A stretch of DNA of 64,000 bases, from assembly GCA_963740085.1 (NCBI GenBank), contig CAVUCU010000001.1:448001-512000 (forward strand), written 5' to 3'. Positions 1 to 64,000 of the stretch are shown in pieces. The notes under the pieces were generated by a model. The model saw only the letters and a program-made list of their open reading frames with translations. It was not told where the DNA came from and ran no database searches. The first letter of the stretch is position 1; each line of letters starts with the position of its first letter. The stretch comes from Nitrospirota bacterium. GTDB taxonomy: Bacteria; Nitrospirota; UBA9217. The translations under genes and the position numbers were made by a program.

Positions 1-1670
1 CTGCGATCCGCCGCGCCATGTCCTGTACCCTGATGGTCGAGGCGGCAACCGATTCACGCACCTGCTGGAACAGCCGGTACTCCAGGTCGAGGATCTTTTC
101 CTCTGCGCCGAGCACCTTGTCCTCATATTCCTTGAGCTCCGGCGTGATGAAACGTTCAGCGTTCGCAAGAGTCTGTTTACGGATAAAATCCTGCGGCACG
201 TTCGCAAGGTTGGTCTTCGTTACTTCGATATAATATCCGAAGACCCTGTTGTAACTTACCTTGAGCGAGTTGATGCCGGTGCGCTCGCGCTCGCGCAGCT
301 CGATACCCGCGATCCATCCCTTGCCTTCCGAGCTGATGGAGCGCAGATCATCGAGCTCGGTGTTGTATCCTTTTTTGATGAGTTTCCCCTCGCGTAACGT
401 ATAAGGAGGGTCGTCGTTGACGGCATTCTTCAATGAGCCGGGAGACTTCCAGGAGGCCGTCCCAGTCTTGAGCAAGAGCAGTGATAGATCGGGCATTGCA
501 ACCGATGAGCAGCTCATGGACCCTGGGCAGGGCGGTAAATGACTGTTTGAGTGCGAGCAGGTCCCGGGCATTTGCAGCGCCGAGAGAAACACGGCTGATC
601 AGCCGTTCGAGGTCATAGACCGGGGCGAGCGCTGTCATCAGGTTGGAGCGAAGCTGGTGGTCGTTCCTGAATTCCGCCACGGCGTCGAGCCGGCGTTCGA
701 TCTCCACCGCGCTCATCAGCGGGTTCAGGAGCCATTCACGAAGTTTTCTGCCGCCCATTGCCGTGACCGTGGAATCGAGCACGGAAAGCAGCGTGCCTTT
801 GGCCGATCCGTCGTAGATGTTCCTGACGAGCTCCAGGTTACGCTGGCATGACGCGTCGAGGACCATGTGTTCCCGGACGAGAAAAGGTTTGATGCGGCGT
901 ATGTTCGCGAGGCCGGTCTTCTGCGTCTCTTCGATATACCGGAGCGCCGCGCCCGCGGCCGAAATGCCGGACTTCATGCCGCTGCAGCCGAAACCCTCGA
1001 GCGAGGCGACTTTGAAATGGTCGAGCAGTGTTCGCAATGCGGTCGCGATGTCAAATGTCCAGTCGTCGCAGGTATTGATCGCCTGTGTGTATTGACGAAG
1101 CAGGGAAGAAAGGCCGGGGTCGGACTGATGGTCCCTGGGCAGCACGATCTCGCGCGGAGTGAACCGCGCGAGGACGGTATCGAGCTCAGCAAGGTTATCC
1201 GCGCCCGCGACCTCGGCAATGAAGAAATCGCCGGTTGAGATATCGAGAAAGGAAAGCCCGAAACCCTCCTTCGCCGGATACAGGGAAGCGAGGTAGTTGT
1301 TGTCCTTGGCTTCGAGCAGATTGGAATCGAGCACCGTCCCCGGCGTCACGACCCGGATCACCTCGCGCTTTACAATGCCTTTCGCGAGCCTCGGATCTTC
1401 CACCTGTTCGCAGATCGCGACCTTGAAGCCGCGCCGGATGAGCTTGGCGATATAGCCATCCACGGCGTGGTACGGGAAACCGCAGAGCGGCGTCTCGATC
1501 CCCTTGGACCGGTTCCTCGCCGTAAGCGTGATCTCGAGGACCTTCGAGGCGGTCACGGCGTCCTGGTCGAACATCTCGTAGAAATCGCCCATGCGGAAAA
1601 GCAGGATCGCGTCGAGGTGCTGGCGCTTGATCTCGCGGTATTGTTTCATGAGGGGGGTCAGATCGGTCAT
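1..1670 (-). CDS. mutS: DNA mismatch repair protein MutS (3' end beyond window; +1 frameshift near 429)
   Basis: N-terminus TPLMKQY...[10 protein letters not shown]; after ~429 another frame continues with MutS text ([12 protein letters not shown]...[11 protein letters not shown]...[11 protein letters not shown]) to the window edge. Confidence 0.97.
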
Positions 1671-1712
1671 GGGTTTCCAGGAGCAAGGATTGAGGGACTC
1701 GAAAAAATAGGA

Positions 1713-1802
1713 TTTAACCGCAGAGACGCAGAGGCGAACTAGAGAAAAATCCTTATCTAGTTTTAATATACGTTTTCCTTGTCTCCGCGTCTCCGCGGTA
1801 AA
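1713..1802. repeat. Intergenic hairpin element, CGCAGAG type
   Basis: tttaaccgcagagacgcagag ... ctccgcgtctccgcggtaaa imperfect inverted repeat around an AT-rich loop. Confidence 0.9.
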
Positions 1803-1805
1803 TAT

Positions 1806-2297
1806 TCAGTCTTTTAGCTTCTCAAAATACGGCCTCAGTCTGTCATACGTCCCGTCAAGCAGTTCCGGCATCACGCGGGTATCGTCAAAGACCGTGATAT
1901 AGCTGGAGTCGCCGGTCCAGCGGGGAACGATCTGAACATGGAGATGTTCGGGAATCCCCGCGCCGGCGGACTTTCCGATATTGATGCCGATATTGAAACC
2001 ATCGGGGTGCATGGCCTGCTTCAGGATCTTCACCGATGCCTGCGTCGTTTTCATCAGATCGGCAAGCTCCGCCTCGGGCAGCCGGTCGACCTCGGACTCA
2101 TGGGTAAAAGGGACAATGAGCAGGTGGCCGTTGTTGTAGGGATAGAGGTTCATGATGACAAAGGAATGCTTTCCGCGATGCAGGATATAGTTCTTGCGGT
2201 CGTCATCCTTCTTCGCTTCCTCGCAGAGGATGCACCCACCGGGTTTTTTAGAACCGAGGATATATTTCATACGCCATGGGGCCCAAAGTCTGTCCAT
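1806..2297 (-). CDS. HIT family hydrolase (Ap4A phosphorylase-like)
   Basis: MDRLWAPWR start, CILC, NLYPYNNGH and HLHVQIVPRW HIT-like motif. Confidence 0.92.
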   Translation of the reverse strand: MDRLWAPWRMKYILGSKKPGGCILCEEAKKDDDRKNYILHRGKHSFVIMNLYPYNNGHLLIVPFTHESEVDRLPEAELADLMKTTQASVKILKQAMHPDGFNIGINIGKSAGAGIPEHLHVQIVPRWTGDSSYITVFDDTRVMPELLDGTYDRLRPYFEKLKD

Positions 2298-2318
2298 ATT
2301 TTTTATACGCAATAAACC

Positions 2319-2434
2319 GAGGGATGACCGTTCACTTCGTTCACTAGGACGATGCACGAAAAGTCAATTGAATTTGAAGCCACCGTCCCTCGTCTCTCAT
2401 CCCTCGTCCGTCGTCCCTCGTCCCTCGTCCCTCG
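2319..2434. repeat. Heptamer-repeat palindrome (GGACGA / CGTCCCT x7) overlapping the udg 3' end
   Basis: Seven CGTCCCT-like units at 2384-2432; left arm contains cgttcacttcgttcactaggacga. Confidence 0.9.
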
Positions 2435-3188
2435 ATTTTTTTATTTTCTCCATCTCGGCAATGACTTTTTTAATATCATCCCAGACGAGCTTTTTGTCAG
2501 ACGGAGTTCTCAGCAGGTAAGCCGGGTGGAACGTGGGCATAAGGGGGATGCCTTGATAGGTCTTCCAGTTGCCGCGAAGCGAAGTGATCCCCTCTTTCGT
2601 CTTGAGCAGCGTCTTGACGGCGACATTGCCCAGACCGATGATGATCTGCGGGTTGATCGCCCGAAGTTGTTTGATGAGGAACGGTTCGCAGGCCCCGACC
2701 TCGTCCGGTTCGGGGTTCCGGTTGCCCGGCGGCCTGCATTTCACGATATTGCAGATGTAGACGTCCTCGCGCTTCAGCTGCATACCCTTGACAATGATGT
2801 CCGTCAGCAGTTGTCCGGCGGCGCCGACAAAAGGCCTTCCCTGCAGGTCTTCTTCCTGCCCCGGTCCCTCGCCCACAAATACGAGCGCGGCATTCGGGTT
2901 GCCTTCTCCGAAGACGATGTTCTTCCGGCCCTTGTGCAGCTTGCAGCGAATGCAATCGCCAAGCTCTTCGCGGACCGCGGCAAGTCCAGCGGCCCCCGAT
3001 GCGAAAGGTCTTTCTACTAATGCAGATGCTGTTTTTACAGGATCCACCTGTGCAGCAACGGGGGCTGTCGACCGGGGCACCCCCCGTAACGGCATCTCGA
3101 CGAAGCTCATTCCTAGCGCTCTTCGATACTCAAGATGCGCCCTGACCTGCTCAACGATCTCTAAAAATTCCCGCTGCATCTCATCCAT
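2397..3188 (-). CDS. Uracil-DNA glycosylase family 4
   Basis: CxxC, VGEGPG..ED..GRPFVG.AG, CRPPGNRNP and TFHPAYLLR motifs. Confidence 0.95.
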   Translation of the reverse strand: MDEMQREFLEIVEQVRAHLEYRRALGMSFVEMPLRGVPRSTAPVAAQVDPVKTASALVERPFASGAAGLAAVREELGDCIRCKLHKGRKNIVFGEGNPNAALVFVGEGPGQEEDLQGRPFVGAAGQLLTDIIVKGMQLKREDVYICNIVKCRPPGNRNPEPDEVGACEPFLIKQLRAINPQIIIGLGNVAVKTLLKTKEGITSLRGNWKTYQGIPLMPTFHPAYLLRTPSDKKLVWDDIKKVIAEMEKIKKSRDEGRGTTDEG

Positions 3189-3219
3189 GAAAATAGAACC
3201 CTTACCATTTCATATTTTT

Positions 3220-3250
3220 ACTCTGAACTCCCAACTCCCCACTCCGAACT
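3220..3250. repeat. Short heptamer tandem repeat (ACTCCSA-like x4)
   Basis: actctga actccca actcccc actccga act. Confidence 0.7.
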
Positions 3251-3254
3251 TTTT

Positions 3255-4106
3255 TTAATTCCCCCATTTCAACTTCGTCCTGAGTATCTCAAAATAGCTC
3301 TTGGTCGGGTGTTTGATCAGCTTTATCCTGAACTGGGATTTTTTGATCGCCACAACATCGTTGGGTTCAAGCGGGAACCCGATCTGTCCGTCAAGCGTAA
3401 GCGATACATCCTCGCTCAGCGAGGTGAGACATATCGTGACCACGGCGGTATCGGGCAGCGCGATAGGCCTGTTCGACAATGTATGTGGACAGATCGGCGT
3501 AAGCACAAAACAGTGGATCGTGGGATGAATGATCGGGCCTCCGGCAGAGAGCGAGTAGGCCGTGGAGCCCGTGGGCGTCGCCACGATCAATCCGTCCGCC
3601 CTGAGGGTGGTCAAATGTCCGTCGTTTACCGAGACCCGGAGTTCCATCATGCGCGCAAGCGCGCCCTTGTTGATCACCGCGTCGTTCAGCACCCGGTACT
3701 GCGCAATGCGCTTTCCCTGGCGGAGCACGCTTGCGGTCAGCATTATCCGGTCCTCGGTCCCGAGCTTTCCGGCAATGGCCTTCTCCAGATTGCCATAGAG
3801 CTCATCGAGCGATACCTCCGCCATGAAACCCAGGCTGCCCAGGTTGACGCCAAAGATCGGAACATCGGCATGGGCGTCCGCAACAAGCCGCGCCGCGGAC
3901 AGAAGCGTGCCGTCACCCCCGAGCACGATGATCATCTCAACGAGAGCCGGGATCTCCTCCGGATCATAACCCTGCATTTTGACAGCCGCGGCAGTCTCTC
4001 TGTCGATGAAGACCTTTTTGCCCCGCGCCTCAAGCCAGGAGGCCAGCTTCTTTGATGCCTTCTGCGCAGCGGGAATATCCTTGGCTATGATGCCGATCTT
4101 CTTCAT
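3255..4106 (-). CDS. nadK: NAD kinase
   Basis: GGDGT, GVNLGSLGF, ND and TPTGSTAYSLSAGGP motifs. Confidence 0.96.
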   Translation of the reverse strand: MKKIGIIAKDIPAAQKASKKLASWLEARGKKVFIDRETAAAVKMQGYDPEEIPALVEMIIVLGGDGTLLSAARLVADAHADVPIFGVNLGSLGFMAEVSLDELYGNLEKAIAGKLGTEDRIMLTASVLRQGKRIAQYRVLNDAVINKGALARMMELRVSVNDGHLTTLRADGLIVATPTGSTAYSLSAGGPIIHPTIHCFVLTPICPHTLSNRPIALPDTAVVTICLTSLSEDVSLTLDGQIGFPLEPNDVVAIKKSQFRIKLIKHPTKSYFEILRTKLKWGN

Positions 4107-4151
4107 GCTATTCCTTATTCAGTACAGAGACGGGGACCATAATTCTTTTTT

Positions 4152-4310
4152 AACAGGATGTTCAGGATAAACCAGGACTAACAACTTTCAGGAGAAAAGG
4201 GGGACATGGGAGAAATGGAGAAAAGGACGATAACTTATTTATGTTATTTATCCCCCTTTCGCCTCTCAATTCCCCATTTCTCCTGATTGTTCTTTTTGCG
4301 CCTCAGCGGT
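4152..4310. repeat. Composite of hairpin elements (CAGGAT half-arm, TCAGGAGAAA...TTTCTCCTGA hairpin, orphan right arm)
   Basis: caggat-like x3 at 4154-4178; inverted repeat 4188-4286; tttgcgcctcagcggt at 4295-4310. Confidence 0.7.
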
Positions 4311-4320
4311 CACAATCCCG

Positions 4321-4809
4321 TTATTCTCTCAACTGTTTTGTTCGATCCAGCTCCTGCTTCAATTCCTCCATCAGTTTCTCGTACCGTTCCCCTTCCGGGA
4401 GAAACCCGAGCTCACGGCTCTCTTCATCAAGAGCGGAGAGATAGACGCTCAAGCTCTCGACGGGCAATTCGTCCCCGGCCCGCTCGGCCCATTCAATGAC
4501 GGTCACGCCATCGGTTCCAATGTATTCGTCGAACCCGATGTGCTCCAGTTCCTCAGGTCCCTTGAGACGGTAGAGGTCCAGGTGATAGAACGGTACCCGT
4601 CCCTGGTACTCGTTCACGAAGGTGAAGGTCGGGCTCGTGATGTACGGCTCCTGCACATCCAATCCCCGGGCGATGCCGTAAGCGAGATTTGTTTTTCCGG
4701 TGCCGAGATCGCCGTATAAACAGACCGTATCGCCGGCATCGAGCAGCTTTCCGAGCAGCCGTCCGATCTCCCGGGTCTGCTCGGGGCTCGACGTGATCGC
4801 GCTGAACAT
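4321..4809 (-). CDS. tsaE: tRNA threonylcarbamoyladenosine biosynthesis ATPase TsaE
   Basis: GDLGTGKT, SPTFT, HLDLYRL, IEW motifs. Confidence 0.96.
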   Translation of the reverse strand: MFSAITSSPEQTREIGRLLGKLLDAGDTVCLYGDLGTGKTNLAYGIARGLDVQEPYITSPTFTFVNEYQGRVPFYHLDLYRLKGPEELEHIGFDEYIGTDGVTVIEWAERAGDELPVESLSVYLSALDEESRELGFLPEGERYEKLMEELKQELDRTKQLRE

Positions 4810-5267
4810 TACTCGGCCTGCCGTGCGACGGCCTTCACCATATCGCGCTTGCCCACGATGCCCACGACCTTGCCTGCCTTGAGCACCGGCAGCAAATGGA
4901 CCTTCTTCTCCGACATGAGGGTCGCGATATCTATGATGGTGGTGTCTTCCGCGATCGTGACCACCTTGCGGACGCAGATGTCACCCACCCGTGTGGCTGT
5001 CAGGCGTTTCACTTCCTGCTCGAATTTTTTTGAGCTTTCGAGATAAATGGCCGCGTCCAGGAAACTCACCACCGTGGGGATGTGAAGCCGTTTGTTCCGG
5101 CTGATGAGATCGTTCTCGGTCACCATGCCGTAGAGCGCGCCCGAGTCGTCAACGACCGGCACACCGCTGATCTCGTTCTTCACGAGCAGTGAAGAAAGCT
5201 CCTCAATGGTGGTATCGGGCTTGACGACCAGTACGTCCCTGGTCATGATATCTTTCGCAGTTAGCAT
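4809..5267 (-). CDS. CBS domain protein
   Basis: AKDIMT...ISGVPVVD...GMVTENDL; tandem CBS pair. Confidence 0.9.
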   Translation of the reverse strand: MLTAKDIMTRDVLVVKPDTTIEELSSLLVKNEISGVPVVDDSGALYGMVTENDLISRNKRLHIPTVVSFLDAAIYLESSKKFEQEVKRLTATRVGDICVRKVVTIAEDTTIIDIATLMSEKKVHLLPVLKAGKVVGIVGKRDMVKAVARQAE

Positions 5268-5330
5268 GGCAAAACCTCATTAAAAGTGATGAATTCCGAC
5301 GGACCCGTCGGAGGGGACAGATATCTCCAG

Positions 5331-6872
5331 CTATTCTATCGTTTCTTTAAAAGCTTGAGGAATTTTCTCGATCAGATCTCCTGCGATCATTGATGCTTCG
5401 CCCTTTTCCGCGGCCGCAAGGTCTCCCGCCCGGCCGTGCAGATAAACGCCGAGGCACGCCGCCTGACTTGCGCTGTATCCCTGCGCAAGGAGGCCGCCGA
5501 TCATACCGGTGAGCGCATCTCCGGTCCCGCCGGATGCCATGCCGGGATTTCCCGTGGAGTTGACGAACACCCATCCATGAGGGGTCGCGACCACCGTGGC
5601 AGCGCCCTTGAGCACGACCGTGACCCTGTGCTTCCTGGCAAATGCCGAGGCGATTTCGATCCTGTCCCTCTGTACGTCGGAGGATGATATGCCCAGCAGC
5701 CTTCCCATTTCACCCGGGTGCGGGGTCAGGATAAGAGACGCTTTTGCCCTCTTAAGGATATCCGTAAAGCCGACAAGCGCATTCAACCCGTCTGCGTCGA
5801 TCACCGCGGGGATCGAGAGTCGCTGGACAAGGCTCCGGACCGCCTGGACCGTCTCGTAGTGGGTTGAAAGGCCCGGACCGATCGCACAGGCGCTCATTTT
5901 TCCCATGGCCTTGAGCAGTTCCTCTTCTGCCCCGATCCCCAACGTCCCTTCGATGCTCTCCGCGGACGGGACAGCCATGGCTTCTGCGACCTGGGATTGG
6001 ATGATCGGAACAAGATTGTTCGGTACGGCTACGCTCACGAGCCCTGCACCCGCCCTGAGCGCTCCCCTCGCGGCCATGATCGCGGCCCCTGCCTTGCCCG
6101 GCGAACCGGCGACGATCATGAGATGGCCGAAGTCGCCTTTGTGCGCATCGGGAAGCCTGTTGCTGATCACGCCCCGGACGGAGCCCTGGTCCAGCAGGCT
6201 TACGGATATATGTTCCTTTTCCGAAACCTCCGGGGGAATCCCGAGGTCCGCAACCCGCACCGTGCCGGCGTAGTCCGCGCCCGGATAGAGCACGAGCCCG
6301 CGTTTCAGGAAGGCCATGGTCACCGTGAGGTCGGCCTTGATCGCCGCGCCCATGACCCCGCCCGTATCCGCGTCAATCCCCGTGGGAATGTCTATCGCGA
6401 CAACGGGACTGCCCGAGGTATTCATCATATCCACGGCCTGGGCATACCTGCCTTTCAAAGGGGATGACAACCCCACCCCAAGCATGGCGTCAACGAGAAC
6501 ATCCGACCATGCAATAATGTCCGCAAGCGAACGGGAAGACGCATTCTGCACGATCTCGACATCCGTCTTGCGAAGAATAGAGAGGTTGGCCTTTGCTTCT
6601 CCCTTGACCGCGCCGAAGGATGCCAGCAACGCGACCCGCACCGGTACGCCGTTGATCCTGAGCCGCCGCGCAAGCGCCAGGCCGTCGCCGCCGTTATTTC
6701 CCCTGCCGCAGATAATGCCGACCCTCACACCCTGAAGGCCGTCGAAGAACTTCTCCATCGCCGTCATGACAGCCGCCGCGGCATTCTCCATCAGGACCAT
6801 GCCGGGAATGCCGAAGACCCTGATCGCCCTGCGGTCGATGTTCTTCATTTGTTGTGTGGTGACAATTTTCAT
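5331..6872 (-). CDS. nnr: Bifunctional NAD(P)H-hydrate epimerase/dehydratase
   Basis: LMENA, GNNGGDG, HKGDFG, TPHPGEM and GGTGD motifs (YjeF N and C domains). Confidence 0.96.
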   Translation of the reverse strand: MKIVTTQQMKNIDRRAIRVFGIPGMVLMENAAAAVMTAMEKFFDGLQGVRVGIICGRGNNGGDGLALARRLRINGVPVRVALLASFGAVKGEAKANLSILRKTDVEIVQNASSRSLADIIAWSDVLVDAMLGVGLSSPLKGRYAQAVDMMNTSGSPVVAIDIPTGIDADTGGVMGAAIKADLTVTMAFLKRGLVLYPGADYAGTVRVADLGIPPEVSEKEHISVSLLDQGSVRGVISNRLPDAHKGDFGHLMIVAGSPGKAGAAIMAARGALRAGAGLVSVAVPNNLVPIIQSQVAEAMAVPSAESIEGTLGIGAEEELLKAMGKMSACAIGPGLSTHYETVQAVRSLVQRLSIPAVIDADGLNALVGFTDILKRAKASLILTPHPGEMGRLLGISSSDVQRDRIEIASAFARKHRVTVVLKGAATVVATPHGWVFVNSTGNPGMASGGTGDALTGMIGGLLAQGYSASQAACLGVYLHGRAGDLAAAEKGEASMIAGDLIEKIPQAFKETIE

Positions 6873-6894
6873 AATGTGATAATTCCGGTTTTTC

Positions 6895-7048
6895 GGCTGA
6901 AGGCTGAAGACTGACGTAATCTAAAAATCTTTCGCCTTCAGTCTAACCACCTTAGCCTCTCCACCTAATCCTTACCCTTCTACCTTCAGTCTAACCACCT
7001 TTAGTCTCTCCACCTGAATCCCTATCCTTCGGTCTTCAGCCTTCAGCC
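6895..7048. repeat. GGCTGAA/CTTCAGC palindromic element with internal direct repeat
   Basis: 17 bp perfect inverted repeat ggctgaaggctgaagac / gtcttcagccttcagcc; two ~47 bp internal copies starting ccttcagtctaaccacctt. Confidence 0.9.
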
Positions 7049-7055
7049 TAATCAA

Positions 7056-7460
7056 TCATCCATTCTCACCCGAGCCGGAGAATGCCGCTCCCACCAGCAC
7101 CACCTGCGCCACGGCATATCCTTCATCGTGCGAGTAGCTGAGGAGCACCTGTTTCACACCTCTGAGGTCCATGAGGTCCTTCACCCTGCCGGAGAGGTTT
7201 ACGGTCGGGCCGCCGCCTTCGCCGTGAAGCACCTCGATGTCCGTCCACTTTACGCCCGCGCTCCATCCCGTGCCGATGGCCTTGAGCACCGCTTCCTTGG
7301 CAGCGAATCTGCCGGCATAGTGCTGGGCGGGGAACTTTTGCCGGGAGCAATACTCGCGCTCCAGTTCCGTGAACACCCGCTCGAGAAAACCCGCGTGGTT
7401 CTTCCCTGCCTTGTCGATGCGGTCGATCTTCACCAGGTCAACTCCGATGCCGACTATCAT
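7056..7460 (-). CDS. acpS: Holo-ACP synthase
   Basis: GIGVDLV, RFAAKEAVLKAIGTG, SYSHD. Confidence 0.96.
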   Translation of the reverse strand: MIVGIGVDLVKIDRIDKAGKNHAGFLERVFTELEREYCSRQKFPAQHYAGRFAAKEAVLKAIGTGWSAGVKWTDIEVLHGEGGGPTVNLSGRVKDLMDLRGVKQVLLSYSHDEGYAVAQVVLVGAAFSGSGENG

Positions 7461-7503
7461 GGTTCCTCCCTGCCACAAATTTACAATTTCCAGTTATCAA
7501 TCA

Positions 7504-8220
7504 TCACTCTCCAATTAAAGCTTTCATCTCTTTCACCGCCCGGTCCAGCCCGACGAGCGCGGCCCGTGAGATAATGCTATGACCGATGTTCAGTTCCTCC
7601 ACCTCGGAAATGCGCGCTATCTTCCGAACATTCACATAGTTCAAGCCGTGTCCTGCGCCCACGCGGAGCCCCAGGCTCCCGGCGAGCTTCGCCGCCTCGC
7701 TGATCTTCACGAACTCGCGCTCGCGATCTTTTTCGGTCTTCGCGTTCGCATACGCGCCTGTGTGGATCTCCACCCAGTCCGCGCCGGACTTCCTGGCCGC
7801 CGAGACCTGCCTGTCATCGGGATCGACAAAGAGGCTGACAACGATGCCGCCTTGCTGGAGACCGCTTATAAACGATTTCATAAAATCGATCCGTGAGGCC
7901 ACCTCAAGACCGCCTTCGGTCGTGAGCTCTTCCCGCTTCTCCGGCACCAGCGTGGTGATGTTCGGTTTTACCTCGAGCGCTATGCGCTGCATTTCATCGG
8001 TCGCCGCCATCTCTAAGTTCAGTTTCGTCTGTATGGTCTCGCGCAGAAGCCGGAGATCCCGGTCCTGAACATGCCGCCTGTCCTCGCGCAGGTGCGCGAT
8101 AATGCCTTCCGCGCCCGCAAGCTCGGCGAGCAGAGCCGCCGCAACCGGATCGGGTTCGATGCCCTTTCGTGCCTCGCGTATCGTGGCAATGTGGTCGATA
8201 TTTACGGACAATCTGGGCAA
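7504..8220 (-). CDS. pdxJ: Pyridoxine 5'-phosphate synthase (TTG start after GGAGGT)
   Basis: [36 protein letters not shown]. Confidence 0.97.
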
Positions 8221-8341
8221 CTCAGCAGTACCTCCCGGACATGACAATTCGTGTTTTGATTCTATCATCTCTCCGCCAAAATATCCATTAAATTTGTTCG
8301 CAACAAAAGCGTTCGCGCGTACAAATCAACGGATTGCCGCC

Positions 8342-8370
8342 TTGACCCTGATCCGGGCCTCTGGTATATT
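8342..8370 (+). promoter_or_regulatory. Sigma70-type promoter
   Basis: TTGACC-N17-TATATT upstream of the gene at 8506. Confidence 0.55.
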
Positions 8371-8397
8371 TGCGGTATTGAAACGGCACACAAGCAA

Positions 8398-8466
8398 ACC
8401 ACAGAGAACACTGAGAAAATGAATATCGCATCTGATCTTTACAATTTACGCTGAGCTCTCTGTGGT
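8398..8466. repeat. Hairpin element, CACAGAG type
   Basis: accacagaga ... tctctgtggt, 10 bp perfect outer stem. Confidence 0.8.
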
Positions 8467-8505
8467 GATTTTTAAACGACAGGAAAAACCCAGGAGGTGG
8501 ACTGA

Positions 8506-9685
8506 ATGATCCGTCTCATGAAGACGTTTTGCATCGGTTTCCTTTTCGTTGCGGCAATTGCGCTCCCGGCGATCGCCCAGGAATCAAAGACCGTGACCGC
8601 CGAAGGCGTGGCCGCAATCCAGGGCAACGCACGTGATATCGCCCGCAATGCCGCGCTTGAGGATGCCCGGAAGCGTGCCGTGGAACAGGCGATCGGCCTC
8701 CTGATCGACTCGCAGACCCAGGTCGAGAACTACCGGCTCATCAGCGACAAGATCCTCTCGCAGGCCAAGGAGGTATATCACGCGGTACACTGTCGCGGGC
8801 GAGAACACTGACAGCGGCCTGCTGCGTGTCCGTATCAAGGCCGAAATCGCGCTCAGCCGGCTGAAAAACGATCTCTCGGGTATCGGCATCCGCCCTGGTC
8901 GCGTGTACAAGCCCCGGACCATGGTCATGATAGCGGAGCAGAACATCGGGCGCGACGTCACTGCGTGGTGGCTGGGAACCCATGGAGAGCAAACCGATGT
9001 CAGCGTGGTCGAGAACGCCTTCATGGATAAATTCAGGGAAAACGGGTTTGCATTCATCGACCATCAGATCGCGATAAAGAAGATCGAGGTGACCGGAGAT
9101 TACCGGACACCGGACCTCACGGAGGCCCAGGCCGTGACGCTTGCCGCCCGGGCGGGCGCCGAGGTCGTGATCATCGGGAAGGCAAGTACCAGGTTATACG
9201 GCGATATCGGCGGAGGGATGAAATCGGTACAGGCGGACCTTACCGCAAGGGCCGTTCGCATTGTTACGGGGCAGGTCATCGCTACAGCCACGACCCACGC
9301 CGCGGCGGTGCATATCTCCGGGATCGCTGCCGGGACCGCTGCACTCGATAAAGCGGCGAACCAGGCGGCCGAGGAGATGATCGGCAAGATCCTCGCGGTC
9401 TATTCCGGCGAAGCGGCAGGCACGCGGTCCGTGAACATCGCCATCGCCGGTCTGAACAAGACCCAGTTCGCGAAGTTCAAGGACGTGCTCCTGAAACAGG
9501 TGCAAGGCATCAAGGACCTTCATGAGAGGAGCTTCAACGGGACAACGGCAAGGATATCGGTAGACTCGAAGAACAGCACGCAGAAGCTCTCGGATGAGAT
9601 CTCCCTCAGGGACTTCGGCGTATTCTCCGTGGAAGTGGTGGGCTCGACAGCGAGCTCGCTTGAGTTGAAGGTAACGCCGAAGTAG
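8506..9685 (+). CDS. Secreted protein with FlgT N-terminal-like domain (frameshift near 8771)
   Basis: Signal peptide; V.AEG.A...AR..ALEDA.KRAVEQA motif; frames 8506-8811 and 8903-9685 join if one base near 8771 is removed. Confidence 0.7.
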
Positions 9686-9690
9686 AACCA

Positions 9691-9792
9691 ACGATGGACG
9701 ATGGACGATCGTTCGCTTCGCTCACTAGGACGACGGAGGCCGTATTTCACGATGGAAGCTTTTTCGTCCCTCGTCCCTCGTCTCTCGTCCCT
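9691..9792. repeat. Heptamer-repeat palindrome (GGACGAT / CGTCCCT) between convergent genes
   Basis: acgatggacgatggacgat-cgttcgcttcgctcactaggacga ... cgtccctcgtccctcgtctctcgtccct. Confidence 0.9.
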
Positions 9793-9794
9793 CC

Positions 9795-10694
9795 CTACCC
9801 CACCCCCACCATTCTCTTTGCCGAGATCACGGTATTCTTGAGCAGAATGGCGATGGTGACCGGTCCGACTCCGCCGGGGACCGGTGTGATCAATGACGCT
9901 TTTTTAAATACCGCGTCAAAATCAACATCTCCCACGATCGCGCCATCAGGCAAGATATTGATGCCGATGTCCACAACGACCGCACCCTCTTTCACCATGT
10001 CCGCCTTGATCAATCCCGGCCTGCCCGTGGCCGTGCAGAGAATATCAGCCTGTCTGGTCTCGCTGCCGAGGTCACGCGTCTCGCGATGGCAGACCGAGAC
10101 CGTCGCTTCCTTGACCAGCAGCATCATGGCAAGGGGCTTGCCTACCGCGAGGCTTTTTCCCACGATCACGGCCTTTTTCCCCTTCGGATCGATATTGTAG
10201 TACTCCAGCATCCGCATCACACCATAGGGCGTACAGGGCAGGAACGTGGACCTGACCGAAAGGGTGAATTTCGGCTCGAAAAGATATGCGGTCGATTCAT
10301 CCGCCGACAGACGGCCGACGGAAATAGCGCCCTGACCGTCCACGTCCTTCTCCGGAACGATGGCGTTCACGACCTTCCTGGTGTCGATATTTCGCGGCAG
10401 CGGCATGAAGACCAGGATGCCGTTCGCCCGCTCATCGTTGTTCAGCGTCTTGATGAGGTTTAATATCTCATTCAGGGATGAGGACGCGGGAAGGATGTGG
10501 TTGAACGTATCGATCCCCGCCCGGACCGCTGCGCTCTGGATCGCCTGGTAGTACGTGAACGATGACTTGTCCTCGCCCACCAGCAGGAGCGCAAGCCCTG
10601 CGCGAATGCCGTGCTGGGCCAGCCGGGATGTCTCCTCCCTGATCGCTGCGATAATTTTCGAGGAAAGTTCACCCCCGTGCATCAACTTCGCCAT
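9795..10694 (-). CDS. folD: FolD-family methylenetetrahydrofolate dehydrogenase (divergent active site)
   Basis: KDVDG, PCTP, VVDIGIN, GDVDF, ITPVPGGVGP. Confidence 0.88.
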   Translation of the reverse strand: MAKLMHGGELSSKIIAAIREETSRLAQHGIRAGLALLLVGEDKSSFTYYQAIQSAAVRAGIDTFNHILPASSSLNEILNLIKTLNNDERANGILVFMPLPRNIDTRKVVNAIVPEKDVDGQGAISVGRLSADESTAYLFEPKFTLSVRSTFLPCTPYGVMRMLEYYNIDPKGKKAVIVGKSLAVGKPLAMMLLVKEATVSVCHRETRDLGSETRQADILCTATGRPGLIKADMVKEGAVVVDIGINILPDGAIVGDVDFDAVFKKASLITPVPGGVGPVTIAILLKNTVISAKRMVGVG

Positions 10695-10732
10695 ATGGCC
10701 TCCTGTAAATTACCAGCGTAATGTTAAAAAAC

Positions 10733-10890
10733 TTTCACCGCAGAGGAACGCGGAGGACTTCTTGAATTACTTCCTCTTTAGCCCCCACCCCCTGCGACCT
10801 CTCAACAGTCTGCTGACAGACTACTTAGTACCGGATTCGCTTTATTCAAGAATCTGAATTTCTCCGCGTCTCTGCGTCTCCGCGGGAAAA
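10733..10890. repeat. Hairpin element, CGCAGAG type
   Basis: tttcaccgcagaggaacgcggag ... ctccgcgtctctgcgtctccgcgggaaaa, with inner ttcttgaat/attcaagaa stem. Confidence 0.85.
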
Positions 10891-10924
10891 TATCCCTTTC
10901 GTTTTCAAATAACTTTTGACGTTA

Positions 10925-11371
10925 TCAATGCCCCCGGATCTCCGTATGCCTGATCTGCCCGCCGAGGTTCGCGGTGAACCCCACAACGGCCGCAGCGACC
11001 AGCGATAACACGAGCACCAGGGCAATGAACCATTTCGGGATGGTAGCAGAACGGCGGAAAAAAATCAAACCGGCACAACACGCGATGCCGAGGGCCTCTA
11101 TCAGAACGAGCGACAGCTCGGCCATTTCCTCATGCCTGCCGATGTACGCCTCTGTTACGCCGGGAAGGTTCTTCACGACTTTCTGGGCAGCTTCGCCGGT
11201 GAGATATACCGGTACGGTTATGAGCGCGATCAGGACAAAGGCTCCGAGGCTGACCCTTTTGATCTCGTCGCTCCTGGTGACCTGTCCGTACAGGAACAGC
11301 AGAATAGCGAACAAAATGCCTATCACCGGGAAATGATTGATCATGAGATGCAGATGTGCTCCGTTTATCAT
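10925..11371 (-). CDS. Small membrane protein (DUF2231-like, His-containing)
   Basis: HLHLMINHFP, four hydrophobic segments, TGE.A, HEE, GGQIRH.EIR. Confidence 0.7.
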   Translation of the reverse strand: MINGAHLHLMINHFPVIGILFAILLFLYGQVTRSDEIKRVSLGAFVLIALITVPVYLTGEAAQKVVKNLPGVTEAYIGRHEEMAELSLVLIEALGIACCAGLIFFRRSATIPKWFIALVLVLSLVAAAVVGFTANLGGQIRHTEIRGH

Positions 11372-12999
11372 ATGGCCCCCTTTCTCTCCGGTCCTCGCAG
11401 ACAGGCTGTTTCTTTCTTCAGCTCTTTTTTGAATTCATCCAGTTGATGCCGTCTTTCATCATCGCTCCAGTTGAGTTCCCCGCCCGCGACGCGGGCGATC
11501 TTTTCCGCCTGTGGAAGACCGCGCGATGCAGTAATGCCGAGACGCATCCTGCGGAGAACGATATCGGAAAGCGTTCTCGCCCCTTCCTCCCTGACGCTGT
11601 ACAGTACCTGGGCATAGATATCGCGGCTCTCGGGGGAGATCGACCCGCCCAGGACCGGATCTGTTGCGGCAAGGCCCAGAACCATTTCCGCCCGCGCACC
11701 GTAACAACCGACGAGATGGCGCACGAGTTCGGGCGCAACCCCGTGACGTGATGCCATTTCGGGCACTGCTTCGCGCAGGTACTGCTCATAGTCCATTGAC
11801 AGGCCGCCGGGAAGAGGGTCTTTGTCCGTACTGCAGCGTACACCTGTTCCAAGCACCCCGCGAGCCGCGTCAACCGCGTCCTTTGCCATGTTGCGATAGG
11901 TGGTGAGCTTGCCGCCGGCAATAGTGATGATCCTGTCGTTCCGTCCCTCCCGGATGACCCGATGCTTGCGGGATATCTTTGTCTCGTTCCTGCCCGAGAA
12001 CGCGAGCGGACGGATTCCCGCGTACGTATAAAGGATGGACTCTTTCGTCAAGTTCATCTTCGGCAAAATGCGCCTGCTTTCAGCGAGCAGGTAATCCACC
12101 TCATCCTCATCAGCATGCACGTCGTCCAGGTCGCCGTCGTATTTTGTGTCGGTCGTGCCGATGAGCGAGTAGGCCTTAAGCGGGATGATGAAGAACATCC
12201 TGCCGTCGCGAGAGGTGACGAAAAGCGCCTGGTTCGAGAGCTTCGGCAGCACGAGATGAATGCCCTTTGTGGGAAAGATGATCTTCTCGTGATCGAGATT
12301 TCCCGCCAGCCTCACCTTGTCGATCCACGGCCCCGCGGCATTGATCAGGACCCTGGAGCGGAACGTGGAGGTCGCTCCCGTCAAGGTATCCTTCGCCGTA
12401 ACGACAATGCCGCCGTCCTCCTCTTCGATCTTCTCGGCACGGACATGGTTCAGGAGCGTGGCCCCCTCCTCACGCGCGGAAATGACGTTCTCGATGACCA
12501 GCCGCTCGGGCATCGTGATCTGGTGGTCGTAGAACAGCGCGCTCCCGATGAGCCCTTCCTGGTTCAGACGCGGCTCAAACTCGAGGGTCTTTTGCCTGCT
12601 GGAGGTGAAATAGCGCGGGATGTCTTTCTCATGCGACAGCAGGTCATAGAGGTGAATACCGAGTGACATGACCGCCCTGCCGTGCGGGTCTTCCTGATAG
12701 ATGGGAATAAGGATCGGCATGGGGTGAATGAGATAGGGCGCCTGTCTGCGAAGAATAGCGCGCTCGCGAAGGGATTCGGCAACCAGGTCCATCTCGAAGT
12801 TGGCAAGATAGCGCAGGCCGCCGTGGATCAGGCGCGTGGACTTGGAACTGACGCCCGAAGCGAAGTCCCCTTTTTCCAGCAAAAGGCACGACATTCCCCG
12901 CAGCGCCGCGTCCCGCGCCACGCCGGCCCCGGTGATGCCCCCGCCGATGACGATGAGGTCGAAGGTCTGATCCGATGTTAGAACAGTGTTGGCGCTCAA
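11368..12999 (-). CDS. glpD: FAD-dependent glycerol-3-phosphate dehydrogenase
   Basis: IGGGITGAG, DFASGVSSKSTRLIHGGLRYL, GGKLTTYR; TTG start after GGAG. Confidence 0.93.
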   Translation of the reverse strand: MSANTVLTSDQTFDLIVIGGGITGAGVARDAALRGMSCLLLEKGDFASGVSSKSTRLIHGGLRYLANFEMDLVAESLRERAILRRQAPYLIHPMPILIPIYQEDPHGRAVMSLGIHLYDLLSHEKDIPRYFTSSRQKTLEFEPRLNQEGLIGSALFYDHQITMPERLVIENVISAREEGATLLNHVRAEKIEEEDGGIVVTAKDTLTGATSTFRSRVLINAAGPWIDKVRLAGNLDHEKIIFPTKGIHLVLPKLSNQALFVTSRDGRMFFIIPLKAYSLIGTTDTKYDGDLDDVHADEDEVDYLLAESRRILPKMNLTKESILYTYAGIRPLAFSGRNETKISRKHRVIREGRNDRIITIAGGKLTTYRNMAKDAVDAARGVLGTGVRCSTDKDPLPGGLSMDYEQYLREAVPEMASRHGVAPELVRHLVGCYGARAEMVLGLAATDPVLGGSISPESRDIYAQVLYSVREEGARTLSDIVLRRMRLGITASRGLPQAEKIARVAGGELNWSDDERRHQLDEFKKELKKETACLRGPERKGAI

Positions 13000-13024
13000 G
13001 GATGGTCTCCGCAAAAGGAAATTC

Positions 13025-13187
13025 CAACTATTCAGATTGGCCGCAAAAGAACACAAAGAACTCAAAGAAAAAAACCTAAATCATGTCTTTCAATTTTAAT
13101 TCTTTCTGCGTTCCTTGCGTGTTTCTCTAAGTGGCCGGTTCATTTTTTAGGCCATTCGCGGCTAATTGATTTTGACCCGAGTAAATA
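13025..13187. mobile_element. MITE-like ~165 bp palindromic element (CGCAAAG type) carrying a ~34 bp insert
   Basis: Ends caactattcag / ccgagtaaata; homologous to the copies at 32787, 34112 and 13955. Confidence 0.75.
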
Positions 13188-13200
13188 AGGAATTTATTTG

Positions 13201-13911
13201 TCATTTGGTGGCTGTTATTTGATGTTCGGCTATTACTTTCTTTAACACCCCGGGCCTGTTCGAATAGATCCCGTCCACACCCCAATCAATGAACTTCCGC
13301 ATCTCATCCTCTTCATCAACGGTCCAGACGTAGAGCGAAAGCCCCTGTTCATGACACGCGGCAACGAGCTTCCTGGTCACCGTCTTCTTGCGCAGGCTCA
13401 CCACGTTATAGCCCCGTGCCAGGTACGATGGAATCGTGCGGATTGCGAAGACATCAAAGATCATCGACGTCGGCAGGTCCGGCATTGCCCGGCGCGCGGC
13501 GGTTACCTCGTCTTCATGAAACGACGACACCAGAATATGCCCTTTATATCCCGAGGCAAGAAGGTACTGCGCCGTCAAAGCCCCCGCGCCGCCGCTCTTG
13601 ATCTCGAGGTTCAGACCGCACCTGCCGGCAACCAGCCCGAGCACGTCGGCCAGCGTGGGGACCGGCTCATTGTTTTTAAGCCTCACCCCCGCGATCTTTT
13701 CCGCGGTCGCCCGTTCGATGTCGATATTCTTCCCGGCCGTTCTGCCGGTCAACTTGTCGTGCATCACGTAGAGACCATTGTCGCGGCTCCTGCGGATGTC
13801 GATCTCGATCATGTCCACGGACAGGGAAAGGGCGCGGCGAATGGAGTCAAGGGAATTTTCAAGGGCGTTGGACGAATCTCCGCGGTGGGCGATCGCAAGG
13901 GGTATGGGCAT
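13201..13911 (-). CDS. Glycerophosphodiester phosphodiesterase
   Basis: AHRG...EN, EIDIR...HD, LEIK, VWTVD...GVDGIYSNRP. Confidence 0.95.
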   Translation of the reverse strand: MPIPLAIAHRGDSSNALENSLDSIRRALSLSVDMIEIDIRRSRDNGLYVMHDKLTGRTAGKNIDIERATAEKIAGVRLKNNEPVPTLADVLGLVAGRCGLNLEIKSGGAGALTAQYLLASGYKGHILVSSFHEDEVTAARRAMPDLPTSMIFDVFAIRTIPSYLARGYNVVSLRKKTVTRKLVAACHEQGLSLYVWTVDEEDEMRKFIDWGVDGIYSNRPGVLKKVIAEHQITATK

Positions 13912-13954
13912 GAAGGGATTATAGCAAATAACCAGTCATGACGGTTATAATTTT

Positions 13955-14105
13955 GTAACTACTCAGGTCAAAACCGGTTATCCGCAGAGAACGCAATGAG
14001 CTCAAAGAAAAAGCTTGAATCTTAATTTTTGGTAGCAAATTCTCTCTGCGTTCCTTGCGTTCTTTGCGGTTAATCTGTCTTTCCTAATATCATCCCGAGT
14101 AGTTG
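13955..14105. mobile_element. MITE-like palindromic element
   Basis: gtaactactcag ... ccgagtagttg terminal inverted repeat enclosing a ccgcagagaacgc/gcgttctttgcgg hairpin. Confidence 0.75.
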
Positions 14106-14144
14106 TTTAAATTTTTCGATGCAATAAGGATGGATTTCTGACCT

Positions 14145-14216
<72 letters not shown>

Positions 14217-15174
14217 TTACTGTTTCTCCCCCGTCACCGTCTCCATGATCTTGTCCTTGATCGACCGGATATGGGCCGCAAGCCCCTTATGCGGCACCAC
14301 GGCGCGGTGGATGACCGTTCGTATGGCAATGAGCTTTTCCAGCGCGGCGGTCTCGCCCTGTTTGTACAGGTCCTTCGGATTGCTGAAGTCGGCCCAGTGC
14401 GTATCGCCCACTGCGGGGTGGATCACGACATCCGCGTCCCGGACCAGGATCTCGTTCAAGATAGATCCGCGTCACCGCATCGGCGCGGAGAACGATATCA
14501 AGACCGGACCTTTCTTCGAACATTGCAACATCGCTCGACACGTCCACGGCAATCACGATGTCTGCGCCCATGTCCCAGGCGCAGATCACGGGAACACGCT
14601 CCACCCAGCCGCCGTCCACGAGCAGCATGTCGCCGTCCTTTATGGGCGGAAAGATGCCGGGAAGCGCGCAGCTCGCGCTGATGGCGGTGCGAAGCGAGCC
14701 GGTCGTATACATGACGCGCTTGCCATTCCGGATGTCCGTGGCCACGCAGGCGAAAGGGATCTTTGTCTGTTCAATGGATATATCGGGGATCAGGGGATAG
14801 ATGAGGTCGCGGTATTCCTGTTCAGCGACAAATGCGGACTGCGTTGCCGTAACGCCCCAGAAATATCCCTTGCGTATCAGGAAGGACATGTCGCTGAAGA
14901 AACCGCGGTTGTGGTTGTTCGGCTGTTCGAGCTTTCGAATGAATTCAAGGCGGGTTTTGCGCGAAACGTAACTGTGCAGGAACTGCTCCACCCGCTCCAT
15001 CCAGTAGGCGGCATCGGGCCTGGTGGCATAAAGCCCTCCCATCATGGCGCCGAGGCTGGTGCCGGCGATCATGTGGATGGGGACCTGCGCGTCTTCGAAC
15101 ACCTTGAGCACGCCGAGGTGGGCAAGCCCCCTCGCCGCTCCTCCGCCCAATGCCAGACAGATCTTTGGTTCCAT
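14217..15174 (-). CDS. Patatin-like phospholipase (frameshift near 14458)
   Basis: GGGAARG.AH.G, GTSLG (GxSxG), DGG; C-terminus continues in the 14217-14459 frame. Confidence 0.9.
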
Positions 15175-15291
15175 AGATCGGACGCTCCCCCGTAAAACAG
15201 CTTCTCTGTCGCTGATATCCCGTGAACAATGATAGCATCATAAGCCGTGCGTGTAAAGATGTAATCCTGGAAACAACAGTGGTACTTATTT

Positions 15292-15618
15292 GGCCGCAAA
15301 GAACGCAGAGAAATCCAAAAAGATAAAAACGTCAGGTTCCTTCGTCCTTTAGTAAAAAGCTTTTCTCACCGCCGAGGCGCGGAGACACAGAGTACTGACT
15401 TATAGTTAAATCGGATTACCAGGTATTACGTCTTTATTATCCACTGATCAATCCGGATGTAGTAAAGGGTTCCAGGACTTATAAATTCACAAAATTCCCC
15501 ACGCCATTCTCAGTGCCTCTGCGTCTCTGCGGAGCTGCCCAAAAAAACATATGCACACGTGGAGCTTTCTTCTCAAAAAGTTTGATCCATTTCTGCGATT
15601 TCTGCGTTCCTTGAGGTT
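15292..15618. repeat. Nested hairpin elements
   Basis: Outer arms 15292-15316 / 15590-15618; inner arms 15368-15392 / 15509-15532. Confidence 0.8.
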
Positions 15619-15651
15619 AACTGCCCTTATCAGGTTAATTGAAATTATTCA

Positions 15652-15692
15652 TTGACTAAACAAGGAGTTCATGGTATGTTCACAATATGAAC
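15652..15692 (+). promoter_or_regulatory. Sigma70 promoter with an overlapping GTTCA-N5-TGAAC palindrome
   Basis: TTGACT-N17-TATGTT; palindrome at 15678-15692 covers the ATG. Confidence 0.6.
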
Positions 15693-16295
15693 GCCGAAAA
15701 ACAGTCCCCCTTCGGGACCGAGCCGTACCGTTCACTCCAGATACTGGACGAACTTTCCAACAACGATTCCCTCACCCAGCGGGACCTCAGCAGCCGACTC
15801 GGCATCGCCCTCGGGCTCGTCAACTCCTACATCAAGAACCTCGTGAAAAAAGGGTTCATCACGGTTAAAGCGATCCCCACCAAGCGTTATGCCTACTACC
15901 TGACACCGAAAGGCTTTACGGAAAAGACACGGTTGACCTACGATCTGCTGCATGACTATACGAGGATCTATCGCGAGGCACGGGAAAACCTGAAGACCCT
16001 CTTCAATAAAATGCAGAATGATGGCATAAAAAAGGTGGTTTTTGCCGGCGCCGATGAGATTGCCGAGATCGCCTATATCTCTCTGCAGGAAACGACGATC
16101 GAACTGATCGCGGTCGCGGATGAGGAGCGGTCCGGGGAAATATTTTTCAGCAGGACCATCCAGCCCCTGCAGGCGATCGAGGGCATGGACTATGACAGCA
16201 TTGTGGTCACTTCCTATTTGAAAAGAAATATGATCTACGAGAAACTTATTCAGTTGAAGGTGGACAAAGAAGATATTCGAATTATATTTACGTAA
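15687..16295 (+). CDS. Winged-helix regulator (EPS-locus-associated MarR type)
   Basis: TQRDLS..LGIALGLVN.YIK.L..KG...YAYYLTPKGF.EK plus a C-terminal Rossmann-like segment; heads the glycan cluster. Confidence 0.88.
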   Translation: MNAEKQSPFGTEPYRSLQILDELSNNDSLTQRDLSSRLGIALGLVNSYIKNLVKKGFITVKAIPTKRYAYYLTPKGFTEKTRLTYDLLHDYTRIYREARENLKTLFNKMQNDGIKKVVFAGADEIAEIAYISLQETTIELIAVADEERSGEIFFSRTIQPLQAIEGMDYDSIVVTSYLKRNMIYEKLIQLKVDKEDIRIIFT

Positions 16296-16465
16296 CCCGG
16301 ACAAGCCGGAACCAAACCTGGAACCGCGATGGCGCGAAGGTCGCGAAGGAAACCAGTCAGATCTTGAAAAAAAGAAATCATATTGTTATTGACGTCCTTG
16401 CGCTCTTCGCGACTTCGCGGTAAAATTCTTACCGTTTTGAGTAGAATTTGATTCCTTAGTTACTA
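16293..16465. mobile_element. Wrapped hairpin element (TAACCCGGACAA head, CGCGAAG hairpin, conserved tail)
   Basis: Head shared with 31486; tail 16422-16454 shared with 63697-63730; hairpin 16321-16421. Confidence 0.7.
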
Positions 16466-16538
16466 AAGCGGAGTTTGATTTTCCGCGATCTGAAATAAAA
16501 TAGACTTGTTCAGGAGTGTCATGAGAGAGGGAAAGACC

Positions 16539-16871
16539 ATGAGATCAGTCATTACCAGCCTCACAATAATGCTTTGCCTGCTGTCCTTTTCTGCCTGCAG
16601 CAAACCGGAATCCAAATTAGTCGGCACCTGGATCAATGAAAAAACATCGAGCAGCATGGAATTCAAAAGCGACAAGACGGGAGTCATTCATCAGAAGACG
16701 CATGCCGACATTCCCGCCGACCTTGCTTTCAAATGGACGATGCTTGGCGACAAGCAGTTCAGGGTCGAGGCGACTGTGCCGGGGTCCCCTGATCTCTCGA
16801 CGGCGGAAGGAAGACTTGAAGGAAGCGATACCCTTATCCTTCAAAATGATACCTTCAAGAAGATGAAATAG
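16539..16871 (+). CDS. Small lipoprotein
   Basis: Signal peptide with lipobox FSAC, followed by LVGTW. Confidence 0.8.
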   Translation: MRSVITSLTIMLCLLSFSACSKPESKLVGTWINEKTSSSMEFKSDKTGVIHQKTHADIPADLAFKWTMLGDKQFRVEATVPGSPDLSTAEGRLEGSDTLILQNDTFKKMK

Positions 16872-16892
16872 AAGGAATGGCTGGAATAATGG

Positions 16893-16949
16893 GCCGAATT
16901 GGTAAAAGACATCGTGGGGTACAAGGGCAAGACCTCGCTTCGTGAAGGA
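16893..16949 (+). pseudogene. Remnant resembling the C-terminus of GDP-L-fucose synthase
   Basis: Translates AELVKDIVGYKG-KTSLREG, two Fcl/WcaG C-terminal segments joined by an apparent deletion. Confidence 0.55.
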
Positions 16950-17023
16950 TGGCCAAAAATAAGAGAGTGTCTTCGACCTCATGCCACTGATCAATTTGCT
17001 TTTTAAAAGAGGAGGAAATTTCC

Positions 17024-18262
17024 ATGACTGCATACAAAGAGATCGATAAATGCCGCGTGAGCGGCAGCAAGAACCTGGTGTCGGTCCTTAATCTCGGGCA
17101 TCAGGTCCTAACCGGTGTCTTCCCCAAGAGCGCGTCCGAAAAGATTACTTCCGGACCTCTTGAGCTGGTCTGGTGCCCCGACGGCGGTCTCCTGCAGCTC
17201 CGACACTCCTATGATCCCGGTGAAATGTACGGTCTGAATTATGGTTACCGTTCCGGACTGAACCAATCCATGGTGAATCATCTGACGGAAAAGGTCAAAT
17301 ATCTTGAACGGCTGGCCGCGTTGAAGTCAGGCGACGTGGTGCTGGACATCGGCAGCAACGATGCGACCACGCTGAAGGCCTATTCGACCAAAGGGATCAA
17401 GCTGATCGGCATTGATCCCACGGGGAGGAAGTTTTCTCAGTATTATACGGACAACATTAAACTGGTCCCGGACTTCTTTACTGCCGCCGCATTTCGCTCT
17501 CTTGAATCGGGTCCTGCAAAAATTGTTACCTCCATAGCCATGTTCTACGATCTTGATGCCCCGGTTGAATTTGCCAAACAGATCGAATCGGTCCTCGCCG
17601 ATGACGGGGTATGGCATTTTGAGCAGAGCTACATGCCTTCGATGCTCCGCATGAATTCCTATGACACGATCTGCCATGAACACCTTGAATACTACTCGCT
17701 CGGCGTGGTAAAAATTATTTTGGAGAAGGCGGGGCTCAAGATAGTCGACGTCGTGATGAACGCGATAAACGGAGGAAGTTTTGCAGTGACCGCGGCCAAG
17801 GCCGGGAACCGTAGCATCGTTCCAAACCTCGCCGTCATCGACTGGCTGCTTGAGCAGGAGCACAGGATGGGGCTGAATACTCCCCGCCCCTACCGCGACT
17901 TTGAGGAGCGCGTCTTCCGCCACAGGGACGACCTTACAAGGTTGATCCGGGCCCTGAATGCGGACGGGAAAAAGATCCTCGGCTATGGGGCCTCGACGAA
18001 AGGCAACGTGGTCCTTCAGTTCTGCGGCCTGACGAATAAAGATATTCCTGCGATCGCTGAAGTTAATGCAGAAAAATTCGGCCACGTTACACCGGGGACA
18101 CACATACCGATCATATCGGAGCAAGAGGCCCGGGCCATGAAGCCGGATTACTTCTTCGTGCTTCCCTGGCACTTCAAGGATGGGATCCTCCGGCGCGAGA
18201 AGGAGTATTTGACAAGTGGAGGAAAAATGATATTCCCGTTCCCGGAAATCGAGATTGTGTAG
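17024..18262 (+). CDS. NDP-hexose C-methyltransferase family protein
   Basis: Zn-ribbon-like N-terminus, DIGSND, YDTICHEH.EYYS, GYGASTKGN, TPGTHIPI, VLPWHF. Confidence 0.88.
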   Translation: MTAYKEIDKCRVSGSKNLVSVLNLGHQVLTGVFPKSASEKITSGPLELVWCPDGGLLQLRHSYDPGEMYGLNYGYRSGLNQSMVNHLTEKVKYLERLAALKSGDVVLDIGSNDATTLKAYSTKGIKLIGIDPTGRKFSQYYTDNIKLVPDFFTAAAFRSLESGPAKIVTSIAMFYDLDAPVEFAKQIESVLADDGVWHFEQSYMPSMLRMNSYDTICHEHLEYYSLGVVKIILEKAGLKIVDVVMNAINGGSFAVTAAKAGNRSIVPNLAVIDWLLEQEHRMGLNTPRPYRDFEERVFRHRDDLTRLIRALNADGKKILGYGASTKGNVVLQFCGLTNKDIPAIAEVNAEKFGHVTPGTHIPIISEQEARAMKPDYFFVLPWHFKDGILRREKEYLTSGGKMIFPFPEIEIV

Positions 18263-18303
18263 CACTACGATAGTAGCTGAGAGGAGCATGGGAAAAACCA
18301 ATA

Positions 18304-19821
18304 ATGAGTGACGAGAATACACACTCCACCAACGATCCGGGTAATTTCCAGGACCTTAAGAGCAAATCGCTGGCAGGAATCGGCTCATTATTGCGCCGTC
18401 AGATATTTGTCTATGGTTTCTTCTTCCTGGGCAATATTGTGCTGGCCCGGATTCTCCTCCCCCAGTTGTTCGGCATCTACGCTATCGTCTCTTTCGTTGT
18501 CCAGTTCTTTTCCACATTTAGCGATGTCGGTATCGGCGCGGCGTTGATCCAAAAAAAGGACAAGCTGAACAACGAAGAGCTATCAACGATATTCTGGCTT
18601 CAGCAGGTACTGGTATTCATTGTCTTCATTCTGGTGTTTCTCGCGGCACCACTCGTATTGCGAATATACACTACAATTCCACCGGAAAGCGTGTGGTTCA
18701 TCCGGGTGATGGCCCTGAGTTTTCTCTTTACATCACTGAAAACAGTACCGGCCATCCTGATGGAAAGGGCTATCGATTTTAATAAAGTAGCATGGGTGGA
18801 TATTTCGGAAAGCGCGGTATTTCAAGTGACTGCAATATCCCTTGCATTAACGGGGTTTGGGGTTTGGAGCTTTATTGTAGCGGCACTGTTCCAGAGTGTC
18901 GTCGGAGTAATTCTTATCTATTCTCTTTCTTCATGGCGACCTTCATTGGTATATAATTTCAATTCTGCACGAAATCTCATCGGCTTCGGCCTTCCCTATC
19001 AGGGAAACACTATCTTAAGTTTTATTAAAGACGCGGTCACCCCTCTGTTCGTCGGCGCGTATGCCGGCGCAGCAGCAGTCGGCTACGTCAATTGGGGGCG
19101 CAATCTTGCCTTTGCACCACTAATGCTTTCACAAAGTTTTGGTAGAGTTGCTTTTCCAGCATATGCCCGGCTCCAGCATGACAAAATGCTTTTGCAGGAT
19201 GCGGTTGAACGGTCCATTCGCATGATGACGCTGATCATGTTTCCTATAACAGCCATGCTGTTTGCATTGGGACCTGAAATAACCCATGTGATCTTTACCG
19301 ACAAATGGAGGCCAGGTTTATTGTCATTCTATTTTTATTGCACTTCGCCATTTATCATAGGCATCATGCTTCCATTATACAGCGCGATCTTGTCACTCGG
19401 TAAGTCCAATCTTCTGCTAAAAATGTCTTCAGTTCTTCTCGTCCTTGAATGGGGTTTGGGTGTTCCTTTTGTTCTGATGTTTGGTTACAATGGGATATCG
19501 TTCAGCCAGCCGATTATTGCTGTGATATTCTACTTTGTATATAAGCACATTCTCTCAGAAGATTTGCTGCACGTTTCTGTGATCCAAAATGTTTATTCAC
19601 AGCTCATGGCCGCTGTTCTATGCGGAATCGTCGTAAAAATCATGATGTCAATGCTCACGGCCAGCATCATTACGTTACCTACATTATTTGTGACAGGAAG
19701 TATCTTTTATGTTTTGCTCATTTATTTTATAAAGAAGGAAATGCTGATAGAGGTTGTTCAATACATCAGAGAGATCATCGGGGGCAGACAGCCGAATTAT
19801 GAAAAAAGTCCTACTGGTTAA
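18304..19821 (+). CDS. Oligosaccharide flippase (Wzx)
   Basis: LARIL.P..FG, D.GIGAALIQ, many TM helices. Confidence 0.9.
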   Translation: MSDENTHSTNDPGNFQDLKSKSLAGIGSLLRRQIFVYGFFFLGNIVLARILLPQLFGIYAIVSFVVQFFSTFSDVGIGAALIQKKDKLNNEELSTIFWLQQVLVFIVFILVFLAAPLVLRIYTTIPPESVWFIRVMALSFLFTSLKTVPAILMERAIDFNKVAWVDISESAVFQVTAISLALTGFGVWSFIVAALFQSVVGVILIYSLSSWRPSLVYNFNSARNLIGFGLPYQGNTILSFIKDAVTPLFVGAYAGAAAVGYVNWGRNLAFAPLMLSQSFGRVAFPAYARLQHDKMLLQDAVERSIRMMTLIMFPITAMLFALGPEITHVIFTDKWRPGLLSFYFYCTSPFIIGIMLPLYSAILSLGKSNLLLKMSSVLLVLEWGLGVPFVLMFGYNGISFSQPIIAVIFYFVYKHILSEDLLHVSVIQNVYSQLMAAVLCGIVVKIMMSMLTASIITLPTLFVTGSIFYVLLIYFIKKEMLIEVVQYIREIIGGRQPNYEKSPTG

Positions 19822-21118
19822 TCCCCATGAGACAGAACAATCGGGATTTACTAACCCGCCGATTGGGCTGCTTTATCTCGCAGGAACCTTGTTGAAACAC
19901 GGTTCCGATGTGCGTGTTGTTGACGGCTGTCTTGAAGGTAAGAAGGCGGTCCAGAATGCGATAGAAGAGTTTCACCCTCAGTTAGTCGGAATCTCCTCGC
20001 TGACTCCCGGGCGCAAGAAGGCCATTGAAATAGCCGATATGGTCAAACGATTTGATTCCAACATAAAAGTTGTTATCGGAGGAGCCCATCCAACTATCAT
20101 GTATCAGCAGATCATGGATAATTATCCTTCAATTGATTATATAGTTCTCGGTGAAGGTGAAGAAACCTTACTTGAGATCGCGCAGGACAAGGAATTATCT
20201 CAGATCAACGGGATAGTATACAGAGATAATGGAAACATATTAAAGACACCTGCCCGGAAGAACATAGAAAATCTTGATCATATCCCTTTTCCGGCATGGC
20301 ACCTTCTTGACCTGCAAAAGTACCCTGCTATCGATGAGGGTGTTTACCGCGGGATTGATCTCGGAAAAGTTCCCCGTATTTCTGTTATATTCTCACGAGG
20401 TTGCTCTGGACATTGTGATTTTTGTTCAACCTGGTGGATATGGAAAGGTTGGCGGCATCGCTCGGCAAAGAACATGGTCGATGAAATTGAACTCCTTTAT
20501 AAGGATCATGGCATACGACATTTCTGCTTCGCGGATGATGCCATGACGGTCAACCGAGAGGCTACGATCGATCTCTGTGACGAAATCATCAGGAGAAAGC
20601 TTGATATAGTATTTCATGCCACAACGAGAACGGATTGTGTAGATGAAGTCGTGCTCAAAAAGATGAAAGAAGCGGGCTGCTACAAGATCGCTTTCGGCAT
20701 CGAAACCGGCTCTCCGCTCTTGCTCGACAGGATGGGCAAGAATAACGATGTTGAAACCTCGATAAGAGCAATTAAACTTGCAAAGGACGCAGGAATATTT
20801 GTGACCGCGCTTATGATCATTGGGAACGTGGGAGAGACCAAAGAAACGGTACAGGAAACGGTAAACTTTTTAAAGAAAACACAACCGGACGAAATCGGCT
20901 GCGTCGGCGGCCTTTGGATACTGCCGGGGACCAAACTGTACCGGGATTGCAAGAAAAAGGGATTTATTGATGATAATTTCTGGCTGACCGACCAACCCTA
21001 TAAGATTTACACTATGGAATATTCTCTTGATCAACTCGATAAGTTGAGGAAACAGGTGCTCGGTTATCAATATTTGATCACAAGAATTCACAAGATGTTC
21101 AAGAGGATGATAAAGTGA
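19799..21118 (+). CDS. Cobalamin-binding radical SAM protein
   Basis: P.GLLYLA, GGAHPT, SRGCSGHCDFC (CxxxCxxC), GIETGS. Confidence 0.92.
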   Translation: MKKVLLVNPHETEQSGFTNPPIGLLYLAGTLLKHGSDVRVVDGCLEGKKAVQNAIEEFHPQLVGISSLTPGRKKAIEIADMVKRFDSNIKVVIGGAHPTIMYQQIMDNYPSIDYIVLGEGEETLLEIAQDKELSQINGIVYRDNGNILKTPARKNIENLDHIPFPAWHLLDLQKYPAIDEGVYRGIDLGKVPRISVIFSRGCSGHCDFCSTWWIWKGWRHRSAKNMVDEIELLYKDHGIRHFCFADDAMTVNREATIDLCDEIIRRKLDIVFHATTRTDCVDEVVLKKMKEAGCYKIAFGIETGSPLLLDRMGKNNDVETSIRAIKLAKDAGIFVTALMIIGNVGETKETVQETVNFLKKTQPDEIGCVGGLWILPGTKLYRDCKKKGFIDDNFWLTDQPYKIYTMEYSLDQLDKLRKQVLGYQYLITRIHKMFKRMIK

Positions 21119-22002
21119 ACTGTCCTCTTTGCAAAAAAAACGACTATAATGAATGGGGCAGGGTTGGGAAATATACCATATTAATGTGCAAAAAGTGCGG
21201 ACTTGGCATAACAGCTCCCTTTCCAACGGAAAAAGAACTGACAGAATCAAACCAGAAAGTCTATCAGGTGGAGCAGCGAATAAAGACGTATCTTTCTCGC
21301 AGGAGCTATTTTGAGAAACGCTATCGAGACAACATAGCTCAAATAAAGCGTTTTAAACATCAAGGCAAGCTTCTCGACGTGGGATGCAACATCGGTCTAT
21401 TTCTAAATGTGGCTAGGGAAGAAGGTTTTTCTGTCATTGGGGTGGAGCTTAATAAAGGATGTGCTCAATATGGGATAAACAATTTCAAGCTCGATATTCG
21501 TTCCGACTATCTCGAAAATGTAGCTTTTGCCGATCAAAGCATTGATGTCGTCACATTATTCGACGTACTCGAACATGTTCCGGATATACATGGTTTTTTG
21601 ACCGAGATAAGAAGGGTTTTGAAAAAGGACGGACTAATAGTTGTTCAGTCACCGAACATCCAAAGCTTAATGGCCGCACTCACAAAGTCGAATTGGAGCT
21701 GGTTGACCCCACCAGATCATTTGTACCACTTTACTCCTGCGACTTTGAAGCTTTTATTAAAAGAACATGGTTGTGATATCAGACTATTGAATACCTGGGA
21801 GCCAGCTCAGGATTTCAGCGATAATTTAATTGTGGCATACATCCCCAGCCTCTTCATTCGCAGCTTGCTTTTAAAGATAAATCAGGCAACCCATATCCTT
21901 ACCTTTCCAATCCTCCTGATTCAGAGACTCTGGTGGCATAAGCAACGGGGCGGCCTTATAGAACTGTATGCTGTAAAGACGGGAGGGAACAATCATCCAT
22001 GA
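21115..22002 (+). CDS. Class I SAM-dependent methyltransferase
   Basis: CPLC...CKKC, LLDVGCNIG, DVLEH, PPDHLYHFT. Confidence 0.88.
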   Translation: MNCPLCKKNDYNEWGRVGKYTILMCKKCGLGITAPFPTEKELTESNQKVYQVEQRIKTYLSRRSYFEKRYRDNIAQIKRFKHQGKLLDVGCNIGLFLNVAREEGFSVIGVELNKGCAQYGINNFKLDIRSDYLENVAFADQSIDVVTLFDVLEHVPDIHGFLTEIRRVLKKDGLIVVQSPNIQSLMAALTKSNWSWLTPPDHLYHFTPATLKLLLKEHGCDIRLLNTWEPAQDFSDNLIVAYIPSLFIRSLLLKINQATHILTFPILLIQRLWWHKQRGGLIELYAVKTGGNNHP

Positions 22003-22835
22003 CAACAATATCAGCGGTCATACTTGCACGCAACGAAGAACATAACATACGCTACTGTCTGGAAACGCTCCGATGGTGCGATGAAATCGTTGTTGTTGAC
22101 ATGGACAGCACAGATAAAACTTCGGTGATTGCGAGAGAATTTACGGATAAAATATTCTTCCATGAAAAGATTCCGGCCTTTGACATTGCAAAAAATTTTG
22201 GGGTGGAAAAAACAACAGGTGAATGGATACTCTTAATCGATGCCGATGAAATGGTTCAGCGCTCTCTGGCAAGCCGGCTTCGGTCAATTGCCAAAGATGA
22301 CACCACGGACATAGTGGAAATTCCATTCAAACATTACATTCTCGGCGAATGTGTGCGGTACACCGGATGGGGATATACTCCCCTGCCCCGGTTTTTCCGA
22401 AAAGGCAAAATACTTTTTACCGAAACAATCCACGGTTATATGCATAAGGTCAAGGATGCGAAGGTTTTAAGACTTGAATCACGCGACGAAATGTGCATTT
22501 ATCATTTTAATTATAGTGACAGCACTCACTTCGTAGAGAAGCTGAACCGATATACCTCTGTAGAGGCGCGCCGTCTCTATGGAGATAAAGTTCCGTTTTC
22601 TTACATACAGCTAATATCTGCCGCACTGAAAGAATTTTTTGGGAGGTATTTTGCGGGGAAAGGATACAAAGAGGGCGCGCGAGGTTTTTCACTTTCTGTC
22701 ATGATGGCATTCTATCGAGCTCTCACTTATATTAAATTGTGGGAGATATACCAGTTCGAAGACGATCCGATCCCGGCACGATATGAGAAAATCCGGAAGA
22801 GGCTATTGACGGATTGGGGGTCAATAAAACCGTAA
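21999..22835 (+). CDS. Glycosyltransferase family 2
   Basis: NEEHNI, VVVD..STD, LIDADE, KLNRYTS.EA. Confidence 0.92.
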   Translation: MTTISAVILARNEEHNIRYCLETLRWCDEIVVVDMDSTDKTSVIAREFTDKIFFHEKIPAFDIAKNFGVEKTTGEWILLIDADEMVQRSLASRLRSIAKDDTTDIVEIPFKHYILGECVRYTGWGYTPLPRFFRKGKILFTETIHGYMHKVKDAKVLRLESRDEMCIYHFNYSDSTHFVEKLNRYTSVEARRLYGDKVPFSYIQLISAALKEFFGRYFAGKGYKEGARGFSLSVMMAFYRALTYIKLWEIYQFEDDPIPARYEKIRKRLLTDWGSIKP

Positions 22836-22836
22836 T

Positions 22837-23625
22837 ATGAAGTGCTGTATATGCGACAACGCTGATACGGCTCCCTATTTCACCTCTGGCAGCCATGTGT
22901 TTGAACAATGCACTCGCTGTGGGCTTGTGTTTGTCTCCAATTTTACGCAGGAAGGCATCTCTTATAAAGGCGACGAGTACTTTGTCCAAAAAAATGAGTA
23001 TGTACAGCGATGGGACGAATTTTGCTCACTGTTCGAACATCTGCTTGCTAAGGTCATGCGTTTCAAGCGGAATGGTGACTTTCTGGATGTAGGCGCTGGT
23101 GTCGGTACCTTAATGCATGTAGCCAAGAAGTATGGATTCACAACGTATGGGGTGGAAGTATCCGAGTGGGCATCTGCATACGCCAGGAACGAACGCGGAC
23201 TGAATCTTGTCACGGGAACGCTCGAGGACGCTTCGTACCCTGATGCTTTCTTCGATGTCATCGTCATCAATCACGTGCTTGAGCATGTGACTACCCCCAT
23301 TAAACTGCTGGACGAGGCGCATCGGATTCTGAAGAATGATGGGGTGCTAGTCGTGGGCGTACCGAATGTCGGCAGCATCATGGCCCGGATCATGCGGGAA
23401 AGGTGGCTCTCCCTGCGGCCAGAGGAGCATATCTGGCACTTCACTCCGAACACTCTTCGGCGCCTCCTGGACAGGGCCGGATTCCATGAGATATGGTTCG
23501 AGGCGCGAGATAACTATTCCGTTCAGGGTTGGGGCCCCAAAGATATTGCTCAGCGAATTATAAACTGGGTATCAGTCATTACGAATCGCTCTGAAGCCAT
23601 GCTCATAATTGCTAGCAAGAAATGA
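22837..23625 (+). CDS. Class I SAM-dependent methyltransferase
   Basis: CCIC...CTRC, LDVGAGVG, NHVLEH, PEEHIWHFT. Confidence 0.88.
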   Translation: MKCCICDNADTAPYFTSGSHVFEQCTRCGLVFVSNFTQEGISYKGDEYFVQKNEYVQRWDEFCSLFEHLLAKVMRFKRNGDFLDVGAGVGTLMHVAKKYGFTTYGVEVSEWASAYARNERGLNLVTGTLEDASYPDAFFDVIVINHVLEHVTTPIKLLDEAHRILKNDGVLVVGVPNVGSIMARIMRERWLSLRPEEHIWHFTPNTLRRLLDRAGFHEIWFEARDNYSVQGWGPKDIAQRIINWVSVITNRSEAMLIIASKK

Positions 23626-24632
23626 TCACCATGACGGATAAAGCCTATATACTTCTGCTGAATTGGAACGGATGGGCAGACACCATTGAGTGTCTAGAAT
23701 CCGTCTTTCGGAACAATTACCCGAATTACCAGGTGATCGTGTGTGATAACGATTCATCTGATAGCTCGCTTGATCATATAAAAGATTGGGCAAAGGGGAA
23801 CTTACAGGTTGCGATTGCAACCGACAATCCACTTTACGCACTGTCCTCCCCTCCGGTCGCGAAACCTATTCCCTATGCTGAGTACACGAGAAAACAGGCG
23901 GAGGCCGGCGGTGATGACAAGGCCAATAATGCCCGCTTGATCCTGATTCAAACGGGAAAGAATCTAGGTTTTGCCGGAGGCAACAATGCGGGCCTCAGAT
24001 ATGCGTTATCGCGCGATGATTTTCAGCATGTATGGCTGCTCAACAATGACACCGTGATCAAGGCAGATGCCCTCACCGCGCTCGTCGGAAGCATGCAGGA
24101 TGATACAGGTGCAGGCATGTGCGGTTCTACCCTGCCGTTTTATCACGACCCCGATATGATTTGGGCGTTGGGCGGAGCGAGCTATAATAAATGGCTTTGC
24201 AAAACCGAGTGCATTGGACTGCGTGAACCACTCTCCCGAACGATCAGCAAGGCCGAGATCGAACGCAGGATGGCTTATCTCGCCGGTGCTTCCATGCTCG
24301 TGTCCAAGGCATTTCTCCAAACCGTCGGCGTAATGAACGAGCGGTATTTTCTCTATTTTGAAGAGCTGGACTGGGCTTTGCGCGCGAAAGGCAGGTACAG
24401 GCTTATCTTTGCGCCGGACAGCATCGTCTACCACAAGGTTGGTGCAAGCATATTGAAAGGGACCAGCCGTGATACCAGTACAGCGGATTATTACATGTTC
24501 AGGAATTCACTGATCATCACGCTGAGCTATCATCCCCTGGCATTGCCGATCGTGCTGCCAAGGGTCCTGACACTCTACCTGTTCAGGCGACTCATGGCAT
24601 TTGCCAGTCGATTAGTCCACGGCCGTCAGTAA
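23622..24632 (+). CDS. Glycosyltransferase family 2 (rhamnosyltransferase-like)
   Basis: LNWNG..DTIECLES, NLGFAGGNN, LLNND, FLYFEELDW. Confidence 0.92.
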   Translation: MITMTDKAYILLLNWNGWADTIECLESVFRNNYPNYQVIVCDNDSSDSSLDHIKDWAKGNLQVAIATDNPLYALSSPPVAKPIPYAEYTRKQAEAGGDDKANNARLILIQTGKNLGFAGGNNAGLRYALSRDDFQHVWLLNNDTVIKADALTALVGSMQDDTGAGMCGSTLPFYHDPDMIWALGGASYNKWLCKTECIGLREPLSRTISKAEIERRMAYLAGASMLVSKAFLQTVGVMNERYFLYFEELDWALRAKGRYRLIFAPDSIVYHKVGASILKGTSRDTSTADYYMFRNSLIITLSYHPLALPIVLPRVLTLYLFRRLMAFASRLVHGRQ

Positions 24633-24649
24633 CGAAAGGAACAAAGGTC

Positions 24650-25363
24650 ATGGCTGCAGAAGTTCTTCAATCTGAGAACGACATTGAACGATCACGCGGC
24701 GAAATGATCTCCATGGGTATTGATTGCACAAGTCCGCGCTACCTGCAACTAGCGCGACAGTTCGGCCTTACCAAAAAACCCCTGATCGGAGATCGCCGCA
24801 AGAGCTGGGACATCCTGAAGACCATCAAGTTCATCCAGGGCTCCGTTGCGCCGCAGGCGCCGACCCTCGATATTGGCGCGTATGCCTCCGAGGTCCTGTG
24901 TGCCCTTCACCGTCTTGGCTATTCAAATCTGACAGGCGTGGACCTGAACCCGGACATTGCACGTATGCCCTATTCCGATTCGATCAAATACGTTCTCAGC
25001 GACTTTATGCGCATGCCGTTCCAGGACGCTTCATTCAAAGCGATCACGGCCATATCGGTTATCGAGCATGGCTATCAGGGAGATCGACTGCTGCTTGAAC
25101 TGTCCCGGGTATTGAAGCCCGGCGGACTCTTCATCGCCTCGGTCGATTACTGGCCCGACAAGATCGATACGACGGGCATCACGGCATTCGGCATGGATTG
25201 GCGCATCTTCTCCAAGGATGAGATCAAGGCATTTATGGATCGTGCGGCAGAATTTGGATTCTCGCCTGTCGGCGAAATGAGCTTGTCCGCCTCTGCCCCT
25301 CTCATTGCATGGCAGGGGAAACGATATACGTTTTGCTGGTTCGCGATCAGGAAACGTGCCTGA
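24650..25363 (+). CDS. Class I SAM-dependent methyltransferase
   Basis: LDIGA, ISVIEH, RVLKPGG. Confidence 0.85.
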   Translation: MAAEVLQSENDIERSRGEMISMGIDCTSPRYLQLARQFGLTKKPLIGDRRKSWDILKTIKFIQGSVAPQAPTLDIGAYASEVLCALHRLGYSNLTGVDLNPDIARMPYSDSIKYVLSDFMRMPFQDASFKAITAISVIEHGYQGDRLLLELSRVLKPGGLFIASVDYWPDKIDTTGITAFGMDWRIFSKDEIKAFMDRAAEFGFSPVGEMSLSASAPLIAWQGKRYTFCWFAIRKRA

Positions 25364-25416
25364 CCTTCGGACGAGTTGCCGATACTGGTGAATCTGCCGT
25401 GGTTATTGAGGATGTT

Positions 25417-26489
25417 ATGAAAGTATCGATGTTTACAACTTGGGATACGAAATGCGGCATTGCCGATTACTCCTGCCAATTCAAGGCGGCGCTCGAAAAG
25501 ACAGGAACCGCCGTAACAATTGTTCCGGTTGGCCGGAAAAAAGGTGCCTTCGACCTCATTCGTCTCGGCAAAATGATGAACGACGCGGATATCGCCCATA
25601 TCCAGCACGAGTTCTCTTTTTTTGCCAATGCCTTTATTCTTCGTTCGTTCGTCAACTGTTCCCTTTTCCTGCGTCAGATCAAGATCCCCACGGTGATTAC
25701 CATGCATGAGGTGGTGCCCATCGGTGAAAGACTCGGTAAATTTCCGTTCCTGCACCTGTACCGGATGATATTCTCTTCTGTTGACGTCATCACTGTCCAT
25801 ACGGAAAAACACCGAAGGACGATCCTGGAAATGGGGGTCAATGATGACAAGGTGAAGCTCATACCTATTCCCGTACCTGAAATAGAACCCCTCAGCAACA
25901 CGAAACAGCATGATAAAGAATTGCTTGGGGTTGACGGGAAGAAGGTGCTTACGGTTTTCGGATTTCTCAATAACAGAAAGGGATACGAGCTGGTCCTCGA
26001 TGCTCATGCAAGACCTTGATGACTGCGCTCTTTCTCATTGCCGGCGGCACTCATCCCAGAGACAAGTCCGGCTATGCGGAACAACTCATGAACAGGATCC
26101 GGAAGATGAAACTTGAGCAGAGAGTTATGATGCTGGGTTATCTGCCTGATTCTCAGATCGCAGCCGTCATGGGAGCAACAGATATCATCCTTGCCCCATT
26201 CCGTGACATGCCAGGATCAGCTTCCCTGAGCCTTGGCGTGGCTTATGGCAAGGCCGTTATAGGTTCCGATATAGAACAAATGAAGGAGTTGAAATCAAGG
26301 GGAATTGGTGCGGAACTCTTCCAGCTCGATAAAAAGGGAGACCTGCGGGAGAAAATAGTCGCGCTGACAGGCGACGCCCGGAGACAGTCTGAACTTGAAC
26401 AATTATCGAAGTCATATGCTGATAGATACAGCTACAGCAATACGGCAGTGAGGCTTGGGGAACTCTACGCCTCACTGCTGAAGAGTTGA
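25417..26489 (+). CDS. Glycosyltransferase family 4 (frameshifts near 26006-26027)
   Basis: CGIADYS, HIQHEF, FGF...KG.E, then DIILAPF..SASL..AYGKAVI in the next frame. Confidence 0.85.
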
Positions 26490-26531
26490 ACGCTGCATAG
26501 ATAATTAAATGCATCATCTATCGAGATTAAA

Positions 26532-27560
26532 ATGAGCAAGACTCTACTTTCCATCTGCATCCCGGTCTATAACTTCGGTGCCTTCATCGGCGAAACGCTG
26601 GCCAGCATCATCCCCCAGGTGACCGATGAGGTCGAGATCCTGGTCGTCGACGGGGCCTCAACGGACAATACCTCCGAGGTGATCGCGTCCATCCAACGGA
26701 CATTCCCGCGACTGCGCTATCACCGCCTTGAGAAGAAAGGCGGCATTGACCGCGACATGGCGAGGTCCGTGGAGCTGGCGCAGGGCGAGTATTGCTGGCT
26801 CTTCGGCGGCGACGACATCATGATGCCCGGCGCGATCGCAGATGTCTTGAAAGAGATCGGGCATGGCTGCGATGTGTTCATCTGCGAGTCCATCCTGTGC
26901 AATAAAGACATGCGGCCGATCGGGAAACACAACATATTCTCTCTCAGCGCGGACCGCGTGTTCGATCTGCACGATGAGGCCGACCGGAAAGACTATTTTG
27001 CGAGCGCCGAGAATACAGCCGCTTTTTTCAGTTTCTGCAGTTCCCTTGTCTTTAAAAGATCACGATGGGCCGCCCTCGAACTGGATGAGCGGCTTCGTGG
27101 GCTCCCACTGGGCCCACGTAGCCCGCTTTTTCAAAATGATCCCCGACGGTTTGCGCGTAAAGTATTTGCCCGAGCCGCACCTTTACAAACGGGGCGAGAA
27201 TGATTCGTTTCTCGGGCAAGGCCTGGTCAATCGTTATCGCATCACCATTGAGGGCTATGACAAACTCGCCAATACCTTCTTTGGCAAACAGAGTATGGAG
27301 GCGGCCCACATTCGTCGCACGATCAAGGCCGAACACAACCTCAAAAGCCTTTTGGACGCAAAGTTGATATGCCACCAGAGCGGCCTTCAGGCTGACATAG
27401 CGGTCCTTGATCGAATGGTCACCATACTCTATTTCGACCCGACTATTTTCGAACCGGGCAAGTTTGCTCATCTACCGGCATACGCCCTTTTTTGTTCTTG
27501 CCATTGCCAAGCCGATATACAGCTTTATGCAATCTTATATACCCGGAGTGAAATGAATAC
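26532..27560 (+). CDS. GT2, RfbV/WbaV-like dideoxyhexosyltransferase, copy 1 (frameshifts near 27090 and 27460; end approximate)
   Basis: LSICIPVYN, DGASTD, GEYCWLFGGDD, RGENDSF. Confidence 0.8.
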
Positions 27561-28545
27561 GATCCGGCTGTCCATATGCATTCCGACATATAACTTCGGC
27601 GCCTTTATCGGCGAGACGCTCGAAAGCGTCATCCGGCAGGCTACGGATGAAGTTGAGATCGTAGTCGTTGATGGCGCTTCCACGGACAACACGGCGGAGA
27701 TCGTCCGTGACTTTCAGAAGCGTTTCCCCCGACTGATCTACCATCTTCTCGATAAAAAAGGCGGCATTGACAAAGACATAGCCAAAACCGTGGAACTGGC
27801 GCACGGCGATTACTGCTGGCTGTTGTCGAGCGACGATGTTCTTAAAGACGGTGCGATAGACAGGATGCTCCGCGAGACAGCCGCGGGGCATGATGTTTAC
27901 TTATGCAATCGGACCGAATGCGACATAAACCTGAATCCGGTCTACAATCGCTCATGGCTTTCACGAAAGACAGATGATGCGGTATTTGACCTTTCCGTCA
28001 GATCCGATCTTCTTCACTATCTCAACGAGGCACAATCGATCGGCGCGCTCTTCAGCTATATGAGCGCCATTATTGTTCTCCGTAAAAAGTGGAATGAGCC
28101 GGGTTATAATGAAAGATTTACGGGTACGAACTACGCCCACGCATTCCGCCTGTTTACGATGCTTCTCAATGGCGGTAAATTGAAATACATAAAAGATCCT
28201 CTTGTGCTTAGTCGAGGAGAAAATGACAGCTTTCTGCAAAAGGGGGTTGTCCAGAGATTCCTGATCGACCTGAACGGATATCAGTTTTTGGGGTCTCATT
28301 TTTTTCACGACAACGAGACCCGGCAGGCCTTTCACGCCGTCATACGAAGAGAATTCAGATGGTATGTCTTTGCCGGCGTTCGAAGTGAGGCGGATAAAGA
28401 CGAATGGAATGCGATCGAGCGCACGTTGTTGTCCCTTGGTTATTCACGATCCTCATTGCGGATTGTCCGAATAATCGGGTCCTCGAGTCATATCGTTTGG
28501 CTGGCCCGGCGTCTCAGGGCGGCTTTTCGAAGACTTTTTAAATAA
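27553..28545 (+). CDS. GT2, RfbV/WbaV-like dideoxyhexosyltransferase, copy 2
   Basis: LSICIPTYN, GDYCWLLSSDD, SIGALFSYMS, RGENDSF..KG...R.LID match the Salmonella RfbV motif order. Confidence 0.85.
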   Translation: MNTIRLSICIPTYNFGAFIGETLESVIRQATDEVEIVVVDGASTDNTAEIVRDFQKRFPRLIYHLLDKKGGIDKDIAKTVELAHGDYCWLLSSDDVLKDGAIDRMLRETAAGHDVYLCNRTECDINLNPVYNRSWLSRKTDDAVFDLSVRSDLLHYLNEAQSIGALFSYMSAIIVLRKKWNEPGYNERFTGTNYAHAFRLFTMLLNGGKLKYIKDPLVLSRGENDSFLQKGVVQRFLIDLNGYQFLGSHFFHDNETRQAFHAVIRREFRWYVFAGVRSEADKDEWNAIERTLLSLGYSRSSLRIVRIIGSSSHIVWLARRLRAAFRRLFK

Positions 28546-28562
28546 AGTCTGGGAGCTTCATC

Positions 28563-28652
28563 CCGCGAAGTCGCAAAGTACGCTAAGAAAATATCGTTGT
28601 TATTATAGTTATTAATCATGCATCCCTTGCGTTCTTCGCGCCTTGGCGGTTC
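28563..28652. repeat. Hairpin element, CGCGAAG type (inverted relative to 16321)
   Basis: ccgcgaagtcgcaaagtacgctaag ... cttgcgttcttcgcgccttggcgg. Confidence 0.85.
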
Positions 28653-28718
28653 AAAAAGATAGCGCTTCCGGCCGGCCTGTTCGTCAGCGGTACTTGTCGA
28701 ATGGAGAGTGAAAATACT

Positions 28719-29872
28719 GTGAAAATAGGAATAAACGCGCTGTACCTGCTGCCGGGAAAGGTCGGCGGCTCGGAAACCTACATCAGAAGCCTGGTGCGGA
28801 GCCTGTTGGAAATTGACAGGGACAACACCTACGTCATCTTCATCAACAAGGAAAGCATCGGGATATTTCCCGGAATCAGATCCCCGTGTCAGGATCATCC
28901 TTTGTCCCATCAAGGCGACCAGTCGTCCGATACGAATTCTCTGGGAACAATTCATCCTGCCCTTTCAGGTCTTGCGCCACAAGATCGATGTCCTCCTGTC
29001 CGCGGGAATGACGTCCCCTTTTGTCTGCCCTGTTCCGTCGGTTCTCGTTATTTATCGATCTCCAGCATGTCAATCAGCCGCGGAATTTCTCCCGTCTGTA
29101 TCTCTTCTTTCTCAGGACCATCATCTATCTCAGCGCTAAGGCCTCTGATGGGATCATAACGATCTCCGAACAGGTTAAAAAGGACATCATACGATACTAC
29201 AAGATCGGGGCTGATAGAATCTCCGTCGCGCACCTGGCCGTCAACCATGAGCTGTTCTTCCCCATGAGCGGTGACATCCCGGCTCCTGTCAGGACAAAGT
29301 ACAATTTACCGGAACGCTATCTCCTCTATGCCGCTGCATTGCTGCCGCATAAAAACCATACAAGGCTTTTACCGGCGTTCAAAGAAGTAATCAGGGAAAT
29401 GCCCGGAACAAAACTGGTATTGACCGGCGCCTGGGACAAGGGACATGATGCGATGACCGGCTTGATATCGGAGTCAGGCCTTCAAAAAGACGTCGTCATG
29501 CTCGGGTGGGTCCCCTTCGCGGATATTCCCGGGCTTTATCGCGGCGCTGATCTGTTTGTGTATCCCACGCTTCATGAAGGTTTTGGCCTTCCCGTTCTCG
29601 AGGCAATGGCCAGCGGCGTACCGGTCGTGTGTTCCCGGATTGAACCGCTTATTGGGCTCGCGGGAAACGCGGCGATCCTGGTGGACCCGTACGATCAGGC
29701 TGATATTGCGAGGGGAATTTTATCTGTTCTCAGGGACAAGACCTTGCGGATGAAGCTTATTGAGGCAGGCGTTCTAAGGGCCAGGACATTTACCTGGGAA
29801 AAGACTGCACACGACACTTTGGATTTTTTGAGCGATAGGATGCCTCACGGAAAACCTGCGGGGCGGTCTTGA
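28719..29872 (+). CDS. Glycosyltransferase family 4 (frameshifts near 28870 and 29050)
   Basis: KIGINAL...GG.ETY, PHKN, EGFGLPVLEAMASG.PV, FTWE. Confidence 0.88.
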
Positions 29873-30020
29873 TGATCACGTAAAAGGCCATAACCTACCG
29901 CGGAGACACGGAGAAATGCATTCTGAGCGCAGCTACGAACGAATCTCGCCTTTTCAATACGATGATAGACCCTTCACTTCGTTCAGGGTGACACTTTCTG
30001 ACTTATTGCGAAACCCAGTC
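29869..30020. mobile_element. Wrapped composite element (CGTAAAAGG / GACTTATTGCG ends, half CGCGGAG arm, REP-like CTTCGYTCAG hairpin)
   Basis: ttgatgatcacgtaaaaggcc left end; cattctgagcgcag...gaatct / agacccttcacttcgttcagggtgac hairpin. Confidence 0.65.
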
Positions 30021-30038
30021 TTAGGCTCTATTCCTCTT

Positions 30039-31241
30039 TCACGCCGCTGATGTGTTCTTAAGCGAATGCCGAGCCTCCCACCAGTCAAAGAGCCTCTCGT
30101 ACGCGACGACAAACGCAAGGAAAAACCCGATCGACGGCATGTAGAGGCGATGCTCGAAGATAACGTCGATGATCGGCACAAAGCTCTGGACAGGCGACAG
30201 GCCGATATAGAACCAGGCTACGCCAAAAGGGATCAAGAGCCATCCCTTCTTCTTATAGAGCCAGAATGCCGCGCTCACGACCGCAATATGGCCCATGAAT
30301 GAGAGGATTGTCGGGAACTCGAACAATGTTTTTGCAATGGGATAGTCGTAATCAAGGTTCTGGTGGATCGGCAGGAACAGGAGCCTGATATAGGTCCAGA
30401 TAACGTTGAGAGAGGTGAGCCAGAAGGTTTTCGCCGTGATACCCGACGTTGTTGAAACATTAAATCCTATCCCGGCGCCCGATGTTTGACGCGGCAAAAA
30501 GATCAAGATGGCGAAATACGATCCCCCACGTAAGGCAGATTGCAAGGTAGAACATCCATCTCGAGACGACGAGTGCGAACCTTCCCTCGGCAATGAACAG
30601 ATAATCATAGAGCATCAGGAGCGCCGGCAGGGTCACTGCCCATTCCTTTGACCCCATGGCGAGGCCGCGGTAAGGAATGCGCCGACATAGTAGGATGCCT
30701 TCCCCGATCTTGCGCCTTTGATGAACAAGAGAAATGTCGCAAGGTAGAAGAATGTCGCCAGCAGTTCCGTACGGGTGATGATATAGGTTACCGCCTCGGT
30801 CTGAACGGGATGCACGGCAAACAGGAGCGCGCCGAACAAGGCCATCCTCGTGGCCTTTCCCCTGTATTTCGCCTTCAAAAGCGGCAGGTTCAGCGTCTGG
30901 AACATGAGCAGATAGACGAACATGCTGTTCGCGATATGCACTGCAATATTGAAAATATGATATCCGGTCACATTCAGCCCGCCCAACTGATAATTGAGCA
31001 TCAGACTCAGGAAAACGACAGGTCGGATGCCGCTAATTATGCCGAGGATATGGTCCGAAGTCATCCGTTTGATGGAAGGGTTTTCCACAATGGATGGGTT
31101 GTCGTCAAAATGAAAGCTCGAGGTAAAGGTATTGGAATACGCGATCAGGACCATTGCCGCGATGATAATAAAGGCAATGAGATTGAATCTCCTGCTCGAA
31201 AACAACTTATTCAGTTTCGACGTCGCCTGCGTAGCGGCCAT
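30039..31241 (-). CDS. Multi-pass GT-C/TMTC-like membrane protein (frameshifts near 30480 and 30660)
   Basis: YSN.F...FHFDD..SI, RP, HPVQTEAV.YI..R.E, SKE.A.TLP, QNLDYDYP, FEHRLYMPS; no TPR tail. Confidence 0.75.
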
Positions 31242-31313
31242 GTTCCTCCCTGTTCAACTTATGATGGCACGAATGAGATACTTGCTAAAAGAAAGAAAAT
31301 CTAATATTTATTT

Positions 31314-31395
31314 GCCACGGATGAACACTGATGGCCACGGATAAAGTCATTTTTTTTCTGTTTTCACTCCGTGTTAGTCCGTGGATATCCGTGGT
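31314..31395. repeat. Hairpin element, CACGGAT type
   Basis: gccacggatgaacactgatggccacgga ... tccgtgttagtccgtggatatccgtggt. Confidence 0.88.
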
Positions 31396-31485
31396 GAAAA
31401 GAATTTGTCGTTGGTTACGACCTGTTCGGGTCGAGATTGCACAAAAATTTAGCATGGATAGGGGCCAAAGTAAAGATTATTTTCC

Positions 31486-31675
31486 TAACCCGGACAAATC
31501 GAAGCCATCAATAAATTCATATTTACCACGGATGCACACTGATGAGCACGGAAAAGAATCTGAAGTTTGATAGATCCGTAAAAAGTCTTTTTAGCCACAA
31601 AATGCACATAAGGCACAGAATATTTAAAAGGCTTACCTATGTGCTCTCTGTGACTTATGTGGCAAATCTTGACTT
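31486..31675. mobile_element. Composite: TAACCCGGACAA head plus CACGGAT half-arm, interrupted by a CGTAAAAAGTC-wrapped CACAAA hairpin
   Basis: Head 31486-31507; half-arm 31525-31552; end 31566-31587; hairpin 31593-31663 homologous to 45825-45906. Confidence 0.72.
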
Positions 31676-32013
31676 CCTCCCTCCTGCATCTCCTGCCGCA
31701 ACAGTGCCAGTTCCTGGGCCAGTTGTTTGTTCTTTTCGGACAAGCCCGAGATGACCGAGGAAAAGTGCAGCGTGATCAGCAGAAGGAACAGGAAGGCAAG
31801 CAGAAAGAGGAACGAAGGCGGGTAATAGATGCCCACCAGGGACGATGCATAGTTGAGCAGTTTTCTTGATGAAGCGAAGATCAGCAGGATCGTTCCGGCG
31901 AAAAGCCAGAGCAGGGAATATTTTTCCTTTAACCGTCCCCGCCTGATCAATTCCACGATCACGATCAAACCCACCCCGCAGACCACAATGGCCATTATCT
32001 TCAACACGTCCAT
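31633..32013 (-). CDS. DUF2304 family membrane protein
   Basis: ELIRRGRLKEKYSLLW, GIYYPPS, LAQELALL. Confidence 0.88.
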   Translation of the reverse strand: MDVLKIMAIVVCGVGLIVIVELIRRGRLKEKYSLLWLFAGTILLIFASSRKLLNYASSLVGIYYPPSFLFLLAFLFLLLITLHFSSVISGLSEKNKQLAQELALLRQEMQEGGSQDLPHKSQRAHR

Positions 32014-32016
32014 GGT

Positions 32017-32712
32017 TCACCTCACTTTTTTCATCAGATCGATAAAGATAGCCATAAGTACTTTCGTCATGTAATAGATGGAGCGTATCGGCGTTATCGA
32101 CGACCTGCCGCCGGTGCGCTCGCGCATGGTAGTGGACACTTCCACCATCCGCATGTTCATCTTGTGCAGAAGCACCAGGGACTCCACCTCGGGATAGTCG
32201 TCGGGATAGTTACGTGCAAAGAATTCAATTACCCGCCGGTTCGCAGCCCGAAAGCCGGAGGTACTGTCCGTCACGGCCATGTCCAGGATACGGGAGAGGA
32301 TGAACGAGAATATTCCGATCCCCAATTTTCTGAAGACAGGCGTTCTGTATCCCCCGGTGGTCAGGAACCGCGAACCGACCACGAGGTCAGCCTGCTTCGT
32401 CACGATCGGCTCAATGAGTTTATTTACCTCTGCGGCAAGGTGCTGACCGTCGCCGTCGAACTGCACCGCGATATCGTATCCGTTCCGTTCCGCGTACAGA
32501 TAGCCTGCCTGCACTGCCCCGCCGATCCCCAGGTTGAACGGCAGGTCCACCACCTTCACGCCCATTTTTCGCGCGACAAGCACGGTCGCATCGCGGGACC
32601 CGTCGTTCACCACGAGCACCTCCGCGGCGGGGATGTGTTCCCTGAGGTCCCGGATCACTCCAGGGAGGCTTGCCTCTTCGTTGTATGCGGGTACGATGAT
32701 CAGTATTTTCAT
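32017..32712 (-). CDS. GT2, polyprenol-phosphate glycosyltransferase (DPM1-like)
   Basis: PAYNEE, NLGIGGAVQAG, QFDGDGQH, GSRF, DSTSGFRA. Confidence 0.9.
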   Translation of the reverse strand: MKILIIVPAYNEEASLPGVIRDLREHIPAAEVLVVNDGSRDATVLVARKMGVKVVDLPFNLGIGGAVQAGYLYAERNGYDIAVQFDGDGQHLAAEVNKLIEPIVTKQADLVVGSRFLTTGGYRTPVFRKLGIGIFSFILSRILDMAVTDSTSGFRAANRRVIEFFARNYPDDYPEVESLVLLHKMNMRMVEVSTTMRERTGGRSSITPIRSIYYMTKVLMAIFIDLMKKVR

Positions 32713-32735
32713 ACGTTATTCATAACTCCAGGTCG

Positions 32736-32915
32736 TCTCGCGCAAAGCCGCAAAAGCCCGCAAAGAAAATCATTGAACCGAATTCGCAACTACTCTGATT
32801 GGCCACAAAAGATCACAAAGAACTCAAAGAAACAATCTAGAGCCCTATGTCTTTCAAATTTTAATTCTCTCTGCGATCCTTGCGTTCTCTCGCGGCTAAT
32901 AGATCTTGATCTGCG
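32736..32915. mobile_element. Orphan CGCAAAG half-arm followed by a MITE-like element copy
   Basis: Half-arm 32736-32765; caactactctgattggccacaaaag...ctcgcggctaatagatcttgat is homologous to 13025-13187. Confidence 0.78.
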
Positions 32916-33962
32916 TCATTCTTTCAGCGCTGTCTCGTACGCCGAGATCCGAAATTCCCGGAACAACCGGTAGAGTTCGCGGCGGCCGATCCGTCTTAAT
33001 TTAGAAAAGGCCCGCCGCTGCCTGATGATTCCCGGCAGCGCCGAGAGCGCTGAATACCAGGCCTTGAGCAGGATCGCCATGGCCTGGAAGATCGAATTCT
33101 GCTCGCTGAATCTGCCGCTTGCCCCTTTGCCGGTGAGCGCGCCGTACAGATGGACGAGAAGTCGCGTGACCGTCACGAAGGGGCTGATCAGGATCATTTC
33201 GACCGGATAATATTTCAACAGCACCCATATCCTGTTTCGTTCCACCAGAAAGGCCTTGAACGGAGAATGGGCCGATGATGAGGACGAATATTTGTGATAC
33301 ACCTTTGCCGAGGGCACATAGATGCATTGCCACCCGGCCAGCCTGGCGCGGAGACCGAGATCGACATCATCAGCATAGGCAAAGAACGCTTCATCGAACA
33401 GGCCGATCTCGTCCAGCATCTCCCGACGGTAGAGGCCGGCGCATCCGCTCGGGAAGAACGCCTCTCCCCTCTCGTCATATTGCCCTTCGTCCTTCTCCAG
33501 CCTTCCCTTCCCCCGCCCCAATCCATCCGGATACAGGAGGAGCCCGACATTGTCAATGATGCCGGGATCGTCGTAGGAAAGTATCTTGGAGGCCCACATG
33601 CCCACGGGAGCCCGGTTTGCCTCCGCTTCCTTCATTAAGTTCATCAGCCATGCCGGATCGACCTTCGTGTCATTGTTCAGAAGCGCAAGGTACCTGCCCG
33701 AAGCGGCCCGGATACCGGCGTTGTTGCCCCCGGCAAAGCCGTAATTCTTCTGAAGCGCGATCAGCCTGACCTCGGGAAAGTTTTCCTGCACATACTCCCG
33801 CGAACCATCCTGCGAACCGTTATCAACAAGGACGATCTCAAGATCCCTGAAGGTCTGCGATCGAAGGGACTCCAGGCATTCACCCAGGTGCTGCCTCCCG
33901 TTCCAATTCACGATCACCACGGAGACCCGGGGTTCCTTCAAAGGGCTGTTCTCATCGTTCAT
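32916..33962 (-). CDS. Glycosyltransferase family 2
   Basis: VNWNG, DNGSQD, GFAGGNN, LLNND, FFAYADDVDLG. Confidence 0.92.
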   Translation of the reverse strand: MNDENSPLKEPRVSVVIVNWNGRQHLGECLESLRSQTFRDLEIVLVDNGSQDGSREYVQENFPEVRLIALQKNYGFAGGNNAGIRAASGRYLALLNNDTKVDPAWLMNLMKEAEANRAPVGMWASKILSYDDPGIIDNVGLLLYPDGLGRGKGRLEKDEGQYDERGEAFFPSGCAGLYRREMLDEIGLFDEAFFAYADDVDLGLRARLAGWQCIYVPSAKVYHKYSSSSSAHSPFKAFLVERNRIWVLLKYYPVEMILISPFVTVTRLLVHLYGALTGKGASGRFSEQNSIFQAMAILLKAWYSALSALPGIIRQRRAFSKLRRIGRRELYRLFREFRISAYETALKE

Positions 33963-34111
33963 CCTGATATCTGATCCTGCTCAACGTGCGTTTTTTTGAT
34001 CTGCCGTCTCTTATGTGGCTCACTTAATTGCAAGTATCACTATTCTTCATTAACAATCTGTTTTCTAAAGAGTGTCTGAGCTGGCACTTGTCCCATATGT
34101 GCATCATTTAT

Positions 34112-34240
34112 CGGCCGCAAAAGATCGCAAAGAACTCAAAGAAAAACCTGAACCCATGTATTTCAGTTTTAATTCTCTCTGCGATCCTTGCGTTCCTTCG
34201 CGGCTAACAGATTTTGACCTGATTTGACCTGAGTAAATAC
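34112..34240. mobile_element. MITE-like element copy (left end eroded)
   Basis: ggccgcaaaagatcgcaaagaactcaaag...tccttcgcggctaa...gacctgagtaaatac. Confidence 0.78.
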
Positions 34241-34299
34241 AAAATATCTTTTTCCTGTTTCAGGCAAAGATCGGGACTTCATGAGGCCTCAGCTCCGCA

Positions 34300-34755
34300 T
34301 CAGGGGGTTTTTTCTCCATTCATCTCCCGCCGATGCCGGACCACTGCCCAGTAAATGAAGAAATAAGAAAGAACCGCGGCAGCAGCCCCGACCACGACCG
34401 TCCCCGCGACGAATGGCCACAGGTAGGGCCTCAGAATATCATACGCGCTGGTGAAGGTGAGTGTCTGCCATGCGATGTCGGGCGCGGCGGTCGTGGCGCC
34501 GGTGATCTTGATGCCGAACCACAGACAGAATCCATAGAGGGGGACCATGGTCCAGGGGTTATTAATGAGCGCGGCGCTGAAAACGACGATCTTACTCAGC
34601 CGGAACATCCATGCGAACACAAAACAGCTGATCGTGTGCAAACCAATGGTAGGAGAAAATGCAATGAACACACCCATGGCAAAGGCAAGTGCGAGCCTGT
34701 GCGGCGAGTCATTCAGATGGAAAATGCCCCTGATGCGGTCCCTGATATTCTTCAT
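34300..34755 (-). CDS. DUF2062 family membrane protein
   Basis: DSPHRLALAFAMGVF...P, NNPWT.VP.Y. Confidence 0.85.
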   Translation of the reverse strand: MKNIRDRIRGIFHLNDSPHRLALAFAMGVFIAFSPTIGLHTISCFVFAWMFRLSKIVVFSAALINNPWTMVPLYGFCLWFGIKITGATTAAPDIAWQTLTFTSAYDILRPYLWPFVAGTVVVGAAAAVLSYFFIYWAVVRHRREMNGEKTP

Positions 34756-34782
34756 AGAGTCTGCCGCGCAAAGCCGGTCCGG

Positions 34783-35856
34783 TCAGCGTTTTGAGAGATC
34801 GTTTGTCCTCTTGAAATGATCATATCCCGTCGGTCGCAAAGCGGTCTTTTTACCGGCAGCGTTCGCCAGGAACATCGCATTCCCCGCAGTGATCGTCCCG
34901 ATCTCGGTAGCCGGAATATGCAGCTTCTCCAGTGTCTTTATCCGCGCCAACGGCACGGTAAACAGGAGCTCGTAATCCTCACCCCCGGACAGGGCATAGT
35001 GAAGGGGAGGTTTGCGAAGCTGGTCCGCTGATCCGAGGAGCGCCGGGGAAAGAGGTATCTTGTCGGAAAAGAGAAGGGCCCCTGTTCCGCTCTCCTCGCA
35101 GAGGTGGGACAGATCCGACGAAAGGCCGTCACTGACGTCGATCATCGAACTTGCGCACCCGGATAGCGCGATCCGCCTCCCCCACTCCACGCGGGGCACT
35201 GGACGGAGATGACGCTCTATAAGTTCGGAGTCGAAGTCTTCTGACTTCCTGACTGCTCCGACTCCTGACTCCTGTCTTCTGCCCCCTGACCCCTGACTCC
35301 CCTGACTCCTGACTCCTGCTTTCAAAAGTTCCAGCCCTGCTCCTGAATCCCCTGGCGTGCCGGTAACGAATATCCTGTCTCCCCGCCTGGCCCCCGTTCG
35401 AGAGATAATTGTCCTTTTTTTCGCCTCGCCGAGAGCGGTAACGCTTATCACAAGAGCGTCTTTTGAGGAGCAGGTATCTCCGCCCACAAGGATCGTTTTC
35501 TGGACCCGTAAGAGCGCATTGAACCCCTGGTAAAGGTCCATCACCGCCTTAACAGGAATGCGCGCCGGGAGTGCGAGCGAGGTGAGACAAAATCTGGGCA
35601 CGCCCCCCATCGCCGCAATGTCGCTCAAGTTTATTGCCGCGGATTTCCAGCCAAGCGAATAAAAATCCGTAGTGGAAAGGTCAAAATGAACACCCTCGAT
35701 CAGCATATCGGTTGTTGCCAGAAGGAGTGTCGCGGGACCGATCTTCAGAACAGCGGCATCGTCTCCAATGCCGATCATCGCGTCAGGTGATCGCCCGGAA
35801 GGCAGTTGCTGAATGGCATGTATCAGGCCGAATTCGCCAAGGTTTGATAGCTTCAT
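34783..35856 (-). CDS. thiL: Thiamine-monophosphate kinase (with repeat-derived loop insertion)
   Basis: GEFGLI, GIGDDAA, EGVHF, NLSDIAAMGG, DVSDGL, GGEDYEL. Confidence 0.96.
   Translation of the reverse strand: MKLSNLGEFGLIHAIQQLPSGRSPDAMIGIGDDAAVLKIGPATLLLATTDMLIEGVHFDLSTTDFYSLGWKSAAINLSDIAAMGGVPRFCLTSLALPARIPVKAVMDLYQGFNALLRVQKTILVGGDTCSSKDALVISVTALGEAKKRTIISRTGARRGDRIFVTGTPGDSGAGLELLKAGVRSQGSQGSGGRRQESGVGAVRKSEDFDSELIERHLRPVPRVEWGRRIALSGCASSMIDVSDGLSSDLSHLCEESGTGALLFSDKIPLSPALLGSADQLRKPPLHYALSGGEDYELLFTVPLARIKTLEKLHIPATEIGTITAGNAMFLANAAGKKTALRPTGYDHFKRTNDLSKR
35239..35319. repeat. Degenerate TCCTGAC repeat inside thiL
   Basis: ctcctgactcctgtcttctgccccctgacccctgactcccctgactcctgactcctg. 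Confidence 0.85.
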
Positions 35857-35902
35857 TATTAGTAGCTGCTCAGGTATTCAGGGGGAAAAAATCCAAGGTT
35901 TA

Positions 35903-36215
35903 CGGCTGAAGGCTGAGGTAATCAGGCTTTTAGGTTGAAGGCTGGATGAATCAGGTCTTTAGGTTGAAAGCTGAAGTTTTAATCCTCCCACCTTCAGCCT
36001 AACCACCTTCAGTCTAACCACCTTTAGTCTATTCACCGTCAGTCTAACCACCTTCAGTCTGTCTCCTGACGACCGTTCGCACGAACTGCCTGATGGACGA
36101 TAGACGCTTAATTCTCGACGCGATAGACCGCTTCGCTCCCTAAGACGATGGACGCTTTTTCGTCCGTCGTCTCTCGTCCGTCGTCCTTCGTCCTTCGTCC
36201 TTCGTCTCTCGTCTC
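35903..36215. repeat. Adjacent GGCTGAA/CTTCAG (15-mer) and GGACGAT/CGTCCTT palindromic repeats
   Basis: ccttcagtctaacca units as at 6935; CGTCC heptamers at 36161-36215 overlap the lon 3' end. Confidence 0.88.
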
Positions 36216-38596
36216 TTTTTCCCCGCGATCCTGCGGGGAAGCTTCTTGCGGAGCGCCGCCGCAAGCACATCGTCCACGATCGTGGCGAAGATAAAATGCA
36301 TGTCCTTGCGCAGGTACTTCGGAAGGTCCTCGAGGTCCTTTTCGTTCTCCTTCGGGAGGATCACGGTCTTGATCCCGGCCCTGCGGGCGGCGAGCGTCTT
36401 TTCCTTGAGCCCGCCGATCGGCATGACCCGGCCGCGGAGCGTTACCTCGCCGGTCATGGCGATGTCCTTCCGCACCGGGGTATTCGTAAAGACCGATGCC
36501 AGGGCCGTGGCTATGGTCACGCCGGCTGAAGGGCCGTCCTTGGGGATCGCGCCGGCCGGCACATGGATATGGACATCCGTCTTTGCAAACACGTCGGGCT
36601 GGATGCCGAGCTTCTCGGCACGGGAGCGAACATACGTAAGCGCCGCATGGGCCGACTCTTTCATCACATCGCCCAAATGCCCGGTGAGCGTGAGCTGTCC
36701 CTTGCCGCGCACGATCGTCGCTTCAATATATAAAATATCGCCGCCTGTCTCGGTCCACGCCAGACCGGTCACCACGCCGACCTCATCCTGCTCGCGCTCC
36801 ACCTCGGGCATGAACTTCGGCACGCCAAGATAGGTATGGAGGTTCTGCGGGGTGATCGTGACCAGTCCGTCCTCACCTTCCGCGACCTTTCGCGCGATCT
36901 TGCGGCAGAGATGCCCGATCTCACGCTCGAGGTTCCGCACGCCGGCCTCACGCGTGTACTGGGCGATGACTTCAAGGATCGTCTTGTCCGGGATGCCGAT
37001 CTGTTTTTCCGTGATCCCGTGCTCCGTCAGCTGTCTCGGGATCAGATAGCTTTTCGCGATGCCGAGCTTTTCCTGCTCCGTGTAGCCCGAAAGGCGGATG
37101 ATCTCCATGCGGTCCTTGAGCGGGCCGGGGATCGGATCGGTCATGTTTGCGGTCGTGATGAACATCACGCGCGACAGATCGAACGGCATGCCGATATAGT
37201 GGTCGCTGAAGGTGTTGTTCTGTTCGGGGTCGAGGACCTCGAGCAGGGCCGCCGACGGGTCGCCCCGGAAATCGGCGCCGATCTTGTCGATCTCGTCGAG
37301 CATGAATACCGGGTTGTTGTTTCCCGCGGTCTTGATGCCCTGGATGATCCTGCCGGGAAGCGCGCCGACGTAGGTCCTGCGGTGGCCGCGTATCTCGGCC
37401 TCGTCGCGCACCCCGCCGAGCGAAATGCGAACGAACTCGCGGCCCAGGGCGCGCGCGATCGATTTTCCGAGGGAGGTCTTGCCCACGCCCGGCGGGCCGA
37501 CGAAGCACAGGATCGGTCCCTTCATCTTCTCTTTCAGCTTGCGCACGGCGAGGTACTCTATGATGCGCTCTTTCACCTTCTCAAGATCATAGTGGTCTTC
37601 CTCGAGCACCTTGTGCGCCGCTTTGAGGTCGAGGTTGTCCTTGGTGGCCTTGCTCCAGGGAAGCTCGGACAGCCATTCGATGTAGGTGCGTGTCATGGAG
37701 GCCTCTGCCGCATCGGGATGCATGCGCTCGAGCCTCCGGAGCTGCTTTTCGGCCTCTTTCGCGGCCTTCTCCGGCATCTTGGCTTCCTTGATCTTTTCAC
37801 GGAGCTCGCGCATGTCCTCGGACCGGTCGTCGGTCTCGCCGAGCTCGCGCTGGATCGCCTTCAGCTGCTCCCGCAGAAAGTACTCGCGCTGCGTCTTGTC
37901 GATCTCGCCGCGAACATCGGCCTGGATCTTCTGCTGCATCGAGAGGAGCTCGATCTCCTTGCCGAGCGCCTCGTTGATGCGCTTGATCCGTTGAAGAGGA
38001 TCGGTGATCTCAAGGATCTCCTGGGCCTGCTCCACCTTGAGGCCCATGTTCGCAATGGCCAGATCGGCGAGTTTGCCGGGGTCATCCACGTTCTCGATGA
38101 CCACCATGATGTCAGGAAGGATCACCTTGCCGAAGGACACCAGGCGCTCGATCTGCTCCTTCACGTTCCGCATCAGGGCCTCGGTCTCGAGATTCACCGA
38201 AACCGGAACATCGGGGAACGTCTTGATCTCGACCTGGTAAAAAGGGTCCTTCGTGAGGAACTTCACCGTCTTCGCCCGCGCGACGCCCTGGACAAGGATC
38301 TTGATGCGGCCGTCCGGAAGCTTCAGCATCCGCATGATCACGCCGACCGTGCCGACGGAATAGAGGTCCGACGGCGAGGGGTTCTCCACATTGATGTCCT
38401 TCTGAGAGGTCAGGAAGATCATGCGGTTCCCCTCGAGCGCCACCTCGATGGCCTTGATGGACATCTCTCTTCCCACAAAAAGCGGAAGCACCATATACGG
38501 GAAGACCACGATGTCCCTGATCGGGAGCAACGGTAGTTTTTTGGGGATCTCGATCGACTGCTGGAGATCTAAGCTTTTCGTTTCAGTCTTTGCCAA
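36140..38596 (-). CDS. lon: ATP-dependent Lon protease
   Basis: LPLLPIRD N-domain, [28 protein letters not shown]. Confidence 0.98.
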
Positions 38597-38629
38597 ACCG
38601 GCCTCCTGTTTTTAACTCTGATGCACGGC

Positions 38630-38747
38630 GGACGCTTTTTCGTCCGTCGTCCCTCGTCCTTAGTCTCTCGTCCTTCGTCTCTCGGCCCTCGTCCTTCGTT
38701 CCTTCGTCTCTTGTCCTTCGTCTTTCTCCGGTCCTACGTCCTTCGTC
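38630..38747. repeat. CGTCCTT heptamer array overlapping the galU 3' end
   Basis: Starts with 22 bp identical to 36150-36171 (ggacgctttttcgtccgtcgtc). Confidence 0.88.
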
Positions 38748-39628
38748 AACCCGGCTCCGAGCTTCAGCTTGTGGAGATAACTCCCGAACTCCTGGCCGAA
38801 CTCCGGGTTCTTCAGTCCAAACTGGACCGTGGCCTTCAAAAATCCCAGCTTATCGCCTGCATCGTGCCGAACTCCCTCGAACTCAAATGCGTAGATCGGC
38901 TGTTTTTTCATAAGCAGTTTGAGCCCATCCGTCAACTGGATCTCGCCGCCCTTGCCCGGCTTCGTCTGTTCGAGAGCGGTAAAAATTTCCGGGGTGAGAA
39001 TGTAACGGCCGATGATCGCGAGATCGGAGGGGGCCTCGTTCGGAGAGGGCTTCTCCACCAGATCCTTCACGAGGTATACTCCGTCCTCGATCCTCTTCGC
39101 ATCAATGATGCCGTAGTTCTGCGTCTGTGACTTCGGGACCTTCTGGATCGCCAGGATCGTGGAAGGGTATCGATGAAAGACATTCATCATCTGCCTGAGC
39201 GCGGGCGTCTTTGCATCAATGATATCATCGCCGAGCAGTACCGCGAACGGCTCGTCGCCGATCACGCGTTTTGCGGTGAGCACCGCGTGTCCGAGACCCA
39301 GTGCCTTTTTCTGGCGTATATAACAGAACGTCACCAGGTCGGCGATCAACTGCACCTGGGAGAGCAGCTTATGTTTGCCCTTTGCCTTCAGGTCCTCTTC
39401 GAGCTCGAACGCGACGTCAAAATGGTCCTCGATCGCCCGTTTGCCCCGGCCGGTAATGAGCACGATCTCGTCGATGCCGGACGCCACCGCCTCCTCCACC
39501 ACATACTGGATAAGCGGTTTGTCAACCAGCGGCATCATCTCTTTTGGAGAGGCCTTGGTCGCCGGTAAAAACCTGGTCCCCAGTCCGGCAGCGGGAAAAA
39601 CAGCTTTTGTAATTGCCTTTTGTGTCAT
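38660..39628 (-). CDS. galU: UTP--glucose-1-phosphate uridylyltransferase
   Basis: KAVFPAAGLGTRFLPATKA.PKEM, GLGHAV, VEKP, EIQLTD. Confidence 0.97.
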   Translation of the reverse strand: MTQKAITKAVFPAAGLGTRFLPATKASPKEMMPLVDKPLIQYVVEEAVASGIDEIVLITGRGKRAIEDHFDVAFELEEDLKAKGKHKLLSQVQLIADLVTFCYIRQKKALGLGHAVLTAKRVIGDEPFAVLLGDDIIDAKTPALRQMMNVFHRYPSTILAIQKVPKSQTQNYGIIDAKRIEDGVYLVKDLVEKPSPNEAPSDLAIIGRYILTPEIFTALEQTKPGKGGEIQLTDGLKLLMKKQPIYAFEFEGVRHDAGDKLGFLKATVQFGLKNPEFGQEFGSYLHKLKLGAGLTKDVGPEKDEGQETKERRTRAERRRTRD

Positions 39629-39643
39629 ACTATCCTCAACGTC

Positions 39644-39672
39644 ATTCTATGTAACTATCCTGCAAATGTCAA
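39644..39672 (-). promoter_or_regulatory. Sigma70 promoter for galU-lon
   Basis: TTGACA-N17-TAGAAT on the minus strand. Confidence 0.7.
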
Positions 39673-39695
39673 GAAAAGACACCGCTAACCGGGGG

Positions 39696-39768
39696 TTGAG
39701 AAATTGAGAGGCTGAGAAGAGGTGAACTTGAAACCTTAACTTCCCCTCTTCCTGACTTCGTATCTTCG
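39696..39768. repeat. 8-mer periodic palindrome (TTGAGAA.. / ..CTTCC)
   Basis: ttgagaaa ttgagagg ctgagaag ... aacttccc ctcttcct gacttcgt atcttc. Confidence 0.55.
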
Positions 39769-39770
39769 GG

Positions 39771-41180
39771 TCACTTCGGTAGCGGCACGCTTCCCAGGAG
39801 ATATTTCAGGTCCTCATCGTCAAATCGCAGCCCCAGTCCGACGAAACCCGCCGCCCGGTGGGAGTTCAGAATGTTGTCATAGCCGGCGTTCACAAAGACC
39901 GTCTTGCCGAGTCCGACACCGACCGTCGCCTTCACGTGGGTATTCAAATTTCCGGGCTCCTTGCTGTTGAAGTTCCAGGAATCGACGCTGAATTTTATCC
40001 GGTCATCGAACGCAAAATAATCAGCTCCCACGCCGCCCGTGGACTCTATCAGACCGAGACGGAGCGCGAGGTTGCTCCAGCGCTTTGCGAACTCGATGCT
40101 GAACTTGAACTTGTCCTCATAGGTCTCCGTCACAACCGTGCTGCCGGGCGTGGTGGTGGTCGTCGTCCGGTTGTAGTTCGAGAAGGGATCGGACGTTATT
40201 TCAAAGATATAATACTGGTCCCGTTTGGGTTTGAGCTCGAGCGAAACATAGGCCTTTGCCTCGGGGAACATATACTCGCTGCGGAACCCGACAATCGTCT
40301 TCATGCGCTCGATGCGTGAAGTGGCGTCGCTGATCCCTTTCGCCGCGCTGTCGATATTGTTGTACATGCCCTCGTCATTCACCAGTTTGCCGAGCGTGCC
40401 CTCTCCGCGGTCGATCTTTCTCATGGTATTATCAATGGAAGAAAGGGCCAGTTCGGCGTTCTTCGATGCTTCCTTGATGTTCTCCATCGTCACCTTGAGA
40501 TTGTCGCGGTTCTCGCCTACGACGCCGTTCAGACTGGCAACCAGCTGGTTCAGACTCATCACCATTTCACTGCCGTCGCTCTGCAGCGTAGTGGAAAAAT
40601 CCTTGATATTTGCCATGGTCTGGCGCAGGTCGTGCAGGATATCTTCCATGGAACGGGCGCCCCGCTCTGTCCCGAAGACCTGGCTGAGGGAAGCGGTCAC
40701 CTGTTTTATGTCATCGGAGATCGACGAGAGCTGATTAATGAGCTTGTCCACGTCGCTCGGCGATACGGTTGCCTGTACCGTCTCGCCGTCCTTGTAATTC
40801 ACCTCACCGCCGGCCGAAGGCTTACCCGGCCTGCCGTTCTTTGCAGGCAGGAACTCCACATACTTTTCGCCAAGGAGACCCATGGTCTTGATCATGGCCT
40901 CGGTCCCGCGGCGTATCTTCACGCCCGGGTCGATCCTCATCGTCACCTTGGCCCGGCTGTCCTCGAGTTCCACCTTCTCCACCAGACCGATCTTTACGCC
41001 GGCCATTCTTACCGCTGATTTCGTGTCAAGTCCCGCCACAGAGTCAAATGCCGCCTGCAAGATATAGCCCTCTTTTTCGCCGAACTGGTACTTGCCTACC
41101 GCAAAGGTCATATACAGAAGAAATACCGATCCTACAATAACCAGTAAACCCACCTTTGCCTCTGCGCTCAATTTAGCCAT
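39771..41180 (-). CDS. mlaD: MCE/MlaD protein with long helical stalk and C-terminal beta-rich domain
   Basis: EAKVGL TM, F.SVAGL...S.VRMAGVKIG.V, GLLGEKYVE, GEGTLGKLV. Confidence 0.88.
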   Translation of the reverse strand: MAKLSAEAKVGLLVIVGSVFLLYMTFAVGKYQFGEKEGYILQAAFDSVAGLDTKSAVRMAGVKIGLVEKVELEDSRAKVTMRIDPGVKIRRGTEAMIKTMGLLGEKYVEFLPAKNGRPGKPSAGGEVNYKDGETVQATVSPSDVDKLINQLSSISDDIKQVTASLSQVFGTERGARSMEDILHDLRQTMANIKDFSTTLQSDGSEMVMSLNQLVASLNGVVGENRDNLKVTMENIKEASKNAELALSSIDNTMRKIDRGEGTLGKLVNDEGMYNNIDSAAKGISDATSRIERMKTIVGFRSEYMFPEAKAYVSLELKPKRDQYYIFEITSDPFSNYNRTTTTTTPGSTVVTETYEDKFKFSIEFAKRWSNLALRLGLIESTGGVGADYFAFDDRIKFSVDSWNFNSKEPGNLNTHVKATVGVGLGKTVFVNAGYDNILNSHRAAGFVGLGLRFDDEDLKYLLGSVPLPK

Positions 41181-41194
41181 AAGAACTCCGTTTT

Positions 41195-41310
41195 AATGAA
41201 AATTGAAAAATGCATAACGCAAAATGCAAAATAAGAACCGGTATTGCTCAACCGTTCATGCTCCGTAGTGATTTCATTTTTCATTTTGCACTTTGCCTTT
41301 TGACTTGTCA
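41195..41310. repeat. AATGCAA / TTTGCAC heptamer palindrome
   Basis: aatgaaa attgaaa aatgcat aacgcaa aatgcaa ... ttttcat tttgcac tttgcct tttgact. Confidence 0.8.
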
Positions 41311-41311
41311 A

Positions 41312-42064
41312 CTATTCCGCCGTTATCGGTCCCACCGCGCTGCCGGTGATGAACTGGTGCACGATGGGGTTCTCTGTTTTCCTGATCTGGTCCGGTGTTC
41401 CGGTCTCCAGGATCTCGCCCTTGTACAGCATGGCGATCCGGTCCGAGATCTTGTAGGCGCTGTGCATGTCATGGGTGATGGCCACGGACGTCACGCCGAG
41501 CTTCTTCCGGAGGTCCACGATAAGGTCGTTGATGGCATCGGCTGCGATCGGGTCCAGGCCCGTCGTGGGCTCATCGTACAGGATGATGGCCGGGTCCATG
41601 GCGATCGCCCGGGCGAGCCCCACCCTCTTTTTCATACCGCCGGAAAGCTCTGACGGCATTTTGTCCTCAACATCCTTCAGTCCCACGAGGGCGAGCTTTT
41701 GCGTCGCGACCTCCCGGATCTCCTTGTCGGAGAGGTGCGTGTGCTGCTTGAGAGAGAACCCCACATTCTCCCAGACCGTCAGCGAATCAAAGAGCGCCGC
41801 CATCTGAAACAGCATCCCGAATTTCTTGCGCAGTTCGTTCAAGCCGAAGTCATCAAGATTGTTCATGACCTGGCCGTCCACGATGACCCTTCCCTTGTCC
41901 GGGAACAACAACCCGATGATGTGCTTGATCAGCACGCTCTTGCCGCTGCCGCTGCCGCCGATCACGGTCATGCTCTCGCCCTTTTCAACCGTAAGGTTGA
42001 CCCCGCGGAGCACGGCAAGACTGCCGAAGCTCTTGTGCACGTCGATGATCTCTATCATCGCCAT
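41312..42064 (-). CDS. mlaF: MlaF-type ABC ATPase
   Basis: GGSGSGKS, LSGGMKKR, YDEPTTGLDP, ITHD. Confidence 0.93.
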   Translation of the reverse strand: MAMIEIIDVHKSFGSLAVLRGVNLTVEKGESMTVIGGSGSGKSVLIKHIIGLLFPDKGRVIVDGQVMNNLDDFGLNELRKKFGMLFQMAALFDSLTVWENVGFSLKQHTHLSDKEIREVATQKLALVGLKDVEDKMPSELSGGMKKRVGLARAIAMDPAIILYDEPTTGLDPIAADAINDLIVDLRKKLGVTSVAITHDMHSAYKISDRIAMLYKGEILETGTPDQIRKTENPIVHQFITGSAVGPITAE

Positions 42065-42068
42065 GGCG

Positions 42069-42869
42069 TCACCATAACAACGCGGACAGGAAATAATCAA
42101 GAATAAGGATCAGCATGCACGAGACGACCACAGCGCCTGTGGTCGACTTGCCGACACCCTCCGCCCCGCCCTCGGTATGGAATCCCTTATAGCAGCCGAT
42201 AAGCCCGACAACAGCGCCGAACACAAGCGCCTTGATGAGCCCATACCAGATATCAGTGACCTCGGTATTATTGATGCTGTTGTTGATATAGGTGACCGGG
42301 TTCGTCCCGAGCAACTTTACGCCGACGAAATAACCACCGGTGATGCCGATCATCATGCCGAGGATCGTGAGAAAGAACATCATCACCGTGCTCGCGATGA
42401 ACCGGGGCACGACGAGGTACTTCATCGGGTTCGTGGCAAGCGTCTCAAGGGCATCGATCTGCTCGGTCACCTTCATGGTCCCCAGTTCCGCAGCCATTGC
42501 GGCGCCCGCCCTGCCTGCCACCATGAGTCCCGTGAGCACCGGCCCGAGTTCCCTGGTCATGGACAGCGTAACGACCGTGCCGATCAGCGTCTCCGCTCCG
42601 AACCGCTTGAACCCCGTATAGCTCTGGAGCGCAAGCACCATGCCGGTCGAAAGCGCCGTGGTGAGCACCACGGGAATGGAGTTGAAGCCTATCTGCTCCA
42701 TCTGCTTCAGCACGCTCTTCGCGTAAAAGGGGCGGCTGAAGGTCCAGCGAAGCGTCTGGCCGAAGAAGATGAGAACGCTGCCGACCTCACCGAGGAACCT
42801 CGAGGTCCGTCGGGCCACCGCTTCAAGGACGTGATTGATATATCCGGGGGACCCGGCTGCTGATTCCAC
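42069..42869 (-). CDS. mlaE: MlaE-type ABC permease (start uncertain, possibly 42818)
   Basis: RELGPVLT...AGR.G...AELGTMKVTEQIDAL, GGAEGVG..TT. Confidence 0.93.
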   Translation of the reverse strand: MESAAGSPGYINHVLEAVARRTSRFLGEVGSVLIFFGQTLRWTFSRPFYAKSVLKQMEQIGFNSIPVVLTTALSTGMVLALQSYTGFKRFGAETLIGTVVTLSMTRELGPVLTGLMVAGRAGAAMAAELGTMKVTEQIDALETLATNPMKYLVVPRFIASTVMMFFLTILGMMIGITGGYFVGVKLLGTNPVTYINNSINNTEVTDIWYGLIKALVFGAVVGLIGCYKGFHTEGGAEGVGKSTTGAVVVSCMLILILDYFLSALLW

Positions 42870-43998
42870 AGAGCACCTCGTATGCGATCGTTCCGGTCAT
42901 CGCGGCGATATCGTCCGCCGTGATCCGTTCACTGCCCTGACTGCCGATCAACACGACCTCGTCGCCCTCGCTCGCCCCGGGGACGTCCGTCACATCGATC
43001 ATGCACATGTCCATGCACACCCTGCCGACCACGGGGACGCGAATGCCGCGGACCAGCGCCGCACCCTTGTTCGAGAGACCACGGCTATACCCGTCGGCGT
43101 ATCCGATCGGCAAGGTCGCGATGATGCTTTTCCGTTTCGTCGTGAAGGTGCGACCGTAACTGATCGGCACTCCGGCAGGCACGTTTTTGATGAACGCGAT
43201 GCGTGTTACGAGCGACAGCACCTGCCGCAGGTCCGCGCCGATCGTTCCCTCTTCAAGCGGGCTGTAGCCGTACAGCATCAAGCCCGGTCTGACCATGGTG
43301 AAGAACGCGCGATGGAAATCCAGCACCGCGGCGCTGTTTGCCGCATGGCGCACCGGCACGCTGATCTTTTTCGCTTCGAGTGCATTGAGAAGCGCCTCGA
43401 AGCGGTCCATCTGTCGTGACGCGAACTGCTTGTCCCGCAGGTCCGCATCGGCAAAGTGGGTCATCAGCCCCTGCACTGAAAGCGAGCCCAGCTTCCGGAG
43501 CGCGGCAATAAACTCCGGGGCGTCCTCGGGGGCAATGCCGATCCTGCCCATGCCCGTGTCGATCTTTACATGGATGTCGATCGTTGTCCTGCGTTTGTGC
43601 GCCGCCTCTGACAGCGCCTGCGCAACAGCGAGATTGAAGATCGCCGGCGTCAGTTTCAGCGACACGATCGCCTCGGCCTGCTCCGGAAACGTCGCGCCCA
43701 TGACCAGGATCGGCGCGAGAATGCCCGCATCGCGGAGTTCCCTGCCCTCTTCGACCAGGGCGACGCCGAACATGTCCGCGCCAAGCGTCTGGAGACGCCT
43801 TGACACCTCCACGGCCCCATGGCCATAGGCCCTTGCCTTGACAACGGCCAGGACCTGCTGGCCCTCCGCGTAACGAACAACTTCCCTGAAATTATGTTCA
43901 AGGGCATCCAGGTCGATCACGGCGCTCGTAGGCCGGTCGGCCGGGAATGCCGCCTTTGCCGATCGGTGAGGCCCCGTTTCAGTGGATGGTGCTCTCAT
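42823..43998 (-). CDS. alr: Alanine racemase
   Basis: AVVKA.AYGHG, KIDTGMGRIG, HAANS, VRPG, GYADG, GRVCMD. Confidence 0.97.
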   Translation of the reverse strand: MRAPSTETGPHRSAKAAFPADRPTSAVIDLDALEHNFREVVRYAEGQQVLAVVKARAYGHGAVEVSRRLQTLGADMFGVALVEEGRELRDAGILAPILVMGATFPEQAEAIVSLKLTPAIFNLAVAQALSEAAHKRRTTIDIHVKIDTGMGRIGIAPEDAPEFIAALRKLGSLSVQGLMTHFADADLRDKQFASRQMDRFEALLNALEAKKISVPVRHAANSAAVLDFHRAFFTMVRPGLMLYGYSPLEEGTIGADLRQVLSLVTRIAFIKNVPAGVPISYGRTFTTKRKSIIATLPIGYADGYSRGLSNKGAALVRGIRVPVVGRVCMDMCMIDVTDVPGASEGDEVVLIGSQGSERITADDIAAMTGTIAYEVLCGISSRVPRIYQSRP

Positions 43999-44173
43999 TG
44001 ATCTCCTCGAACTTGTCCGACGACGGCAGTATCTCTATCTTATCGAAAGACTGGGCGCAGTCCAGGCACTCCCAATGGTGAACGGTCCAGTGTTCAAAGT
44101 CCATTTCAAGACCAAGGTCGTCCTCCTGGAAAAGGTTGGTCCCTCCGCAGAACGGACACATGATGGGGTCCAT
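43979..44173 (-). CDS. Small acidic zinc-ribbon protein
   Basis: CPFC...CLDC, GGAGG RBS, overlaps the alr start. Confidence 0.65.
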   Translation of the reverse strand: MDPIMCPFCGGTNLFQEDDLGLEMDFEHWTVHHWECLDCAQSFDKIEILPSSDKFEEINESTIH

Positions 44174-44424
44174 AGCCGATCCTCCGATCTTCATCCCGAT
44201 GAACTTGCCCTGGCGCCCGGGAATGAGCATTCCTGTTCCTCCACTCGTCAATACGCAGAATGAACACGCACTGGCGGACCTTTCAGAAGACCGCGTAGTA
44301 ATACGTTTTTGCCCGACCAGTAAAAAAATCTACCGTGTTTTCAGATATTTTAAAGCGTACTCTATCACAGAGATATGCTTTTTGCAAAATATTTTTTGGC
44401 AGGAAGTTGCCGCAATTCGATGGA

Positions 44425-44461
44425 AATAAAACAGCCCATCCCCGTTATCGGGAATGGGCTG
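44425..44461 (-). terminator. Intrinsic terminator (minus strand)
   Basis: 13 bp stem, fully paired with a G-U pair only on the minus strand, followed by UUUUAUUU. Confidence 0.7.
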
Positions 44462-44560
44462 AGATCAGGAAGATTTCATGGGAACAGAGGGGTACTACAG
44501 GTGTCCAGTTCTTTGGGCTTTAACCCAATTATAATTTACAAAAGGAAGACAACGCTTCCC

Positions 44561-44589
44561 TTGACCCCGGACCAGTCTTTCTGTATGAT
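44561..44589 (+). promoter_or_regulatory. Sigma70 promoter
   Basis: TTGACC-N17-TATGAT upstream of 44622. Confidence 0.65.
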
Positions 44590-44621
44590 TCATCCATGCA
44601 GTATCAATTGCGGACATCCCC

Positions 44622-45773
44622 ATGACGAAAAACAAGTCTCTATTCGGCCTTCGCTTCGGGTCAAATGCGGAACTCAGTCCCACGCGGGAGGAATTGGAGG
44701 TTTTCCTGAGGCTCCCGAAAAGGGAAGGCGGACATGAATCGCAGGGCAACGACTTTGTACGGTACCGTGACCTGCTCGAAAGCATTAAGACATTCGAGCA
44801 GCGGCGACAATCCACCGAGCCGCAGACCTTCCGGGATAAAATGTACTATGGCGTGCTCGGCAATTCTCACTTCTTCAGCCCTGTTCTCCTGTCGGAGGTG
44901 GAACAGTACAAATATCACCTTCACTCGCTTAACAACCTCGATTTTAAGAAGCCGATAGCCTTCATCAAGGCCGCGGCAGATGAGACGAGCATGCTCAATC
45001 CTAAAAAACGGGATGATGCGCTCAAAATGGCCAGGCTTCGCACCATGATCGAAGAGCGGAAATGGGCGCTCGAACTTCTCGAGAAACGCCGGGAGGCGCT
45101 GGTCAAAGAGCTTGCCGACATCGCTTTGTACCTTCGGGACAACCTGGTCATGATCGAGAAACGCTGCGAAGCATCGATCGTCATTCTCGTGGACCTTCAG
45201 CTCTCGCGGAAAAAGGAAAACCAGCTTATCGAGGACATCAAATCACACTTCAAGGAACAGCTCAGAGACTCCCTTCGCAACGGTCCGGTCGCCGTGAAAT
45301 ACGTCGAGACCATAAAAAAAGACGTCGCCCAGCTCTCGAAGGAGATATCGTCCATGCTCAGGGAAGATGTCTACGCTTTGACCGGGTTGTACGAAGCCGT
45401 CCATGACCACGCAAAGAAGGCCGCGCTCAAGATCGACACCCTGATGGCGAAGGGCGGACACGGAAAGAACATTGGCATCGAAGATGACCGGGCGCACTTC
45501 ACGAAAATCGGGGAGGTCCTCGTCTCGCTCATTTCAGATCATCACTTCGAGTTGAAACCGGCTATAATTCGGAGCGAAACGGTTCACAACCGTATCCTGT
45601 CGGAAAAAAGAATGGAGCTGCTCGACCACGTTTCTCAACTTCTGCAAAAAGAGCGCAGGACCAGACGGGACCGACGATACACAGAAGATCGAAGAAAGTT
45701 CACTGAACCGGACCACACGGGTCCTGAACGGAGAAGCGGGAAAAACAGACGGTCCGGGAAAAAACGCAGATAA
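44622..45773 (+). CDS. Hypothetical helical protein with C-terminal ERR/DRR repeats
   Basis: 383 aa ORF with its own promoter; tail ERRTRRDRRYTEDRR...ERRSGKNRRSG. Confidence 0.75.
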   Translation: MTKNKSLFGLRFGSNAELSPTREELEVFLRLPKREGGHESQGNDFVRYRDLLESIKTFEQRRQSTEPQTFRDKMYYGVLGNSHFFSPVLLSEVEQYKYHLHSLNNLDFKKPIAFIKAAADETSMLNPKKRDDALKMARLRTMIEERKWALELLEKRREALVKELADIALYLRDNLVMIEKRCEASIVILVDLQLSRKKENQLIEDIKSHFKEQLRDSLRNGPVAVKYVETIKKDVAQLSKEISSMLREDVYALTGLYEAVHDHAKKAALKIDTLMAKGGHGKNIGIEDDRAHFTKIGEVLVSLISDHHFELKPAIIRSETVHNRILSEKRMELLDHVSQLLQKERRTRRDRRYTEDRRKFTEPDHTGPERRSGKNRRSGKKRR

Positions 45774-45824
45774 TTACGGTCTCAAAATCGAAACGACATG
45801 ATCAGAAAAGCTCCCGTCTTGTCA

Positions 45825-45927
45825 GCCACAAAAGGCGCATAAGACACAAAGCGAATTTTCAAATTTATAAAGGCGTTACCTCTGTGCTCTTCGTGACTTC
45901 TGTGGCAGATCCGTCTTCTTACGGACT
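45825..45927. repeat. Hairpin element, CACAAA type, with CTTACGGAC right end
   Basis: Arms and loop homologous to 31593-31663. Confidence 0.85.
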
Positions 45928-46023
45928 CAGTAATACGCGGTAAACCCGCGAGCTGACAAAATCTCACATTTTCCTTCTCCACTTTCCCCCCTTTTCTGTT
46001 ATAATGCCTCGCAAGGAGTTCCC

Positions 46024-46305
46024 ATGCGTCTTCCCAAAGAAATGATCAAACACATCGCCGATGCCATCGCCGCGAACCTTGAGAGCAAGGGTCTGGTTGA
46101 GTATGAGGTGTCGAGGCGCGAGATAGCCGAAAAGATCGCGGAGGTCATCACCGCGGACATGATGGCGGAGGAAGCGCTGAACAAGGACGTGGAAAAGCTC
46201 CTTTCCGCGCACGCTGACGAGATCGCCAGGGAGAACATGGACTACCGGAAGGTGTTCGATATGACCAGGCAGAAGCTCGCGAAGGAACGGGGGATCGTTT
46301 TGTAA
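46024..46305 (+). CDS. DUF507 family protein
   Basis: MRL.K..I..IA...DYRK.F...+.KLAKERGIVL. Confidence 0.82.
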   Translation: MRLPKEMIKHIADAIAANLESKGLVEYEVSRREIAEKIAEVITADMMAEEALNKDVEKLLSAHADEIARENMDYRKVFDMTRQKLAKERGIVL

Positions 46306-46324
46306 CACCGCCAAAGAATAATTA

Positions 46325-46432
46325 AACCTTTGACACGGATAAAGGCGGACTGAATTATGAAGAAGCAGGATAATTTCTTGATTTATCCGATTTTATCAGG
46401 ACCTTTATCAGAATTCATCCGTGTCAAAGGTT
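46325..46432. repeat. Hairpin element, CACGGAT type
   Basis: 16 bp perfect outer stem aacctttgacacggat / atccgtgtcaaaggtt. Confidence 0.9.
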
Positions 46433-46513
46433 CTTTCTTGACATTATAAGATTCGCGCAACCATGTTTACGTTTTCAAGATAAATAACATATGCAGGGAG
46501 AAGACCAACCGCC

Positions 46514-46792
46514 ATGCGCCTAAGCGAAGATAGGATCTCTCACCTGTCCCATCTGATCCAGGACATGCTGATCCGGAACAGGAACATCGATATACTGGAG
46601 ACGGAGGAACGCGTCCTCCGCGAGACCAAGCGGACCATCGCCGACGAGCTCAAATTCGAAGACGAGGCGGACGAGGCTGCGCGGCGCATCATCCAGTCGC
46701 TGTCGCGCAGGGTCCCCGAGGGCAGCCGCGAGTGGGACGTCCTCTATCGAAAATACCGGGAAGAAGAGATGAACAGGAGAAAAAAAGTTTGA
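46514..46792 (+). CDS. DUF507 family protein
   Basis: MRLSEDRISHLSH...VPEGSREWDVLYRKY.EEE. Confidence 0.85.
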   Translation: MRLSEDRISHLSHLIQDMLIRNRNIDILETEERVLRETKRTIADELKFEDEADEAARRIIQSLSRRVPEGSREWDVLYRKYREEEMNRRKKV

Positions 46793-48927
46793 ATAAAATC
46801 ATCCTTGCCGGTCTGGTCCTCTACCCCCTCTCTTCCGGCTTGGGATTCTTTCTCGGGCCGGACCCGTCAAACCTGCTCCTGACCATATGGCTGACGGGAT
46901 ACATCGTACTCGCCCTGGCCGTTTCCTTTGAGTCTTATTTTTCAGAGGAACGTCTGAATTTCTTCCCATTCATCGTCCTCGGCGTTGTCCTGTTGAATTT
47001 CTTCGTGCAGATCACGGGTGGTTCGCACTCTACGCTGTGGCCCGCCTATTTTCTCTTCGCCGTCATGGTCGCCGCGTTTGCCCCCCTGCTCCAGACATAT
47101 GGAACGATCTGCCTGATCCTCGGCATCGAATCATCCAATCTCTTTTTTTCAGGCCAGTGGCAGCCGGCGCGGTGGCCCGTGTATGCGGGCTTCGGCGCAT
47201 CCCTGTCCGGTCTGTCCATAGCCATCGCGCATATCATGCACCGTACCCGCAAGGAGGCCAAGCAACTCAAGGACGTCCATGACCGGTTGATCGCACATGC
47301 GGACGCCCTCGATCCGCTTGCGGAGGCGAACACCCTGGAATCGCTCATGGACCGGCAGACAACCGTGGTGAGCGCCGCGCGGGAGCGCGAGACCACCTTT
47401 AACGGGCTCATCGACATGATCTCCCGGTTCGTGCCCGCCCACTCCTACGCCCTCTTCCTGAAAGAGCGCCGCGAGTATGGCGAGGTCTTTGTACTGCGAG
47501 CGATCAGGACGGAAAGCAGCCATGCGATCCTGCCGGTGGGCACGGAACTGAGGGACAAGACCTACATCGATGTCTGCGCTGAGCAGAAGCAGCGTCAGTA
47601 CCTGTCCGACATCTCGGGAATGAGCACACCCCTGTCCAACCTGGGCTATTACAGGCACGATGCACGGAACGTGCCGATCAAGACCTTCCTTGCCGTTCCC
47701 GTGGTCCATGACGAGGTCACGATAGGCGTTATGGCGATGGACAGCCTTGAGGCGGGGGCGTTTTCTCTCGAGGACCAGGACCTTCTGGGCTACTTTGAGA
47801 CCTTTTTTATCCAGATCATCGAAAAGATCCAGCTTTCGCTCAACCTGAAGACCCGTGCCGACCACTTTCGCAGGCTGCATGAGATCAGCTCTGATCTGAA
47901 CAGCAGTCTCAAGTTCGGCGAGATCATGGACAAGGTGATCCCCCGGATCCAACAGCTGGTGCCCTTTGACTTCTGCGCATGCGTCCTGAAAAAGGAAGAC
48001 GAAGGCAAACCAAACCTTCAGTTCATTGCGCTCCATGGCTACGACGCGAAACTGATCAACACCGCCTTCCCCTTTGAAGACAGCGCCATCGCAACCTCCA
48101 TGCGGAAGCACTGGCAGGATGGCGGCGTCATCAGCCACTACACCGGGGACCTCGGCGACCGGGGCAGGGACATCGGGCTCTTCCCGTTCAAAGAACTCAA
48201 GAAGCCGATCAAGTCCTTGTACGGAAGGCTGCTGATCGCCAAGGACGACTGCATCGGCGCATTCTTTCTCGCCTCCCTCAAGACCGATGCGTTCTCGGAA
48301 TATCACCGCGGCCCCCTGCTCGACACGCTCATGAACCAGATCTCCCTGGTGGCGTATAATTCACTCCTCTACCAAAAGATCGAGGACCTGGCCAGGACCG
48401 ATGGTCTCACCGGGCTGCTGAACCACCGGACGTTCATGGAAAAACTTGCCGAAGAGTACCGCCGCCTCGATCGCGACGCGCGTCATTTCTCGATCCTGAT
48501 CATGGACATCGATAAGTTCAAGAACGTCAATGACGCCTATGGCCACCCCGTGGGAGATGTCGCACTTAAGTCGGTGGCGAAGGTGCTGCAGGAAACCGGC
48601 CGCGGCTCGGACTTTGTAGCGCGTTACGGAGGCGAGGAGTTCGCCATCGGCATGGTCGATACAAATATCAGGGGGGCCGAGCAGATGGCGGAACGCGTCC
48701 GCAAGCTCGTGGAAAAAACCGTGGCGGCCCGGGTGGGCGGCAATGAACTGATGCTCACCCTGAGCATCGGGGTCAGCAGCTTTCCCGAGGACACGAAGAA
48801 CACGGCCGAGCTGGTGATCATGGCGGACAATGCCCTGTACCAGGCAAAACGATCGGGCAGGAACCGCGTCTGCCTGCACAGGGATGTCAAAGACGCGGAA
48901 CCGGCGCCGGCAGAACCGGGGAGATGA
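46789..48927 (+). CDS. Membrane sensor diguanylate cyclase (TM-GAF-GAF-GGDEF)
   Basis: TDGLTGL.N, DIDKFK.VND.YGH..GD, RGSD I-site, GGEEF. Confidence 0.95.
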   Translation: MNKIILAGLVLYPLSSGLGFFLGPDPSNLLLTIWLTGYIVLALAVSFESYFSEERLNFFPFIVLGVVLLNFFVQITGGSHSTLWPAYFLFAVMVAAFAPLLQTYGTICLILGIESSNLFFSGQWQPARWPVYAGFGASLSGLSIAIAHIMHRTRKEAKQLKDVHDRLIAHADALDPLAEANTLESLMDRQTTVVSAARERETTFNGLIDMISRFVPAHSYALFLKERREYGEVFVLRAIRTESSHAILPVGTELRDKTYIDVCAEQKQRQYLSDISGMSTPLSNLGYYRHDARNVPIKTFLAVPVVHDEVTIGVMAMDSLEAGAFSLEDQDLLGYFETFFIQIIEKIQLSLNLKTRADHFRRLHEISSDLNSSLKFGEIMDKVIPRIQQLVPFDFCACVLKKEDEGKPNLQFIALHGYDAKLINTAFPFEDSAIATSMRKHWQDGGVISHYTGDLGDRGRDIGLFPFKELKKPIKSLYGRLLIAKDDCIGAFFLASLKTDAFSEYHRGPLLDTLMNQISLVAYNSLLYQKIEDLARTDGLTGLLNHRTFMEKLAEEYRRLDRDARHFSILIMDIDKFKNVNDAYGHPVGDVALKSVAKVLQETGRGSDFVARYGGEEFAIGMVDTNIRGAEQMAERVRKLVEKTVAARVGGNELMLTLSIGVSSFPEDTKNTAELVIMADNALYQAKRSGRNRVCLHRDVKDAEPAPAEPGR

Positions 48928-49090
48928 CCTTCATTAAGAAGAGCGGTAACGGCGACGAAGCCCGTATCGTCGCATGTCATGGGTAACGAAAAAAGACGAA
49001 TGACGTAACCGAATACCGAACCGGGCATCGTTACCTTAGCCGGTGTCGTGGGTAGTTTCGTAATTTGTATATTTGATTCTCCATCATGAT

Positions 49091-49116
49091 TCAACCTTTC
49101 CCTTTAATCGGGGTCT
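49091..49116 (+). promoter_or_regulatory. Putative ECF-type promoter
   Basis: TCAACC-N16-GTCT directly upstream of the ECF sigma gene. Confidence 0.45.
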
Positions 49117-49140
49117 CAATTATCAGAACACGGCGCGCGT

Positions 49141-49719
49141 ATGCTTATGGATGAAGACCTTGACCTGATCAACAGAACCATAGCGGGCGAGCGCGAGGCG
49201 TTCAATGAGCTTGTGATAAAGTATCAGAAGCCGCTCTACTCCCTGCTCTATCGCATGGTCAGCAACCGTGAGGACGCATCTGACCTTCTGCAAAAAACCC
49301 TGGTTCGGGCCTTCACCGGACTCGCTTCCTTCGAGCGGCGGTCGAGCTTTAAGACCTGGCTCTACCAGATCGCGATCAACCTTGCCAAGAACGTCTACCG
49401 CGACCGGTCAAAGGCCGTACATGTCCCGATCGATGACGTGGTCATCAGACGGGACCCCCGGACGCTCGACGCGCTGGTCCAGAAAGAGAGCAGGCTTCTG
49501 CTCCGGCAGGCGCTCGCGGGACTTCCGAAAAAACAGCGCATCACGGTCATGCTCAGGGTTCAGGAAAGCCGCAAGTTCGAGGAGATCGCTGAGATCATGC
49601 AATGCTCGCTCGGAACAGCCAAGGCGAATTATCATCACGGCGTGCAAAAGTTGAAGACGATGATGGGTGAGAAGAACAACGACGGCACGCAGGGGTCAGG
49701 AGACGGAAGCCATAAGTAA
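49141..49719 (+). CDS. ECF sigma factor
   Basis: AFNELV.KY, SSFKTWLYQIA.N, region 4 EEIAEIM. Confidence 0.93.
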   Translation: MLMDEDLDLINRTIAGEREAFNELVIKYQKPLYSLLYRMVSNREDASDLLQKTLVRAFTGLASFERRSSFKTWLYQIAINLAKNVYRDRSKAVHVPIDDVVIRRDPRTLDALVQKESRLLLRQALAGLPKKQRITVMLRVQESRKFEEIAEIMQCSLGTAKANYHHGVQKLKTMMGEKNNDGTQGSGDGSHK

Positions 49720-49723
49720 TACC

Positions 49724-50347
49724 ATGTGCAATGACAAGACCATAAAAGAACTGCTACCCGCCTACGTGGACCAGATGATTGACCGGGCGGAGAAGCGTAC
49801 CATCGAGAGCCATCTCGCGTCCTGCGACGATTGCCGCACCGAAGTGTCCCTTCTGCGCATGATGGTGGAAGAGACTGTGCCTGATCCCGGTGAGGCGTTT
49901 TGGGCCGCGATGCCTGATCGTGTGTACGAGGCTGTTCAGAAGCGCCAAACAAAAAAGAAGACCTTCGGCCTCGCCCGGCCTTTGGATTGGATGGTCCTTC
50001 CCCGCTGGACATGGGCAGCGGCAGCGGTGGGGACAATTCTCATCGTATCGTGGCTCGTCGTCACGCCCTCGCAGAAAATAACGGTGATGCCCGAATCGCA
50101 GGGAGACGAATTCTCCTATGAAACACCGGATACCGGGTCATTCGTCAGTGTTGCCGACCTTGACCAGGACGACCTCAGCACGATCGATTCCTGGGCAGGC
50201 AGTGAACTCGCCTCTATTGCCCAGGAGGCCGAACCGGTCCTCGCGAGCAGCGGGGATGCCGATATCTATGAAGAGATCGAAGATCTGAATGCGCAAGAAG
50301 TTGAACGGCTTTCAAAAAAGCTTGGGGAAATAAGACAGGAGGGATAG
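49724..50347 (+). CDS. Zinc-finger (HxxxCxxC) anti-sigma factor
   Basis: ELLPAYVD...HLASCDDC, one TM segment. Confidence 0.88.
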   Translation: MCNDKTIKELLPAYVDQMIDRAEKRTIESHLASCDDCRTEVSLLRMMVEETVPDPGEAFWAAMPDRVYEAVQKRQTKKKTFGLARPLDWMVLPRWTWAAAAVGTILIVSWLVVTPSQKITVMPESQGDEFSYETPDTGSFVSVADLDQDDLSTIDSWAGSELASIAQEAEPVLASSGDADIYEEIEDLNAQEVERLSKKLGEIRQEG

Positions 50348-50349
50348 CC

Positions 50350-51009
50350 ATGAATGCAGCGAAAATTTTTCTTACGGCTGCGCTGCTGACCGCAGTTACC
50401 ATGTCTGCCTTTGGCCAGCAGAGACCCGCATCGACACAACTCGGCGGGCAGTACAATGATTCGACGGGTGTCGGGAACACCGCACGGCCGGGACGCAGCG
50501 GGCCGATGTCAGAGGAAAGACGGGAAGAGGTCAGAAAGAAAATAGAGACCATAAGGATCTGGCGACTTACCGAGGCACTGAAGCTTGACGCCAACACCGG
50601 CGCGAAACTGTCCTCGTTTCTCGGCTCCTCTGATCGTCAGCGCAGGGATCTCCTCCGCGAGCGGACAGGGACGATACGTATTTTGAGAGGTGCCATCAGA
50701 TCGCCAAAACCGGACGAATCGCAGATCAAAACCTATCTCGAAAAACTTGAGAAGAACCATCATGCCATGCAAGAACTGATGAATAACGAGATGAGCGGAC
50801 TGAAAAACATCCTCACCATCGAACAGCAGGCGCAGTACGTTGTATTCCAGCATGAGTTCATGCACGAGATGCGCGGCATGATCGGCGGGGCCTACGGCAA
50901 TCCCGGTAAACGTGGAATGGGTGTCGGCGGGGCAGGCATGGGAGGCGGTCGGGGTCAGATGCGAGGTGGAACGGGGCAGGGAGCTGCAACTGAGCCTCCT
51001 GAAAAATAG
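50350..51009 (+). CDS. Periplasmic Spy/CpxP-like protein
   Basis: Signal peptide, L.L....., ILTIEQQA motif, Gly/Met-rich tail. Confidence 0.7.
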   Translation: MNAAKIFLTAALLTAVTMSAFGQQRPASTQLGGQYNDSTGVGNTARPGRSGPMSEERREEVRKKIETIRIWRLTEALKLDANTGAKLSSFLGSSDRQRRDLLRERTGTIRILRGAIRSPKPDESQIKTYLEKLEKNHHAMQELMNNEMSGLKNILTIEQQAQYVVFQHEFMHEMRGMIGGAYGNPGKRGMGVGGAGMGGGRGQMRGGTGQGAATEPPEK

Positions 51010-51229
51010 AACCGGTTGCGAAGCCGGTCCAAATCATCTTCGGAGAGGGTTCCAGATATCCCTGGTTCTTTCATGTCTTTGACGATCAGGCTCGGCTGCG
51101 CAGTGTGGCACGGAAGTGGCAAGATAATCCTCATCCTTCGTAACCTCCCCTTCAATATTCCGGGAATATTCACTCTTTTCGAGGATTGTGGTATGATGCG
51201 GTCTTATAACATGTCAGGAGCGTCCCACC

Positions 51230-52120
51230 ATGCCCAGATCCGTTCTATTGAAATATAGTATTCTCGCTTGTCTCATAACTTCGTTTATGTTCCCCGCGTT
51301 TGTCTTCGCTGACGAGCTCACGTCATCAATAACGGTGACGACTCGACAGGTCCGGGAAGAACAAAATAAGTCGAACGCACCCTTTGTTGAGCTCAATAGA
51401 GAGTATTTCAAAGGGTATGTTACGGATTTCAAGAACATCGTCACGGCGCCTGTTCGCTGGGATCTGGCGCACTGGATCGGGGCGGGGATCGTCACGGGGA
51501 TCACCGCAGGGCTGTACGAGAACGACGCGAAGATCCAGCGATGGGTGCTGAACCATAAAACCACGACCACGGACAATCTCGGCTATAATGTCACCTCTGT
51601 CGGCATCACCTATACACCGGTGCTTCTCGGCGGGATGTACCTGTACGGATATGTCGCACATGACGGTAAAATGCGCGAGACCGTTCTTCTCACGGTTGAG
51701 AGCGTGGTCTTGACCGGTGTCTTTGTTCAGGCGCTCAAGTATGCTACGCAGCGGCACCGGCCCTATACAGGGGACGGTCCTTATGCCTGGGACGGTATCG
51801 GATTTCACGGATCGAACAGTAAGTTCTCCTTCCCCTCGGGCCATGCATCGACGGACTTTGCAATCGCAGCGGTCATCGCCTCCGAGTATGACAACTACAT
51901 AGTACCGCCTCTCGCTTACAGTATCGCGACGATCACCGCTCTTTACCGTATCTCACACAATGACCATTGGTCGACTGATGTCTTTGTCGGATCGGCGATC
52001 GGCTACCTGGCGGGAAAGACACTCGTGACTTCCCACCTGACCGGCAAGGTACCCGACCTCAGTTTGGCGCCGATGATCAACAATGGAGGGACCGGCATCA
52101 TTTTGACCTGTCGATTTTAA
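51230..52120 (+). CDS. PAP2 family phosphatase
   Basis: K...QRHRP, SFPSGH, RI...DHW.TDV. Confidence 0.88.
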   Translation: MPRSVLLKYSILACLITSFMFPAFVFADELTSSITVTTRQVREEQNKSNAPFVELNREYFKGYVTDFKNIVTAPVRWDLAHWIGAGIVTGITAGLYENDAKIQRWVLNHKTTTTDNLGYNVTSVGITYTPVLLGGMYLYGYVAHDGKMRETVLLTVESVVLTGVFVQALKYATQRHRPYTGDGPYAWDGIGFHGSNSKFSFPSGHASTDFAIAAVIASEYDNYIVPPLAYSIATITALYRISHNDHWSTDVFVGSAIGYLAGKTLVTSHLTGKVPDLSLAPMINNGGTGIILTCRF

Positions 52121-52388
52121 CCCGGAATACCTCTCCCTGGTGATATGCGTCATGGATACGATCGAGAAACGCTCCTTCTCCATTACAGTATCCCTATGAA
52201 ATACACCAAAATCGAGAACACTGTTCATCTCTCCACCATTCCTTACGATTCTCCGAGCAGAAATGGCGGCTCCTTTTCCATCCCGTATCAGTTACAATGA
52301 CCTGAAATAAAAGTTATTTTCTATTGCCAAAACCCTGTCCAGAGATTTACAATACGGCGTCATTGCGGGTCGGGGGGGAGAACAAGCA

Positions 52389-53387
52389 TTGAACAAAAAA
52401 GTGGTCGCTCTCATTTCAGGGGGACTCGACAGCGTCCTTGCGGCAAAGATCGTCATGGGGCAGGGCTTCGACATCGTCGGTCTCTACTGCACCTCCCCCT
52501 TTTCCAAAAGCTATGGACGGGAAGAGGAGACCCATGCGGCCGCGGTTTCAAAGGCCATCGGCATCGAACTCCGGATCTTCGACATGGGGCAGGACTATAT
52601 CGAGCTTGTCCGCAGGCCCGCACACGGCTACGGCAAGAATGTGAATCCCTGCATCGACTGCAAGATATTCATGCTGAAGAAGGCGAAGACGGTGATGGAG
52701 GAGCTGAACTCGCCCTTCGTTGTTACCGGCGAGGTCCTCGGGCAACGACCCATGTCCCAGCGCCGCGACACCTTCCCGGTGATCGAGCGTGATGCGGATA
52801 TGCGGGGCATGGTGCTTCGTCCTCTGTCGGCCAAGCTTCTTCCGCCCACCCAGGGTGAGTTGAGCGGGGCAATAGACCGTGAGAAGCTTCTCGGCATAAG
52901 CGGCCGTTCACGGACTGTCCAGCTCCAGCTTGCCGAACGCTACGGCATCAGCGGGTTCTCTACCCCTGCAGGCGGATGCCTGCTCACCGACAAGAACTTC
53001 TCGGCAAAACTGCGTGACCTGTTCGAGGACAAGAATGCCGTCAATTCCAACGACATCCGGCTCTTGACCGTGGGCCGCCATTACCGGATCGATGCCGGGA
53101 TCAAGATCGTCATCGGCCGCGATAACAGTGAAAATAATGTGCTCATGTCCCTCGCTCCTCATGGCTACCACCTTTTCATGCCTCAAGGATTCCCCGGCCC
53201 GGTTGCCTTGCTGAACGGGAATCCCACCCAGGACGTGAAGCAGACCATTGGCCGCCTCATCATCACCTACAGTAAACAGGTCTCGGGCCGCACCTATCGC
53301 ATTCGATTCGGAAACGAGGTATTCGATCCCGGGGAACCGCTTCCGATCGATGTTTCTGGTTTGCGCCGTGTCGGAGCGGATTGTTAG
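52389..53387 (+). CDS. PP-loop tRNA sulfur-modification enzyme (ThiI/MnmA-like, DUF814-type tail)
   Basis: ISGGLDS, NPCIDCK, TGEVLGQRPMSQ, PAGGCLLT, GRHYR. Confidence 0.85.
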   Translation: MNKKVVALISGGLDSVLAAKIVMGQGFDIVGLYCTSPFSKSYGREEETHAAAVSKAIGIELRIFDMGQDYIELVRRPAHGYGKNVNPCIDCKIFMLKKAKTVMEELNSPFVVTGEVLGQRPMSQRRDTFPVIERDADMRGMVLRPLSAKLLPPTQGELSGAIDREKLLGISGRSRTVQLQLAERYGISGFSTPAGGCLLTDKNFSAKLRDLFEDKNAVNSNDIRLLTVGRHYRIDAGIKIVIGRDNSENNVLMSLAPHGYHLFMPQGFPGPVALLNGNPTQDVKQTIGRLIITYSKQVSGRTYRIRFGNEVFDPGEPLPIDVSGLRRVGADC

Positions 53388-53506
53388 CAATCACACTGCT
53401 CTCTCCCATTCAAAATCCTTCTCAGTAACCGAGCGTATTACGAAAAATGGCCGTCCTGCCGCTGTTGCCGATAAAATCATGATACAATATTAATCAGCGA
53501 CAATCG

Positions 53507-54646
53507 GTGATGTACGACCCGGATCATACCGTGCACCAGCGGTCTATTCTCGAGGAGAACATGCCCCGGATCACCATACAAGCGATCGCCACCTATCTTG
53601 AGTCCCTCTATAGCAAACCCGTACGCGTGCTCTCCATGACCACGGAGGGAAAGCAGGAGGCCGGCGATGATCTCAAGGCCTTTGGATATGGCTCGCCCCT
53701 GTTTCTGGAGTATGAGGTCGCCGGGGAGCGGAAGAAGGCCGTGCTCGAGACCATGACTCCTTCCTCCTTCGGCCATGACCACTTCTCTGACCGCGCGCAG
53801 GCCATTCTGTGGGAGCACTCGGCGTTCAACAATCTTCCGCGGCATGTGCGCTCCCTCGACAGCGGCGCCTTTTTGAGTTCAGGAACCATCCTCTCCACAG
53901 GCAAGGTCGAGGAATTTTTTTTGCTGACGGACTTTGTACGGGGGAATGGATACTTCAAGGACCTTGAACGAATAAGGAGGTCGGGTATCGCCACTGACGG
54001 GGACATCACAAGGACCCTGGCCCTCTCCGACTACCTTGTCGAAATCCACTCCACAAAACTCGATTCGCCCGGACTCTATTCCAGAAGGATCCGCGATCTC
54101 CTGGGCCACGGCGAATGCATCATGGGACTGATAGACAACTATCCTCCCGCCTTTGAGTTCATCGATCAACAGCTCCTCAAAAAGATAGAGCTGGCCTGTG
54201 TTGAATGGCGATGGCGCATCAAGCACCGCACACGCCGCCTCTGCCGGGTGCATGGCGATTTTCACCCCTATAACATCCTGTTCCGGGATGGCACTGACTT
54301 CACGCTCCTCGATCGATCACGCGGAGAATGGGGAGAACCGGCGGATGACACCACCTGTCTGAGCATAAACTATCTTTTTTCCTCGCTCGTAAGCTCGGGA
54401 AAGCTTGACGGACCCTTCGAAAGGATGTTCATGTCCTTTTGGGACAACTACCTCTCCAGGACCAATGATCAGGAAATGCTCGAGGTTGCAGCTCCGTTTT
54501 TTGCCTGGCGCGGACTGGTGATCGCAAGCCCTGTCTGGTATCCGCGTCTGACCGTGCGGGCGCGCCAGGCCATTTTCAATTTTATCCAGAACGTCCTGGC
54601 AGCGGACCGGTTCGATCCAGGGGACGTGAACAGGTACCTGTCATGA
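53507..54646 (+). CDS. Aminoglycoside-phosphotransferase-fold kinase
   Basis: VHGDFHPYNILF and LDRSRGEWGEPADD (Brenner-type motifs). Confidence 0.85.
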   Translation: MMYDPDHTVHQRSILEENMPRITIQAIATYLESLYSKPVRVLSMTTEGKQEAGDDLKAFGYGSPLFLEYEVAGERKKAVLETMTPSSFGHDHFSDRAQAILWEHSAFNNLPRHVRSLDSGAFLSSGTILSTGKVEEFFLLTDFVRGNGYFKDLERIRRSGIATDGDITRTLALSDYLVEIHSTKLDSPGLYSRRIRDLLGHGECIMGLIDNYPPAFEFIDQQLLKKIELACVEWRWRIKHRTRRLCRVHGDFHPYNILFRDGTDFTLLDRSRGEWGEPADDTTCLSINYLFSSLVSSGKLDGPFERMFMSFWDNYLSRTNDQEMLEVAAPFFAWRGLVIASPVWYPRLTVRARQAIFNFIQNVLAADRFDPGDVNRYLS

Positions 54647-55170
54647 ATATCGAACAGGCGTTCGCCATCTGGATTACCGGCATCCCGGCGTCTGGCAAAA
54701 GTTCCCTGACCCGGGAACTGGTGAAAAAACTGGCGATACGGGGGATTTCGGTCGTCGTGCTGGAGTCGGACGAAATGAGAAAGATACTCACCCCTTTTCC
54801 GACCTATGAACAGGAAGAACGAGATGCCTTTTATCGGTCGCTGGCGCTGATCGGTGGTGTGATCACCAGGAGCGGCGTACCGGTGATCTTCGATGCAACA
54901 GCGAACAAGCGGGCCTATCGGGAGTTTGCGCGTACACTTGTTCCCCGCTTCGTGGAAGCATATGTAACATGCCCTCTTGAAACCTGCATGAAACGGGATC
55001 CCAAAGGGATATATGGTCGAGCGGCTGCCGGCAAGACAAGCACGGTCCCCGGAATTCAGGCGACCTATGAACCGCCCCGTAACCCCGCTATCACGCTTGA
55101 CGGCCGGAACCCCCCGGAAGAGGCAGCAGATGCTGTTGTAGACATCCTGAAGCAGCTGCTGTATATATAA
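54643..55170 (+). CDS. Adenylyl-sulfate kinase-like P-loop kinase
   Basis: WITGIPASGKS, RDPKGIY, VPG.Q..YEPP. Confidence 0.85.
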   Translation: MNIEQAFAIWITGIPASGKSSLTRELVKKLAIRGISVVVLESDEMRKILTPFPTYEQEERDAFYRSLALIGGVITRSGVPVIFDATANKRAYREFARTLVPRFVEAYVTCPLETCMKRDPKGIYGRAAAGKTSTVPGIQATYEPPRNPAITLDGRNPPEEAADAVVDILKQLLYI

Positions 55171-55238
55171 ACAGTTCTTTCCTCCCTATTTGTGAAACTC
55201 ATTTGACTGCCCATCGCCTGTCCGATAAAATGCGTGCC

Positions 55239-55685
55239 ATGGCTAAAAAAGTAACATATGAACGGTGGATAAATATTTTTCTTCCCGATGCATGGACCGA
55301 ACGGGAAGAAATGGGTTTTATACTCCTGGAAAGGGACGGCTGGCCAGGCATGATGCAACTCTCGTTCATCGAGAGGGACGAGATAAAAACGCCACCGTTG
55401 GAGGCCGCCCGAATACTCCTCGAAGACACCCTGGAGGAGCGTGATGTGCCCTTCCCTCGTGAAGCAGTAAAGGTAGAAGAACGGGGGGACATGGGAATAG
55501 CGGCCCTGGATTATACGTATGACATCAAAGAAGGAACGACCCATTGGCGCATCTGGTTTCTCGTTGATAAAACACGGGCGGTCATGGCCGCTTATGTGAG
55601 CGACCCTGAACACCTCAATCCCTCCCTGGATGAAGCCGCGCGTATCATCTCGGACATCGAATTTATCCCGAGCACAAACGACTGA
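55239..55685 (+). CDS. Hypothetical protein
   Basis: Clean ORF; TTGACT-N17-TAAAAT promoter just upstream. Confidence 0.7.
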   Translation: MAKKVTYERWINIFLPDAWTEREEMGFILLERDGWPGMMQLSFIERDEIKTPPLEAARILLEDTLEERDVPFPREAVKVEERGDMGIAALDYTYDIKEGTTHWRIWFLVDKTRAVMAAYVSDPEHLNPSLDEAARIISDIEFIPSTND

Positions 55686-55763
55686 GCGATCCATCCTCTG
55701 TACAAACCCGGAACAACCATAACGTTGCTGATCAGTCATCAAAGAAATCAGGCCGCAATAGAA

Positions 55764-55797
55764 AAAGGGCGCGAATACCTCTTCGCGCCCTTTGTTT
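55764..55797. terminator. Bidirectional intrinsic terminator
   Basis: aaagggcgcgaa-tacctc-ttcgcgcccttt with A/T tails, between convergent genes. Confidence 0.85.
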
Positions 55798-55820
55798 CAT
55801 TCCCCTGGAATATTAAATAA

Positions 55821-57185
55821 TCACACATACTCCCGCAACATCTTGCTCCGGGCCGGATGACGCAATTTCTTAAGCGCTTTGATCTCTATCTGCCTGATCC
55901 TCTCGCGCGTCAGATTAAAGAACTTGCCGACCTCTTCGAGCGTGTGTTCGCTGTTGACTCCGATACCAAACCGCATCCTGATAATTTTCTCTTCACGCTC
56001 GGTGAGTGACGAGAGCACCTGCTCGATGCGGCTTGAAGCTTCGTTGTTCTCCAGCGTCTTAAAGGGCGAGATTGCTTTCTCGTCGATGATCACGTCCTTG
56101 AGTTCCTTCTCTTCCGAGAGGATCGGCGTCTCCAGAGATACCGGCTCCTGGATCGCCCGCAGGATCTCGTTTACCCGCACAACGGAGAGACCCATGATCT
56201 TCGATACTTCCTCGGGAGAAGGCTCCCTTCCCTTTTCACGCATAAACTTTGCAAAAATGCGGCTGATGCGGGTGCTTTCTTCGATCAGGTGCACCGGCAG
56301 TCGAATGGTGCGTGCCTGGTCCAGGATGGCGCGGGTGATCCGCTGCCTGATCCACCATGTGGAATAGGTGCTGAACTTGGTTCCCTTGCCCGACTCATAC
56401 CGGTCCGATGCCTTCATGAGGCCGATATTGCCTTCCTGAATCAGGTCGAGAAGAGTCAGACCCCGGTTCACGTATTTTTTCGCGATCGAGACCACAAGCC
56501 TCATGTTGGCCTGGACAAGCACATCTTTGGCCTCCTTTACCTTGACCTCGACGGTATCGATGCGGCTGACCATATCCAGGATGGTCGCCTCGTCGAGACC
56601 GAGCTTCTCGATGTCGGCAGTAATGCCGCGCTCGGCCTGCTTGCCCAATGCCGCGAGCTTCTTGAGCATCTTCTCGATCTCGCGGAAGGAGAGGCTCATC
56701 TCGTTCAGCGTGGTCGTCGCCCGCTCCATGTCGCGCCTGGCCACCTGCCTCTTAAGCCTGTTGTAGAGGCGCATGAACTCAGCCTCGTACGAGTCCTTCC
56801 ACTCGCCCGGGAAACGGAGCACATCCTGCGCCTTCACGAGCCCCTGCTTGATGTTCGCGCCCAACGCCAGGACTCTCGGGATCGCAAGCGGAGAACTCAA
56901 GGCGATCTCTTTAAGCACAGCCTTGCCTCCCTCCAGGGTTCGGACGTATTCCTGCTCTTCCTCTATCTTCAGCATGGGGAATCTTCCGACGGACTTAAGA
57001 TAGGTGTCGACAAGGTCAGCTCCTGCAACAGCCACCTCTTCGGCAACCTCAGCGACCTCTGCCGGAGAAGGTTCCTCTTCTTCCTCTTCTTCCTCCGCGA
57101 ACTCCTCAGCCAGATCCTCTACTATTTCCTCGGGCATCCCATCGGGATACCGGCTCTTTTCCTCTGATATTGCTATTTTGCTCAT
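55821..57185 (-). CDS. RpoD-like sigma70 factor (group 1/2-like, short acidic N-terminus)
   Basis: ANMRLVVSIAKKY, DLIQEGNIGLM, KFSTYSTWWIRQ, TLEEVG...TRERIRQIE. Confidence 0.93.
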   Translation of the reverse strand: MSKIAISEEKSRYPDGMPEEIVEDLAEEFAEEEEEEEEPSPAEVAEVAEEVAVAGADLVDTYLKSVGRFPMLKIEEEQEYVRTLEGGKAVLKEIALSSPLAIPRVLALGANIKQGLVKAQDVLRFPGEWKDSYEAEFMRLYNRLKRQVARRDMERATTTLNEMSLSFREIEKMLKKLAALGKQAERGITADIEKLGLDEATILDMVSRIDTVEVKVKEAKDVLVQANMRLVVSIAKKYVNRGLTLLDLIQEGNIGLMKASDRYESGKGTKFSTYSTWWIRQRITRAILDQARTIRLPVHLIEESTRISRIFAKFMREKGREPSPEEVSKIMGLSVVRVNEILRAIQEPVSLETPILSEEKELKDVIIDEKAISPFKTLENNEASSRIEQVLSSLTEREEKIIRMRFGIGVNSEHTLEEVGKFFNLTRERIRQIEIKALKKLRHPARSKMLREYV

Positions 57186-57368
57186 TTTCCCTGCCTTTCA
57201 ATCTCTTCTTAATTCAATTATAGCAAAAACAAGTACTACGTCAAACACTAATTATAATTTTAGAGTACTTTCAACTTAGTCGTGCAAAACCTTGTTCGGG
57301 TGGATAAAACATGCGGTCCAGCCATTTTCATTTTTCCCGGGATGATTTTTATGTTATACTCGCATCCC

Positions 57369-58346
57369 ATGGACCTCTTTTATCTGTTATTTCCCGTATC
57401 GGGCGTAAGAACATGGGTATTTCTCCCACCAATCGTAGCATTTGTGGTCTCTACATTCACCTCCATGGCAGGCGTGTCCGGGGCCTTTCTTCTGCTTCCC
57501 TTTCAGATGAGCGTCCTTGGTTTCACCAGTCCGGCAGTCAGTTCAACGAATTTTGTGTACAACATCTTTGCGATTCCCAGCGGTGTCTACCGGTATTTCA
57601 AAGAAGGCCGTATGGCATGGCCCCTCACCTGGGTGGTGATCGTCGGCACCCTGCCGGGCGTTTTTATCGGTTACTACCTTCGGGTCTTCTACCTCCCGGA
57701 CCCGCGTACGTTCAAGCTCTTTGTCGGTCTCGTGCTTCTCTACATCGGGAGCAGGCTTCTGTATGAGATCACGGGGAAAGCTCGGGCGAGCAACGCGAAA
57801 CTCAGCGAACTGAACAAAAAATTTTCGGAAAGGGCCAGCCTCATGAAGGAGCAACGCAAATCCCAGGCCGCAGCAGGGCTGCCTCCGGATGCGGTGGTCA
57901 AGACCATCACCTTCAATCTGAAGGTCATTGAGTACGAGTTCTGGGGTGAACACTTCCGGTTCAGCGTGCCTGCCATGTTTCTGCTTGCTTTTGTCGTGGG
58001 TGTCATCGGCGGGATCTACGGTATCGGCGGCGGAGCGATCATTGCCCCGTTCTGTGTGGCCGTTTTCCATTTGCCGGTTTATACGGTTGCGGGCGCGGCA
58101 TTGCTCGGCACGTTCCTCACGTCGATCGTCGGGGTCTTCTTTTACAGCATACTGCCTGCAACAGGAGGAGTCTCTACATCACCGGACTGGGCGCTGGGTT
58201 TCCTCTTCGGGGTCGGCGGGTTTGCGGGGATGTATCTTGGCGCGCGGCTCCAGAAATACATTCCCGAGAAATTCATCAAACTCATGCTCGGGATCATGAT
58301 CACTACCCTTGCATTGAAATATATCATTCAGTATTTCGTGAAATAG
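57369..58346 (+). CDS. TauE/SafE (TSUP) family transporter
   Basis: SMAGVSGAFLLLP, GIYGIGGGAI.AP, GMYLGARLQ. Confidence 0.88.
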   Translation: MDLFYLLFPVSGVRTWVFLPPIVAFVVSTFTSMAGVSGAFLLLPFQMSVLGFTSPAVSSTNFVYNIFAIPSGVYRYFKEGRMAWPLTWVVIVGTLPGVFIGYYLRVFYLPDPRTFKLFVGLVLLYIGSRLLYEITGKARASNAKLSELNKKFSERASLMKEQRKSQAAAGLPPDAVVKTITFNLKVIEYEFWGEHFRFSVPAMFLLAFVVGVIGGIYGIGGGAIIAPFCVAVFHLPVYTVAGAALLGTFLTSIVGVFFYSILPATGGVSTSPDWALGFLFGVGGFAGMYLGARLQKYIPEKFIKLMLGIMITTLALKYIIQYFVK

Positions 58347-58397
58347 AAAAGTCTTTCCGGGAAGAGTGCCGGCAACCAGCCGTCCGACAAGCAGTTC

Positions 58398-58973
58398 CTA
58401 CGCGAGGCCCCTGCTGCCCGGTTTCACCGGCTTACCGCCCGCCTTGCACATCGGGCACGTCTCCGGTGTATACGCGGGAACCATGAGGGTAACGAGCGAT
58501 TGGTAAGGAACTCCGATGTCCGCTTTGCCGCCGGAACGATCAATGAGCGACGCCGCGGCAACGACGACTCCGCCCGCTTTCTGCACGACATTGATGGTCT
58601 CTCTCGTCGATTTGCCTGTCGTTATCACATCTTCCACAACAAGCACACGCTCACCCTGCTTGATCGTGAACCCGCGGCGAAGCAAGAGTTCCCCGGTCAC
58701 TCGTTCGGCGAATATCGCGCGTACTCCCAATGCCCGGGCCGTTTCATGCGAAACGAACACCCCGCCCAGCGCCGGTGCGATTACGACCTCGATCGTTGAA
58801 TCCTTGAATTTCTCAGCGAGCGCCGCGCAGAGCTTCGTTGCAATCTCTGGCTGCTGCAGCACCAGTGCACTCTGCAGGTACTGTTCGCTGTGAAGACCTG
58901 ACGAGAGCAAAAAGTGCCCGCTCAGCAAGGCACCGGTCTTTTTGTAAATGTCCAACACCTGTTCTGACGTCAT
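58398..58973 (-). CDS. pyrE: Orotate phosphoribosyltransferase
   Basis: GHFLLSSG.HS, VLVVEDVITTG. Confidence 0.96.
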   Translation of the reverse strand: MTSEQVLDIYKKTGALLSGHFLLSSGLHSEQYLQSALVLQQPEIATKLCAALAEKFKDSTIEVVIAPALGGVFVSHETARALGVRAIFAERVTGELLLRRGFTIKQGERVLVVEDVITTGKSTRETINVVQKAGGVVVAAASLIDRSGGKADIGVPYQSLVTLMVPAYTPETCPMCKAGGKPVKPGSRGLA

Positions 58974-59047
58974 TTTTCTCTTCCCTACCTCGCCCCATCA
59001 TTTTTCTATTTGGAATTCAGCGGTCATGAACCGGAATCCGGAAGGAC

Positions 59048-59824
59048 TTACGCTGACGGCTGACTTCTGGCTTCCGCCTTCTTTCCATTCTCATGGCGCA
59101 TCGTAATCTCTTCCAGAATCTTCTCCACCGCGGCCTTTCGATCACTCGCTTTCAGCACCGGTCTTCCTACTACGATATAGTCAGCACCGGCCTTGACCGC
59201 CTCTCCCGGCGTCATGACCCGCTTCTGGTCGTCCCTGTCCGCCCATACCGGACGTACCCCGGGCGTGAGAATGATGAATTCACCACGAACAGCCCTGCGC
59301 AGCGTCTTGATCTCCTGCGGCGAGGCGACCACTCCGTGCATTCCGGCGCGCTGGGCAAGCCGCGCCAGGTGGGCGACTTCCCGCCGGAGCGAACGGGTTA
59401 TTTTAAGCTCTTTCCGCATACTTTTTTCGTCCATGCTCGTGAGGACGGTTACTGCGAGCATCACAGGCAAAGGCACGTTGAGTTTTTCCGCTGTTTCCTT
59501 CGCCGATTCCGCCGCAGCCTTCATCATGTCGAGCCCGCCCAGTGAGTGGACGTTGAAAATGCTCACGCCGAGTTTCACGGCTTCGGCAGAGGCTTTGGCC
59601 ACGGTATTCGGGATATCGTGGAATTTAAGGTCGAGAAATACCCGGCCTCCCATGCCGGTGATGCGGTGCACGATGTCCGGACCGTAGGCGGTATAAAGCT
59701 GAAGACCGATCTTGAACACACCGACCGAATCCTTGAGTTCGGCAACGATACCAAGCGCCTCCCGGTCGTTATCGACATCCAGGGCAAGGGCAAGACGTTC
59801 TTTTGCGGTAAATGAAATAGCCAT
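59048..59824 (-). CDS. pyrF: Orotidine-5'-phosphate decarboxylase
   Basis: FLDLKFHDIPNT, VTVLTS, TPGVR, DDQKR, VVGRP. Confidence 0.97.
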   Translation of the reverse strand: MAISFTAKERLALALDVDNDREALGIVAELKDSVGVFKIGLQLYTAYGPDIVHRITGMGGRVFLDLKFHDIPNTVAKASAEAVKLGVSIFNVHSLGGLDMMKAAAESAKETAEKLNVPLPVMLAVTVLTSMDEKSMRKELKITRSLRREVAHLARLAQRAGMHGVVASPQEIKTLRRAVRGEFIILTPGVRPVWADRDDQKRVMTPGEAVKAGADYIVVGRPVLKASDRKAAVEKILEEITMRHENGKKAEARSQPSA

Positions 59825-59837
59825 AATAGGTTCTCAA

Positions 59838-59912
59838 GGGTCATGGGTCCGGGGTCCGGCAGGACCGTCTCGCTCGTTACTTCTTTGCGCCCTGCCCCTG
59901 CGTTCCTGATCC
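59838..59912. repeat. Degenerate GGGTCC / CCCTG heptamer palindrome
   Basis: gggtcat gggtccg gggtccg ... gccctg cccctg ttcctg. Confidence 0.5.
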
Positions 59913-59916
59913 TTCT

Positions 59917-60486
59917 CTAGTAAATTCTGAGCAGGCTCAGCAACCGGTCCTTGAACATTTCCGCCAACATTTGCAAACTCGGAATGAGCAGAAACTCATT
60001 GGCATTATTTGAAAAGAGTATCCACGCCTCGGCGGGAAAATCCTTGGTCTCCTGGGACAGTTCCACATGCAGGTTCACCTTCGGCAAAGCTCGTACCGTG
60101 ATCGCCATGTCGCTGCCGATAAGACTCGGCGTCGTTTCGGCATCCACCATGGGCAGGATGGTGTTCGCGCGGGTAATGATCTCCATCGCATAGTTGCTGA
60201 TCGGCAATTCCACTTTTTTCCTGAAATCCGGCGACGATTGACCCGAGAAATCCCCGATCGCGCGCCAGGGCGTCAGGCTCAGCGTTGTACCGGATGAGGA
60301 AATATAGTCGTGGATCACCGTGGTATGGATCTCAGGGGCCTGCTGACCATGAAGAAAGACACCGCCATGACGGACCACGTAATCCTGCCCGAGCATGCCG
60401 AGGAGAAGCGCGTCCTCTTCTTCATTATAGAGAGCACTGATCCGTTCCGCCTGTTTTGGGAAGGAGGTGTGCACAAATGCTTTCAC
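59917..60486 (-). CDS. DUF3786-like protein
   Basis: ALPKV......E.FPAEA.ILF..NA..FL; GTG start after GGAGG. Confidence 0.65.
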   Translation of the reverse strand: MKAFVHTSFPKQAERISALYNEEEDALLLGMLGQDYVVRHGGVFLHGQQAPEIHTTVIHDYISSSGTTLSLTPWRAIGDFSGQSSPDFRKKVELPISNYAMEIITRANTILPMVDAETTPSLIGSDMAITVRALPKVNLHVELSQETKDFPAEAWILFSNNANEFLLIPSLQMLAEMFKDRLLSLLRIY

Positions 60487-60570
60487 AATGGCCTCCGGCC
60501 GTGAATATTCGATGAAAGTCCTGCCAATACCCGGGAAAAAGGACAACAGGAAAAGGACAAGACCATGGCA

Positions 60571-61056
60571 TCAGGCTTCCTGCTTTATTCGCTGGATGAT
60601 TTCTGCGATCAAGTCCTGAAAATTGAATTGAAGATGGATGATATCGGAAGGGAAGCAATCCTCAAACTGGTAATCGCCCTGATCCAGCAGAATGAGGCTG
60701 AAAAGAATCTCCTTCACCTGGGCCTTTAAACCGCCAAACAGGTCCTTGGAAGCTATGAGTCCGTTCTCGACTAGGATTGCCCCCAGTTTTTTTAATCCCG
60801 CGTTTTTTTTGTAGAGCTGGGTTGCATAGTCCAGGTTCTCACGCTTGAGCTTGCCGGTTCTCACGAGAATTTCACCGAGCCTGTCATGATTGCTGGTGGA
60901 CGTGGCAAAGACGACCTGTCCGCTTTTGATAAAAATGCACTTCTTCGCATCACCGCTGCTCACGGTCATGGTGCCGGTTGCTTTTCTCTGGCGAAGCTGC
61001 TCCAAAACATCCATGATCGGCGTAAAAGAAATTTTCCCTGAAAGCGTAATAGACAT
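60571..61056 (-). CDS. DUF4388 (PATAN-like) domain protein
   Basis: LSGKI....DVL..L...K.TG, DRLGEILV..G, LGAILVE.G. Confidence 0.85.
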   Translation of the reverse strand: MSITLSGKISFTPIMDVLEQLRQRKATGTMTVSSGDAKKCIFIKSGQVVFATSTSNHDRLGEILVRTGKLKRENLDYATQLYKKNAGLKKLGAILVENGLIASKDLFGGLKAQVKEILFSLILLDQGDYQFEDCFPSDIIHLQFNFQDLIAEIIQRIKQEA

Positions 61057-61142
61057 AATTCATAAGCTTGCAATTGTGGAGTCCCGCAGATCGCCCAGGA
61101 CCGTTATGGTTATCACCTCACACTCACCTGAGGCAACAGGTC

Positions 61143-61769
61143 CTAATACTCAAACCTGATCCCCGCACCGCCCACCGTGCTGGGACCGGCTTTTAATTCC
61201 AGGAGCACCATAAACTTTTGACTCAGCTTCCATTCGATGCCGCCGAAAACGTATAACGACGTATTGCCGTCCTCAGGCAGCGATCCGCGCAAGGCCGCCA
61301 TCTCGAGTCCGCCATAAGGTGTGAACTTGTACCCCCGGTCGGTCAGCGGGAAACTCTTGCTGAAGATGGTCGAAAACGTCAGTTCACTCGCGTTCTTGTT
61401 GTGGAGGATCGTGTTATCCAGTCCAAGATCCACTGCCATGTCGATCGGCACCCCTTCGGATTCCTTGATCAGCTGATACTTGAGATCACCGCCGATCAAC
61501 GCTCCGAGACTATCGCCTGAATCGATCGATACCAGGGCCGCCCCAAACCTGACGCCTACTTCCAACATCGCCCCCAAACCGTAGCGAACCTCGGGATAAT
61601 AGCTCTTGTAATGATCGCCGAGTGTAAAGTGGATCCCGGCCTGGGTCATCCCCGCATCGAGGCTCTCCGCAGTGGTGAATACATTCTGTGTAAAATGGGG
61701 TTCAGCTCCCGCCAGACCGGCTGACAGAACCAGAAAAATTCCTAAGCACCAGGGGATCATCTTATTCAT
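61143..61769 (-). CDS. Putative outer-membrane beta-barrel protein
   Basis: Signal peptide, amphipathic strands, C-terminal GIRFEY. Confidence 0.7.
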   Translation of the reverse strand: MNKMIPWCLGIFLVLSAGLAGAEPHFTQNVFTTAESLDAGMTQAGIHFTLGDHYKSYYPEVRYGLGAMLEVGVRFGAALVSIDSGDSLGALIGGDLKYQLIKESEGVPIDMAVDLGLDNTILHNKNASELTFSTIFSKSFPLTDRGYKFTPYGGLEMAALRGSLPEDGNTSLYVFGGIEWKLSQKFMVLLELKAGPSTVGGAGIRFEY

Positions 61770-61959
61770 TTTTGGCGACCTCCGAATTGTAATGATGGAA
61801 TTTCAACGCTTCAAAATATAACATCAAACGCGCGGATTGACAAGCAAAAAATCAGTGAGGGAATCTGCTGAAACGCGGATGGAGCAGATCGGCCGGATAA
61901 GGAAAGCGTGCGCGGAGAGTGGCAGGACGGGGAACGCGCAGCCGGTCAGGTACACGGTG

Positions 61960-62496
61960 TCAACCATCCCTTTTCAATTCAACATTCCAGTAGAGGTAAT
62001 CGCGCCAGCTCAAAGGCGCGTTCTTGATCCCGAGCGTAAGCGTGACCACCGGCATCCACCGGGGTTTCGCGGGCGGTCTGATCAGCCTCATGTTCGCCTC
62101 ACGCGGGGTCCTGCCTCCCTTTCGGTTATTGCAGGAGAGGCAGGCCGTCACAATGTTCTCCCAGGTGGCCAGGCCTCCCTGCACCTGCGGTATGACATGG
62201 TCGAAGGTAAGGTCCTCCGCCGGATATTTCACACCGCAGTACTGACAGAAGTATTTATCGCGCTGGTAAATATTGGCACGGGAGAACCTCACTTCGCGGC
62301 TTGCGCGTCTGATCTTGACGAGCTTGAGCAAACGGAGGATCGAGGGAAGCCTGAAGGTGAGGGAAACACCCCGGATATCACGGTCATAGGAGTCGATCAC
62401 CTCCACCTTGCCCTGAGTGAGCAGGGTGATCGCCCTCTGCCAGGAAATGATCTTTAGCGGCTCGAATGTTGCGTTCAGGAGCAGCGTCCGTTCCAT
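61960..62496 (-). CDS. HNH endonuclease
   Basis: MERTLLLNA.FEPL, CQYCG, TFDHVIP..QGG..WENIVTACLSCNNRKG. Confidence 0.93.
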   Translation of the reverse strand: MERTLLLNATFEPLKIISWQRAITLLTQGKVEVIDSYDRDIRGVSLTFRLPSILRLLKLVKIRRASREVRFSRANIYQRDKYFCQYCGVKYPAEDLTFDHVIPQVQGGLATWENIVTACLSCNNRKGGRTPREANMRLIRPPAKPRWMPVVTLTLGIKNAPLSWRDYLYWNVELKRDG

Positions 62497-62581
62497 TTGC
62501 AACCCTCGGTGAATGCCGGAACGTCTTGAAATCGATGTCCCGGATGAACCGAAAACACAAAAACACGCTCGTTGAGGTATA

Positions 62582-62632
62582 AAAATACATAAAAAGGTAA
62601 CATTTGTCAATAGGGTTGAAACTTTGTATAAT
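62582..62632. promoter_or_regulatory. Back-to-back sigma70 promoters with overlapping -35 boxes
   Basis: Minus strand TTGACA-N17-TATTTT; plus strand TTGTCA-N17-TATAAT. Confidence 0.65.
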
Positions 62633-62638
62633 GGGGTA

Positions 62639-63520
62639 ATGTCCGAATCCGAGGAGACAAGAAGCGAGCAGGCAATGGCCGCGAGCGAGGAAGAGATCGC
62701 CAGGTATCTCCATGATCCTTCGCCCAGGGTCATTCGGGCACTGCTCGAAAACAGACGCCTGGTCGAGGAAGATGTCCTGATCATCGTGAAAAGAAAGAAC
62801 CTGCCCTCGAACATCCTCGAAATGATCTTTAAGGACAAACGCTGGGCAGAGAGCTACCCGGTGCGACATGCCCTCGCCCGGAATCCCCGGTCACCGCTCT
62901 CGGTCTCGCTCTCCATCGCCCGCTACCTCCGGATCTTCGACCTTGAAGAGATAACGCGCAGCCATTTCATTCCCCTCGTCTTCAGGCGCAAGGTCGAGAT
63001 GATCATCAACGAGCGGATCCCCGCCATGCCGCTGGGGAACAAGAAGACGCTCGCCAAGAAAGCTGCTGGCGACGTTCTGCTTAAATTGCTTCTCGACGCC
63101 GACGCCGAGGTCGTGAAACTCTGTCTCAACAATCCCCATATCACCGAGGGGCACTTCTTTAAGGTCATCAGTCGCAAAGACACACGCGCAGAGACGATCC
63201 TGATGATCGCGGAACACCCGAACTGGTCAAGCCGCACTCCGATACGGTTCTCCCTGGTCCGCAATGCGCATACACCCCTCTCACTATCAGTACGGTTTCT
63301 CGCCGCCATGAAGATCGCGGACCTGAGGGACCTCTATGCCGATCCGTCCGTACCCGTGACCATCAAGCCGTTCGTCCACCGGGAACTCTGGCAGCGCGGA
63401 GAAGAACCAACACAGGTTGTTGAGGAAAAGGTCTTTGAAATAGGTGAAGAAGAAATGGCGGAGATCGAAACGGAAGGAGGAATGCCGATGCTTGTTGATG
63501 AAGAGGAACAGAAAGAGTGA
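62639..63520 (+). CDS. Hypothetical helical-repeat (LRV-like) protein
   Basis: Repeated V...L..NP motifs (VRHALARNP, VVKLCLNNP, SLVRNAHTP). Confidence 0.8.
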   Translation: MSESEETRSEQAMAASEEEIARYLHDPSPRVIRALLENRRLVEEDVLIIVKRKNLPSNILEMIFKDKRWAESYPVRHALARNPRSPLSVSLSIARYLRIFDLEEITRSHFIPLVFRRKVEMIINERIPAMPLGNKKTLAKKAAGDVLLKLLLDADAEVVKLCLNNPHITEGHFFKVISRKDTRAETILMIAEHPNWSSRTPIRFSLVRNAHTPLSLSVRFLAAMKIADLRDLYADPSVPVTIKPFVHRELWQRGEEPTQVVEEKVFEIGEEEMAEIETEGGMPMLVDEEEQKE

Positions 63521-63525
63521 GGGGG

Positions 63526-63741
63526 CCCGGCCTTGTCAAAGCGGTACCATAAATCGGTCTCTCGCAGAGCACGCAGAGAACACAGAGTTAATTCAAAACC
63601 CTCAAGTCATGGTTTTAACCCAAAAATTTTCAGCTTCTCTCTGCGGCCTCTGCGGAAGTCCTAAGTGGCCGCTTTTCTTTCATAGGCTACTGCGAGAAAA
63701 TTTCTTACCGTCTTGATACGAATTTGATTCATAACCGACTA
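63526..63741. mobile_element. Wrapped CGCAGAG hairpin with ~34 bp insert and conserved tail
   Basis: Arms 63559-63587 / 63637-63698; insert 63655-63689; tail homologous to 16422-16454. Confidence 0.75.
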
Positions 63742-64000
63742 CTTCACGAATTTAAGCGCCCATCCCCTGCCCACCGTGATCGCGCCCTGGGGGCAGAACT
63801 CCTGACAGCAGAAGCAGCGAATGCAGTCGCGGTAACGTATCTCAAGCTTTTCCCCCCGGATCTCTATCGCTTTCTGCGGACAATGGCTCTGACAGATTCC
63901 GCATTGGATGCATGAGATATTATTGATCACCGGCCTTGTGGTCAAAGCGTCCTTAAGCACCATCCTCGCCCATTCGGGGAGACGCCATTCGAGGTGTGCC
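63739..64000 (-). CDS. C-terminal 2x[4Fe-4S] domain of a protein extending beyond the window (DUF362-type)
   Basis: CIQCGICQSHCP and CIRCFCCQEFCP; frame open to the window edge. Confidence 0.85.
   Translation of the reverse strand, partial: AHLEWRLPEWARMVLKDALTTRPVINNISCIQCGICQSHCPQKAIEIRGEKLEIRYRDCIRCFCCQEFCPQGAITVGRGWALKFVK

Follow-up and report, generated by a model that had tools for sequence, protein, structure and literature searches.

The window, by which we mean the whole 64-kb stretch of DNA analysed here, is dotted with hairpins whose arms are built of short tandem words. The letters at all 20 coordinates of the original prediction (16 hairpins and four orphan half-arms) were inspected, and a complementary arm was sought within 380 nt of each left arm, with 200 shuffles as the null. 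The features are given below, with strand only for the two mini-inserts; L numbers denote cassette loci and G numbers genomes.

1712–1803: hairpin of ACCGCAGAG/ACGCAGAG words in the mutS-like/HIT gene spacer, 19/21 bp, p = 0.005, dG z -5.0; its arm is most similar to that of nuclease cassette L073; the spacer holds related hairpins in G004 and G006, and in G001 a 440-nt unit with CAGGAGN arms
4180–4294: hairpin of GGAGAAA-type words; best match nuclease cassette G000 C4:111176 (L005), score 12.5
6892–7051: hairpin of GGCTGAAG words; in congeners the spacer has ACGAATN words (G004), CACARAG words (G001) or is empty at 30 nt (G006); metagenome contigs skip 6874–7060, joining 6873 to 7061 via 28 other letters
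8398–8466: hairpin of ACCACAGAG/AACACTGAG words, 5' leader, 18/23 bp, p = 0.005; missing from G001, G004 and G006; metagenome contigs (two runs) skip 8379–8492, joining 8378 to 8493 via 14 other letters
9691–9781: hairpin of ACGATGG heptamers, IVS-protein type; arm scores 22 against IVS-protein cassette L121 (G006), and 28 nt of the loop share 93% identity with that cassette's trailer
10739–10876: hairpin of CCGCAGAGG/AACGCGGAGG words with a long loop, 19/21 bp, p = 0.005; best match L073, score 18.5
13024–13190 (approximate ends): family A element of GGCCGCAAAAGA... words with an outer 12-bp terminal inverted repeat, one of 28 genome copies; in G006 this spacer measures 54 nt
13128–13154, forward strand: mini-insert TAAGTGGCCG...AGGCCA, which interrupts the right arm of element 13039
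13970–14081: hairpin of CCGCAGAGAA/CGCAATGAG/CTCAAAG words, a family A relative with 42-nt arms, 27/34 bp, p = 0.005
15294–15616: outer hairpin, CCGCAAAGAACGCAGAG, partner 15582–15616, 28/32 bp, p = 0.005; span 323 nt
15369–15532: inner hairpin, ACCGCCGAGGCGCGGAGACACAGAG, within 15294–15616, 19/24 bp, p = 0.01; arm scores 24.5 against the arm of nuclease cassette L068 (another genus)
16323–16421: hairpin of ACCGCGATGG/CGCGAAGG words, 23/27 bp, p = 0.005; arm matches own-genome nuclease cassette L006 (C1:322977), score 19.5
28563–28649: hairpin of CCGCGAAG/TCGCAAAG/TACGCTAAG words, 20/24 bp, p = 0.005
29897–29920: solo arm ACCGCGGAGACACGGAG without partner (p = 0.34), score 17 against L078; the spacer is 35–40 nt in G004 and G006
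31315–31394: hairpin of CCACGGATGAA/CACTGATGG words, p = 0.01; matches L075, score 17
31525–31557: solo arm ACCACGGATGCACACTGATGAGCACGGA without downstream partner; its sole pairing is with the right arm of the adjoining 31315 element
31594–31665: hairpin of GCCACAAAATG/CACATAAGG/CACAGAA words, 14/15 bp, p = 0.005; best match the arm of IVS-protein cassette L111 (14 vs 9)
32736–32766: outer-hairpin left arm, TCTCGCGCAAAGCCGCAAAAGCCCGCAAAG, right arm lost here; score 20.5 against nuclease cassette L093 (G008)
32798–32900: family A element in the 32736 loop, p = 0.015; found in G001, missing in G004, and the entire spacer is 6 nt in G006
34114–34204: family A element used as blastn query, 24/32 bp, p = 0.005; missing from the same spacer in G001, G004 and G006
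41198–41317: hairpin of TGCAAAA heptamers, IVS-protein type, score 18.5 against own-genome IVS-protein cassette L013; counterparts in congeners have different words (TTCCGCA, ATCCGCA)
45822–45909: hairpin of GCCACAAAAGG/CGCATAAGA/CACAAAG words, 23/29 bp, p = 0.025
46325–46432: hairpin AACCTTTGACACGGAT separating two DUF507 half-genes, 18/19 bp, word type of L002 and L077; the junction is empty, at 31 nt, in G004 and G005 and has other inserts in G001 and G006
63556–63697: hairpin of TCTCGCAGAG/CACGCAGAG/AACACAGAG words with a mini-insert in the right arm, p = 0.005; arm scores 20 against L076, orthologue of own-genome cassette L001
63662–63689, forward strand: second mini-insert copy, TAAGTGGCCG...AGGCTA, within the right arm of 63556–63697

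All 16 complete hairpins that had been predicted are present at their positions, and 15 of them pair with a second arm at p ≤ 0.025 in 200 shuffles, the sole failure being 13039 (p = 0.22), where the small insert at 13128–13154 interrupts the right arm. This mini-insert has 17 copies in the genome vs none in the control, and every one of them sits between the last two words of the pyrimidine arm of a CRC-word hairpin. The hairpins at 15292 and 15368 do not stand side by side but are nested, as is 32801 in the loop of 32736. Words are present at the predicted orphan half-arms 29897, 31525 and 32736, whereas 61872 has one word and its membership is unsupported; no partner arm was found for 29897, 31525 or 61872 (p > 0.25), and 32736 belongs to an outer hairpin as its left arm, the matching right arm (CTTTGCG...GCGAGA) being still present in congeners G001 and G004. 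Further hairpins, built in the same way from other words and absent from the original prediction, occur at 4180–4294, 6892–7051, 9691–9781 and 41198–41317.

The strict word CRCRRAK is found at least once in the left arm of 15 of the 16 predicted hairpins and at least twice in eight, and the relaxed form C[AGT]C-N1-3-A[GT] at least twice in 15; hairpin 46325 has a single strict word, and 31593 and 45825 have CACAWAAG words of 8–9 nt with strict CRCRRAK zero or one time. The purine-rich arm comes first in 16/16, as had been claimed, and since an inverted repeat reads alike on both strands, this order describes the repeat's own handedness rather than a bias between strands. Its claimed universality does not hold, the pyrimidine arm coming first in about 12 of 64 nuclease cassettes of other phyla, so that handedness is not fixed.

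Abundance, insertion sites and turnover

The 582 kb of intergenic DNA of this genome contain the double word CRCRRAK-N0-4-CRCRRAK 134 times forward and 147 times as complement, vs a mean of 4.2 each (maximum 9 and 8) in 20 dinucleotide shuffles, an excess that chance does not explain. Left-then-right pairs at most 200 nt apart number 61 (none in shuffles), right-then-left pairs five. An ungapped inverted-repeat scan of the same intergenic DNA yielded 207 hairpins vs 5–18 in five shuffles, 124 of them with tandem-periodic arms (0–4 in shuffles) and 171 with the purine-rich arm first. The proposal that CRCRRAK unifies the superfamily fails at this scale, as only 49 of the 173 periodic hairpins of the genome have at least two CRC-type words; CRCRRAK marks a sub-class linked to a nuclease gene, not the whole superfamily.

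With gene coordinates taken from a purpose-made crude gene caller, spacers between co-directional genes, which make up 71% of intergenic length, hold 118 of 135 (88%) periodic intergenic hairpins. The median hairpin begins 17.5 nt past the upstream stop and ends 25.5 nt ahead of the next start, host reading frames extend into the hairpin arm, and spacers with at most 60 nt of other DNA account for 60% of hairpin spacers vs 4% expected under length-proportional insertion. A single junction may have different words or no element across congeners: at C1:300665, a CGCAGAG cassette is common to three genomes (one frameshifted), while G004 has a CGCAAAG cassette, G003 (host dS 0.17) an empty CACGGAG hairpin and G008 no element. 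The view of a dispersed, MITE-like repeat system, as opposed to a set of terminators, is borne out by orthologous spacers of congeners, which have no element or a different one.

Cassettes with a gene between the arms

A link between such arms and small GxxExxY genes had been offered with the original prediction, and it holds in this genome. The genome encodes six PF13366 ("GxxExxY", PD-(D/E)XK) genes and about eight PF05635 (23S-rRNA-IVS protein) genes, one of the latter products matching PDB 2gsc; no gene of either family lies in the window. Bracketing word arms were found by ungapped search at 4/6 and 6/8 of these genes, respectively, and inspection of the remaining flanks revealed word arms or flanking hairpins at each, so that all six PF13366 genes (four by automatic search, two by flank inspection) lie beside or within word arms. 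Cassettes in this genome span 420–500 nt, and the cassette gene is co-oriented with the upstream gene in 13 of 14.

CRC-type words go with the nuclease gene. Across 121 genomes of the phylum, an upstream arm with at least two CRCNRA words occurs at 25 of 35 nuclease genes vs three of 34 IVS-protein genes (Fisher odds ratio 25.8, p = 9e-8, in related genomes that are not independent). In other phyla, 78 nuclease loci were examined, of which 64 are armed; 45 of these have such an upstream arm and 12 further ones, judged by eye, have the words in the downstream arm, vs 0 of 11 armed IVS-protein loci (16 examined); the best period is 7 nt in 9/11 IVS-protein arms vs 0/64 nuclease arms. In 70 cross-phylum pairs the arms share ≥90% identity across 20 nt or more, with identities of 61% for the genes and 37% for third codon positions. 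The nuclease gene has a dN/dS of about 0.10, and six residues (G24, E27, D67, E77, K79, Q91) do not vary among 26 sequences; the only relatives that a fold search returned were generic PD-(D/E)XK proteins (Cas4, lambda exonuclease and Hjc), with no hit reaching E ≤ 0.001. The IVS protein is not known to be a nuclease, so that one enzyme cannot explain both cassette types.

The window hairpins resemble the nuclease type: for 14 of 16, nuclease-cassette arms are a better match than IVS-protein-cassette arms, and own-genome cassettes (L001/L076, L006, L002) are among the best nuclease matches. The loops of two of 143 hairpins (one being 9691 in the window) match the trailer of a cognate cassette at 90–93%; loops resembling cassette interiors above the null 99th percentile number six of 143 (1.4 expected), and as clear cases are only two, descent by deletion is demonstrated for very few hairpins.

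Heterocystous cyanobacteria have tandem intergenic heptamers, the short tandemly repeated repetitive (STRR) sequences, described as direct arrays. Such heptamers (TGTCATT/AATGACA) also build the arms around PF05635 genes (loci L222, L227) in a Nostoc genome; unlike the STRRs, the cassettes consist of inverted arms around a gene.

Origin and behaviour of the empty hairpins

The hairpins of the window are probably palindromic insertion cassettes that lack a gene, from a family whose full form carries a PF13366 or PF05635 gene. It is unlikely that they are instead ordinary MITEs; as such they would be non-autonomous derivatives of a DDE-type insertion sequence, moved by its transposase in trans, and the words would simply reflect what the terminal repeats are made of. 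Family A does look like a MITE family. It is the largest, with 28 blastn copies of about 150 nt in both orientations (3–5 of them in the window), and has a conserved loop, ends GTAWCTRCTCAG...CTGAGYAGWTAC, terminal inverted repeats of 12 bp, a target duplication of 8 bp and a mixed orientation relative to transcription (same in 8, opposite in 15). Its flanking direct repeats score 4.64 in 11 parsable copies vs 1.63 ± 0.56 when shuffled (0/500 reach it), and one copy has a perfect 8-mer duplication, CTTTATTC. For the class as a whole, no duplication signal appears (8-mers matching at ≥7/8 flank 10.4% of 173 hairpins vs 8.1 ± 1.9% when shuffled), most word families share arms while their loops are unrelated, and PF13366 genes of different phyla lie between arms of these words. 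Nor was an autonomous partner found for family A, since no longer transposase-bearing element has its ends and the only end pair 250–4000 nt apart encloses histidine-kinase genes; a cognate nuclease cassette for it was not found in this genome either.

We also regard it as improbable that the hairpins are host RNA elements retained for their benefit, such as intercistronic processing sites, mRNA stabilisers, terminators or binding sites for global regulators. Lying within operons, they are transcribed, the host may have co-opted some copies, and heptanucleotide hairpins of Geobacter metallireducens are listed, in the passages concerned, as putative IHF/HU sites (PMC2700814). Against this, the orthologous junctions of congeners have no element or one of another word type, no Rfam family matches, a T run follows only 1/16 window hairpins, and divergent promoter regions are depleted, with 6% of hairpins vs 18% of intergenic length. 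Sense-strand mismatches display no excess of G:U over A:C type (86 vs 88), and there is no covariation at the level of copies: the two arms of one copy pair no better than its left arm does with the right arm of another copy in the same word family (mean rank 0.508, p = 0.97, n = 76), which leaves the earlier claim of maintained pairing unsupported. An identity as REP/REPIN elements, mobilised by a RAYT (a Y1 tyrosine transposase), is highly improbable. The original prediction suggested a REP-like system, and REPINs are described as alike in being extragenic hairpins of high copy number, with several types per genome and occasional nesting (PMC3116915). Against this, none of the four Y1-transposase genes (PF01797 matches) in the genome has word arms, the arms are tandem words and not single REP palindromes, and the genes within arms are PF13366 and PF05635.

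The insertion-cassette reading has its closest known parallel in the helix-45 23S rRNA IVS of Coxiella burnetii, described in the passages on that element as a stem of about 28 bp, formed by terminal inverted repeats with three tandem heptamers, and a loop holding a PF05635 (S23p) ORF of about 120 aa, the stem being cut by RNase III, and as selfish DNA inside a transcribed unit (PMC4990558). The own-genome IVS-protein cassettes match it in build and size; the elements here differ in lying between protein genes of operons and not in rRNA, in being mostly empty, and, for the CRCRRAK type, in having a PD-(D/E)XK nuclease gene and words of 8–11 nt in place of S23p, and RNase III cutting would apply to them by analogy. 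Parallels with the REPIN/RAYT system, within what was described, are non-autonomous extragenic hairpins of several types, each type beside one small gene, and insertion into existing copies; unlike there, the gene here is no Y1 transposase and usually lies inside the hairpin (PMC3116915). The "global regulator binding sites" of G. metallireducens, classes 1–3, are likewise multicopy intergenic fold-backs, with about five tandem MTYCTGA heptanucleotides, the complement of TCAGRAK words common in the present genome; the passages concerned interpret them as IHF/HU sites and make no link to a cassette gene (PMC2700814). No published description of the cassette family itself was found in the literature.

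According to the insertion-cassette reading, each arm would consist of 2–4 tandem words of 7–11 nt, with the opposite arm an inverted copy, and in the full form the arms would enclose one small promoter-less gene read with the host operon. The nuclease type would have arms of 8–11-nt CRC-RRR-K words and the IVS-protein type arms mostly of 7-nt words, the CRCRRAK hairpins being the presumed empty version of the former. They would behave as selfish DNA, landing at tight junctions just past, sometimes just ahead of, a stop codon, nesting in each other, and being gained, lost and replaced among congeneric species. By analogy with ORF-bearing rRNA IVS, it is an even call that the arms in an operon transcript form a dsRNA stem of about 25 bp that is cut by RNase III, whose gene (rnc) is present in this genome; such putative cutting would explain why insertion within operons is tolerated. 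The words could possibly represent the binding register of the enclosed protein, and it is doubtful, if conceivable, that the nuclease moves or copies the element. Selection would retain words and pairing in source elements that carry a gene, in line with the cross-phylum arm identities and the dN/dS given above, rather than in every dispersed copy. The cassette family is widespread across bacteria.

Word-armed hairpins in the window and in the genome

The window of this genome (G000; 3.46 Mb, 54% G+C, seven contigs) covers C1:448001-512000 and holds housekeeping genes on both strands (mutS, pdxJ, folD, lon, mla genes, alr and an rpoD-like gene) together with a polysaccharide island, and no stretch of it matches an Rfam family at gathering score. 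The polysaccharide/glycosyltransferase island (17000-29000) has a lower G+C of 0.43-0.52 and is mostly not common to three congeners. The original prediction had placed 16 complete hairpins and four orphan half-arms between these genes. The sequence was read at all 20 positions, and for each left arm a complementary partner was sought, with 200 shuffles for comparison. A partner arm was found for 15 of the 16 hairpins (p<=0.025), and the one at 13039 misses significance only through a small insert that interrupts its right arm; the left arm at 15292 pairs with 15582-15616 and so encloses the hairpin at 15368. The orphan arms at 29897, 31525 and 32736 contain the words, and the one at 61872 found no support. 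Next to this last position lies a free-standing HNH endonuclease gene (61960-62502), which the congener G001 has as well (94% identity); the syntenic stretch of G006 yielded none.

The expected enrichment over shuffled intergenic DNA was borne out genome-wide, the double CRCRRAK word occurring 134 times and its complement 147 times against 4.2 expected. Pairs of double words no more than 200 nt apart in left-then-right order number 61, against none in shuffles, and five pairs stand in right-then-left order. An ungapped inverted-repeat scan of the intergenic DNA returned 207 hairpins (5-18 in five shuffles). Tandem-periodic arms characterise 124 of these (0-4 in shuffles), and in 171 the purine-rich arm comes first. 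Since the left arm of an inverted repeat reads identically on either strand, this order is the handedness of the repeat, and a strand or replication bias is ruled out on logic. The proposal that CRCRRAK unifies the whole hairpin superfamily did not hold: it is one among many word types of equal build, others in the genome being CAGGAGN, TGCAAAA, ATTGGAA, AGTTCAN, ACGATGG and GGGTNCA, and only 49 of 173 periodic hairpins have at least two CRC-type words. The window itself also holds four hairpins with other words. The loops give no sign of continuing the stem, their folding energy not being below that of shuffles (mean z -0.14, n=138). Spacers with at least two hairpins number 3 against 6.1 expected, a count that is not evidence against nesting because the merged hairpin list omits nested copies.

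Cassettes with two gene families

The hairpins share one build and are linked to two families of small genes, each with words of its own. Neither family is represented in the window; elsewhere, the genome carries six PF13366 nuclease genes (PDDEXK_3, 'GxxExxY') and about eight PF05635 genes for an IVS protein (23S_rRNA_IVP), some of them broken. Inverted word arms turned up around four of the six and six of the eight in an automatic search, with spans of 420-500 nt. When the flanks of the remaining cassette genes were read, arms or flanking hairpins appeared there as well, in agreement with the predicted link between GxxExxY genes and such arms. The window hairpins have arms made of the same words as those bracketing PF13366 genes: nuclease-cassette arms are the better match for 14 of the 16 hairpins and for all four solo arms (61872 weakly), and IVS-protein cassette arms are the best match for two of the four hairpins with other words, those at 9691 and 41207.

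Across 121 genomes of the phylum, an upstream arm with at least two CRCNRA words stands before 25 of 35 nuclease genes versus 3 of 34 IVS-protein genes (odds ratio 25.8, p=9e-8, the related genomes not being independent). The sample from other phyla comprised the best 80 PF13366 relatives of at least 601 loci, of which 78 were examined and 64 proved to be armed. CRC-type words lie upstream in 45 of these 64 loci and, as judged by eye from the printed arms, downstream with reversed handedness in about 12 more. The 16 IVS-protein genes examined in four genomes of this sample include 11 with arms, none of which has CRC-type words, and the best arm period is 7 nt in 9 of these 11 versus none of the 64 nuclease arms. 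It follows that the 'heptamer spaced 8-10 nt' of the original prediction is what marks the nuclease type. A gene position in the loop is not obligatory, as is seen from the reversed handedness in some phyla and from a hairpin-gene-hairpin layout at C1:550.

The reversed nuclease cassettes, seen at L136:340-830 in a Pyrinomonadaceae MAG and at about 11 other loci, have the pyrimidine arm (CTTTGCG...) before the gene and the purine arm after it, with the CTCACG end motif turned towards the gene rather than the flanks. Two PF05635 genes of a Nostoc genome (L222, L227) are bracketed by TGTCATT/AATGACA heptamers, which are reminiscent of the cyanobacterial STRR heptamer repeats.

In the nuclease, G24, E27, D67, E77, K79 and Q91 are kept in 26 sequences, and dN/dS is about 0.10 in one orthologous pair. 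Its confidently predicted model (pLDDT 95.4) bears a loose likeness to Cas4, lambda exonuclease and Hjc; the Foldseek search with this model gave nothing at E<=0.001, and the sequence search against solved structures gave chance-level matches only. PMC3424549 gives the function of the PDDEXK_3 family as unknown. A match of the PF05635 protein is PDB 2gsc (E=8e-21), in which the matching sequence is present as five chains and which PMC4990558 cites as a homopentamer.

Operon junctions, turnover and movement

Hairpins and cassettes occupy gene junctions, and the cassettes are co-oriented with the host operon. According to gene coordinates from our own crude gene caller, co-directional genes flank 118 of the 135 periodic intergenic hairpins (88%), convergent genes flank 9 and divergent genes 8; the three spacer classes make up 71%, 11% and 18% of the intergenic length. 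The median hairpin begins 17.5 nt past a stop codon and ends 25.5 nt ahead of the next start, and 60% of the occupied co-directional spacers have at most 60 nt of other DNA, versus 4% expected by length. All 14 cassettes of this genome lie between called protein genes, as the window hairpins do, and in 13 of them the gene has the orientation of its upstream neighbour. Two upstream host genes end inside the left arm (L001:1440-1502 and L007:1843-1900), their last 10-17 residues being encoded by repeat words, which puts the insertion point at the stop codon or immediately ahead of it and means that cassette and operon are read together. Intrinsic terminators, whose short stems are rich in G+C, lead into a run of T and close a transcription unit, are a poor account of these hairpins, since five T residues follow only 1 of 16, the positions are those just described, and identical hairpins at all orthologous sites, the sign of an ordinary terminator, are not seen among congeners.

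Hairpins have been gained, lost and replaced between genomes. Synteny with the congeners G001, G004 and G006 is good (about 85-93% amino-acid identity) and the spacers differ; the comparison of orthologous spacers that had been proposed did yield empty sites, the elements at 8398, 29897, 13039, 34113 and the 32736/32801 pair each being absent in at least one congener. The spacer 6873-7055 has four states in four genomes, and the spacers 9686-9794 and 41181-41311 have three word types each. At one junction outside the window, C1:300665, three genomes have a cassette in common, frameshifted in G001, and G004 has one with other words and a protein identity of only 63%. In G003, the nearest genome here (host dS 0.17), the hairpin is empty and its words are of a third type, and G008 has none. 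Among DNA contigs from four runs of other metagenomes, some skip 8379-8492, with 14 other letters instead, and some skip 6874-7060, with 28 letters instead. The two half-genes of DUF507 (46024-46792) abut or overlap in most relatives (gap -1 to 33 nt; 31 nt in G004 and G005), and in six genomes (G000, G001, G006, G012, G013, G026) they are parted by unrelated inserts of 104-512 nt, which makes this junction a hot spot for small palindromic elements.

Another hairpin class, with the C-rich arm first (CCCCTCACC...GGTGAGGGG), is found at the same kind of junction: at the DUF507 junction of G006 (L024) and, in this genome, at C1:759688-759764 and C3:70779-70827. A further repeat, GTCATCCCCGC...CTGGATTCCCG...GGGAATGAC, was seen in G001 alone, where it occupies three junctions; the orthologous spacers of the window are 3189-3254, 4107-4320 and 46306-46513.

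The largest hairpin family, which includes the elements at 13039, 32801 and 34113, counts 28 copies, in which the loop is conserved; they end in terminal repeats of 12 bp and are flanked by a duplication of 8 bp (11 of the 28 copies parsed). Terminal inverted repeats with a duplication of fixed length are what a MITE of a DDE transposon would have, and to that extent this one family resembles one. The class as a whole differs, no general target duplication of 6-10 bp having been found (10.4% versus 8.1% for shuffled pairings), and the search of this genome, with 65 end-like sites, gave no autonomous transposase element with the same ends, the sole pair of sites 250-4000 nt apart enclosing histidine-kinase genes. 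Most word families have common arms and differing loops. Only 6 of 143 loops resemble cassette interiors above the 99th percentile of the null; two loops, including that of 9691, retain 28-30 nt of the trailer of their cognate cassette, so at least some empty hairpins are gutted cassettes.

The insert that splits the right arm of 13039 follows the pattern TAAGTGGCCG-N-AGGCYA (28-36 nt), which has 17 exact matches in this genome versus none for the reversed control.

Copies of the mini-insert
13128-13154: copy in the right arm of the element at 13039
63662-63689: copy in the right arm of the element at 63556
15 more places in this genome: further copies

The site is the same for all 17 copies: each separates the final two words of the pyrimidine arm of a CRC-word hairpin, with a single orientation throughout, and at least four word families are affected. 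The mini-insert has the look of a tiny element whose targets are the hairpin arms themselves.

The claim that pairing is maintained was not upheld in single copies, where sense-strand mismatches of the G:U and A:C types number 86 versus 88 (118 hairpins) and the two arms of a copy pair no better than arms from two copies of the same family (mean rank 0.508, p=0.97, n=76). Arm identity reaches 90% or more over 20 nt or more in 70 cross-phylum cassette pairs, a figure flattered by the ability of tandem words to slip in register; the genes of these pairs are 61% identical, with 37% at third codon positions. The arms are constrained in gene-carrying copies and not in empty ones, which we read as selection acting on the source elements.

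Relation to known systems and significance

REP/REPIN sequences, inverted doublets of palindromic units, are likewise extragenic, repetitive and hairpin-forming, but a REP is a single palindrome whereas each arm here is a tandem array of 7-11-nt words, and none of the four Y1 transposase (PF01797) matches in the genome, as would serve a REPIN-RAYT system, has inverted word arms within 260 nt. The ORF-bearing intervening sequences (IVS) of rRNA come nearer; in these a stem of some 25-30 bp, made of short tandem repeats, encloses a small ORF. The gene-carrying forms reproduce this build, and the window copies share its stem without the ORF. The closest described element is the selfish rRNA insert of PMC4990558, 428 nt long, which has a stem of 28 bp, heptamers in a tandem array of three, and an S23p ORF; RNase III cuts in its stem, and its origin is there left unexplained. 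The rRNA IVS differ in that they sit in a 23S rRNA helix, whereas the hairpins and cassettes here lie between protein genes, and their S23p/PF05635 ORF occurs only in the heptamer-word cassettes, the CRCRRAK type carrying PF13366. In the subscription-free literature searched, no description was found of word-armed PF13366 cassettes in operons.

By analogy with the rRNA insert, RNase III, whose gene rnc is present in this genome, would cut the arm stem in operon transcripts; the enclosed protein would bind the words specifically, and the nuclease would play a role in spread. Joining these steps, we tentatively put forward a reading that we hold to be possible and on balance doubtful, in which the words would be a register read by proteins, the cassettes a two-branch class of 'messenger-RNA intervening sequences' across phyla, and the mini-insert a hyper-parasite. 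The PF13366 nuclease would read CRC-RRR-K words of 8-11 nt and the ring-shaped PF05635 protein words of 7 nt, one per subunit. The mobile cassettes would insert at stop codons inside operons and be rendered harmless by RNase III cutting of the stem, and the mini-insert of 28-36 nt, with all 17 copies in one orientation, would ride on them.

A testable rule follows from reading the hairpins as empty cassettes, namely that a nuclease gene goes with CRC-type words of 8-11 nt and an IVS-protein gene with words of 7 nt, as does a caution for annotation, where such hairpins should not be taken for terminators or riboregulators. If this cassette reading is true, it would join the origin and spread of ORF-bearing rRNA IVS, the roles of PF13366 and PF05635, and tandem heptamer and octamer repeats such as the heptanucleotide hairpins of Geobacter metallireducens, which are entered as regulator sites in PMC2700814. 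Much of the intergenic 'junk' in the operons of Nitrospirota, and likewise of Acidobacteriota, Cyanobacteria, Verrucomicrobiota, Planctomycetota, Bacteroidota and others, would then be empty copies of one class of element.
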